Numbered from the stretch's first letter, positions 1-64,000 are shown. The stretch: DNA of 64,000 nucleotides from Trichoplax adhaerens (GCF_000150275.1 NW_002060948.1:5768411-5832410), one strand, 5' to 3'. The notes: a model not told the origin generated them from the sequence alone. Numbers and translations: made by a program.

Positions 1-288
1 CATTACTTTAAAACTTTGTTCATGATACGTTTCTTTGTTTATTTCAATATTAATGCGGGATCATAGTTNCGTAGTAAAGTTTAAATAACTTATTATTTGA
101 TTATTTCCATTACTTAACAAGAGGTACTTCTAATCACTAGTAAACGCGGATCGTTCATTTTTCCTGACTTACAAACATTGCAAATATCCTAATAGTAACT
201 GTGAGCACAATTCTACCATGTCTTGCAAAATCGGAACACAGTTTCCCATAATACCATATTCAGTATAATGCCTTCAATTTAGATCTTA

Positions 289-359
289 CTAGTGCAAACT
301 CCCGTCGCTTTGCTGACGATTTACGATAATGTGCTCATTTAACAGATAGTACTACCATT
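289..359 (-). mobile_element. Helitron 3'-end fragment of the same family
   Basis: CTAGTGCAAACTCCCGTCGCTTTGCTGACGATTTACGATAATGTG...TTAACAGATAGTACTACCATT matches 15163-15243 and the reverse complement of 18028-18076. Confidence 0.7.
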
Positions 360-839
360 TGTCGTAGACCTGTAACAAGGATCAAATCGTGCAAATTAAC
401 CTTCGCCAATTTAAAGAATAAAATAAGTATCGTCGGATAGCAATATTGACCACATAATTGACTCTGAAACGCCAATAAAATCTGTAATAATTAATTGATT
501 AAGCTGATCAAGGATGAGTAATCTTATACTAATAATCCTATTATAAAAAGGATCTAATTGAGTAAATTAAAATTTGTCAATTTAGTAAATGAAAAATATC
601 TATGCCAAACATCATCAGATAGCAATGTTGACCATATCAAGGATTGTGAAACGCCTATAAAATATCTTATGATTAATTTATTGATGAAACTGATACTCGA
701 TGTGTTTGCTTTCAAAATAATTCAATGACCGATGATGATGTACTTGTTCATTAATAGCTTATTTCTCGATTTTTATCATTTATTAAACGCCTATGGCCAA
801 AGTCAAGGATGATCAGTCATCTGAATTCGGCGGAAAGGC

Positions 840-2558
840 ATGGATGGAACCTTACTAGGAAAAGATCTAAGATCTAGCTGCTGTCTTCTGGCTACTACTG
901 CTGTAAGTCAAATTATCACTGCTATAGTAGCCTATGCTCTGCCATGCCAAATTGGTTTATATGCTCCGTGTTTGACAGCGCAATGGAATACTTTCTGGGT
1001 TGCGGGACCCCTAAGTCTAGTATAAATAATCGATCAGGTCTCTAATATTTTTATTATTCATAAGCTAAAATTATTAGTGGCTTGAGGATCTCTTCGAAGT
1101 TATCCTATCGCCTATTCTGATTTGATGCTAATCAGGGAAATGCTGATGATTGCATCAAATCTACTATTTAATATTGTGTTCACACAAAATTTAGTTTTAC
1201 ACTTGAAATAGCTATTAAAATGAATCTTAACTTCAAAATTGATGAATTGAAGTGCATTGTTTCTCTTGTAATAACCATAGGTAATGCTATTTGATCTATT
1301 TGGCTTTATAATAAACAAAAACAATAATCCAAGCATAGGCAATGTAAGAGCGGAATAATTCCATCATTATATAGAGTGAATATTAAATTTTACTGGCGGA
1401 TGACTTAGTATATTATATTGCTAAATTTTACATATTTATGAGTCCTTTAATGCAACTGCAGTGCTAGTAGATACCGCTACATAAAGTCTAAATTTGGCCA
1501 ATTCTTCAAGTTGTTTTACTAACCGCGTAAATTTATAAATATAGTTTTAAATGAAATTGAATAATTTCAATCTCATATTTACGATTACGCTGATGTAAGG
1601 AGATTATTCCAGTCTTCTTTATCAATATATATATAATATATATCAGTTTTTATTACAGTAAATTTAACGAAATTAAGTTAAGTTTAAGCCATTTCAAAGA
1701 ATTGGAATAATGTCATAGGAGCATTTCAGTCTTGCTACGGACATGTCAGAATTTGCCACAGAACATGAACTTGTATACAAAAATAAAGCTATATATAGTT
1801 TCAAGGAAATAACTAAAAAGAGAATTTTATAGCAACATTGCCCATGTAAAGGCATTTAAGATATTATGACCTATACTGTACTATAATTAGCATAATCTGT
1901 TTACAAACATTTCGTATTCGGATGTGGAAATTGCTAGAATATGTACTAATATGATCGGCTACATATGTTAAAGTTAGCCTTCTCAATACTAATTCCCACT
2001 TACAGCATCCTAGCTATACTCGGTTATCTTTATTTTTTTCACACCACAAATTAAATGATTTAATTCTATTTTACTACCATTGCAGGTTACATGGCACAAG
2101 ATTATAGGTACCTTCTGTATATTTACTGAAATTGGGGGATTGACCGTAACTAGATTTACTATGTATTACATTATCGGAATAGCTAGTTCCCAAGATAATT
2201 TTAATTGTCCTGATAATATTAATTTGAAAAGTGTTCGAACCTCAGCTATTTTGATCACTAATGCACAATTTATCATCTATCTATATTACATCATCGTTTT
2301 AATATGGGTTATGAAAATTTATAATTTGGGTCCAAGTTCTTCAATTAGAGAGACTGGAAGCGATGGCATCATCAGGGTAAGAGTATGCATCTCTAGTAGG
2401 TATATAAATTAGTGATATACTCTCGTTCTATAGTAAATTATTTTGGTTAAATGATTTTTCAAAACATATTAACTAATATTCTCGCAATACAACAAAATTT
2501 CATTTTACAGCCGCATCGTTTACGTGAGAAAGATTTGCAAGCCAATAATGATAATTAG
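840..2558 (+). pseudogene. MS4A/CD20-like four-TM gene, paralog A; probable pseudogene (exon1 840-1010, exon3 2086-2376, exon4 2511-2558; no intact exon 2 found)
   Basis: Exon 1 ends LPCQIGLY...NTFWVAGP like the paralogs, but the donor reads CCC|CTAAGT (1011) instead of CCG|GTAAG. Only a decayed exon-2-like stretch follows the AG at 2004-2005. Exon 3 (VTWHKIIG...AQFIIYLYY) and exon 4 (PHRLREKD...) have normal splice sites. Confidence 0.7.
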
Positions 2559-3535
2559 GAGAGAATAATATTAAGCGATGTCGAAAGAATTGTTATCACA
2601 ACTCAGACCTTATAACTGGAGCTACGTGAATATAGCGTTTTATGTGTGTTATAAGTTAAGATTAAAATGATAAATGAATAAATTGTATCAAATGCTAGCA
2701 TAAATGCGCAAGTCATGACTGCGATAGAAATAATTCAAACAACGAGTTGCAAGCAGTGGGAAACTAACATTTTATACCGTATAGTTTAGAGATATTTTAA
2801 AAAGTGAATCAGCATTATAAATAGCTATGATAACAAAGACTGAGAGATATATTAGGCTATGATGCTTATTCCTAACCGAGTTACACCATAGAAGCAGATA
2901 AATATCAATAAAGAAATGATCAGACTCTGCCATGATACAATACATAAAAGCAAATTTCACGAAGACGGCAATGAATATCAATACTAGTAGTAAAGCTGAT
3001 AAAAGTACAAAATTTTAAAGTACTGCTAATAAAGCATGCAGGTGTCCGCTAATTCTGGCTAAAGTTGTAAGTCTAAATAATTACTTTCTACTCAATTCAT
3101 TCTTTCATAGTAAAATGAGAAATGAGTTAAAGTTTTATTTGTAATACGTTGAATATGATCGGCAAAGTTCATGACCGAATTTTAAAAAAATTTACGGTGA
3201 ATAGTTGCATGTCTTATTTTAATATTAATGTAAATAGTATTATTGTTGTGGTAAAAGTAGATGAGACGAAACGCTACCTCAAATATCGCTATGAAGCAGA
3301 AATTTTTTGTCAACCATGAATTAAATATAGCAAGATAAAGCAAATTACCCAAATATGGTATAAAAAAAGTTGATATAAGATTTATTTCATGTCTATCATA
3401 AGGAACAGTTAAGGTTCTCAAGTTAATAGCGATTTTTTCTCGCTGGTTATATAGGCTGAATTCTACTAAGCCGAGAAATATTTTCTGATTCGCTTGCTAA
3501 CTCAAATGAGTTTGTCGATAGCGTAATTTTTTACT

Positions 3536-4575
3536 ATGTCTGGTAGCATTTATCCTGCTACTACCTCCAAAAATACGGCCCACTATTGCAACCATTGTAG
3601 CTATAAAGTACAAGATCATACATTTGCACTTACCACCATAACTACGATCCAAATTACTATCGCTGCCATTGGATTATGGTTGCCATGTCGATTTGGTTTA
3701 TATATATCCAGTCTCAATTTTTATGCCAATACATTTTGGGTTGCTGGGCCGGTAAATGAGTACATAGTTAAAATGCTGCCTATTGATATTATTATTCTAT
3801 GCATAAACAGAAAGTTTTGACGTTGATAATTCAATCATCTATTCTACAGCATTGCCTATGTTCATAACATACGAATAATTATTGTATACGGTACCTTAAA
3901 TCTATACAGTAATATAATATTACACAATCAATTAGCAATAATAACAGGTATAAAATCTAGTTTTATTTAATGCTGCATTTTAATTTGTTCATTAGCCTTG
4001 TAGATAAAAATGCCTATATCATGTAGATCCTATCCGATAATAAATAGTTTCATAATCTCTAAAATCACTAGAATAATATAGCAGATACGATTGAATTTCA
4101 CTTCTTGACTGAATAATTTTGATTACAGACGCTAGCATTTAGCATTATTAGCAGTATCATCAATGCCAATGATAAACCTGACTCAAATTGGGTATGTATT
4201 CCTAAAATATTACCGAATCGAAATACAATTTCTTCCCATTTACTAGCCCTAACCTTAAAATTCTCAGTATGGACTATCGTTAATAATATATTGTAGGCAT
4301 GGTTTCACATCATTACTGGTACCGTGTGCTCATTTTGTACATTTGCAGGATTAATAACATTAGGATTCGCATTTTTCGATATGGTTACATTAATTGGCCC
4401 AAACAGCAATTTGAAGTGCTCTACCAACGTGGGTAGCTCGGGATTAACGCAAGTAACGCTTCCTGCTCTTATGGCAAATGCAGGCCAAATAATAATCTAC
4501 ATTTACTATGCTTTTGCGATTAAAGAAATTATGGCCCCCAATTTTAAGCAGGAGGCTACATCGGTGGATATTTAG
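3536..4575 (+). CDS. MS4A/CD20-like four-TM protein, paralog B (exons 3536-3751, 4129-4191, 4297-4575; about 185 aa; orphaned exon 4 at 4774-4803)
   Basis: GT-AG phase-0 introns join LPCRFGLY...NTFWVAGP | TLAFSIISSIIN... | AWFHIITG...GQIIIYIYY, giving four hydrophobic segments. The stop TAG lies 5 nt before the conserved intron-3 donor at 4581. Confidence 0.75.
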
Positions 4576-6516
4576 AAACGGTAAATAATTTAATGCAATT
4601 ACGTTTTAAAGCCACTTTATCAGGTGAATAAATGATTAATTAAGCGAAATTTTAGTCTTCGTTTTACTGAACTAATCTTGATAATAACGAATGAACATTT
4701 AATTATCTTTAAAATTAAATTTATTTTTGATATAAATTATTAGCAGCATTGGCTTTGTTACTCATTTCATTAGGTGTACGCTAAATTTGAAGAAGACTTT
4801 TAAATATCGTTTACAAGATAAGAAAGAAATGGTTCTGAATTAAATCATAGAAATGATTCAAGGGCAATGTCTTAAGTAACTTGTAATATTCGCTTTCCTA
4901 TTTGCGTGTAGTCGAGATATGATGTCAGAGAATTTGATGCAATGATTGATTTAAGTACAGTAAATAAACGAGGATTAGCAGTCATTTTATTTCGTACTAG
5001 CTTTTAAGATACTTAGGGCAAAAAAAATGTAATCTGGATAGAATAATATGGCATATGTAGTTAAAGTGAAGTAGCCTTCACAAAGATGCTACGGTAATCA
5101 GTCGCATTTTAAAGCAGTATTCTTGCGGAAATAATTTTTCGATAATGGTGAACATGTTCAAGCAAAATTTTTTATAATAGCAATATTCCTCAATTTTTAT
5201 AATTGTGAACTTTCTGAGGCGTGCAATCGCTTTTCTGTAGAAATTTCATACGCGGAAGGCTGTTTTTCAGGACCTTGTACGTACGTGCAAGCAAACTATC
5301 AGTTCGGTTATGTTATCTCCTAGATTGTGTATGCATCTGGACTACAAATTTACCTAGAATTATTAGATCCTACGATCTTCGTTAAATTAAGTTTCGTAAT
5401 TTGTGTTTCCATGGTGCAACGTTTGCATCGTTATCGTAACATAATTTCCATAAGATAACTTATCTAGGAATGTGTTAATTTATTGATGACGTTTTACATA
5501 TATTTTAATAGATAATTGAATAGTTGCATAATATTATCTATAACCTTTTAGTTAATGTTTAATCAGGTTTACTATAAATTGACCGGCTTTTCGATAAAGT
5601 TTAGTTTCAGTTTGTCTAAAGAGAAACTCTATTGGTTACTGTTCCTCCTGACGATAGGAGATCGTCAGTATTTAGAGTCATACTGCCAGTAGATGTCAGA
5701 GAAGAAAAGCCAGGCAATAGACTCGTAGTTTTAGTTTTCTGCAATAGTTTTATTTTTCGTCGCTGCAAATTTAGAATTGTAACGATAATGTAGACAGACG
5801 ATACTAAATAACATGTATAACTTTCTTGCGGTCGTTTTTGAAATTATCTACGTTTCAGGTAAGGATTATTTAATACAGATTATTGAATTATTTAATATAG
5901 AACCGTACTTATACATAAAGAAGCCACGAAAAGTTAATTGCTAATTGGATACTAATCTTTGCCGTTTCTTCTATACATGATATTCTACTACAGAAACTTA
6001 AAAGTTTCAATCAATTTAGAAAAGAATAAGTAGCTCATTGTTTATTCGTTTATATAAGATCTCTTGATCTAAGTGTCAGCTAAATCATTGATCTATGCAT
6101 TGGATTGATTTACGCTAAGCAATCGTCTTTTAAGCCTTAATTTCTTGTCTCATAAATTGACTTGCTAGGAAATGTACATTTATACCAACGCATTTATACT
6201 GAATATCTCTTCTTTTTATCTGTTTATATAAAATCTCTTGATCTAAGTGTGAATTCAATCACTAATCTATATATTCGATTGATTTACGCAACCAATCGTC
6301 TTTTAAGGTTTCATTTCTTTTCTTATATGTCTATCTGCAAGTATAGTGTACATTTATACTACGATGATAACCTCTCTTAATTATTACTTTAACGCTCTTC
6401 TAACTGTTATCAGAATTAATTTGCCCAATAGTTAAAGGATAAAGATGTAGTTATTCAACATGAATCTATGCCTGGATCTAGAATTTAGTCTAACACACAT
6501 TAAGAAATTTCTACAG

Positions 6517-7172
6517 ATGATGTCAATCTATTTATTTTATAAAAGCGATTGATCTAAGCTGATGAGCATATCTTCTAATCTTTCTACCCTAATTTGGCCT
6601 TAATTTAGGCTGGATGTCACCAGAATCTTGCTTGCATTTGCCTCCTCTGCGTCTTTGCAAGTACTGTAATTTTAGTTGTGATTATACATTATAAGAGCAC
6701 TGATTCATTTTCCCAAGACGCTTACAGTCAATAGTCCTAATGGACAATTCACTTAGAAGCAATTACAAGATTCCGCCATTCCGGTTACGATACTACAGTT
6801 TATGATTTATATATATGTTTATACTATATATGGTTTATAGCGTTTGCTATAACTTCTTACAGATCTATGATAAATAGTACCATGACAAGAAACTTACAAC
6901 GAAACATCCAACAATGTAAGTAATATCGAATTTGATTATAAAGTAGGAAAATAAAGCTTTCATTTTAAGTTCATTGTCGGTTATAATTTCAAAAGGCTGC
7001 TATAGCAAGTGCTGTTGCATATTTTAGAATATTAGAGATATTTAATTTTACTAAGTAACTGCATTAATCTAGTTACTCCATTTATTTATAGACGCAGCCC
7101 TTGGCGAAAGAGAATCATGAAAATTTATTGGATAATAATGATACCAAACATATAGCTGTTAACGTATCTTAG
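6517..7172 (+). pseudogene. Decayed MS4A-like paralog (exon-2 remnant about 6517-6561, exon 3 6609-6915 with stops and frameshifts, exon 4 7092-7172)
   Basis: After the AG at 6607-6608 it reads AGCHQNLACICLLCVFASTVILVVII (cf. paralog C ILIQKILSIVCLLCLFGGYVILGI), then in a shifted frame LQDSAIPVTILQFMIYI. Donor GTAAGT at 6916. Exon 4 TQPLAKE...KHIAVNVS* aligns with paralog D VQQLRDE...KNVAIDMDAK*. Not in the ORF track. Confidence 0.75.
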
Positions 7173-10100
7173 ATAAAGGTGAAATCAACATTTTTGTCGG
7201 CTTGATATTATGCAAATACTAGCATTTCCATAAACCTTCGTGATTTTATACTATTTATGATATGCACCTACAGCGATAATTTTAAGTTTCCATGAGTGAA
7301 AAATTGTTTATTGTATAAATGAGTAAGTGCTTTTGGCAAAGACTTCTTATAAATAGGAACTCCTTTAGGAAGATTTTTCTACGATCATTTTCTATGCATA
7401 TTCAATGAATAATTGTATATTGATACGTTAGTAGGTTAAATGATGTAATTGTCTGATTGTTTATCAATTTTATGAGATTTAGTTTAAAATTTAAACATTC
7501 TAACTTGCTAGTTTTCTGCATGTATAATAATGAATGTTTGAGTTACTTTTACGTGTCTGAGAATTTATTTCTGTCACTTTCAATAGTACAAATTTGTGTT
7601 TCTTATCCAGTATAGAATTAATCGCTTAATTGAAGATTGGATTTCTTATGGATTACTAGTTCGTTATCTAGCGACTAAATAACATTAACCTTTAAAGCAT
7701 CATGCATACAACTCTAATAGTTTAATTTAAATTTCCAAGAATGTTGAATGATTTGAGATCCAGTATTAAAATATCGTACAATAATTAATTCATCAAGTAT
7801 GAATTGAAAAAGGTTTCTGTGTCTGAACAGTGATAATCAGCCTTAGAGTAACTTTTAATGTCTACGCCATTTAACCCGCCCATAAGAACCTTAAATACGA
7901 TATTCTAACTACTCTTCCCTTGCCCACTTTCTGTACTGTGTTTGAGCTGATAATACTTATACTAAGAGCAGGACATGATTTGGCCTGCAATTCTCGCTTC
8001 ATTAAAAGGTTGGGGTGATATAAGCGATCGCTAAAATCCAAAATTTGTAGAAAATTGGAACCTTAATAGATCTTATACAAAGATAATATATGCATAGCTC
8101 TACCTTAGCCGAATATAACTACTGAACTTTTCTAGAAAGAACTACTAGAATAATCTAAGTTGATATCTTATTTTCTTTTCGCAGCTACAATCAGTACAGC
8201 AACATTCTAGAGTATTTTACACATATTCAGATTATCATGAGTAACAACATTTTATAGCGGACCTTCATTAATCTAATATAGAAACTACTACAGTATTCAC
8301 ATAGACATTATTTCTACCAGTCAGAGTACGATGAACTAAGTATATCCTAATATCTGATTTATGGTTCTATTTTTATCGTTAACCATAATAGTAACTCAAC
8401 ATTCTACTGTATATAGTCATCTGTACTTCTAGCATAGAATCTTCGACTACAGTTTATAGTCGTAAGCTACTAAATATGTCTAAAGGTAAATATAGAAAAT
8501 CACGCTACTGTATATCATACTAAACATGGCTAATAGTCAACAATCCTAATACTAAGTTACGTTACAGTCGGATTATGTTAGAAGGTCTTGGCCATGGGAG
8601 TAATTTACTAACGTAACATTATTGTTCTGTAAATTGAATGTAGATTAAGGTAAATTATTGATAACTTTTCCCGTATCATACAATTACTGATAAAATAGAA
8701 TATTAAGATAAGTACTTATCCAGATACTTTATTCGCTTATTTATGATTAATTGTTAACATAAGATAGCTCTGGACTACACGAACTGAAATGGATTTGTTT
8801 TAAGTTCTGATCAAGTAATTTGCATAGTTATAGAGAAGTGATATTAAGTCGTATGAACGATAGTACTAAGATTACCAAAGTCTAATAAATTAATAGGCAC
8901 AAGATAATGCGATCAACTAGAGTACCTGCTGCAAACTTAGAACCGTGCTACGTACGACATTAACTTAGGACCTAGAGTAATATTGCAATCTATTACAATA
9001 TTTAGTAGTCGCAATCGGCTCAAGTGAAGCCCGGCAGTTGTGATCCTTCAATTCACTTTACATACTCTAAGTGCTGAATTTTGAAGCTGTTATTTATCGT
9101 TTATAGTAAATACTTAGTAACACTGTTACCAGTAGATAAAATAAGGGCTATTTGCTTGATATTATTTACTTACCGAATATTACTTTAAATAGCAATAGTA
9201 AATATTCGTGTATGGTCACTGCAAGTAGATATCCCTTGTCAATTTTTATCTAATTTTTGTTCTTACGTGTATTTCAATTAAAGTTATTTTTGATGTTATT
9301 TCATTGCTGATCATTTATAGATTGTTATCTACTTTATAGATCATAATTATCAACTATTTCAAAGAGATTTTCACATGAAAGGTTAAAGAAATGATGATTG
9401 CTACGTCAACAACAAGAAAGACTAAATTATAAATTAATTGCAATCGAAAAAATACGGCTAATTATGACTCACGAATGACGCTGCATATAATTATCTTATC
9501 TAAGCCAATCAAAATCGTTATTAGTGATTGATTAAAGAGACAAATTAGATTAGTATTATTGGCAAACTTAAATAGATATAAATTTTTATTAGAATTTTTG
9601 CTGATTTTAGTTGACATTCAACTATCATGATAAATTGGCAATAGCCTATCCTTGAGCTACGGTAATATATTGCAATAGTATGCCTGTATCACGATTTAAC
9701 ATCAGATCAAGTTATAATTGCATTTATTTTTATACGATAGAAGGGTGTTCAGATTACTTGCTAGGCTAGTGCTATTGGTTAACATAAATAGATATCAATC
9801 TTGATTAAAATCATTGTTGATTTTAGTTGGCGCTTAACTTATCATGGTAAAAAGGTAGTAGTTTATCATTGGCCTACCTAAATATATAGTAATAGGATAC
9901 TTATATTACGATTTAATATCGGATCAAGCTGTAATTTCTTTTAATTTTATACGATCGAAAGGTGACTACTATATTACTAATCGATGATTTGCCCGCGACG
10001 TTGCTGCTAAAACACTTTTAGAGGTAAGAAAAATCATTCGATATAGGTAATATGTACAATTTATCACTCAGAGGTTCACCAATTATGTATTATTGCTGCC

Positions 10101-11134
10101 TTAAGTATGAGTATGTTAAACAAGCACCATTTAGTTGAGCTATTAATATTTAAAGAGACAATCATGGACTAGTACTATAACATAGCTTATCCTAACTTAA
10201 GTCTACTTGCAGGCTCCATCTAGACAAATAACATCGAGCATCTTACCCGTAAATTCTAAAACTTTATGTTGCTTAATTAATGTCCAACATCGTATATTTT
10301 GAATACGGTACTATCTTTAATCATGCCTATTTAGAAGTTTATTCTGATTTACCTTGAAATCACATAAATGCCAAAATTTTAGCTTGACTATTAATACATG
10401 TTATCTAGTAGGACAATAGAAAGATATTCTAGGAACTTATCTTATTTCAATAAGCTTATGAGACGATAACAAACTTTTTAAGGATTTTTATTAATTAATT
10501 AAGAGATCTACGCATGTTCTGAGAATAGGTAGCTTAAGAATCCATAGCGTTGTTATTTTAGTAATTGGGTCAGCTATTATCAAAATAATAAGAGCAGCTT
10601 AATTGCTATTAAGAAAGCTGACGACTTTAATCATTAATTTGCCAGGAAAAATCTATGCGCGCTAAGTATTGTCCTAATTGATAATAAGTAATCTAAGTCG
10701 TATTCGCAGTTGACTAAACTAAAATTGTAAACGGTAATCTAAAGTTGTTTGTGAAATGAAAATGCAGACTAATAACTAATATACTGGCATGGAAACTGGT
10801 ATTAAACCAATATTTTTAGTAAACGGTAAGCCACGAAGTAGATATGCTAGATTTACAAAAATTGAGTTAATCGCAATTTACATTACTATCTCATGTACAG
10901 TATAACCTCGTTTACACCAGCTTGGCTGGTACTTGTAACTTAAATTCATTTATTTATTTATTTATTCATTCATTGTATCAGAATCTTCTACACCTATCGA
11001 TTAATGTCCATTTATTAGAGAAAACCCTATTAATACAGGTTAAAAAGGTATTAAAATTTTACTTATCTCTAGTGGCGTTTCTATATTTCAAATTATTATC
11101 CTAAATAAAGTTTTACTATAGTGTGATAGAGTGT

Positions 11135-11625
11135 CTTCTCAAAATTATAACAAGAACTATAGTTTCTTGTAAACTTCACTTTTTTACATAAGAAAAGGGT
11201 TTGTCCCACAACTACCGAGGACTATCTAACTGCAATTAGGCCATCTCTGGACTATCCAAATTATTACAGCAATATTCACGATTTATGTACAATTAATTAC
11301 ACAATAATTTTCCTTCGAATAAATCATATCTTACCAATTAAGTTACAAGATCATATCTAAATTTACTATCGCACTATTAGCTCATAATTCACACTTCTAA
11401 TTAAAGCGTCACAGTGCAAATCTAACAGTACTAACACACTTAACACAATCTATTATTATCTCAGATCTTTATATAAACATCTCAATATAATCGCTAAAAT
11501 ATGTATTATAAACGCCTTCTACAAATAGACACTTAAGATAACCTTACACTTTAACGTACAGTTTAACCTATTCTCGAACTGGGATTGTCACCTAAGCTAT
11601 ATTTGGGGCTGCACTACAAATACCG
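11135..11625 (+). repeat. Diverged duplicated non-coding block; the second copy at about 25017-26030 is interrupted by the Helitron
   Basis: Shared collinear runs such as ACAACTACC.AGGACTATCTAACTGCAAT, TCTCTGGACTATC.AAATTATTACAG, TTAAAGCGTCA, CATCTCAATATAA and TATTTGGGGCT.CACTACA. Confidence 0.8.
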
Positions 11626-12407
11626 CAATCTGTAATCAAATCTAAGTATGTAAGAACTCTAAAGGTTACAATATCGCCTATGTACAATAGATTAGAATAA
11701 GGAAGCAACTTTAATAACCTTAATTTATCCTACTTGCACGATACAGGTTTTGGTTTCTTTAGATAACGAATTGCGAATTATTTATTTTTACTTAATTCTA
11801 TAACTTTTACGATACAAATATTTCATTCCATAATTATAAACTATCTTGGCTTATATTATATGCCATATTAAGATAATATTAGTAATCCGAAAAAAATTAC
11901 AAGTTTACATCGTTACATTCATCTTTACGATTGAAGTCTGTAGCTAAACTTGATTAAGGAATTCTAACCGATTTAATGTCTCTTGTTAATGCGCCTAATG
12001 GTGTTACAGAAAACTATCTATCCATTGATAAATATTTAACTAGTTAATCAAATAAATAAGCTGGATTGTTTCTATTTCTACAATTAACAGTAGATATGAC
12101 TACAGTAACATCTTGAATAACAGCCCTTGTAAGAAACGGAAATATATGATCTTAAGAATTCATTTTACTTCGTCAACTAGCACACGTACAATAATAAACT
12201 AAAGGTTACAGTACATACGAACAATTTCCGTTTAACATACTGTAGTATATACGCATTAACCGTAACAATATGAATTTAATGCTAGTATAACTTGTTCTAG
12301 CCTGAATATCGTTTAAATTTCTCTACTAACTTAGGACCACTAATAATAACTGAATTTTCTTCCTTCAAATCAACTTTATTCTAAACAGTTCACACTGAAA
12401 AATCACT

Positions 12408-13778
12408 ATGTCATCTATAAAGCCTGTCTTAAATGTTCCTGTTAGTAATACAAATGTTATTGTAACTCCTTCATTAATATCATTTCGAAAACTTGGCATA
12501 CAGTGCGACATCACTATTGCTCTGGCATTGATTCAGATCATCGTTGCAATAATCGGATTAAGTGTATACTGCCCATTTGGTATATATATTCTTAGTTTCA
12601 ATCAATACTTCAATACATTTTGGGTAGCAGGACCGGTAAGCAGAATTAATATCGCCAACTACCTTATGATGGCTTTATAGTCAGTTATCATATTAGATTC
12701 AAAGGATAAGTAGGGTATTCAAAACTAAGATTAAAAGCTGATGTTGTATATTTTCAACAGCAAGTTTAAATGAAATAGATTTAGAAATAGAGCAAATTTA
12801 TTTGTAGTCTATGGCTAATTGATGAATTTATCAGTTTATTCTATGATGCCATTAAAATGATCGCCTTTTATGCTTCTAGATGCTCGTACTTGGTGCTGTA
12901 GGCCATTTCATAAATAGAAGAAGCAATCATTCAGAAAGAGATGTAAGAAATAATGCATTAATCTGTCGTAAATTCATCGAACATATCTAATTATGCGAGC
13001 AGAAAAGAAGCAGTAGCTGCATTAGATTAAATTAATTATGAAGGATATTAGACTATACTAATCGGCAAATTATAAATTTGATCATTACGGCTTCTCCATT
13101 GAAATTTCCACTTTCATGCCCTAGTTAATTAAATTACTGTAAAGTTTCGGCTATCTATTTCAAGTAATGTAACAAATCGCTTTATATTTAGGTAATTGAA
13201 GCGATTACTTTATTAATTAGAATTCATGTCTATCATTTTATTTTGTTATCTTCAATTAAAATCTGTTCTTAAATTATTTCGGTTATATACTTTTTTACTA
13301 GATCCTAATTCAAAAAATCCTCTCTATTGTTTGCTTACTATGTTTATTCGGAGGATATGTGATACTGGGAATTACTATGCGTATATTAATCAACGCAGAA
13401 ACATATATTAAAGTTATATGCGAATTCGATCAAGAAATAAAGTCTGAAACACTTCAACCAGTTGCGATGGCGGTTGTGATAGTCCAAATATGCTTGTATC
13501 TCTACTACCTCGTCATCAGCAGTTTAACGAAGAGAGCTTTCACATACCGCTTAAGTGTGCTTATGGCTACAAGTAGCCAAACATTGACCGTAAGGATAGA
13601 CTACCTTTCTTAGTAATATTATAAAATTTTTAGAGAGTGCAATACTATAGGCCAATTATTAACTTTGGTATACGTTGTATAGATCTAACGTTGTTTACTG
13701 ATCTGATAGGTTCCATCATCATCAAATCCTAGACAGTCACGTAGTGAGACTCCTCAAAAAACTCTTCCTGCTCATTAG
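12408..13778 (+). CDS. MS4A/CD20-like four-TM protein, paralog C (exons 12408-12635, 12880-12942, 13302-13589, 13710-13778; about 215 aa)
   Basis: Open frame across three canonical phase-0 introns. Motifs YCPFGIY...NTFWVAGP | MLVLGAVGHFIN | ...VQICLYLYY. Confidence 0.85.
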
Positions 13779-15162
13779 TACCGTATTAAAAATTATAATA
13801 TACTTTCAATTTATTAATTTATATGTATTGCAAATGTCTATTTAGAACTAAGATTAGCCATAGCATAAGTTTATATATATATTTTCTAGTGTATCAGAAT
13901 TAGACAATGCTAAATTTGTAATTTATTAACTACCGGTACTTTCTGAAACAGGAGTCTTTCTAAATTTAAAATCGCTTCAGATAGTTCGTTCAGGTAACAA
14001 GAAGTGTCATAGTGGAAATGTTTCTAATAAATCATTAGATCAATTTATTAATGGCCTAGCTGGTTAAGGAAGTTAAAAATATACAAATTGATTCTAGTGC
14101 CTGAAAATTATAGGATATCAGATCCATAATGAACTAAACTAAATTGTATTTACAATCTTGATGAATATGCTAGTTATATTTTAGTCATTATTAAATTCAA
14201 CCGGCCCACTGATGAGATATATAGATCAGAATTATGTTACTGTCGATATATCGTGTTAATAATGTGATGTTCATATAACGTCTATTTAGAAATTGAGGTA
14301 TTTCGATGCTGTTATTCATCTTAAATACTAAGTGTAACGACGCTCATTCACGAATAAAAATGATATCGTATTAAATCAATACTATGGCAGGGTTACTACT
14401 GTATTTTTCAAAGGTTTTACTCCTAGAAAGTGGGTTTACCTTGAATTTTCTTCATGAAATTAAGGCAAATGATGCTATTAGTGAAAAAAGTAAAGTATAA
14501 GGTTAGTCATTCAAATATTCATTTCCGTTGATCTTAATTAAATAGTTTATTAGAAATTCATTCCCTAGCGTAAGGTCTATTTTATATCGATTTTGGAATA
14601 GATAAATTTGTTAAATTCATCGATATTACCAGAAACTTGCTACAACTAAAAAGCCTGCGTAGACGAGTAAAAATATCCTCTTTAATAATATTTTAACGGT
14701 TCGTACAGCATCATTATCAAAATGGCAAATGCTAATCAACTTTTACATCCCAAAATATCCTTACCGTAACCCTAAATATTGGGATTTAACTTGAAATTTA
14801 TTTTTAAATTATCCCTTAACTATCTCACAAGAATTTAGGCGCCTTTACTTCTACATTAAACAACTATAGAACTCTCATTATTCAACTATCTACTGAGCTT
14901 AAGTACCCTTCGGCAGCTGCTATCATGTATTAGTCATAACAGTACGTGAAATTTAGTTCATATCCTTAAGGACAAAATCATTCTTAGGAATAGCCGTAAC
15001 ATCTATACACAGATTTATTTATAATATCATCTATAATTGGATATCTTCAGGATATTCATCACAAGTGTTACAAGACATAACACTACAATTAATTAACATT
15101 AGTTACCGTATAAGAACTCTTACTACAGTACAGCATAATTTACTGTAACAAAATAATAACTA

Positions 15163-15849
15163 CTAGTACAAACTCACGTCGCTTTGCTGACGGTTTACGA
15201 TATTGTATCCATTTGTTAATAATTAACAGATAGTATTACCATTCGACATTATATATATCTCGGTAATAGCCAGGCACTACTATATTCACAGCTATGCTTG
15301 TAGAATACTACTTTTCAATAATGCATTCACGGATGAAATGCTATGAAATGCTATATTAAGATTAGTTCATGGTTCAAAGCACATTATGATAACTAATGTA
15401 CGGTGATGGACATACCAAGTTAAGATTAGCAGGTACTGTACAATGTCCTTAGTACTGTGGTCAATTCTATCTCAATTATTATAATATGTCTAAGGATCGC
15501 TTGCTCTGTCGATAACAACCGTTACAAGAAAATGTAACAATCAAAATCAAAATGGCTGCGTAGAAAACTCTATAAACATTCTATGTTTATTCAGTTTTCA
15601 TCAGAGTATGACATCAAATCAAAATTGAAAGGCCCAGTGGCCACCCTTAGCGATATAACGAATACTATTTTAAAAATCAGTACTCTGCAGAAATTACTAC
15701 CTTAGAGCTATTCGTTTTACATAAAGAAATCTTGGGGTAAAAAGTACGGTAAGAATCTTATACTGACCTATTGAAATGAACCCATAATCACAGTTATCTA
15801 ACAATAGTATAAATACCCCCGTGCTCGCTTGAAGGGAGGGTGGGTAGGA
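15163..15849 (-). mobile_element. Non-autonomous Helitron-like element (about 687 bp)
   Basis: On the minus strand it begins A|TCCTACCC at 15849 and ends with hairpin CGTCAGCAAAGCGACG followed about 12 nt later by CTAG|T at 15163. A close inverted copy lies at 25343-25892. Confidence 0.7.
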
Positions 15850-17242
15850 TCGTAGTTCTTCCTGTTAGTTATTATTAGTAATCTCCATATATAAATGTTA
15901 ACCACTAAATTTAGTCATTTAGTCTTCACGATGATTCGCACCGTGACACCTGTGCTCTTCTTAGTTTATGATAGGCACCCACCAATTAAAGCATGTTCTT
16001 AATTTTTGTAATGGCCTCTCTTTTGATGGGCAGATACTGTCTATGAATATCGATATTTATATTCGTCTATCCTAGCTACTTAGCAGAATTAATTTTGATT
16101 ACTTAAAGATCTTATAGAACTCTTTAACTATAGACTGAAAGTTTTAATAGGCAATTTAAATAATGATTAGGCTATCTTACAAGATTATCTTCATAACCTC
16201 TACTGAAAATTACCGTAATCTCGGAGGGAATCTTGCTAAATACAGCTCTATGATTTTAATTATAATCATAACTTGCGCCAGATGGCTCTTATTAATGGAA
16301 CTAAAAGTAAATTATCTATAAATAGCCGTGCCAGGGCTAAAGTTTTTTCAACAGCTAGGTAGAATATTTTTATGGCTTCTTGTAACATCGTCATTAAACA
16401 ACTTTACTCTCAGATTTACAATAAGAAGAGACATTTTTTAAGATGATAGTTTGTTTAATTAATATCGTTCAAATATTTTTTTATCCTATGAGTATGTCTG
16501 TTCTACTATAAAATTTAAAGATAATCATATATGTTTAATATACTGATATAAGTTACTCAAGTACCTAACTCTAGACTTTCCATTATGGTGAAAATTGGTT
16601 CAAAGTAATACAAAATTAAATTATAATCGCTCCAATCTATATTTTTAACACACTTACGCATCGAGTGTAGAGTATAAACTATCATGCAGTAGATGGTCAA
16701 CTTCTTATAATAAATTTTATGCTAAGATTATTTATGATCGGATTACAAATTCTCACTGCTGACATTGGTTTTCTAACAGTTGATCACCTGTAGTAAAAGG
16801 ACTAAAAGTAGAGTCCTTTGTAGTTTTTAGTATGTAATTAGTATTATTTTACTATACAAAATACCTAGAAAGTGATAGTGTCTTTAAGTTTTACCCTGCC
16901 AAATCATCATGTCGCCATCTTTTCTTCTTCATTATTTTACAAGGTATTATATAGATTACTATAGAAGTAGCCCTATAGAGCAAATGCCTAATCTAAAGAA
17001 AGGGCGTTTCATCATCTATTCAAATTGTAAAGAAATTTGACTTAGTAGCAAAACCCTATCCTTAGAGAAAGGGGATTTATAACATGACGATAAAGTACTG
17101 TAAGGTAGTCTATACTCGTACAGTTACAGTACCATCTGACGCTAAAACATCAACTGTCAATACTCGCGAATACTAAGCGGTACTAATGTCAGAAAAGTAG
17201 TCGTAGTAGTCATATAAATTTTTTGATAAGCGATTACTGTGA

Positions 17243-18076
17243 TCTTCATAAAAAGCGGATTTTTCCGGATTTGTGTCCGATATAGTTTTCGGATTCTGGG
17301 ACCGGTCGGGTTTGTGTCCGATATAATTTTCCTGTTTTGGAACCGGTCGGGTTTATTTTTAATTTATGTCTGAATTATAATTTTCTGTTCTAATTTTTGG
17401 ATTTTTGTTCATGAAAAATATCGTAAGAGTTGATTTTTGAGATTTGGACTTTTTGTTATGAATTTGAAACTTTGGAATTTTATGACGTGACTTGAAGTCA
17501 CATTAGGAGATTTAGTGAGGAAAATAGAAAATAAGATCGAAATTGGCAGAGGTTGTGTTGATTGTTAGGTAGTTAGAATGCTGTTTTTATGACTAAATCT
17601 TGATGTTTAAAGGTTGATTTTTAGCTTTTTATAGTGTATTAATGATAGGAATTATGTTAGAAATGAAGTTTGATGTATTTTTATAGTTAGCTTGTTACTT
17701 TTATAGTGTTTTGTAAGGGAATCGTAGGGTAAATTGTGTCTGAACTTTGAATGATTTTTGTTTTCTTAAATGGTGCANNNNNNNNNNNNNNNNNNNNNNN
17801 NNNNNNNNNNNNNNNNNNNNNNNNNNNGGAAATGCACGATCAGTACGTAAATTAAATCAATCTGTAAGTAATATCAGGAATTCTGAAGTAGATAGTACTC
17901 CTAGAGATCAGAATCAGTCAGCAGGTAATCGTAGGAGAAACTATCATCATCGCCGATTACATCGAATAGGAAGATTAGGTGATATTGACTCGATAGCAAC
18001 AATCGATGATGTTGTACCTGCTCAGCATGAGCACATTATCGTAAACCGTCAGTAAAGCGACGGGAGTTTGCACCAG
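17243..18076 (+). mobile_element. Probable longer Helitron copy spanning the assembly gap
   Basis: Starts A|TCTTCATAAAAAGCGG with subterminal direct repeats (TTTGTGTCCGATATA...ACCGGTCGGGTTT x2). Ends with the family 3' end GAGCACATTATCGTAAACCGTCAGTAAAGCGACGGGAGTTTGCACCAG|T. Joining the two halves across the gap is inference. Confidence 0.5.
17778..17827. other. Assembly gap (50 N)
   Basis: Run of N in the sequence. Confidence 1.
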
Positions 18077-21000
18077 TGAACCTGATTCAGCAAATGGCCA
18101 TATCTATATCTAGCTCTAAAGTCCCTCTATAGGCTTTTAGGTCTTCCCTTTGTATATTCCTGCGTTGTTTATATCCACAATAAGAAATATTTTCCCACAA
18201 TGCCGTAGGCTCCATCTTATAAATTAGAGTAAAATAACTCATGAAATTTTCACTATGCGTAAGCTGATGCTCGCTGCTCAACAAAATGTCATACACTTCT
18301 TTTCGCAAGAATTAATATCACGATAACATTTCCCAATAAGAGCCAAATTTTAGTGCTTATGCTTAAGCGATGAGCATCGTCAGTAACTCATTTTAGTAGG
18401 TAGGATATAATTGAAAAGAGGATTGAATCTTGCATTGTGAGTAAAGTTAAACTTGTCCTTTCTCCATAGAGACTCGATTGGTTGTGAGTTTGTAATAGAA
18501 ATTAACTGAAAGGATTATTCAATCAGGAAAAACTTTTCGAAATAATTTCTAGTAAAGAATTTCGCAGCTCAAAATTCTACTTGGTTTGCAACAATCAAAC
18601 TTCAAGTTCTATATCTTGGGAAAGGGATTAACAATTCTATTTGTATTAGCTGAATTTTATTCAGTTTTTACGGTGAAACGTAGCCTGGGGCGCAGCTTGT
18701 ACATTAACGTGATTTTTTCATCAACTATCTATTTTACTCAATTTTTTAGCTTTTATGACGCTCTGTTTCCGCTCTGTAACTCCATAATATCATGGACATA
18801 TCTCGTTCCTCGTATTAGAATACTTTAAAGTACTTCAAACCACATGGATTAACTTTTATCCTATTACATAGTTATCGAATATATTTCTATATCAAACGAG
18901 TTCTTTTATTACGACCGTCTGATCACTTGCATTAAGAAGAATCAACGTATGAAATAATAATTCAAGAGTTACTTCATTATGTAGTCTAATAATGGTGTAT
19001 GTCTCTACTGCTATTGTATCACAGTCTATAATTAATTACCTTTCTTCTTTCCCAGATAATTACAATTCAACTGCCTTACAATGAACTACCAATCGAATGT
19101 ATCTGCTTGGTTATTATAAACTGCCATTGTGTCTATACAACTAACCCACTTCCTGGTAAAACCTGGGGAAACGGGAGAGTGATGAATATGAATAATGATC
19201 ATCAAAATCGATTAATATACAGCATTCATTAAATAGCTAGACAAATAAAATTGCTTATTGTAGTGTATTTAGAATATACTGTAACTATATACCTACTCTT
19301 AAGTATAGACATGTTGTATTGCTCTTATATTTAGACATATCTACAGTCCGCTTACTTCACATTCATATATAGGCTACTGTATTTAGTTATTACGGTACTC
19401 GCTGTTTGCTACAATCATCAGCTATGTTGTAGCCTGTTATGGTATATGTTGTATCTAATTCTACAATCCTATTCTCTGTATTTGCTCTATCTTTAAAACT
19501 ATAAATACCGCCGATTTCCACCTCAGAAATTGTTCGTTTCCTGGTTAGTCTTCACACGTTACTCATGACAGCTTGCACGCTGATCTACCGTAACTACCTC
19601 ACTGTACTTACTTTACAACTTAAAATAAAGCATAACTTTTATACAACTTTTGGTGTACTAATTGTAAATGGAAACTAAATCTCAATCCTCCGAGATATCG
19701 AACCCCCCATCACACTTATTTAATACATTCCATTCTTCAAAACAAATATTTAAACAGTATTCATTTGGGAAGGTGTGCAATTGTTCTGTATTATAAAAGC
19801 TTCGTTTCAAAGGATGACTTTGATGGTTATATTAACTTATTTTAACTTCCATTAATTAGTATTCGAATTGAACAATTAAATTCAAAACGTTATACAGTAC
19901 AGGTTTTTCACTTCCGTATTCAGTGGAAATATTGAATAAAAAGAGAGATAGCAAGTAAACTGACAGCAGTTGATCTACCACTACTTCTGGTTCGCAATAG
20001 GCTTAGACAGCTACAAGGTCACTTTGTTTTAAAATTTCTACTTCAAGGTACAACGTGATTTTCTTCAAGGATTTTTTCTTTCCACTATAATTAATGCTAT
20101 TTACTTTTAAATTGAATGCGATTCGATAAATTTAGTATTAATCGGTCATTTAAAATTTATTTTTAACTTAAATTGCGTTTAAATTTGCTTAGTTTTACCT
20201 TAATGCGTGAAATGTAGGTTACCGTAAAAGTAAGTCAAAAATTTTCCATTGGCTTGAAGAAAAGTAGAGATTTATCAAGTCTAAAAGGGAATCTTTTTTA
20301 CCCATAGTTAACTGTTCATAACTCTACTCTATCCGAATAAAGTAAGCAGCAAGATCTTAGTTATAACCTCTACATCATGTAATGTTGCCTACTTTTATAT
20401 TTTCTGCCCGTCTACAGTATTGGCTAATTTCGGACATTGGCCGCAACCTATATATATCAGGCCAACAAACTATTGCACGTTACCGTACCTTACCATTTAA
20501 GTAATCTTTCGATCTTAACCGCTATATACACTTATCAACGCAGCAGGTCATAAATTGTCCTTGATTTTATGCTATAGAAAATAGAGTACATACATCGGCG
20601 TTAATAGCATATTAATAGTATACTTACACAAGCTATCACAAGTAGGGTGTACTAGTAGTATTACTGTTAATGGCAAATTCTTATCTTGGCCAGAATAAGG
20701 TTCAAATCGGCTATAGTGCTTCTATAGACATTTAATTATAAGGTCTTCACTTTTTACTTCCTGTTTCGGTAAAGTATTAAGATTATATTGTGCTTGTAGC
20801 ATATGACTTAATACAAGTATTCTAAGTTGTTCTTAAATATAGATACTTTGATAAACTTATAGCACTGTAAACAGGTATAGTTTGTTATGTTTGAACATTT
20901 ATAGCACTTACAGTCTTCGCCATTTTCGACAATTATTTCGTTACTTTAAGACAGCCAGCTTAAACTTGAAGTTTAAAATAAAGAATCGATTTTCTTACGC

Positions 21001-21257
21001 AACGCATTTAAGTTAATCTCAAAATAACTACTCAATCTGTTTCCGATAAATTATCGAATCCTCCATCACATTTTCCACTCATGCTCATTAATATAAACTT
21101 TACCATAAGTTTATGACTATTTTTGTATCTGGCATCATAAAAATTGGCAGTAACTGCTTTTCAGTAATTGTAACGTAAATTAACAACCGATTAATTTTAA
21201 TTAGGAAAGATTCCTTAGCTCATTTGAATTTTCAAATACCGGTCAGAATCCTTCACC

Positions 21258-23706
21258 ATGCCACGCATTACATCTCCAATGACTGTTCTTTCGGAAGGAA
21301 TTCGGAAAATTAATATCCATTTAAACATTGTCATTGTCTTGACAGTGATTCAATTGGCCGCCACAGTACCAGCTTTAGTAATGCCTTGTAGATATGGTCT
21401 GTATGTGCTCAGCTTAGTACAATATTATAACTCATTCTGGATTGCTGGGCCGGTAAGTCAATTAATAATAATTTTGTTATTAGCTAACAATATTAGAATA
21501 GTCAAACCTCATGGCAATTTTGGTCGTACCGCAAAATGATCTGCTGAAATATAGAAAATAGAATATAGCTTATATAAAGTCTAGAAGTATCGTGACATAA
21601 TTAATATTATTACTAGGTCTTTTAGAGTAGAATTTCAAGTTAGAGGTAATCATTCTAAATTTCAAACAGTGCATGTTGGTATATAAGAAATTGCAGTCGA
21701 TGATAAAAGAAAGGATAGATTTAATTTAGCCATATCGATAGTTGTGACTTATTGCCACTTACTTTAGCTCCATTAAGCAAAAGTTGGTAATTGCATTTTA
21801 GACTTTATTAGCTTGTTAGTTAAATATATTGACATATTGACATATTGCTTATTCGATATCTTGAAACTATAGCACAATTTGATAGTTGCTACTTTAAAAT
21901 TGAAAACTACTTCGGAATCATCTACGATAGAGTTTTATATAGAACGGAAGAGATATCGAATAAAATAAGATATATTGCTGATACCATATCGGGAACATAA
22001 TTTATTTAAACTCTTATATTCTACCAAATTGTCATGCTTATACTATTCGGTTGCATTCTCCTGACTTCCGAATTTTGTAACAAACCTATCAAAGTTTTGT
22101 TTCTAATCTAGAAGAAATCTAATTCTCACAAATTGGCAGTCTTAGTCTAGATAGAATTTAAAAAAGCTTTTATTGCAGTTTTTATTACAGCGGTTTAGAA
22201 TAGCAAAGCAATACTGAACTACTATCAAGAATCTAGTATAAATTATCTTGAACCCAATTAAATCAAGATCTCCTACTTGCAGTTTTAAATACGAGTGTAT
22301 TTAGTTTGGCCTATTGGCAGCAATAATATCCCTTACAATCATACCAGAATCATCAATAAATTATTTTTCTTCAAATACGGTATTAATCTATCTATTTGAG
22401 ACGGTTATGTCTATATTAATGTCTAACACAGTAAGGTTTTAGGCTTCTATAAAATTGTAATATTTTAATTTGCACTGACATTGTACTGTAATTTAGATAA
22501 CCGGCTATTGCTAGTTATATAATCGAAAATGATTGCAATTATAGCCAACATTTTGAAATACAAGCAAAGCGGTAATATTTGTTAATTATTAGTAAATTTA
22601 ATTATATTAAATATTGTAGTCGACACAATTGAATATGAAGAGCATCCTTACAGTACTGCAACGCTTTAAAATTGCATAATTTTATTATTATTTGTCAGTT
22701 GAGAAAATGAATACTATTCGCTAATATCCACGTAATGCCCAAGATTGACCATAATCTGTACAGAAGATCGATCTACGCGCTATAATTTTAACTTAAAGTG
22801 GTCTATCCCTTATAATTTGACACCATGCTGAAATAGATTGTATATAATCATCTTATGTCACTGATTCAACTTCTAATTACTATTAGGGAGAATTGATAAC
22901 GAACTGCTTTGCTTCTATATTTTACTAACATATCATGTTTACAGAATTGAATACAGTTGAGTAATATCATGTCTTCTTTACTGTTATGATCAAAATATAT
23001 TAGATGCTGGTTTTTGCCCTTTCTGGCCGTTATATCAACAAAAATCTAACACTAGAAGCTGTAAGTTTATTATTCTGAAAATTGTAAAAGTAATACTTCC
23101 GTAAATTAAAACTGCATCTCATTGTACTGTCGATGTTAAGGATGTTGCGCGTCTTTTTCTTTAGATAACAATACATAAAGGGTTGAATATCATATGTATA
23201 CTTTGTGTTGGTGCGGGTTACGTTATTCTGGGCTTAACCTACCAAGCATTACTCTCAGTCAGCGATTCGTCTATTTCGATTTCTTGTGGTTCGGTGCTCG
23301 TTTCTTTTAGCCAATATCAAACCATAGCTATCGTCGTTGCAGTTATACATTCTATCGTCTACATTTATTACATGTCGGCTTGTGGAACAACTTGGAGAAC
23401 ATACATTATTTGTGTTGCAAGTATGGCTTTATTACAAACTGGCAGTAATTCAAGAATTCCGGTAAGATTAATCTTCAGTAATGTCAAAAATAGACTCACA
23501 AAGGAACTCCTTTAGTTTCCAACAATTACGATCATCTAAATATCTTCCGATTAGTTTCTAGTATTTTTGCAAAAGCGAAAATATTAAAATGACATTTGTT
23601 GGGGTTAATCTCTATTTAGGTGCAACAACTACGCGACGAACCTCCCGAATATGGGCAGGATCTCGTTAGTTCAAAGAACGTAGCTATAGACATGGATGCA
23701 AAATAA
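21258..23706 (+). CDS. MS4A/CD20-like four-TM protein, paralog D (exons 21258-21452, 23004-23060, 23165-23461, 23620-23706; about 211 aa), C-tail PPEY motif
   Basis: Open frame, canonical phase-0 introns, 57-nt second exon. Motifs MPCRYGLY...NSFWIAGP | MLVFALSGRYIN | ...IHSIVYIYY. Confidence 0.85.
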
Positions 23707-25342
23707 ATCAAACAATTAGATCTTTCGAATCACGGTATTCATAAACAGTCTATTTATATGACTTTGATTTAATTGGAAAAGATGCTAATGCTATAAAGGT
23801 TAATTTTTAGAGTGCTACTTCAAGCCTTTATTGCATTAAGTATTACAGCTTGCTTAAATTATCTTACTTAGTTTAATTGCAGTAGATTTCACTTAGTATC
23901 TTAGTATATTGTGGATCTGAGTACTTTATTCAGGTTAGAATATAACAATATCCAGTAGTATCATTTTCTTAATAATTATATATTGTAGGAATGTAATTTA
24001 AGGGATATATTGAAGTAGTATAACATTTTATTTCAATGATAATAAAATTGATACCTAACTTTAATCATAAATTGTGGTAGAAATATGATACTTTGCTATC
24101 AAATGCCGCGTGAATTCGACATTTAGATCTAACGTCCAATTTTAAGATTGCTGGTTTTTCCCAGTGCTTTATCATAGTTATGTTTAATAAAACGTAGAAA
24201 GACGCAATTTATATTTGAAATACAATTGTCATTAATTTAGTAATTTCGAAAATCTAGGGTAGTATTTATCTTCTCATATGTGCTTAATTGCTAGTTTAAT
24301 TTAGAATATTTTAGAGTGATAAATTAATGGTCAGATACCGCCAATTGTTTTATATTGCATCTATAAGGTAGTATAATTAAATAGCTGAGTGGTTTAAGTT
24401 AGGTAAGTAGAGAGGTAAAGGTTGGAGTATTCCTAAAAGTTGTGAGTAATTTCATTTTTAGATGGTTTGGTTGGTTATAATAGTAGTTCTGCCCTTTTGT
24501 AATTACTTTACTTGATTTGGTAAGGTTGTGATTAGAATTTATAATAAACAGGCGTTTTCCCCTAAATTAAGCAATGATAGGACTTAAAAGTCGCTAGTTT
24601 TGATAATTATAATTGGACGCCCATTATAACTCTATATTCATGATTTTTGACCGAGCATATTATCAGCAACGTCGTTAGTAATCTTTTTAAAAGCAATCCA
24701 TAATTACTTTCCTATTGGGTAAGTAACCTTTAATGGTGATATTGATATAAGCGATTTACTAAGCTAAGGTAATAATCATTTGGATAAAATACACTAGAAC
24801 AGAATAAAATATGATACCTCAGAAAGCTGAAGCAGCATATATTATAGACATGAAACGGTAGATGTCAAGCAAATAAAGCATACAATAGCGAATTGGATAT
24901 CAATCTTAAGGATTACAATAATAGAATAAATTTCAAACATCAATTTCTTATAGTAGTTTAGATTATATAATTATTAGTTTATATTAATAATCACGCTACA
25001 GTACTACGATAAAGGGCCTTCTCAAAAACATAACGGTTTTTTATAAACTTCACTTTATTGCATAAGATTAGGTTTATCTTACAACTACCAAGGACTATCT
25101 AACTGCAATCAGACTATCTCTGGACTATCTAAATTATTACAGATTTTCATAATTTATATAAAATTAGTTACACAATGATTTTCCTTCAAATACAATCATA
25201 TGTAAATTCACTATCGCGCTATCAATTCATAATTCACTCTTCTGGTTAAAGCGTCATAATATAAATCTCGCAGTTTTAACATACAGTACTTAGCGCAATC
25301 TATTACTTACCTAAGAATCATAATATAACCATCTCAATATAA

Positions 25343-25892
25343 ACGAGCAGCGCGGGGATATTTATACTACTATTAGATGACTGTGATTATGGGTTCATTT
25401 CAATAGGTCAGTATAAGATTCTTACCGTACTTTTTACCTCAAGATTTCTTCATGTAAAACGAATAGCTCTAAGGTAGCAATTTCCGCAGAGTACTGATTT
25501 TTAAAATAGTATTCGTTATATCGCTAAGGGTGGCCGCTGGGCCTTTCAATGTTGATTTGATGTAATACTCTGATGAAAATTGAATAAACATAGAATCTTT
25601 ATAGAGTTTTCTACACAGCCATTTTGATTGTTACATTTTCTTATAATGGTTGTTATAGACAGAGCAAGCGATCCTTAGACACATTATAATAATTGAGATA
25701 GAATTGACCACAGTACTAAGGACATTGTACCGCACTGTCGATAGCTTACAGTACCTGCTAATCTTAACTTGGTATGTCCATCACCGTACATTAGTTATCA
25801 TAATGCGCTTTGGAGCATGAACTAATCTTAATATAGCATTTCATAGCATTTCATCTGTGAATCGTCAGCAAAGCGACGTGAGTTTGTACTAG
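25343..25892 (+). mobile_element. Second copy of the same Helitron-like element (5'-truncated, about 130-bp internal deletion)
   Basis: Reverse complement of about 15325-15828 plus the 3' hairpin and CTAG|T. The paralogous empty site at about 11490 shows insertion between A and T with no target-site duplication. Confidence 0.75.
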
Positions 25893-28800
25893 TTATTACA
25901 ATACGTAGTGTAAACATCTTCACAATCAGGCACTTATGCAATATTATAATATAGAGTACTGTACAATTTATTTATTTTCGTAAGATCCTATTATCTTAGT
26001 CTTAAGCTTATTTGGGGCTCCACTACAGGTACTAATTATGGAAACTATTGAGGCTGATTTCCAAATCTAGACGCTATTCCTTAGTGTGACAGCTATTGGA
26101 TTCCTTACACAGAAAACATATTTGTTTATCCCGTAGATTTCAGGTATTTTTTTGCATTGTTCTTCGTTTATAATGAACACTGTAATTTGTCTTAAATGGC
26201 TTGTACTTCTGATTATTTTTAGTCTTTATTGAAGATTTGCATATTTTGCCGAAATTTACTAACCCAACAAAGTGAGTTTAGACGACCTGACAGACACTAT
26301 GCTCTCCTTTCTCTTAATAGATATTTTGTAGCTAGATCGTTTCGGTAATTAGATATCATAAGTTAGCAATTGTGTGAGATAAGTATTTCTTGTTATTGCT
26401 ACAATAAAAGGTATGTTCTTCTTTGAAGCGCAATTCGAAGTAATTTTAGAATTTTCATGTGTGCAGTGATCAAGGAATGTCAAAATTTAATGGTGTGCTA
26501 CCATAATTACCTACAGTAACATATATGTAAAGCTTGGCATATTACATTAGTGCAAACCAGATTTCTTTCAATATTATCGCCCTCAGTCTCTGAATATATA
26601 ACCATACCAGAGAACTTCTATATCTGAATGCACACTGCATTCTATTTGCGATTATTAAAATCTTCTGTGAAGCTAATATTGAGTCTGCCATTTAATTACG
26701 CAGAAGCCTTTGCGAGTATATTGTATTAAGAATCATATCTAGTGTTAATATAATTTCTCTCTGAAATATCTAAACCATACAGGAATATCCTGAAAAGATG
26801 ATAATAATTATTGCTATTAAATGTGATTTCTCGTTGAAAATATCTACGGATATGTCTTAAAAAGATGAGAATGTATTATTGCTTCTAAATATAATTTCTC
26901 TTTGAGAATATCTAAAAAACATACTGTTATATCTTAAAAGGATTAAAACGATGATAATATTCATTGCTTCTATTGATGGTAAAAGTACAGAAGTAGACTT
27001 TTAATTAATTAAGAATTAATTCCTCAAATACTTATTTCTTATTAGAGTCTCACATTAGCTGAATAAATCATCACATTATTGACTTAAGTATAACTTAAAG
27101 GCCTAGATGAAAATCTAGAGCCAAACAGATGCAACTGATTGATTCAAAAATGTTAAACCTCTTCAATAATTAGATTCATTCACAGATTAACGCACAGTGA
27201 ATTAGCATGAAAACATGATGCTATGCATGATGATAGCATTCATTAGCTCTATTATGAGATCTTTTTAGAGTAGGCAATCGATTAATGACAATTTTATTAA
27301 GTTTGCATGAATTTATACAACTTACATTATTTTACAATCTATGTGAAACTTATTTAATCATTGACCAACTACAAATAAAAAAATCGGGTTCAGAGAATTA
27401 ATATCTGCTTTCTTGAAATTCAATAATATTTTTTATACTCTTGTTCCATGGATATTGTTACGTGACTTGCATATTTATTAACCTGCACGAGAATTAATGT
27501 CATAGAGGCTTAATCTTAACAATTGTTAAAATTAACTTATTCTATCAATTAGGTTTGGTTTTTACTTTATATTTTATCTTATTCTATTCCAAAATTAAGG
27601 CAGTAATTGGTGCTATTAATTCAAATTCCAATCTAAATATTATTATTATGTAATTGTTGGGAGATTAAATTAAAATAAGGATTATTAATTTTTGTTTCTT
27701 TGTAATCTATAGAAATTTATAACTTCACTAAGATTGATTGATTCCATTTAACTTGTATGTAAATGATTGAATTGTGAATGAGTTGAATGACAGTTTTGAT
27801 TAGCAACTGCTATAATAATAGAAGAAATATAGTCAATGTCATATTAAAATAATTTTAATTGGACGTGGTTAATAATAACTCTCTATGTTGGCTTTAAAAT
27901 TAAAATGCTTACTTCAAAATTTTCAATTTAAAGTTTAAACTTTTCCATTATATCAAACCGGAATTGTATCGCAGGCAACAAACAGAACATTTGATTCCAT
28001 AGTAGGACTGATATTCATTAAAATAAAATTAATTTATGAGATATGATAGTTACTAATGGATAATAGCAATTTAAATTGGACAAAATATCATGCTCACTTC
28101 TAAATAGATGAATTTGATATATGTATAAGCGTATGATCATAAAGGGTTAATCGTCAGTTAAATTATTCAACATAGCCCGGCAACATCAATCTGACTGATA
28201 GCTAGTCTACAGTGGTTTTGTGCCTAAATAACCGTAATTTAAACTATTTTCGATTTGGATATTCCAAACTTTAGCGTTATGGCTATCAAAATTTGCACTC
28301 GTATAAACTATTTAGTGTATGATAGATCCACATTACGATAGTGCAATGACAAAATTTGGAACGCCAAAGTTGTCCGAAATGGGGAGTGATATAGAAACGT
28401 CTTTAATCACCAAGGTTGCTCAAATTCATTTCAAAATTTCGTAGCTAATGTAGGCGTTTTTTAGCACTGATAAAATGTTTATTTGAAAAAAACCATTTAG
28501 TTAACAGTAAATATATTAATCAAAAATATTTCATGTTTAAATTTAAATTTAATTTAAATACATTACGATATGCTAGCATAAAATTGTCGTGCCACTTTTG
28601 CTGAAGTAATCCACTCAATTCATTACCATAGCTTAGCTTTTATTTTTAATAGAGTGGTTACTAAGATGGAATAGGGTAGAGAAATGCCTAAAAAATGCTT
28701 TCTGCTATACCGTTGATTTAAGAAATTTATCCTTTTTACATTTTAATCCTATCAAAATATTGTATTCTTGACGTATTTCTTTACCAAGCATCATCATGGT

Positions 28801-29281
28801 AATTCTTTTACCTTAAAAATATTGTAAATGCTTGTAATTAACAGTTCATGCATAAATTGGCAACATAACAGGCAGAAACTGCATAAGCATTAAAAGAATA
28901 GTCTAATATAGCATAAGCATAGTTTTAATATAATGATGTAGGAATAGGATTTTAATTTACTATAATTTTTTAATACATTTCTAAACCAATCATTTTGTGT
29001 TAGTTTTCAAGGGAAGTGTCAAAATGTCATTCTTTTCAACGTCTTTATGAAAATATCGATTTAATTGGTTAGCTAGTTTTATTCAAAAACAATAAAAATT
29101 AATTACTGTTCTCAAAATATTTTCTAGCTTCCTGTTTAGCATTTGTATTTAATTAAGGAGGATAATATTTCTTTTCTAAACCTTGAAAACACCACAACGG
29201 TGAAAGCCTTTCGACAAGTAGCATTTGGATAGTCCATGGTGTATGCGTTGTACGTTTTATTTTAAGCTAGCCTAAATCTAA

Positions 29282-29920
29282 TACTTCGTCAACTAGGTAA
29301 GTGGATGATCAAATTCTTTTATCGAAATTTATACGCTGTAATATCAATCATGTAATGTTTCATTTTTTTTAATATTTGCGGCTATTTCATAAGGATCGGT
29401 GATCACTAAAAATGACTAGTCAATCTTGTAGTTTATTCCATCCGACATCGAATATTTATTTAACAAATAATGAAAGAATTGACTTTACTCCAAGTTATAT
29501 TTAGTACTAGTAATTTAGCGTAGCTAAAATCAATTGAATTATTTTAATGTATAAACCACTATAGTTGAAGTTTGTGCCTGGTACACATGTTCATATATTT
29601 AATTTTATGTCTTTTAAGTTTAATTTTCGCCAACTAGGTGAGTAAATGATCAATTTCTATTACCAAGTTTACATAATATGAATCTAAGTAATGATTTATG
29701 TCTTAAATATTTACGGATATTTTGTAAGGACTGGTGATAACTAATAACTACAGTACTATAAGCAGTGTTCTAGTTTATTCTATCAGACATCAAATATCAA
29801 CTGAATAAATAATAGATATTGTTGACTATTTCTCCAAATTAGATTTAGAACCTATGAACTTAATGCAGTTAAAATAAATTAAATTACTTCAATACACAGA
29901 TCATTATAATTAAAATTTTC
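29282..29920 (+). repeat. Diverged direct tandem duplication (about 342-bp period) upstream of paralog E; each unit begins with a splice-donor-like site
   Basis: TTCGTCAACTAG|GTAAGTGGATGATCAA vs TTCGCCAACTAG|GTGAGTAAATGATCAA, with collinear downstream similarity (TAAGGA..GGTGAT.ACTAA, TAGTTTATTC.ATC.GACATC). Confidence 0.75.
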
Positions 29921-30952
29921 GGAAATGGAGACTCAAATCATGAAACGTAAGTTAATATCTGCAGCGTTACTAAAGTACTTTGAAAACAATGAGAAATAAT
30001 AAATAAAACATCGGTTCTTACGACCCAACTTTTATCATAGATGATAAGAAGTAATAACCAAATCCTTGAGCAGTAATAAAATTAATCTTCAACTCAGATT
30101 CAAATACGCTTGGTCTACTTTCTACTCTAGTCAACAGTATTTTAAAAAATTGACTTTAACTATAATATAGAATTCCAAAAGACTACAATGACTTTATAGT
30201 AAAATTAAAAACTAAAAAATTAAAACACATTGTTCCATAAAAGCGTGATCGCTTTTACTCTAATAGTTCATTCTAAATTACTTAAGCCTGACTTTTTCTA
30301 AGTGAAATAGAATTTAATATCCATTTCTTTGTCTTTGCGTTTTACGCTCATACGTAGTACAAAGTTTCTTCCAATATATTTTTATACTTACATTTGTAGT
30401 GGAGAAATTGACAGGTATAATGTAAGTCTTACCTCTATAGTTTTATTACTTACCTAGCAAGAATTGAATTCTATACTACCTAGGATAGCATAAAAGTCGA
30501 CTTGACTTAATTGATGATAATTATGCTACATGTGCATCGACAGGAGACTTAAATTTATAAAATTTATTTTGATCCATGTAGCCAAATAGTCATGTAGCGT
30601 AATTTAGTATTCAAATTAGAAAACTTCCAATAAAGTAGACAGTTTATGTTGCTTTAGCTAAATAACTAATTTAAAAAGTAGAAATGTATTATTCAATCCT
30701 TAATTAATTTGACGTCATAAAATGTAGCACAAATAAACTTCATAATTATCCCTAATTAATTACAGATTTTTTGTTTTAAATCAAAATTCAAATACGGGTG
30801 TTATATATGGCTTATAACATTTAAATTAAAATTAAAATTAAAGAAGTTAAAATAATTTATTCAATTACGTCAAAAACTGCTAATTTCAGCAAATCCAGGA
30901 CTAACAGAAAATTTCCAGTTTAGAAATTAACTCATTTAAAGTTAAACTCAAG

Positions 30953-33180
30953 ATGGATTCAACTAAAAAGCTTCGCGATGAAATTACCAACTCTGTACAC
31001 CAGGACAGGTTAATTACTTTAATGCGCCAATTAACTTATGAATGCAAAGCGATCGTCATCATGGCTACCCTTCTAGTAGGCGTAGGAATTGCTAGATTAT
31101 CAGTACCAAACTTTGCTTATTACACTCTTGGAGTAGGATTATTTGGCCACTGTTATTGGGTTGGAGGATTGGTAAGTAATACTATCTTCAATAAATATTG
31201 GATTAACATTCTAAGCTGTTATCCTATTTGCTAGTAAGCTATATCATGCATCAAAGTAATGGCTTAGACATTTATCCATGATTACTACTAATCCAAGTAT
31301 AAGATTTGATCTTCATTTACTAATTACATAGGAGGTTTTAGCGAGATCCTTAGTTAACATCAGGCTCTATTTACTCAAATTGCTATCAGCAGCCATAAAT
31401 ATATGATGGATACACGTAGTACAGCAACTTACTCTAAGACATCCTTAAGAAATCAGGCTGCTACTCTAAACACTTTGATATAATGCGTTCTCCGCTTATT
31501 CCGGACAAGCAAACATGTTTTGATAACTTATTTTAGTTAATTGAAAGCATTTTCACAATAACTGCAGTAGCTTATTCCCATAATCAGTACAGAGAAACTC
31601 ATAAATATCATTTTGAATCAAAAGGATATTTTATTTTAACGTTAAAAATACTTACACCTCAATTATTAGAATCACGATAGCTTACGTACATGTTCTCTGG
31701 CTATCGCATTTATTAGTGCAATAGCTAATCCAAGTATATATGATTCGATCTTCATTTACTAAATATATATGTATAGTAATATATATAAATTATATAAGAA
31801 GTTGGACAAAATTCTTAGTTCATGCTTATGAAAATTGTACTCTTCTGCCAATCTTTCTGAATCAAAACCGGTGATTTTATTTGTTCTTTCCCAATGTAAA
31901 ACATCTATGAATATTGGAACTGTGGTGATTTGATATTCATATCATTATAATAGCTATTAACTCTTATATGCGTAATTTATACTTAAATAGTTGCAGTAAT
32001 TTCTATTTTCTACAGTGTATGCTATGTTCATGTAGAATAATTAGAAATTGCGATTGAAATAGATTGCCAAGACAACCCAGCTTTACCTTCTCTTGTCATG
32101 CTACGTTTAGATTATTATTACCGGAATAGTTGGTGTTATGGTTCACAAAGATGAAATTTTTCTTAAGTTAATGGTAGGTTTTGATTTTAATTAATTAATA
32201 ATGCGTCTAATCTAGATCATTTCGTAAACGAAGATTATCAGTCATCTTCAGAACTATTTTTTAAAGAATACTAATACATTTCTGCGACAGTCTAATTTTC
32301 AGAACTGCTATTAGTGATCTTATACATTTATTTCATATAAATGGAGGACGTTCTTTCATCAAAATTTGCTATTTTTAATTTTATTTTATTCCTTGTAACA
32401 AACCAAAAACAAATTCTTCAGCAATCATTTGCCACCTAATTAAAATTTTAATGCTGAATTTTCGTAAACAGTCAATTTTTTTTCATTTTAATTGAGCAAT
32501 ATAGCATTTTAAGAAGCACACTTTATTTTTTCACCGTTTTCAATTTAGAAATAAGTCCTACGGGATATATACCTTACGTCACTAATAAAGCTAATCATGC
32601 TCTTAAAATCTGCTAGATTTGCTTTGATATAAGCGTTAATGAAATATTCAAAACTCTAAATATTACCAAATCAATTTCTATGAGTTGATATCCTACAACT
32701 ACTGCACTATGCATTATACTATTCGCTAATCAGGATCTTAAATTGAATTTAATAAAGGCTCAAATCCATTTAGGATTTGCAATTGCAAGCACCGTGGCAG
32801 TAGTAGCAGGATTTGGAATTGTCGTCTATAATCTAAGTCGTCTACCGTCGCTACCAGAGAGAATTAATATCGTCTATAACTTGAATAACTGGTCAAAAAC
32901 TTATGGCATGGTAGCCAGCAACGCCATCGCTGATATTATTATTTTGATGGAATATATTATCTTTTTTTGCATATGCTTGCATTGCATTATAACCTATAGA
33001 ACTCTTCCTCAGCAGAGCATAGTTGATGAAAGGACCAGTGATATGGTTAGCTTTGTGGCTTAATTATGAATTTCTGTAGATATATTAAACTTTCCTTACA
33101 GTATGATCGTATATGTATGTTGATTTCGTTTATTTTAGGTAAAAATAATTGGCGCTGAAGTTCCTTTAAAAGACATATAA
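30953..33180 (+). CDS. MS4A/CD20-like four-TM protein, paralog E, the most canonical member (exons 30953-31171, 32111-32173, 32758-33045, 33139-33180; about 203 aa)
   Basis: GHCYWVGGL|IIITGIVGV resembles the MS4A TM2 consensus GYPFWGGxx|FIISGSLSV, and TM4 ILMEYIIFFC resembles the MS4A LLEFCI motif. Open frame with canonical splice sites. Confidence 0.85.
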
Positions 33181-35797
33181 ACAAAAAGCTGTGGGGCAAA
33201 TTACCAAATCATTTAATAGCAGCTTTTTAGATAATTAAATTAAGACTAAAGACAATAAAACGTACAAGTAAACAAGTATCACGACATACAGTTATTTAAA
33301 GAATAGTTATGAGGTATATCATCCACTGAAATAGTTCAAATTCGCCTAAATTTTCTCTGTAAGTTTAAAGAACAGCTAATAGTGTGATATTATGTTTTGC
33401 TTATGACCATTGCCTAGACTAACTTAAGTATCGTAGTTTAAAGATGATTGGCTAATTGGTGTGTGCTTGAACATCGTAATATCAATAATTGGTTATTATT
33501 ATTAGTCACAGTTGCATTTTCACGTTTATTGCATATTAATCTATACCATCATGAAATAACGAAGTGAACTTCTTAAATTAAATTATCGCAAGCTAGTCTT
33601 CCCATATTACTTATTTGTACTGTATAAGCCTCATAGTAGCGCTTATACATTCGTATTAAATCCCAACTTTACATCACATTCGGTTATAATTATAAAAGCA
33701 TATAAGTAATTATAGTAATACTCCATATTTACGGCAATAAAATGAACGATAACTTCATAACTTATTAGGCTTTTAAATTAATTGAAATGCTTAACTAGAT
33801 TGGATATGTAGATTCTACGGTATTAGCATTCATTTAGATGCCAGTTTGCTAACAATTACTAAGTATCAAAAATTCTGACACGAATGGCAATGTTTTATAT
33901 CGCACTAACCAGTCATACTTTATTGCTTATATTAATATCATATTGAGCAGAATTAGGCCATCATTGTATGCTTTCTTTGGATATTGATCGATAAAACAGA
34001 TCAGTGTTTAGGTATAATTCATACTAGTCCGTAACTTCTAAGTAAATAGAATACATGATCACGATCTAGCAATATCATGTAAGCGCTAACGTATTGAACG
34101 TAAACTGTCGTACTCTATGAATAAAAATTATTGGAAACATCTAGAGAAGACTATCCAACTATTCTTTATGCTCTGACTATGCTACAGAAGCAATATATTT
34201 GAACTTAAATTAAGGCGTCAAATCGTAGCCTCAGGATTAGATAATGGATAGAAAATAAGCGTGAAAAAGTAATGGAAAATTGTTTCCGCAGGAAGAGATT
34301 AATGAAATATAAGTGATATAATGAAGAATATTTAAAGTATTTGTTGATAAAATGAATTACTGTATCAGAATTGTTTTCTACTAGTACATGGCTACGGTAT
34401 GTTAGATACTACCAGAGACCGAAGACTAAAAATACTGTGCTCTACTATACATTTATTATCATCAACTTGATACCAGTAGCATATGTAATATATAAATTTA
34501 GCGTGGCCAGCAATGTCCTAAGGGGTCTTCTTGCTCTACCACAGAAAAATAGGAGTAAAGAGTACAGAGTCCAATTGTAGGTGTCAATCAATTACTTTTC
34601 TACAGTGAATAACAGCCAGGTTGGCTAATTTTTATTCGCCTGACCAAATACCACCGACACTGCAGTATTGCCTTCTATATTTTTCATTATAAATTTTCTT
34701 GGTCTAATAATTTAGCAAAGCATTCTTTGATTGAAAAGCGTGCTAAGTCTTGATGGCCTTAATTACTGGTAACATTAAATTTAATTTCAATAGCAGATTT
34801 AGTAAAAAACCGATACAAACGTAGTAATATTGCAGTTTCATACAATAAAGACGTCATTTAAAACGGACCTTGGCGGAATATTTGAGTAATATTATCCACA
34901 AAGAATGAGGCTATTAGGCCTCAATAAGTATATATTTTATTCCAACAAGAATTTCAAGAAGAATTTCTTTTACAGCTTCTTGACAGATAGCATATGAAAG
35001 ATATATTATTACCGCTAGATATTCATCATATCCGTTTGTAACGAGTTCAATATAGAATAGTTCTGGTAGATGCATCTGATTTTTAGCTGTCTTATAGGAT
35101 TCTTTTAAAATATTATTAAAAATACATGAAATATTTTAAGTTGATTTATCATAACGTATATTATAATCCTAGATTGATGGTCACAATAGGTCTCCCACTG
35201 GACTTAAGTTCGATTTGTAAACTCGATATGACATTCCAGCCTAATTATTGAAGATACTTTAGATACACATTCAATACTGTTCTTAACCCCTTAATGTTGC
35301 ACGAAAATCATGCTCAATCTAACTTATAAGTTATATTGACATTATTAATACAAATAAAATAATTTCACGTTCTATCTAGTCTTTGGACTTCATACAAATA
35401 GCACAATATGAATATGTTATTCTAAAAGGTAAAAATTAGCATCTCGCCTACAGCAAGCAGTGACAGCTAAGACTTTGATTGGATTAAAACACTTGGTAAC
35501 TATTTATTTATTATAAATTAAATTAGATCTTCATCTTGTGGAATGCTAAGATCATGTGATCAGGGTCTAGACCAGGATGAACATGCAGTAGTACTTTATT
35601 CACTCAATTTTAACCGTAAATGACCAGAATTGGGGTATTCTCGAGTCCGAAAACTAGGAGCAAAACTACAACTGCAAAGTACAGTACTTAGTGAGCTTAT
35701 TAAGAGAATCAGTAAGCTGAAAAATTTCAAGTCTATTTCAACATTAGGTATTAGTCCATATTATCATTGCCATCTTCAGTAAGATAGATGAGATAAA

Positions 35798-38700
35798 ATG
35801 GACAAAATATCATGGCTAAGCTTGATAATTACCCTCTTTATTAGTTGTAATGTAGTTCTTTCTATACCCTTGTCCCAATTTTTTCCGTATGGATCCTCTG
35901 CTAATAGTCTTGATCGAACTGTTCCACGCAGCGACTATCAAAAAATCCTTTATACATCTACAGTTGACTATTTTTTCTATAACAAGCATTATAAAACGAT
36001 TCAGGTAAGTCATATACAGAATATAAATTTCTGAAAGCATATCATCTAATTAAAATTACCTACTAATTATTAATATTAACAATGATTTTGAATTTAAAGC
36101 GTGAATAAATATGGCTTAAAGTTTTCTATCTTTCTTTCATACTAACCCTGCCTTAAAGTAGTGCTAAATCTTGCGGAGCTACTCTTCTATTGATGCAGAC
36201 GCATACAGATTATAGATTTTATCGGCTAATTAAATATAGTAGGGACTATTTAAATTTTTAGTCTATCCCAAACTAAAAATTTGTATTATTGATTAACATT
36301 AACAATGATCTTAAAACTGAAGCGTGAACAAGCATGGACTAGAGTTTTCCATCTTTCATACTAACTCTTGCATTAAAATAGCGCTAATTACTCTTTTATT
36401 GATGCATATGCATATGGATCAATAGATTTTTTATCTAATTAAACGTAGCATTGGCTATTCCAATATTTAGTCTATCCCAAAATTGAAAATTAGTATTATC
36501 CATTAACTTATATTAGCGACGATCTTAAAGTTACTGTGTGAGTAAATGAGGATCAGAGTTTATCAACTTTCATAATAACTCCTGCATTAAATTAGTACTA
36601 GATCTTGTGAAACCATTTTTCTATTGATGTTGATGCATATGTATTACTAGATTTTATCAGCTAATTAATCGTAGGTGGGACTATTCTAATCTTTACTTTA
36701 TTCTAAAATTGGAAATTAATCATTTTAGCATTACTATTGCTATGTGTAACAAATGAGAATAAAAGATATTATAAATAAGTTAGATAACTGATATCGATAT
36801 TAATTACAGTGCAGTTAATAAAATACGCTCATTGTAATTTTTTACATATAAATTCTTTGCTAAGTTCCCTAACAGTGTTTCTCCTCGCTGTAATTACTTA
36901 AACGCTACCGTTGATTTCTCGTAGATTACGTTTTGTATGACAAGCGATCCTAAACCATTATTAAGCCATCTAAAGAAAATGGATTTCTTCTTTTAGATCA
37001 CCTACGAAAATTAGTAATACTAATTCGATATCGCCATTCATCGCTAATATGTTGATAAGAGAATAAAGTATAGGCTGTATTGAAAAGAATGTTTGTCGTT
37101 TATACTAATATTGTTCAAAGTTTCTGTTCAATTTCAAGTAATTGTTCGTAAATGAAATAGCAGTTTCTGCTTTGCTTCAGTAATCTAATTACCACATACT
37201 TTACCCTTAGCATGTAAATAAGTGTCTATACGTAAGATCATCGTCAATTTAAAATGTGGTCGAGTAAATAGATCACATCATGTTCCCTGTAAGGCAGTTG
37301 TTCGTAGATATAGTCGAAATTCCTAAATTAAAAGATTTTCATACAGTACCGTGATCAAATTTTATGCATTTTCTTAGGTCATATGTAAATATCTTGATTA
37401 GCATCACAACTATTGCTCTGATATTAACTGCTAAGCTTATACCTACGCACATAAGTTTAACGATTCCTCAGCATAATATAATCAAGTGTTAAATATTTTT
37501 TTAAAACTTCGCCGTGTGTAGAATTAGGACCGTAATGCAGTAATAGTCTTATATTAACTGAAACACTTAGGTAATAAAATTGATAAAAGTTGTAAAATAG
37601 ATACTTCTAGTATCGATAAATTTCAAACCAATTGCTGCGTTATCGATGCTATTCTAACTATTTCGAATAATACATCTTTGTTTATGGAATATATTCGCTG
37701 TGATTAACAACTAGAATTTTTCCTATTCATTCATTGCCCTATTTTGATGTCGAGTAATAAATTATTTTAGGTCCATACTAATGGCATAATTACATTGGGA
37801 ACGGGTGCAACATCCATGATAGCCATTAACTTCAATTTAGATTCTATTCGGATACCCATAATTTGTCCCTTTGCCGATCACATCGATACAAGAGGAACTG
37901 GTGTCATTTATTACCGCGAAGATTCAACAGAGCAGTTGTTAAGTCAAGTATCTACTAATATCCAAAAATCATTTACAGGAGCGTCTACATTTGTAGCCCA
38001 AAGAGCATTTATCGCAACTTGGGAGAATGTCGGATTTTATAATTCGAGCAGTACACCAGTAAGTGCTTACAAACTGCATAAAATAAGACTTGAAATAAGA
38101 TGCTACCGTAAATATCGATTTAAAAGTTACTAACTTAACCGAATAAGCATGTCTTTATCTTGTTATATTCTTACTAGCCTGATTATTACAATATTGAATT
38201 AATGAGGCATTTCCATCATTTCTATTTCATGACATAATCTACGTTCAGTTTTCCTTATCCACTCTTAAAATTTTATTGTTGCATGCCATACTTAGCTACA
38301 TATTTATTATTCTCGAGACTTATTCACCATTTCTATTTCATGACATAATTTACGTTTAGTTTTCCTTATCTACTCTTAAAAAATTTGTTGTTATGTGCCG
38401 CACTTTGCTCAGCATGGAAATATATTAAACATCGAATTACATCTCTTATTACTCTTAGCTATATACAATCAATAGATCTATTTGCTCATTTGTATCTAAT
38501 TAAATGAATTTATGATCATAAATAGTATTAATAGTAAAACTGTTTTATTTTTGTACAATTTAAATTTTGATGTCATGATCTCAGAGATAGACTATACACA
38601 AAAGTTATAAGTAGGGACTCCTAAGAAGTCTTTGGTTTAAGTATTCTAAGCATAAACTATTTTTGAAATTTCAGAATAAATCCAATCTTATTATAATTAA

Positions 38701-41700
38701 TGATTAGTAAAGAAATAAATCGGCATTTTGACGTATATACTATGTATACTTAGTGATTGGAATTAGCTGTAGCCCAATTATATTGAAATATTAGAAAATA
38801 CTGATGCATAGTAGATAACTCGTGCCCTCTTTGATTACATTATTAGGGAAATACCTTTCAAGTTGTTATTGTCACCGATGGTCAGCGTGAAAGCTATGCC
38901 ATGTTTCTATATGAAAATGACGGTTTACGCTGGCTAAGATCACAACCAAAACTAGGCATAACTCCAAGATATCCACTGATAGGATTTGCCGCAGGTTAGA
39001 AGATAGTGCTGCCTATCTTGTAATCAAATTAATGGTGAAATATCTATGCAGGCAGTATAATATAGATTTTAGGATATTAGACTTAGCTAAATCGGCACTG
39101 AATACAAGATATTCATGCAATGATATTTAGGCAACGGAATAGGCTCTTATTCTTTGTATGGTTCAAGCACCGCTAATGCATCAGCACTGCCTTCACTATC
39201 CAATGTGGATATACCTGGCAAGTGGTTATATCAAATTGGTAATGGTAGCCCTGGCCAAGGCGGTAAGATAACACCAGCTGTCCTGGTCAATGGATCCAGT
39301 AAGTCAATACATAGAATTATATTCCTCAGCGTAAATATTCTTATTTATACTTGGCAATCAAATTGTATAACGAATAGCGAAGATATGAATCAAAATTTTA
39401 GAACTTACTAACTTTATCACTGATCCATCCATTCAACTGTACCTTAAGGGTTAATATTGCTAGTAATACGTATTTCCCATTCTACGCTTACACCCTTCGA
39501 CTTCAATATTTATCGAACCTATGATGTCAAAGAATCAGACTATGCAATTATTAAAATCGAATAAGTTTTTATGCTTCTTGGATTTAAAGTATCTAAGTAA
39601 TAATTTTTCTTATTCAATATCTTAAATTTGATTCATTTTTTTTCAATTTTCATAAAACGATCATACAGTACTTCATCATAGCAAAATAACTAGTATCTCA
39701 CAGTTGCTGAGAATGGATCCTGAAAATATGCTTTGAATAAATTTTGACAAAAATTAATTTGGTAACCTAGCGCATAATAAATTATTTTTAATTTTTCCAA
39801 ATTACACTACTTTAACTGCGGTATAAATTATCAAAATTTGCTCTAAAGTGATTACTTTTACATTCCATATCAATGAATTCATCATTATTATAACTACAAC
39901 GCGTAATAATTTAGTATCTGTCACAACCGAGATTGAAAAACAAAAATTAATGAGAATCTTTCCTCTAAAATAGTCTTAACTAACTCTAAGCACTCTTTAA
40001 TTAATCTACCAAACTTAGATTCGCGTCTTAGACGATAGAATACTCACGTTAAGAATCAAAACTTTATTCCAAAAGCTATTCATTGAAATAACCGATTGAA
40101 CTCACAACTTACAATCTACTACTAACAACGGATAACTATCTGTGATAGACCAGCTTATCAACTCCCTTAATTAAGAACTTTAAGGCTTTTACATAGCCTT
40201 ACAAACATCGTTGGTGCAAAGCAGTAATAAATTTATAGCCAAGTCTACATACTGAATATAGCAAGAATCACAGCACTCTTTCTATGACATTTGATAGTAG
40301 TTAATTCATGGCTGGATGTTAACATATGATTCATTACTTAACAAAATTATATCGTTGATGACGCTATAATTAATTAATTGCCACAGAATCTCACATCGAA
40401 TAGGTTGACACTTGTAAATAAAATGCCATTATCCAGTTATGCAAGTTCTTCATTACAGTGCTAATTTTCTATAAATTAATTAAAATAGGCGTTAATCTGT
40501 GCTCTATGGGCTATCCGCGCTGTTCCAGTCAGTCTATTTGTAACAACTATGCCACTGGTTACTGTTGTGCATGCCCTAATGGAACGAAAGGCAACGGCAA
40601 AATTTGCTATAGTCAAAGTAAGTTTAATATTGGTATTTTATAGCTGGGAGGATGCAACAATGTCATCTTCCAGCTATCAGTTTATTATTACTATTTATTA
40701 GAGTTGGACTCATATCGATTTTAAAGTTTTACTGGCCTAATAACGTCTCATGTAGAGTTTATCTTTCTATTATAAACCAAAACTTTGAATTAGTTCATTC
40801 GATGTCACTGGCTGATGCCACCGTCCAAATCAACGTCCAACGTCAGAATAGCAATACTACACTTTCTGCACAAATGCACGGCCTTGCTTATCCTCGTAGC
40901 TTTTGCCGATGCTATTTAGCCATGTCACGAATTCCGATTGAGGAAGTAATTGTAGCTGAAGTTATTTTAGATGAATTGGGATTACTCTTAGGTTGGTACT
41001 ATGCAGATCGAGCAGTCGGCGAACCAGAATCCCTTGCTAATGGCCATAGTCTAGCTGGCGATGGTTTTCATGGTACAAGTCGAATTCATTTTGGTCTCCA
41101 ATCGGCATTTGTACTAAAATATTCGATGGTTCCTACCGATGCTAATGCCGATAATATACTCATCAATATCGAAACATCTGGACTATTTCCAGATGTGACT
41201 CAGCTTTCAAATAACGCCACATCCAACCAAACAGATCTATTTGCCCAATTTGAAGCCAATGATCAATATTTCTATAACGTCGCTCCTGGTAAGGAATTAG
41301 CCATCATAAATAATCATGTTAACCTCAACGGAACCAATGCCATCTATCGTACAACTCGATTCATCTATCACACGCAATGTTCCTCTGATTGGAGAGCCAG
41401 TGGAGTTCGCGTTCGTTCAACAGATTCATATAGGCAATTTACTTATGATCCAACTCGCCAAATGGTTCAGTCTACGACGACATTTGCTTTAACCAATACT
41501 TCTGGAGGTAAGCAATCGATTGATAATGCTCTATGCGTCATTTTGTCCACAGTATTTATATCTCAATTTAAAGCACAGAACTTCATATAACTAATTTCAA
41601 TATCGTATTAACATTGAGTTCATAACTAAAGTAGTAGCAGCAGACTGATAGTAATGATATTTGACGGTCTGCATAATGCGCTTGACTGAAATTAAGAATT

Positions 41701-44700
41701 ACGTTAAAATGTTAATCCAGCCGATTCTTAATTTCAATATCGCGTCCCAGGAATAATTATAGAAATGGCAATAAGTTAACATATGATACTTACATGCTAT
41801 GTATTAATATACTTGATTTATATTGTGAAATATTTTATTACCATAGGTTCTTAAATTAACATAAGAATCACTTGTTACAGTAGCGATTTTAAGCGATTAC
41901 TCCATACCTATTTTGCTATTTATGACCAGATATCAACTTTTACGCACTGAGTATCCATAATTGCGATTTACATCTTCAATATATATTTTCCAAAAGCATT
42001 TATATCTCAGTTTAGAGCACAGAAGAGCACATTATTAATTTCAATATCAAATTAATATTAAGTTTATAACTAAAGCAACAGTAGCTGACTGTATAACTAT
42101 GATATTGTTAGTTATGCATAATGATTTTGAGTGAAATAAGGAAATGCGTTGAATTACTTATTCAACCAATTCATAATTTCAGTATCACTTCTCAGGAACA
42201 AGTATAAATGGTATAGGTTCTTAACTTAAGTAAGAATAACTCTTTACTGAAGCAATCTAAATCGATGATTTGATATTTATTTTGCTATATATGACCAGAT
42301 GTCAACTTTTGCGCACTGGGTGTCCATGATTGCGATCCAATTGCTCAATGTTTTACAGAACCTTATTCCTATCGTTGTGTCTGTCCTCAAGGTTATACTG
42401 GTGATGGGCATGTTTGTATAGGTCAGCTAATTAAAATCCTTTTCATGTGTACCTTCTTATCTAATTTATGGAAAATTAACAGCAGTATTTAAGTTATCTA
42501 ATCACGTTAATATTGATATCTAAACTCAGCAGTTAAACGTCTTTAAATATTTTATGCAGATGTTAATGAATGTTATGATGGTACAATTTGTCAGCCTAAA
42601 AGTAATTCCTACTGTATCAATACTCCTGGTTCCTACAAATGTCAATGTTTTCATGGTTATCTTGAGACAGCAAATAATACTTGCATCGGTACACTTCATA
42701 ATCGCATTATTATTAGTTGTTATCAGATACTTCTTCAAGTTTAACTTGCCTTCAATTTCCGTGATTTTAGACCTAAATGAGTGCTCTAGTGGTATCAATA
42801 ACTGCAGCCAATACGCTAATTGTACTAACACAATTGCATCCTATTACTGCGACTGCTGGCATGGCTACTATGGCGATGGAAATAATTGTACATGTAAGTG
42901 CGATCATGCAGCTAGATTTCATTACGATTACGGCACCTTAGGCCATATAAACTCTAAAACTAGTTCTAGTTACCGATGTTTAACCTAGTCATTTAATAGA
43001 GAATAATTAATCCAGCCTGATAGATAAGATTAATTTGATGCCATTTAAATAGCATAGGTATATGCAATTATATTTTATAAACTTTTAGCTCCGTCTATCG
43101 AACATAAAATATGCTCCTTAGCAGTCTATTTTAGATAGCCAGCTAAATAGATATATAGTTCTTTCTGTAAACACAAATTGATATATGCTTTCTATGTGAT
43201 ATAATGACGATCATCAATGGTTTCAAATTTAAAGCTTTAATCCTCGTAAATTTATAATCCGTATGTAAAATAACATTAAAGGCAAAAATTGATAGCTACA
43301 ATTGGTAGCTTCATGATGAATAATAACGATATTTTAATTTAGTTATACCATGTAGATTGTGTCATCGTGACGCTATTTGTACCCGCGATAGAGCTGGTGA
43401 TGAAATTTGTACCTGTAAACCCGGTTATGAAGGCGATGGAAGATTATCATGTCGAGGTTCATTCAACGTTACTTTCTTCCCTAGATAATGCATGACCTTG
43501 CATCAGTAGGACTATAAGCAAATCAAGATAACAACTCTTATCTTGAGAATCTAAGGATTTTTTTCTTCACTATTTTGATATTTTTAATTAGATATCAATG
43601 AATGTTCATCCCCTACGCTAAATAATTGTAGCCAGTTTGCATCTTGTACTAACAGCAATGGTTCCTTCTCTTGTGCTTGCCTTCCAGGCTATAAGGGAAA
43701 TGGAGAGAATTGTACAGGTTAATACCTATCATGTAGCAATTTCATTTATAACAGCAAAAAGAGCCTACTTTTTCAATGTTATTCTTTGATCCAAAATTGT
43801 TAATTTATCAAGCTCTGGTAAGATAAAGTTATAGTACTTTTCAGACATACTTTACTTATCTTGCAATAAAATTTCGTCCATGTTTCACTCAATCAACAGT
43901 ACGAATAACTGTTAGCCTATATCATTCATTTTAATTTTTACCATAATATATTTTTATATTTAATGTATAATAAATTATTGATCTAACATGTAAGTTATTA
44001 ATAGAGTATTTCATATTCAATCTAATGTAGGTCTTGTGGATTAAAATCATTACATACTTAAGCTATCTTAAAACATATTTGGCCAATTTGGCTAGTAACA
44101 AATGCAACGATGAATTTATTCTTTGCTAATTCAATATAATATTCATTGTTGATCATAAGTTGAGCATAACTTCAATTTTTGCATTTGATCACTCAGCGGA
44201 GTTTTTCTATATATCCTCGACTTAGATATTAATGAATGTGTCGAAGAATCCTATCGATGCGTACCTAATTCCAGCTGCGATAATTCAATCGGTTCCTTTA
44301 ACTGTTCTTGCAATGACGGTTATCGTGGAAATCCGTATGCACCAACTGGAAATTGTACCGGTAAGAGATAACCAATCTAATGGAAACAGATTGCGATGCA
44401 TGAAATAGAACTAAAATTCTAACATTACTACATGAACGTTCACTTTAAGATATAAATGAATGCGAAGAAGGAAGCCATAATTGCCACCGATATGGTATCT
44501 GCACTAATTCACCTTCGACTTTTTCCTGTCGATGTGAAACTGGATTTATAGGCAATGGGACATTCTGCGAATGTAGGTCTATGCTGTGTGTAAATCAATT
44601 TTATCTTTCGATTTCTTCGCTTTCATTCATCCTGTTTCAATTACAGTACCTTGCAAGCGATGTTTTAATGGTGGCAAATGTATTAATGACACTGAATGCG

Positions 44701-46781
44701 ATTGTCCTCCTGGATTCGCAGGACGATATTGCCAATTGAGTAAGATTGAGCATAATTTACCTCAAATTTTCATTCTTTCTTGTATCAAGAAGTAATATTT
44801 AAAATTAAGGCCAATTTAAAAATAACTACTGCGCTGCCAAATTGTACACTCTACAGCGTTGTTCAAATCGCTTTTCTTCACAAAAACTATAATAAAAGGA
44901 ATATGAATGCGCTGCTCACTACTGGTAATATTTAAGCTACTTAGCAAATCAAAACTGCAAAAGTTCATTAGTTCCCATAAAACTGACTAATTACTAACAG
45001 CCAATAAAAGTAAATACTTATTATAAAATATTGCATCCAAGAAGGACAGAAGTATTGCTGTAAATGCCAGGTCTAGCTAAAACGAATAAAATTATGCACT
45101 TAATTTCAATCAATAGATGAAGGATCTTTCCTAGCATATGCCCAAGGATATACTATACAACGAGTTAACTTTCCTGCTAATACCTCTGATCCAACTGTCA
45201 TTGTCCATGATCAGTATCAGCTTGGCATTGGAATCGATTTCGACTGCAAAGAAAATAGCATTTATTGGTCCAATATTGGCGGCGGTAAATCGATTATGAA
45301 ATCAGATCCAATTGGTGGCAATGTTACTGTCGTAGCTACGCTGAATGATTCAAGTAGTGTGGAAGGTAAATAATAAATAGTTTCGGCTTCGTAAATTGGA
45401 ATAGCTTTTATCTTTACACTACATAAATGAATTCTTTCTCATTTTCAGGTATTGCAATCGATTCTATCAGTCGTACCATATATTGGACTGATTCAGGCAA
45501 TGATGTTATTGAAGTTATGAAATTGGACGGAACCAATCGACAAGTTTTGTTTGATACTGAATTAGTCAATCCAAGAGCTATTGCTATTGATCCTGTTGTT
45601 GGGTAAAAAATTATGCATCTTTCGAACGTATGATTTTATGTCGCAATCCACTATAGAAATCTTTAAATTCTTCCATCTAATTACGAACTTACTTTATTGG
45701 GTCCGATAGTTTCATCTTTTGGACTGATTGGAATCGTGAGAATCCAAGAATTGTGCGTTCAACAGCCGATGGCAAAGATCGAGTCAATTTAGTTGTAGGG
45801 AATTTAAAACTTCCCAATGCACTGACATTAGATACTGAACTTAAGAGAGTTTATTGGGCGGATGCTGGAACTAATATGGTAGAATATTGCAGCTATACTG
45901 GCGAAGGTAGAAAGACATTACATAAGGTAAATTTTACTAAATCAGCGGCTGTACTTGCTAATTTATTGAGGCAATTCGTGTACATTTTATTAAATCCAAT
46001 TTAAAGTTATCAAGAGAATATCAGTAACACCATTTTCTATTATCAATTAGTAAGGTGTAGCATTTTATTACTATACAATGATAGTGACTATGCTTTCATT
46101 AGTTTTTTAAATAATTTACATCTCTTACTTATCCAAATTAACTGTAATAAACACGTATATCAAGATCGCTGATGACAAATTGGATTCATTATCAAGCTGT
46201 AATCATCATTTCATATACTGTAGTATAGTGTTACTTCTCACTAACGATAGTCAAATCTTAAGATATCTTTAATCAGTTCATTAACTTTCATATCTTATAT
46301 GTCAAAATTGATCGTAGAATGCGAGTACTTCCAGGATAAGTAATGATCAATTAGATTTATTATTAAGTTTAATTCAACACTAAATGATTTTACGTATTTG
46401 ATCAGGGTTTTAGCACCGGAAACTCATTAATTTATCCATTTGCCCTTGCCCTTTATGGTGACTACCTATATTGGTCTGACTGGTCCTCTTATGATCTACA
46501 AAGAATTCATCGAATTACCGGTAAATTGCTCGATCCAATTTCAACTAAACCACTAGGTGGATCATACTATAGAATTGATGGCATTGCATCTGTCATCAAG
46601 GAATGTTCTCAAGGTATGTAGAAACTTATTCATATATATCTCATATGCAATAAGTTTATAACACAGAAAATTGATTAATTTTTCTTTTCTCATTTCAGGC
46701 GCAAATGCATGTGGTTCTATGCCTATCGTCAACTGTAATCTATGCTTGCCAGGGTTAAATAATACACGTACATGCTACTGA
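35798..46781 (+). CDS. NID: Nidogen/entactin, about 1176 aa, 19 exons: 35798-36004, 37771-38058, 38847-38994, 39131-39298, 40489-40617, 40794-41507, 42299-42421, 42560-42688, 42771-42893, 43343-43456, 43592-43717, 44226-44360, 44450-44572, 44647-44739, 45117-45365, 45449-45602, 45710-45926, 46406-46613, 46699-46781
   Basis: Signal peptide plus [14 protein letters not shown] motifs ([54 protein letters not shown]), an EGF, a G2F-like 714-nt exon and eight phase-1 EGF/cbEGF exons. YWTD propeller ([40 protein letters not shown]). Exon phases are consistent and total 3531 nt. Confidence 0.93.
36070..36722 (+). repeat. Three diverged tandem units (about 220 bp) in nidogen intron 1
   Basis: Recurring ATTAACAATGAT...GCGTGAA...TTTCATACTAAC...TATTGATG...TAGATTTT...CTATCCCAAAA.T.AAAATT. 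Confidence 0.8.
41553..42340 (+). repeat. Tandem duplication (about 370-445 bp offset) of nidogen intron 6 including the acceptor and 5' part of exon 7
   Basis: ATTTATATCTCA.TTTA.AGCACAGAA occurs at about 41555 and 41998. TTTTGCTAT.TATGACCAG|AT.TCAACTTTT.CGCACTG occurs at 41930 and 42299. Confidence 0.85.
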
Positions 46782-49700
46782 TTTTAATCTGGGAAATTAT
46801 TTTTGCTATACGTAGTGCTTTATGGTAGTCTCATCTAGCGTTATTTAATATATTTTATATGCAAATCACTCGTACTTTTATTGTTGAATCTAACTGCAGT
46901 GGAAACATTTCAATTATTTTTCGTTTTCATATTACTTAAACTTACGTATAAAAAATTGGAAAATTTTTTAATAACGCTGTCTTTTCTTAGGAAAGTAGTG
47001 GCATCATTAGCTATACTCTAGGCATATAGCGGTAATGTCGTAGTAGAAATTACTTAATTTTATAAATTTAGTCAGATTCTCTTGTCAAATAAATCAAATT
47101 TAACTTTCGCATCCTTTTTCTGCAATGCTATTAAAGATTAAATTTAAATCACTGATAAAAGTAATAGGTTGCAGTAGTTTAATTTTAAATATAAAGTCAA
47201 GTTTTGACACTGACCAACGCTGATATCAAGCAATCGATTTCCGCGTTTCCTTATTCACCTACAGTATGAAATTGATAATTGAAAGATAATTTTGTTGATG
47301 ATTATATAATTATATGTGATTGTTACCAAGTAAATATTTTAGTCTTTATTAAAGTCTGTTAGAGTGAGCATATGCGTAAGTTGGCCATGACCTATCCTGT
47401 ACTATTTTAAGAAAAACGATTGACAGTTGTTATGCGTCCGAAATTGCTACAAAAGTACCTTAGCAACATCCAATTTCTAAGAAGGGGCTCGGAAAGAACA
47501 AGTTAACATTGCCTGTTTTACTGCATTCGAATTAATACCATCAACTTGCCGCTACTTTGCAATCTTGAATGGATTTAAATCGAGAAATTTAGAGTGCTCT
47601 TGTATTCGTACTTTATTATAATTATGGAAGTAGAATACTCTTTACCATACATAGCATTATAACTACCTCATGCTTTGTCTTCGTAAACAACAATTATAAT
47701 CTTCTATCAAGTTAGTTAATCCTGTTCGTTAGGCGGTAAACCAGCACACTTATATTGTCTACTTTACTAAAGCAATCCGACTACAGTACTTCACGTCTAT
47801 TAAACTTGACATGATTATCTACAGAATTTACTATAACAAAGGCTGCTATTCGTCCTGCATCTATCATAGAGCTAATACTAAAATTGCCGATTTAATTAAT
47901 TAAAGAAGACAACCAACCGTGGGATAAATTTCTAATCACAGGGAATAAGTTTCAGTTAATTGTAGTACGGCACCGGTATCCATTCGATCCTTAATTGTTT
48001 GAGCAGCTCCCCTACTGTTAAAACCAAATAATACCCGTAAACAACCGAAATTTTCCCACCATGATCTAAACATTCTCTATCAGCCTAAATTATACGATTT
48101 TATTACTCACAGTACAAATAAAATCAGAATATGGAATTCATAAATATTAATTAGTGACAAGTATTAATTAACACTCGGTCTAGTCTATAGTAAGCCTGTA
48201 TTGCACATTATATAATTTAACGTAAAAGGTTAGCACCGGGGTTATTTGTGTGACATATGAAATTGTATATAAGATTGATTATTAATTTTTGATCTCAGTT
48301 CTACTGAGGCTAACGTAGAGTGCACTGGTACTAACGTAAACGGGCTAGTAATAAATATATTTATTAAACTAAACCTATCGTTTGACTCGATTACTATACT
48401 GTAGTATAGGAATAAGTTAGTTTTCCCTTACTGAGGATCTCCGGAGTTAGTTGGAGAACCATAAGAGTAGATAGACTAGTTTAGGTACGATCACGAAAGT
48501 TGTTTTGTGACAACACTACTTATACACTATCCAAAATTATACAATTTAATACTGAGGTTGTAGGCAAAATTAAAATCAATACCTATGTTGGCATAATGGT
48601 AATACTAAGGTATCACAAGTGTTTGAATAAAATTGAACTAATAATATAATGAAATTTTTGCTTAAATTTTGCTCTATAATCGGAGAAAATTCAACTTATT
48701 TATTATTGCTCTGTTATAGTATCCTTATTCAATGTTACAAGCTCTATATCTATTTAATTCATCGGCTCTCTCGGCTTATCGAAAATTGTTCGACTCTATA
48801 GTCAAGATTGATTTTACCTTTCATTTACTATTTTATGTAATTCTTGTTTTTACTAACGACTTGTAGATAGAAATCTCATTTGAAGCCGTTTTCCGGGATA
48901 TTTGCTTCTAGTCTAGATGTACTGCTTTATTATTATTTTAAATTTCATTGTAATACATCGTTCTAAAGTTAATGGCCTGCTAAATAATATAAAAAACAAA
49001 ACACACGACTACACATGATATTTGCAATATAATTTTAATCAGAATTAGATGCAACTGTTACCAACTACTTCAGAGTAAGCACAAGTCAGTCAGTAATCAT
49101 CCATCTTGTAACATTTTGAGAAAAGTGATTGATAGCTGTCGTAAATTCCAAATTCTTAGAGAAGTAGCAGTAAAAGACTATTTATTGTCTGAGAAACAAC
49201 TTTAAAGGACCAAGTTAGCATTATCAGTTTCACTATATTTAGAATTGATATCGGCAACTTGCGGCGACTTTATAAACTTAAATGTATTAAAATCGTCTAT
49301 ATTTTGAGAGTGTTCTTGTAAATTTAGTTTAACATAGAATAGGATACTCTTTCCCATATGCAGTATTACTACATTATGCTCTGTCTTCACAAATAATAAT
49401 CTAATTCGCTAATACTGCTAATTATACGGTATTCTAGCATATTTTACTTTGTCGACTTAACTACATCTTTTTCGTCCATAGTTTCTATATTGAATTTTTA
49501 GTGATTACGAAACTTACCACAACAAAGACTACCATTCGCTCTGTATCTAGTATAGAGCTAGCTAATATTTAAGTTGATCAATTTAACGAAAGGAGACAAC
49601 CGCCTGTGGGGATGGATGTCTATTTATTTATAAGCAATAAGTTTCGATAGCAGTAGCCGCTTACTTCTTAATTACACGACTAGATTTTTTACGATAAATT

Positions 49701-50944
49701 CGAATAATAATAATAATAGTCTAAATGCTACATTTTTCATTGTTCAGTGCCACTTTATGTAATTACAAGCCTTTTGAAGTTAATAAATTGAGTAATTCTA
49801 TCTCGATATTGTAATTTTTCGTTGGAATTTAAATTTGTATAACGGTCTATCGCTGTGCTATAGTACTACGAAAGTTAAAGAACGCGTATGTGCCGTACTA
49901 ATTAAGTGTAGGAGATTAATTCAGATATAGAAGTGAGTCCGTAGTTTCATTAATTATTGCTCGAAAATTGTACGAAGGAATAATAATTAATTGTTCGTAG
50001 TGAACTACTTATGTTAGAATCTACTATACCTGTAGAAATTAGTTTATCCTAGTTATAATATTATGTCAATCCTAAATTTTAAACTTGCTAAAATAATGAA
50101 AGGTAAATATTAAATTCTATATCTTGGAAAGAGCTTGATATTCTCCTAAATTAACGATAGACGATTGTATATAAAAAATGTGTAACAATTACTGTTTTTG
50201 GTACATTTAATAAACTAGTATCTGATAGAAACTCTTGTTAATTTAAGATTATCGTGGAAGTAATCTAGTTTTATCCATAGAAATAATATATGGTAATTTC
50301 CATTAATAAACAATAATAGTTAAGAATGCAAAAAATCATCAAATTAATTTACATTAGTCTTACAAAAAATAAATTAATACGAGTGGTTAAGAAATCGTAG
50401 TCAACGTAAGAATGATTACCGTAATTTCATGATCCGAATAGGTTTCAGGAATTTTATCATTTGTTATTTCAATATACAGTATATAGCTAATTCTACTCTT
50501 TACTATTAGAGTGAAGAAATTAAAGGAAAATTCTTCAATATCAATAAAGGGATGATTACCAACGCAAGTATATCATGTACGGTGCATTAATATAAAACAT
50601 CTAGGACTTGCATAATTATCATCGTATTGTCAAATTATTTACGTTTACGTTTCATAGATGAGCCAGTAGTTTTATCGTTAGGCAATGTCTACATATTTAT
50701 ACTAGCTTAATAAATCTTGCACAATCATATAATTATGAGAAAGTGGCCTAACACTAAGTTAGATAATAAATTTTATCGGCCTATTGATATGAATTTATTA
50801 GAGTTGGACATAAAGTTTAATTTGAAAAGATTATGTTTACTCTTATCATGTGGGAGAAATAATCTTCACACTTTAATTTCGGATGTTCCAGAGCAACAAC
50901 GCGAACCTTAACGCTAACGATCTCATCCAAAATGATCAAACTTT

Positions 50945-52857
50945 TTATCTTCCAACTTTACCAAGTGAACGATCTGTCTTCGGATTGGCAGTTAAACGTT
51001 GCACAGCGACAATAGCAGCATTAATACCATTCTGTAGTTCGCGCAGTTCAGCTATATGTAGAATTTGTATGATTTTTGCGGCCTGCTCAACAACTGGATC
51101 TGTAATAATGAGTTATATTAAAGGTTTTGATAAAGTAACAACACGCGTCAAATGTATTTATTGCACAGCGTGCCAAAATTAACAGCATCCAATGATTGCA
51201 ATGGTATCAGAACACGTCGGCTATACCTTTCACACTAGGTACACAGCTAGGAGTACTAGCGAGTGAGCGGTAGAGTTCCTAGAGTAAACAGACAGCGTAA
51301 AATGATTGATATATGATTTAAAATTTCAACTTTGAAGAAAACACTAAATAGGCAAATAGTAAAATGTATAACTAATAGCGTTCTGGTTCTGCCATACAAA
51401 GATTCATATCGCTAGAGCAAAAATTGACATTGATATAGAATATATTTCTAGCTTTCTGATATATCGTAATAGCAACTGCAGCACTTAATATGAATTTATT
51501 ATTATTACGTTGCTAAATTCAATGTGGTATAAAATCTTACTAATCATACCTCTTCTTGGGCTGATTGGTTGCTATTAAGACTATTTGAAGACAGTTTACT
51601 TTCGATAAGATTACGAATACCCTATAAGGCAATGAAGATGATTTACTACTAAGGCTATCATATCATTGACAGGATAGCGTAGAACTTTATAGATATGTTT
51701 CTTCATACTAATGCAGCATTTTAGCATACATCAATACATATAGCGCAATCTTACTTACCTCTAGCATTAGTAAATGTTGATCTTGATCTTGGTATGGTGG
51801 CATTTCAAGTAGTTCAGCTAGTTGTCTAATTCCGGATCTCAATTGAGGATCATCATCTATCATTAGAGTCATTATAGTAATTTTACTGCATTTTAATCAA
51901 TTATTGTATTTACGAATAATTATTATCATTGCAATTAGAGATAATTAATCAAATGTTTATTGCAAGCAATATTAAAATTGACAATGCAATGATTTTTCCC
52001 ATGATGTTACGAATAATAGTGGAATAAAACCAACCCGATATAGCCAACAACTCATCGATTTCCAACTTTTGTATTTTATGCAGAGTAATGTTGGGTTCAC
52101 TCTGATATAATTGCACTAAAACAGTATGAAGACGATCAATTCATTATACAGTCATAAGTTATGCATGAAAGATATCTTGTGATGTCGTTCTTACGATTGT
52201 CTTGAAATTTTAAGCGACATGCATATCCTAACAGCCATTCAGTAATTTCTTTCCTTTGATTGGATTTGACTGGGCATTTCAGTAATTTTAGGTACTAACA
52301 AGACAAAAAGAGTTTTCATCACGAGTTTAATTTATTTTAAGAACAAGGGTGGAAGTTGAATTACGTCCAATCTATAAGAAGTTGATTAGTATTGACGCAA
52401 AAAGTGATGCTATCATCGATTCGTTTCTATGGCTCACTTTTGTAAAATGATCAGGCCAAGTTTGGCTATCGATAGCTCGCAATTCGTCTCTTTCATTGAC
52501 TTTGCAATGCCTTATAATCGTGTCTTCTAGCCAAACGACCAAATTTTGAAATGCTTTCTCATCTGGTGAAATTGATGATAAAGATGAGATTAATTTGGGC
52601 ATTGTTTGAGCTTGTATTTTATGGCACTATATCGATAATACGCTGTGGTGATACTGCACATCGTGACGATGGCAGCGTCTCTGACTATAGGCTTAGTCTA
52701 TATTGTACAAAATTATCAATGTACTTGATGCAAGAGAATAATAACGACACCTATCCTAGCTGGTCGTAATACATGTACTAAAGTTGTGTTGACCTTGGCA
52801 ATGGAAATGATTGGGATCAGCATAGAATTGCAAGGCTTGCAGTTTGCGCTTGAACAT
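50945..52857 (-). CDS. RTRAF: RNA transcription, translation and transport factor (CGI-99/CLE; tRNA-ligase complex subunit), about 251 aa; exons 52857-52794, 52562-52438, 52294-52195, 52115-52035, 51856-51759, 51621-51550, 51234-51174 (uncertain), 51099-50945
   Basis: MFKRKLQAL..., FQNLVVWLEDTIIRH, CP...EWLLGYA, and the C-terminus AAKIIQILHIAELRELQNGINAAIVAVQRLTANPKTDRSLGKVGR* match the C14orf166 family signature. Confidence 0.93.
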
Positions 52858-53289
52858 GACTCTATGTCGTTTCTCTTGGGAGTATTGATTGATTGCTGGT
52901 AGACGATGATACGACACTTGCTTGATAATTACCTTTCTTAGCAATTTTCTTCTACCTGTATCAAAATAAACGCGTCCAAGTTGAAAATGATGCTAGCTTT
53001 GGATTGGATCGAAGCTGCATGTCTGCTGTCCAGTGGACAGTACTCGTATCTATTTTATCAAGCTTGATTGGGTACTTACGTCCACACAGCGATGACAGTG
53101 GTTGCTGCTTTTCTACCTCGATCAATTGACTACAGTACAGTATAATCTTGCTCAACGATTACCTCTCATTAAAGCACTAATTCTGTTTTCACAACATTGA
53201 AGTAGGTCGATGATCAGCTATCCTCGATTCAATCTCTAGCTGGTGCGTAGAAACGTCAGTTGGTGCAAATCCAGCGTTACGCTGTCGAG

Positions 53290-54660
53290 ATCGAAGTACC
53301 GTAATTAGGCGGAGTAAGTACTGTAACGCCGTACAGTACTGTACCGTCCATTGTCCAGTCCTGTCCAGTCCAGTACTACCCCAATTCAAGCCCAGTGTGT
53401 CCAGTACAATGTACTGTGCAGTGTCCAGTACAATGTACTGTACGATGTGAGCCAGTTCTCTTTAGAGTGCTATTAGGCAAAATAAATTGTAGTAAAGCAG
53501 CAAAATTTGCCTAAAATTCTATGCATACAGATAGATGAAATTCAGCTTTATATTCGTATAATTCTTGTTACATTTTTATTCTCTCTCGTGATTTTAGGGC
53601 ACCTGAAAGTACAGTACTCTGATTCGAACTGGTTCACACTCTGTACTGTACAGTACAGTACACTGTACAGTACAGTGAGTACACTGGTCGACTACTACTG
53701 TAGAATTATTATCAGACAATCAATGACTGAATGGAAAGCAAACTAAGCAGCCAAAGACAAAAATGTTCGGGACACTATACTGTACGGTATAATAGAATTT
53801 GACAGCCTAATACAGTACTGTATTAGGCCATTTTGCCTGTCCTTAGTGCAGAAGTCATCTTGTAGTGTCTGTCCCCAGTGCAGAAGTCCATGCATAGAGA
53901 CATCCTCATACTGTACAGTGTACACTAGAGAGTCTCTAGTATGTAACTCCAATGCTATGGAATGTAACAACTCTTAATCAGTATTTGCTTATTAAGCTTA
54001 AAAATCCCTTAGTTTTTGAAAAAAATTTCTTCTTAAAGATAGTACTAAGCGTTCGAAGGGTTAAGTTCACTGCTTGATGCTTTTCAAAGTGACAAAATAC
54101 TGTACATTGATATACTGTACACTGTACTGTACACTAGAGACCCTCTACAGTACTGTATGAGAGACGTGACAATCTATTGTTCAAATTGGACACCATGGTT
54201 CTCTCTAGGCCTTATCTTCCCCTCACGACCACACTGTGAATCTCCAAGATAGAGGGTCTGTACTGTACTGTACACTGTACGCTCAGTATACTGTACTGTA
54301 TACTGTAGTACTGCATGGTCTCAACAGTGAGAAAGAATCATGGAGTTGAAGAGTTTTTTTTTCTTGACTTTAGGGAGTTGAGATGTTTTTTTTCTTTACT
54401 GTAGGGAGTTGAAGAGTTTTCTTTCTTAACTATAATCAGAAGACTGTCAACTGTAGCTTTAGTTTATACTGTACACTGTACAGTACATTATTATTATGTA
54501 TTGGTATGATCTGGTATTACAGTACTGGACTCATTTTCAACGGCAGCAAACGTCACCACACACGTACAGTACAGTTCAGGACAAGTACTGGACTGGACTG
54601 TACATGTACAGTACAGTATACTGTATGCACTGTACAGTATACAGTACTGTACTAAAGACT
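53290..54660. promoter_or_regulatory. Intergenic region between divergent genes, densely seeded with ACAGTAC/GTACTGT/TACTGTAC motifs; putative bidirectional promoter
   Basis: Dozens of visible copies in both orientations (e.g. 53331-53345, 53641-53675, 54108-54132, 54258-54310, 54600-54652). Head-to-head ATGs at 52857 (-) and 54764 (+). The regulatory role is inference. Confidence 0.45.
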
Positions 54661-54763
54661 CTGCTGTGCAGAACTCAATACTTACTGGACACAATTGCAC
54701 ATGCGTTCACTCATTCGTCGGATAAGCTTCAGCTAGCAATGAAGACGTAGACAAGAGGAAAAA

Positions 54764-57700
54764 ATGGCTAATTGTCTAACATGCTGTCGATGGATTGTAT
54801 TCTATTTAGTGGCGTTAATACTAGTCTCCAATTTATTTCTATCACACAATAATATCCATAATAAATTGGGCTTAGCCACAGGTAGGTTTGCAATCAATAG
54901 AAAGTAGCATAGCATCATTAAAATGCGATCCAACTTCAAATTCGTCATGTTTATTATCCTCATGGATCATTCATCACCAATAAACTAGTAGCACCATCAT
55001 CGATCTTGTCTTCATTCATCAATCAAATAAATACAATTGGTCAAATCCTATTCTAGTTACACAGTTACACTAGGTTGACCAAGTTAAATCTCTAGTTCTA
55101 AAATAGCCCATCGGTTAGCGTGTTCTACTTGGATGATGGACGAGGGTATCGCCAGTGGAATTCAGGCCTTTTTTATCACTAGGCTACGTGTCACTTTGAT
55201 TGATTGAAAGACATCATATCCCAACATACAGATACTGTATGAATAAATACCTATTCCAATCAGGATCATAGCCATTATTGATCCCCAATTTTTCTTGTTA
55301 GACTATCCCAAAGTCAATGAATACACTTATTAAAATGACACAAGTTATGCTATCATGATGGGAAGAATTGTTCAACTAGGCAGTTGCCTTTTTTCAAGCG
55401 TTTAATTGAATTGGACGATGTTGCATCTGAGTGGTGGTCAACTAGGCTACTTTCCCTATCACTGCAGGTTGCTCCTTGTCTTGTCATACTGAATATAATT
55501 TAATTACATTAAAGTACGAGTGATGCAAGTGAAACTTACTATGGAGCTATTTCCACTACCTCTCTACTGTTTGTTATTCTATGACCATACTTACAAAGTA
55601 GAACAAGTGTAAATAGTAAACACTCAATATTACATGCCACTGTGTTAACTGAAATCAACACATGGATGCTATCCATGCCAGCTTATAGACTCACAGTTGA
55701 ATTCAATCATGATGATAGTGATATCGGCTTAAACTTGACGCTATCCATACTTTAGTAAGCGACTAACCAGATGATACTTCCAACTTTTACAATTGCATAG
55801 GAGTCAGTACACATTGAAATCAAAAACACAAACCTCGTCGGTTTATATTCAATTCGGAGATCTATTCCAAGTATCGAAACAAGATGAAATCATAAAGGAT
55901 ACTGTAGATAGTCGACTAATTGAGAAGACCATAATAGTATTACTTCGTAGTACTGTACTAGTAAGCTACATTGACAGATGCCTACCCCGCTCAGTATCGT
56001 ATCGATCAAGAGAATCCAACTTTCATTCAATACAACTATACACGTAGAAATACTTGTTAGAAATTTGCGCCATCACTATATTGAAAATGTCAAAATACAG
56101 CTGTTACAAAGTAAAGCATACGCATGAAAGGATTAAATTAAAATAGACCGACAAGACATCATGATAGCGTTGCCACTCTTTCCTGAAGCTTGATAAACAA
56201 AAATTTGTACTGAGGAGAAATTGTATCTTTCCTCTGCCAAATTCGTTTTATTCCATTAGTTTAAATTTATGTCATAGCTGAAGTTTTCATCATCTGCAGT
56301 TAAAGCATAAATTGGACTTGTGGAAATTCTTTTATTCATCATGCTCATTCATTACCTTAATGTTGCCTACTCTAAATAAGACCTCGCCAATTCAGCTGTA
56401 CAGTCTTTTACGCCACGTTTTACTGTATTTCATTGAAGCATTGAAGATGGTAACTAAGTATAGGACATAGATCCATTACAATAGGAAGTAACCGTATTTT
56501 TTGCATATAGAATCTCTTGGGCAAGGCCTTGTTTTTATTTCAAATCTATTATTCAAACGCATATTTACTAATTTTTAGGTGAGGTAGTAGTTGCCAATAA
56601 TCATACAGCTGAGAAGGAGGCTAGCGATATAGGCCAGACAAGAAAAGAAGACGAATCAACTGGCAATAATCCAATAAGTAGTAATAAAATAGCAGAAAAC
56701 ACAGAAACTTCCAGTAATAATGATAAATTAGGCAAGGGTGATAGAGAAAAGATGTCATTGAAATTGAAGGAGCTATTTCGCAACGCTAAACTGTCCAAGA
56801 ATATGAACAAACAGTTAGGTCTGGACGAAGATGATAGCGTGAATAAAGACAGAGATAAAACGATGAAAGAGGATAAAAGTAGATATGTTAATAAAGATCC
56901 AGATGGCAATTCTGTTGAAAATAGCCGAGTAGCTGATATTTCTCGACGTTATACCAAAGACCTGCCATCATCATCCAATGATACAACCTCAGTTGATGCT
57001 CAAGGTAATAAAATTTAGTTATGGGTTATCATAAAATGCTATCCAAAGTAGACCCTGTAAATAGCACCTATGTAATGGTTTTAACGCAGTCTGTTAACTG
57101 TGATAAAATGAATGACACATAGTGCAAATTTTAGACCTTAGAACGTCTGTATTGGCTAAAAATACCTTCACCGAAGATTTCTCTAATATTACAACCACAA
57201 CGAATAATGATGACATCAAATCTTTGTTAATCAATCAAAAATTATATTATGTATAGAATGCTACATTAATAATAAGGATGTTAATAAAACTGCCAACTTA
57301 TTTCTATTTCTGCCAATTACCTAGTAATAACTACAACTGATAATACGATGGATAACACGAATAGCTTATCCATTATGCATCAGTCGAAGGAAACCGATCA
57401 AATAGGCAAGTATTCGAAATTGAAGAATACGCTTATAATTAATATAATCAGTCCTTTTTTAACTGCCATATGACAATGGTACAGGCTGGCTTTTGGCTAA
57501 TAGCGTTAATTCTGAATTGACAACTAGTTGAAATTTTTATACTCGTATGATAGTAACTATTTACCTTGTTAACGTTGTCGATATTTTACATTGTAGATAT
57601 CAATGCAACTTTAGTTTCAACAATAGAAGAGTCGACGAAAGATATATCATCTCAGATATCGGATTCTGTTAGTTATTCAGGGGAAGAACGCGATACTAGT

Positions 57701-60700
57701 GAGTATAAACAGAATTACATTTAATAGCATAAGCACAAGCAAATTTCAGCTATCTTCGTTAACGAAATATCGGTAGTCTTGATCGAAAGAATTCACAGTT
57801 CCAAATATCTTACTTTCCACTAATGTATTATAGGCAAAAGTGCCACGTCTACTGGAACTAGTATCGACGATGTATCAAGCACCAAGACTCAAATCAAGGA
57901 TACGAGTAGTCCTGTAGAAGATACTAGCGATACGGGTACGCATACTCTATCAACATGCAGTATTATTTACCAGCAAATTTCGACTATGTTTGTTAACGAA
58001 ATATCGGTAGTCTTGATCGAAAGAATTCACAGTTCCAAATATCTTACACTTCACTAATGTATTATAGGTAAAAGTGCCACGTCTACTAGAGACTAGTATC
58101 GACGATGTATCAAGCACCAAGACTCAAATGGAGGATACGAGTAGTCCTGTAGAAGATACTAGCGATACGGGTACGCATACTCTATCAACATGCAGTGTTA
58201 TTCACTAGCAAATTTCAGCTATCTTTGTTAACGAAATATCAGTAGTCTTGATTGAGAAGATTCACATTTCCAAATAACTAACACTCCACTAATGTATTAT
58301 AGGTAAAAGTGCCACGTCTACTGGGACTAGTATCGGCCATGTATCAAGCACCAACACTCAACTGGAGGATATGAGTAGTCCTGTAGAAGATACTAGCGAT
58401 ACGGGTACGCATACTCTTTCAACATGCAATGTTATTCACCAACAAATTTCGACTATCTTTGTTAACGAAATATCGGTAGTCTTGATCGAAAGAATTCACA
58501 GTTCCAAATATCTTACACTTCACTAATGTATTATAGGTAAAAGTACCACGTCTACTGAGACTAGCATCGGCCATGTATCAAGCACCAACACTCAAATGGA
58601 GGATACGAGTAGTCCTGTAGAAGATACTAGCGATACGGGTACGCATACTCTATCAACATGCAGTATTATTTACCAGCAAATTTCGATTATCTTTGTTAAC
58701 GAAATATCGGTAGTCTTGATCGAAAGAATTCACAGTTCCAAATATCTTACACTCCACTAATGTATTATAGGTAAAAGTGCTACGTCTACTGGGACTAGTA
58801 TCGACGATGTATCAAGCACCAAGACTCAACTGGAGGATATGAGTAGTCCTGTAGAAGATACTAGCGATACGGGTACGCATACTCTATCAACATGCAGTGT
58901 TATTAAAATAAAAATCATTCCCTGAAGTAATGGCCTAATTTTTATAGCTATCATTTTATCGCTTCTATGATTGATTTAGTGTATGATACCCTCCTTTATA
59001 TTACGTGCTCAAAACTTTAAAAATTTGTCTTTACACAGTCAATAATGTACCTATTGAAAAATTAAATAGTGTTTCGCACAAGCAAGTTTTGTAGAGTTTC
59101 CTAATATTATCAAGATGACCTCATGGTTTAACCTACTAAAAGATTTAATTCTTAACCCTATATTTGTTACTGATTTACTCTGTTTTATCTTTAAATTAAA
59201 TAATCATGACTACAACATACTGATTTAAGAAACTTTATAAACATTCATATATTAACTTTTTATTTGAAATTTGCATTTGCGTTCTTGCAATAGTACCATA
59301 TACTTCCCCAAGTCTTCCTGTTACCAAATCTGTTCTGGCTACGGATATATTAAGTCCTTCTAGTGTCAAAACTGATCTGGCTACGGATACCTCAAGTATT
59401 CCAGATGATACTCAAGATGATTCCAAAACCTTCAAAACAGGTATTTTACCGAGGTTATTTTATGATGCATTAGCGCATAACTTCATATAATAGTATTCTT
59501 TGTAATGCCATAACTATTCGTATTTTTATTCGTACAAATCTTGACCTTCGCATTCATGAATGATATGATTAAGATATTTTCACCTAGCCGTTAATAGTTC
59601 TTTGAAATCGCTAGTAGTAAAACTCTTTACAATTGTTCGATTTGTATACTTTGAAACAGTATTAGTAGTGCGTTAGCTTAGCTGTTAAAAGTCAGAATTT
59701 GCACTTGTAATAAACTAAGGAAGAAGTTTCATTTCCGAAAGGATGGTGATAAGTACATATGTGTCATTTTCTTATAGAAGACGCATACAGATGCATACCT
59801 TCAGTCCAGTTATTGAGTTTTTACCCTATGTGTTCTGTAGATAACAGATATAAGAAAGAATTTATATGGTACTGCAGCTAGAATTCGATTTCTATGTTAA
59901 ATTCGTTCACTGTATAATTGATAAATGAGTAAAATCATAGAATCAATTACAGCACATACTACGCCATTTGCATTCCTTCTCTCATACTAACGACTACGGG
60001 AAACCCCACGGCTAGTTACATTTATGTGATTTTTCTCAACTACTATAAATAGCTACACATTTGATTGTATCTGTTTATTCGTAGAAAATACAGAGAATAT
60101 GAGAACACGTGATCGTTCTACGGAAGAAAGACCCACTACTGTCAGCGAAACACTTACGAGTAAAGAGTTTTCTTCGTTAACAACTAGTATATACTATTGA
60201 CGAAATACTGTAATGAATTTTAATGATATTGCTTTCCCTAAATATTATCATTAATTACAGTACGTATCTTCTAGTTATATTTTCAGACAGTACTAATTAT
60301 AAGCAAGAAAGCGATGTAACTGACACTAGCCAAATTATTGATACTATCGAATCAATAGCAGATAAAACGTTTTGGTCAACTGGTATAAGCGATTTTATTA
60401 AGTATCGATTCAGTGACAATTCGTCATTAATTCAGCTTCGATTCCCTAACTGTATTCTTGTTTATACTTGTTACACAAAAAGTAGAAGATACATATAAGA
60501 GTGCGTATTTAAAGGAGGAATTTATTTACGAAGCTCCACCAACAGATTTAGATCATATTACTGCGTCTACAACGAGCGGTATTGCAATAATTTATAATAT
60601 AAGAATAGGTAACTTGTACTCCGCTATCAAATAATTAGTTGTAATTTTACTTTATAGAAATTTCCGAAATTCAACAGAAATCTAGTACTCAAGGTATGTC

Positions 60701-63700
60701 TATTACCAAAACCCAAAGCGAATAAATTATTGGTGCTGCTACACGGTGTACCGTCACGGAATATTAATGCAGTACTGTTTACCAGTCCTTTGAACAATTA
60801 ATGCCGTGTAAAGTTGATCTTTAAACGGAAATATTTTTTTACCCAATTTGATTAGATACCTCGTGGTCCACCACGTCAGAGGATGCAGAAACCACTACTA
60901 CAGAGAATGAAGAAGCTTCGAAACTTACGTTCGTATTTTGTTCATTCTACTTTAAGAACTAATAGTACTATTTACATTTCTCAGTTTCTTACGTAACCTT
61001 GCTTATCACAAAATTTCAGTACAACTGATGATGAACCGTATACAATCACTACATCGCCAGATCTAGAACTTGATAACGTTGTAGCTTCAGCACAAGGTAA
61101 CATTAAGTGACTTCTATCAGTATTTGATCGGTGCTTGTTCGATACCGTTAATGTAATGTTACTTCACGTAGTGAAAATACGCAGAATAACAATTTCAAAT
61201 CGTCTTAGTATGTAAGTAATCAAATCAGTGATGGCTAACTGTTCCGCCCATTCTTATCTAGAAGAGGAAATTGTAAGCACTGAAACTAGAGACATTGCTG
61301 GTTTATCAACTGTAGCTCAAACAAAAGATGCTGCAAGTTCTCCATCGATGGATGAGAGTATACCCCCTACTGTACCTACCAGACAAACGTCGCTGCTTGA
61401 TATGGTAAATTATATACAGCAAATACTATACATTAAATAGGATTGCGGAATGTGTCTGAAATTGGCATATTACATTAAACATCCCAAATATTCAACATTA
61501 CTCGTTAAATTAAAAGATGATTAATTTCTTACAGATATTTACATTGGATAAATCGATCATCCAGCAAGTCAAGAGTTTATCTCAGGTAAATTATTATTTT
61601 AAAATATGCACAGATGCATGTTACTTTTTGTTGAGAATCGCATCACTAGCAGCTACTAATAGTGAATAAGTTAAAGTTTTGGATAGTACAGTAACTATAA
61701 TTGATTGACATAAACTGTTTCCATGAAATATGTACTGTACTACTTAAGTTAAGTCATCACTATCGATTGGTATGCTTTCGGATCTAATTGGTGATTCGAT
61801 TGCAGTCATTTAATTCTGAGAAGAACAGTAAACAGGTAGTAGGATATGGCTGTTCATCATCGACTTGTACACTACGCATAATGTTCTATATGATACTGAC
61901 AGTGCTTATGCTGCACTTAACAGTACATGTGCTTTAGCAAGGAAAATTCTATTATCTGTAGTACTTTGTAATTCGTAATTATGACATAGACATTGATATC
62001 GGAGAGTCATGCACATGATTTGTTGCTTGTAATAAGCTTGTTAGAATCATTCCTAGACAATGAAGATAGCCTAGTTGTCATCGCATTAGGCCAAATGTTA
62101 TGTCATCCATGATTATGACCGCATGCATCCGTTGAGTGAAGACGAAGCACATGATTGATAGTGTTGGGATCCAGATGTGCAGGGGCGTATAACTACCCTA
62201 ACATGTAGTATAGGGTGCATATCGCTATCTCAATTCATTTTTGCTCTGTAGAAGACTGAATTACTGTCAGCATCATGTTGTAAGCTAATTTAAACCCCGA
62301 AACGTTTAATCGTACGAACCTTCGAGGTAATACAGGGTCAGGTCTAAATACAGCACAATGGGAAAATGGAAAATAAATGGACAATCCAGATTGGTACTAT
62401 TTCTAAATTTCCAAATCTAAAGTAGATACACATTACGAAATAGATGGACTCTATGCCTAATTTACTAATGGAAGTTCCAACGCCTGTCTCTTAAACTGTA
62501 GCTAAAGCCTTCTAAATAAACCAAATAATTAATTTCATCGAATAAATAAACTAGAAAAGTCTCCCAACGGTGACCCATTTCATGCTACGGTACGGTACAG
62601 TCTTTTTCTTCACAGTGCATGTACTGTGCACTGAGCATGAATGAAAAGTGGGAAACAGATGTAGGCATGCGCAAGAGCAACAAGATCAATTCGTTGTCCC
62701 ATCTACTCTTTGTTCATGCAGTATGGCAGCGATTGTCTTGAATTGTAGTAGCCATCGCTGATTTGACTGTGAATAACGCTTTAATTTATCGAGCTCTTAA
62801 TTGATTAATTGGATAGCCAGAAGTAGATTATCTCGTTTAGGCGTAGCTTTTGTTGACGCTGTATGATTCTCTCCATCATAGCAATAAACGCAGTCCAGCA
62901 TAGTTAGATCCAAATTGTCTACTAGCCGTCCTATTTGCAGCTACAACTAGATCATTTGTGTAGAGTTTCGACAGTGATAGCTTCAGAAGTAAAGAAGTAG
63001 CGATCTATATGCCAAGTAATTGGTGCAGTTCAAGTAGGCATTTTTCTTATACTGAATGTGTAATTATAAATAGCTACTTTAAATCACCAACGCATTATAG
63101 CTTTTTATCCTACACTGACGGGTGACTACCGATAGATCTTTTTATGACAGCACGTCTCAACTATCCTAGATACGTAAGCAATATTAGACAAACGTATGAA
63201 TTGACTTACAGGTTATAGAGATCATCGTTTATATACTTGATGATATACTGTACTACAGCTTTCATTGGCCATTGAGTCATTGACTACGTTTTTGTGTGAT
63301 TTTGTCGATGTTTTATGAATTATGAGTAAAGTATGTTGTTTTGTTTGCGTTGAAACGCAAGCTTTTTTTTTGGTTCAATCGTACATTACATAGATTGACT
63401 AAATTAAATAGATTACACAATGTTGTAGTTGATACGTTAGGTTTACGAATTTTATTTTGAGATGATTATTTTCATCGAATCGAATAATATGAAAGCCACA
63501 TGTTAACGATGATGCGCTAGCACTAACTTATAGTTAACAACAGCTCCTTGCCATTATTTTAATTGCGATATCTGAGTCATGTAGTGTACTATAAGTGTAA
63601 TTATAGTTATCAGACTAGTATACTGTGTAAGAATGGATCTTCCTAGCTAACTAGCATACTTATAATTATGTGAATAAGCTGTATTAAATTAACGTGTACT

Positions 63701-63875
63701 ACCTTTTTTGACTAAAATTTCTAGATGGAAGCTTTCGCTGACATTTTGCAAACTTTGCCGCCAGGATCTATCATTGCAGCCATAGTTAGCTTATTTACTG
63801 CAATGCTAATATTATGCGGATGCTGCCCTTCAGGACCTGTCGATAGATCGAAGGAAATAGAAACTCTTCAAGCTC
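54764..63875 (+). CDS. Ser/Thr/Asp/Glu-rich mucin-like single-pass membrane protein, 3'-incomplete; exons include 54764-54881, 56579-57004, 57325-57405, 57597-57698, repeat exons 57834-58872, 59294-59440, 60085-60159, 60287-60382, 60486-60578, 60658-60693, 60856-60928, 61020-61095, 61262-61404, 61535-61585, 63725-63875
   Basis: N-terminal hydrophobic segment (MANCLTCCRWIVFYLVALILVSNLFL) and a chain of phase-compatible low-complexity exons. TM exon ...ILQTLPPGSIIAAIVSLFTAMLILCGCC..., then donor GTAAGT at 63876. The exact exon set is uncertain. Confidence 0.65.
57737..58902 (+). repeat. Five tandem 234-bp units, each a 102-nt phase-1 exon (GKSATSTGTSIDDVSSTKTQxEDTSSPVEDTSDT) plus a 132-nt intron
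   Basis: Exons at 57834-57935, 58068-58170 (103 nt), 58303-58404, 58537-58638 and 58771-58872, each flanked by TATTATAG| and |GTACGC. Introns are nearly identical. Confidence 0.95.
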
Positions 63876-64000
63876 GTAAGTGATAATGGAGACATCCTTA
63901 TAATTATCTTCGTATACTAGTTATAAAATTAAAAGATTCCGATATTAACTGAACTAAACTGTATGTTGATTAGTGAATGATAAACTGAACTCGAAAGTGG

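Follow-up and report, generated by a model that had tools for sequence, protein, structure and literature searches.

A tandem array of four-helix membrane protein genes with a predicted CD20-type fold in Trichoplax adhaerens

The window analyzed here is a stretch of 64,000 nucleotides from Trichoplax adhaerens (GCF_000150275.1, NW_002060948.1:5768411-5832410), and it covers the right-hand part of a same-strand tandem array of about 112 kb, of which about 80 kb lie beyond the upstream end of the window. Within the window we identified five complete paralogs (g1 to g5), all on the plus strand, and one exon-3 remnant (psi) (Table 1). The preliminary description had counted at least six paralogs; five of them are complete, but the sixth is the broken remnant psi, and a search of the window with the family profile for a seventh copy found none. 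Nearly all genome-wide matches to the family profile fall inside this single array, and the family is small (about 15–18 genes, in two old subfamilies), its members encoding proteins of 185–215 residues with four membrane helices each. E-values between paralogs go down to 1e-13 (exon 1) and 6e-8 (exon 3), and when the g5 subfamily is left out of the profile, the g5 protein is still matched with 29 bits (49–75 bits for closer kin of g5), so the paralogy is beyond chance. Four of the genes have public models (TRIADDRAFT_57761 to 57764), which are labelled only as 'uncharacterized'; in the literature we found no paper naming these four genes and nothing connecting MS4A with placozoans.

Table 1. 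Features of the array within the window (positions counted from the first nucleotide of the window)
Feature	Public model	Span	Strand	Exons or pieces	Remarks
g1		840..2558	+	840-1010, 1281-1343, 2086-2376, 2511-2558	decaying copy; conceptual 190 aa
g2	TRIADDRAFT_57761	3536..4575	+	3536-3751, 4129-4191, 4297-4575	185 aa; maps exactly to public model
psi		6609..6837	+	TM3 piece 6609-6731, TM4 piece 6757-6837	exon-3 remnant
g3	TRIADDRAFT_57762	12408..13778	+	12408-12635, 12880-12942, 13302-13589, 13710-13778	215 aa
assembly gap		17778..17827	.		intergenic, g3 to g4; in no gene model
g4	TRIADDRAFT_57763	21258..24018	+	21258-21452, 23004-23060, 23165-23461, 23620-23664, 23989-24018	207 aa
g5	TRIADDRAFT_57764	30953..33180	+	30953-31171, 32111-32173, 32734-33045, 33139-33180	211 aa

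All copies follow a common plan, in which exon 1 is followed by an exon of 57–63 nt, an exon of 279–312 nt encoding TM3 and TM4, and, in most copies, a short tail exon. The first exon stops four residues past a conserved Trp (FWVAGP, directly followed by the donor GT; g5, which belongs to a divergent subfamily, carries YWVGGL and has no loop cysteines). All introns are in phase 0 and all splice sites are AG/GT, with the first donor of g1 (CT) as the sole exception, and the exon boundaries are identical to those of the public protein models. The shared architecture proposed earlier thus stands in its exon plan and intron phase but not in the tail exon of g2, which is noncoding: the stop codon at 4573–4575 precedes the donor, and the exon starting at 4774 is 3' UTR (intron 4581–4773; RNA joint 4580>4774, at low RNA contig cover). 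For g4, the model of the sister strain H2 has one tail exon (23620–23706) instead of two. RNA contigs from two runs contain spliced transcripts, and they confirm the g1 joints 1343>2086 and 2376>2511; transcription and splicing are therefore shown for g1, and for g2 there are sparse RNA contigs with the one joint in the 3' UTR.

As the preliminary description had proposed, two copies are pseudogenised. In the strain of the window the first donor of g1 (at 1011) is mutated to CT; in H2 this donor is an intact GT, but a TAC>TAA nonsense change lies at the position equal to 2289. RNA contigs of g1 use cryptic donors at 902 and 1037, as well as a frame-shifting internal splice (2107>2337), and the gene has no public T. 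adhaerens model, while its H2 model (TrispH2_009455) is 93 aa long. g1 is a decaying gene with a different lesion in each of the two strains. One RNA run may contain a g1 allele with neither lesion. In psi, the family profile recovers a TM3 piece (E 2.4e-4) and a TM4 piece (E 0.08), both on one strand and in the expected order; the two pieces are in different frames with a stop codon in between. The psi sequence is identical in H2, and an unspliced RNA contig spans 6205–6783. The assembly gap lies between the end of g3 and the start of g4; in H2, contig L012 is collinear with either flank and has 934 bp in place of the gap, including a second copy of 18074–18316, and no family exon was found in these 934 bp.

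When 1.84 billion proteins were searched exhaustively with HMMER, 23 matched the family; every named one is from Trichoplax, and the remaining ones group with Trichoplax proteins in the tree. On the evidence of these sequences the family appears to be confined to placozoans, and the claim of a tandem, lineage-restricted array with pseudogenes is borne out. Orthologs of g3, g4 and g5 are present in another, divergent placozoan lineage, and the g3 ortholog there (contig L008) has exons of 63 nt and 288 nt, identical in size to those of g3. The paralogs are thus old and their turnover slow, which weakens the case for fast turnover of the kind seen in ligand sensors. A copy upstream of the g3 ortholog on the same contig was considered as a counterpart of psi and rejected, as it weakly resembles g1 and g2.

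Divergence is unevenly spread along the proteins. Mean identity between paralogs is 0.15 in ECL2 and 0.17–0.19 in the termini vs 0.43 in TM2, in agreement with the very divergent loops and tails described before, and g3 and its ortholog are 74–75% identical in TM2 and TM3, 35% in ECL2 and 39% in the N-terminus. Conservation of the TM2/TM3 core, of a Gln in TM1 and of an N-x-F-W-x-x-G-P motif in TM2 is fairly likely, as are a cytoplasmic location of both protein ends and a minimal outer face: in the g4 model ECL1 has about 4 residues and ECL2 about 16–20, leaving a tiny extracellular surface. All seven members of one subfamily have cysteines in both ECL1 and ECL2, whereas the other subfamily has neither, and in the larger subfamily the cysteines probably form a disulfide staple between the two loops. 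PPxY motifs occur in three copies: in the tail of g4 (PPEY), in the tail of one upstream copy and in the N-terminus of a second one; among the five genes of the window only g4 keeps the motif. Between the two strains, pooled pN/pS comes to about 0.5, a value from 19 changes only, and constraint is not strong.

These patterns bear on a reading in which the array is an MS4A-type repertoire of non-GPCR chemosensory or immune receptors, whose variable ECL2 would bind ligands and whose turnover would track ligand space. Chemoreceptor function is reported for mouse MS4A proteins, ECL2 varies most both among paralogs and between orthologs, the genes stand in a tandem array with one broken copy and another disabled differently in two strains, and the pN/pS is consistent with such a repertoire. 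We nevertheless consider this reading improbable: the extracellular surface is very small, the 15–18 or so genes include old paralogs whose exon sizes are kept in a divergent placozoan, signs of positive selection are absent, and fast loops are normal for any membrane protein. Slightly more doubtful still is its more specific form, a placozoan set of MS4A-type non-GPCR chemoreceptors in which a disulfide-stapled, variable ECL2 would bind small ligands; if it were true, MS4A-style chemosensation would predate neurons and vertebrates.

The preliminary description had also called the genes MS4A/CD20-like, which at the level of sequence found no support. Neither the 10 exon pieces nor 10 full-length family models matched Pfam CD20 (PF04103, gathering score 27.9 bits) at E-values up to 10, and a genome-wide six-frame scan for CD20 gave no match within the window. 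No other convincing Pfam family was found for the exon pieces or the full-length public models either. Searching all solved chains at E-values up to 10 with two family profiles and two proteins returned no CD20, FceRI-beta or dystrophin-complex chain. Three other Trichoplax exons have weak Pfam CD20 matches, and the family profile did not match any of them; they also end four residues past the TM2 Trp, followed by GT. Among language-model neighbours, a CD20 cluster ranks second for g4, and for g5 CD20 accounts for 28 of the top 30 clusters that have a name, at scores of 0.90–0.91, which are reached by 4–10% of shuffled proteins.

Predicted structures gave a different picture. AF2 models were obtained for g4 (pLDDT 78) and g5 (pLDDT 70), which are about 20% identical to each other, from input alignments of only 9–10 sequences. 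With Foldseek, the top three matches of g4 are FceRI chain B (target TM-score 0.61–0.67, E 0.07–0.12), and FceRI chain B again takes the top three places for g5 (E 0.008–0.016). In an exhaustive comparison of g4 with 48,161 chains, FceRI 8k7t_B comes first (Z 15.5, rmsd 3.2, 156/160 residues aligned), with further matches to 8yvu_F (Z 14.0), the dystrophin-complex tetraspans 8yt8_S (12.4) and 9c3c_n (11.8), and CD20 (11.3 and 9.9). For g5, the top structural matches are 8yt8_S and 9c3c_n (Z 15.9 and 15.6), and all six chains of the FceRI-beta, dystrophin-complex or CD20 type are among the top nine (Z 13.0–15.9). Chains of the CD20 type are the best natural matches of both models, with Z of 13–16 and 141–160 residues aligned. 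High scores against many structures are common for long four-helix bundles.

Membership in another known tetraspan superfamily (MARVEL/synaptogyrin, claudin/PMP22 or tetraspanin) could be suspected from the scores of synaptogyrin (Z 13.2) and synaptophysin (12.2) against g5, and of uroplakin and PRPH2 (about 12 in the g4 and g5 comparisons); for g4 the corresponding values are 11.7 for a claudin design, 11.8 for uroplakin and 10.3 for synaptogyrin. These folds always rank under the CD20-type chains, by 2–5 Z units in the g4 model, there is no Pfam match to claudin/PMP22, MARVEL or tetraspanin, and the models have neither the large ECL2 of tetraspanins nor the beta-sheet loop of claudins, which makes this assignment very improbable indeed. 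The structural comparison, suggested beforehand as a check that might favour claudin, tetraspanin or MARVEL folds, placed all of them below CD20-type chains in both models.

A less easily dismissed alternative is that an orphan placozoan tetraspan family has converged on a generic four-helix bundle and has no CD20/MS4A ancestry, its short loops and long helices giving the resemblance. Every sequence-profile test was negative, as this explanation would have it, and designed bundles score nearly as high as CD20-type chains (a designed maquette reaches Z 13.7–15.0, within 1–2 units of the best matches), with no Foldseek E-value significant (none below 0.001). According to one published survey, invertebrates have no MS4A-like genes, and the similarity of invertebrate look-alikes is convergent (PMC2826416). 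Against convergence, g4 and g5, in spite of their low mutual identity, both rank MS4A-type chains top (of 48,161 and 350,542 chains), the competing natural tetraspan folds fall 2–4 Z units lower, CD20 clusters are language-model neighbours of both proteins, and the intron after the TM2 Trp is common to the array and the Trichoplax exons with weak Pfam CD20 matches. Convergence is thus possible, though we regard it as rather unlikely. We consider it fairly likely that these proteins adopt the tetraspan fold of the CD20/MS4A type and are very distantly related to the MS4A/FceRI-beta/sarcospan superfamily; in other words, the description of the genes as CD20-like tetraspans holds for the predicted fold of g4 and g5, which best match the FceRI-beta/CD20 type, but not for any sequence profile.

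FceRI beta (MS4A2) and CD20 (MS4A1), both of PF04103, likewise have four helices, predicted cytoplasmic ends and genes in tandem arrays, and FceRI beta is the best structural match for the two divergent paralogs (Z up to 15.5, 156/160 residues). All five genes of the window have TM2 split by a phase-0 intron, with a short exon, an arrangement that may correspond to the split TM2 of vertebrate MS4A genes. The Gln in TM1 and the Trp motif in TM2 may likewise echo MS4A hallmarks, namely a polar Gln in the first helix and aromatic-Trp-x-Gly in the second. Unlike FceRI beta and CD20, the Trichoplax family is found only in placozoans, lacks HMM-detectable sequence similarity and an ITAM, and has TM3 and TM4 within one exon; its ECL2 is much shorter than that of CD20, and its putative disulfide would bridge from ECL1 to ECL2 instead of sitting inside ECL2. 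The top matches of g5, 8yt8_S and 9c3c_n from the dystrophin-glycoprotein complex, we take to be sarcospan, presumably a CD20-like protein. Sarcospan is also a small tetraspan, which serves a larger membrane complex as an auxiliary scaffold subunit, but it is a single-copy vertebrate gene rather than a tandem family, and no sequence similarity to it was found. The other CD20-like exons of Trichoplax share the intron site and belong to separate sequence families, unmatched by the profile of this array. LAPTM4/5 and NDFIP are small polytopic proteins that recruit NEDD4-family ligases through cytoplasmic PPxY motifs; the PPxY of g4 and of two upstream copies is a point of resemblance, but no structural or sequence match to them was seen and most copies in the window lack the motif.

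Overall, the best explanation is a placozoan-only array of CD20-type tetraspans that may serve as small auxiliary or scaffold subunits, to which we give a probability of about 0.55. The functional part, taken separately, is tentative: by analogy with FceRI-beta and sarcospan, the proteins may be small auxiliary or scaffold subunits, and ligand-binding receptors in their own right are less likely than such a role. The helical core would pack against itself or against partner membrane proteins, and the cytoplasmic ends, which evolve fast, would govern trafficking or signalling, with the PPxY of g4 and the upstream copies being the kind of motif that docks NEDD4-type ligases.

The practical value of these results is modest for now, pending knowledge of expression and partners. 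With its different lesions in two strains, g1 offers a small live case of ongoing gene loss. If the reading as CD20-type tetraspans is true, it would provide names for a block of Trichoplax genes now called 'uncharacterized', and if both the CD20-type fold and the TM2-splitting intron hold, the origin of this tetraspan superfamily would be pushed back to early animals.

Mapped to the genome assembly (105.6 Mb in 1414 contigs, about 30% G+C), the window is G000:C1409:5768411-5832410, on a scaffold of 5.98 Mb, and the proteins encoded in it match TRIADDRAFT_57761 to 57764 exactly. Open reading frame listing and motif scans gave five first exons of paralogs encoding four-helix membrane proteins (g1-g5), which end in FW[VI]AGP in four copies and in YWVGGL in the last copy, g5. 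Each copy contains one open piece of 57-63 nt, bounded by AG...GT, between exon 1 and the open frame of TM3-TM4 (TM1-TM4 are the membrane helices), and these pieces share a hydrophobic run followed by I-N-[KRA]; exon 3 measures 279-312 nt. Throughout g1-g5 every acceptor is AG, every donor is GT except the first of g1, and all introns are in phase 0. The exons inferred here are those used by the public models (exact back-mapping). In cross-paralog tblastn the best E-value was 1e-13 with exon 1 and 6e-8 with exon 3, and an exhaustive HMMER search with an exon-1 profile returned 23 proteins of 1.84 billion, including the public models of the window genes. Four window genes are already public as 'uncharacterized' models carrying no domain, and we found no paper that names them.

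Features of the array and its surroundings (window coordinates unless a contig is named)
Feature	Position	Strand	Detail
g1	840 (first exon)	+	decaying copy
g2	3536 (first exon)	+	TRIADDRAFT_57761
g3	12408 (first exon)	+	TRIADDRAFT_57762
g4	21258 (first exon)	+	TRIADDRAFT_57763
g5	30953 (first exon)	+	TRIADDRAFT_57764
psi, TM3 piece	6609-6731		E 2.4e-4
psi, TM4 piece	6757-6837		other frame than TM3 piece, after a stop
Tandem duplication	6041-6359		174-nt unit, 1.8 copies, 80% match
Unspliced RNA contigs	4773-6783		run X5
Repeat hot spot	5470-5685		core of about 50 nt at 5635-5685
Gap	17778-17827		N run
Segment with second copy in H2	18074-18316		97.5%
Nidogen-like gene	37795-42985	+	next gene downstream
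Upstream exon-3-only remnant	L007:7719-7898		upstream of window
Same remnant in H2	L011:2677-2856
Genome-wide family matches	C1409:5689396-5801461	+	nearly all matches
Separate exon-1 match	G000:C1060:2070-2297		E 1.4e-20

At least six paralogs, two of them pseudogenised, had been counted in the preliminary description, and this count is correct, since a full-length family profile run against the six-frame translation of the window recovered the five copies and a sixth, broken one (psi, an exon-3 remnant), with nothing else scoring. We note a short tandem duplication just upstream of psi. Upstream of the window, 40 kb of sequence contain a further three complete copies and a second exon-3 remnant, which follows TRIADDRAFT_57759 about 22.3 kb before the window start and is also present in the sister strain H2. 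When the family alignment was searched against all six frames of the genome, the array spanned about 112 kb with about a dozen genes, and a few weak outliers lay elsewhere. A strong exon-1 match on a small separate contig lies inside a reported open frame of 1,306 residues; it could represent an array gene that is unplaced, or an allele of one. The gap within the 7.5 kb separating g3 from g4 touches no gene model. An H2 contig (L012) matches both gap flanks in unchanged order and orientation and has 934 bp in place of the gap, which include the second copy of the segment listed in the table and contain no family exon; the sequence missing at the gap probably includes a local duplication. The gene following the array in the window is nidogen-like (NIDO E 1.7e-21, a weak G2F match and EGF/EGF_CA exons), and its H2 equivalent has a model of >1,176 aa.

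The array genes had been described as MS4A/CD20-like. Searched against Pfam, neither single exons nor ten full-length models matched the CD20 domain or any other convincing family, and profiles and single sequences found no relative among solved structures. The predicted structures of g4 and g5 were built from shallow alignments. The AF2 model of g4 (pLDDT 78, pTM 0.69) shows four long helices together with a first extracellular loop (ECL1) of 4 residues and a 16-residue hairpin as the second (ECL2). When g4 was compared with 350,542 chains in Foldseek, the first places went to chain B of FceRI in three entries (which we take to be the beta subunit, from chain size and fold), with TM-scores by target of 0.61-0.67 and E-values of 0.07-0.12 that are not significant. 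Exhaustive alignment to 48,161 representatives placed 8k7t_B first (Z 15.5, rmsd 3.2, 156/160 residues), then 8yvu_F (Z 14.0), two tetraspan chains of the dystrophin complex (12.4 and 11.8; chains S and n, presumably sarcospan on the same grounds) and CD20 (11.3 and 9.9), with a designed maquette (Z 13.7) and claudin, uroplakin/tetraspanin and MARVEL folds (10-12) as rivals; long helical bundles match many things, and caution is advised for Z below about 13-14. The outcome was repeated with g5, about 20% identical to g4 (model pLDDT 70): all six CD20-type chains were in the top nine of the exhaustive alignment (Z 13.0-15.9), and FceRI chain B took the top three Foldseek positions (E 0.008-0.016).

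Language-model neighbours agree with the structure matches: the second-ranked one of g4 is a cluster of PF04103 (the Pfam CD20 family), to which 28 of the 30 best named clusters of g5 also belong. Other Trichoplax exons that combine LGAIQ...PIWxG with weak PF04103 matches, like the first exons of the array, end four residues past the TM2 Trp, with GT next. Taken together, the structure matches, the language-model neighbours and the intron position favour a remote CD20-type relationship of the array proteins, to which we give a probability of roughly 0.65; it stays short of proof because of the promiscuity of long helical bundles and the caution on lower Z-values. One phylogenetic survey denies MS4A-like genes in invertebrates (PMC2826416). 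The family profile misses three other Trichoplax exons that have weak Pfam CD20 scores, and, as far as sequence goes, the array is a family separate from the other CD20-like exons of Trichoplax.

The exon-1 tree has two deep subfamilies (g5, TRIADDRAFT_57756 and TrispH2_009451 versus all others), and g3, g4 and g5 are each paired with a sequence from other assemblies. The g3 ortholog, found on a contig of a divergent placozoan (L008), has exons of 63 and 288 nt, exactly as long as their g3 counterparts, at 48-56% amino-acid identity. Identity is 75% over ECL1 and the beginning of TM2, 74% in TM3, 63% in TM4, 52% in TM1, about 40% at both ends and 35% in ECL2, and the regions rank in the same order of conservation among the paralogs. 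The ortholog pairing, equal exon sizes and regional identities show that the paralogs are old and retained, with fast evolution outside the helical core and occasional loss. Between H1 and H2 the five genes show 19 coding changes (12 nonsynonymous and 7 synonymous), for a pooled pN/pS of about 0.5 with very wide error.

Spliced RNA contigs come from two sequencing runs, X5 and X6. In g1, joints 1343>2086 and 2376>2511 confirm exons 2, 3 and 4. Intron 1 starts with CT, position 1011 being C in the reference; X5 has the same base, so an assembly error is unlikely, and another run (X1) and the H2 genome have G. RNA contigs use a cryptic donor at 902 (in-frame loss of 36 codons), another at 1037 (which reads into a stop) and a splice inside exon 3 (2107>2337) that deletes most of this exon and causes a frameshift, and one X6 contig has the joint 1010>1281. 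The donor is intact in H2, where codon 146 in TM4 is changed from TAC to TAA, which accounts for the omission of exon 3 from the 93-aa H2 model. At 2289, X1 has C as well as A, and at 1011 it has G throughout, so a g1 haplotype with neither lesion may still exist, the two positions being unphased. At 850-851, the three covering runs (X1, X5 and X6) read TA and the reference and H2 read CC. This turns g1 codon 4 from Thr to Ile, and the cause is either an allele of the strain or an error common to both references. RNA contigs of g2 are sparse, with a joint 4580>4774 just past the stop, and the former tail exon of g2 is now 3' UTR. Unspliced contigs of X5 run from this exon through psi, with none in the g1-g2 intergenic stretch, and may represent a long g2 3' UTR or readthrough. 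The repeat hot spot listed in the table falls within this stretch; one run reaches a contig depth of about 1,670 there, odd joints and loose ends are numerous, and the site resembles a short repeat of the dispersed kind.

Conservation across the four predicted helices peaks at a Gln of TM1, at N-x-F-W-x-x-G-P of TM2, at a Gly of TM3 and in the Tyr-rich TM4. Lys and Arg flank the inner helix ends (alignments judged by eye), and both protein ends would be cytoplasmic. A Cys in ECL1 ('PC' motif) and a Cys in ECL2 co-occur in 7/7 members of the larger subfamily and are both absent in the g5 subfamily, a pattern that fits a putative ECL1-ECL2 disulfide and represents one evolutionary event only. 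Three copies carry PPxY: g4 and an upstream copy have it in the tail, and another copy at its N-terminus. The tail motif as aligned, E-x-P-x-Y, has degenerated in g3 and g5 and been lost from g2. The preliminary description read the array proteins as candidate chemosensors or immune receptors, a reading that keeps some probability because MS4A chemoreceptors have short loops too. Very little of the array proteins lies outside the membrane, for which reason we tentatively favour a role as small auxiliary or scaffold subunits, by analogy with FceRI-beta and sarcospan, over stand-alone receptors. We file the array as a new, very divergent addition to a known kind of protein.
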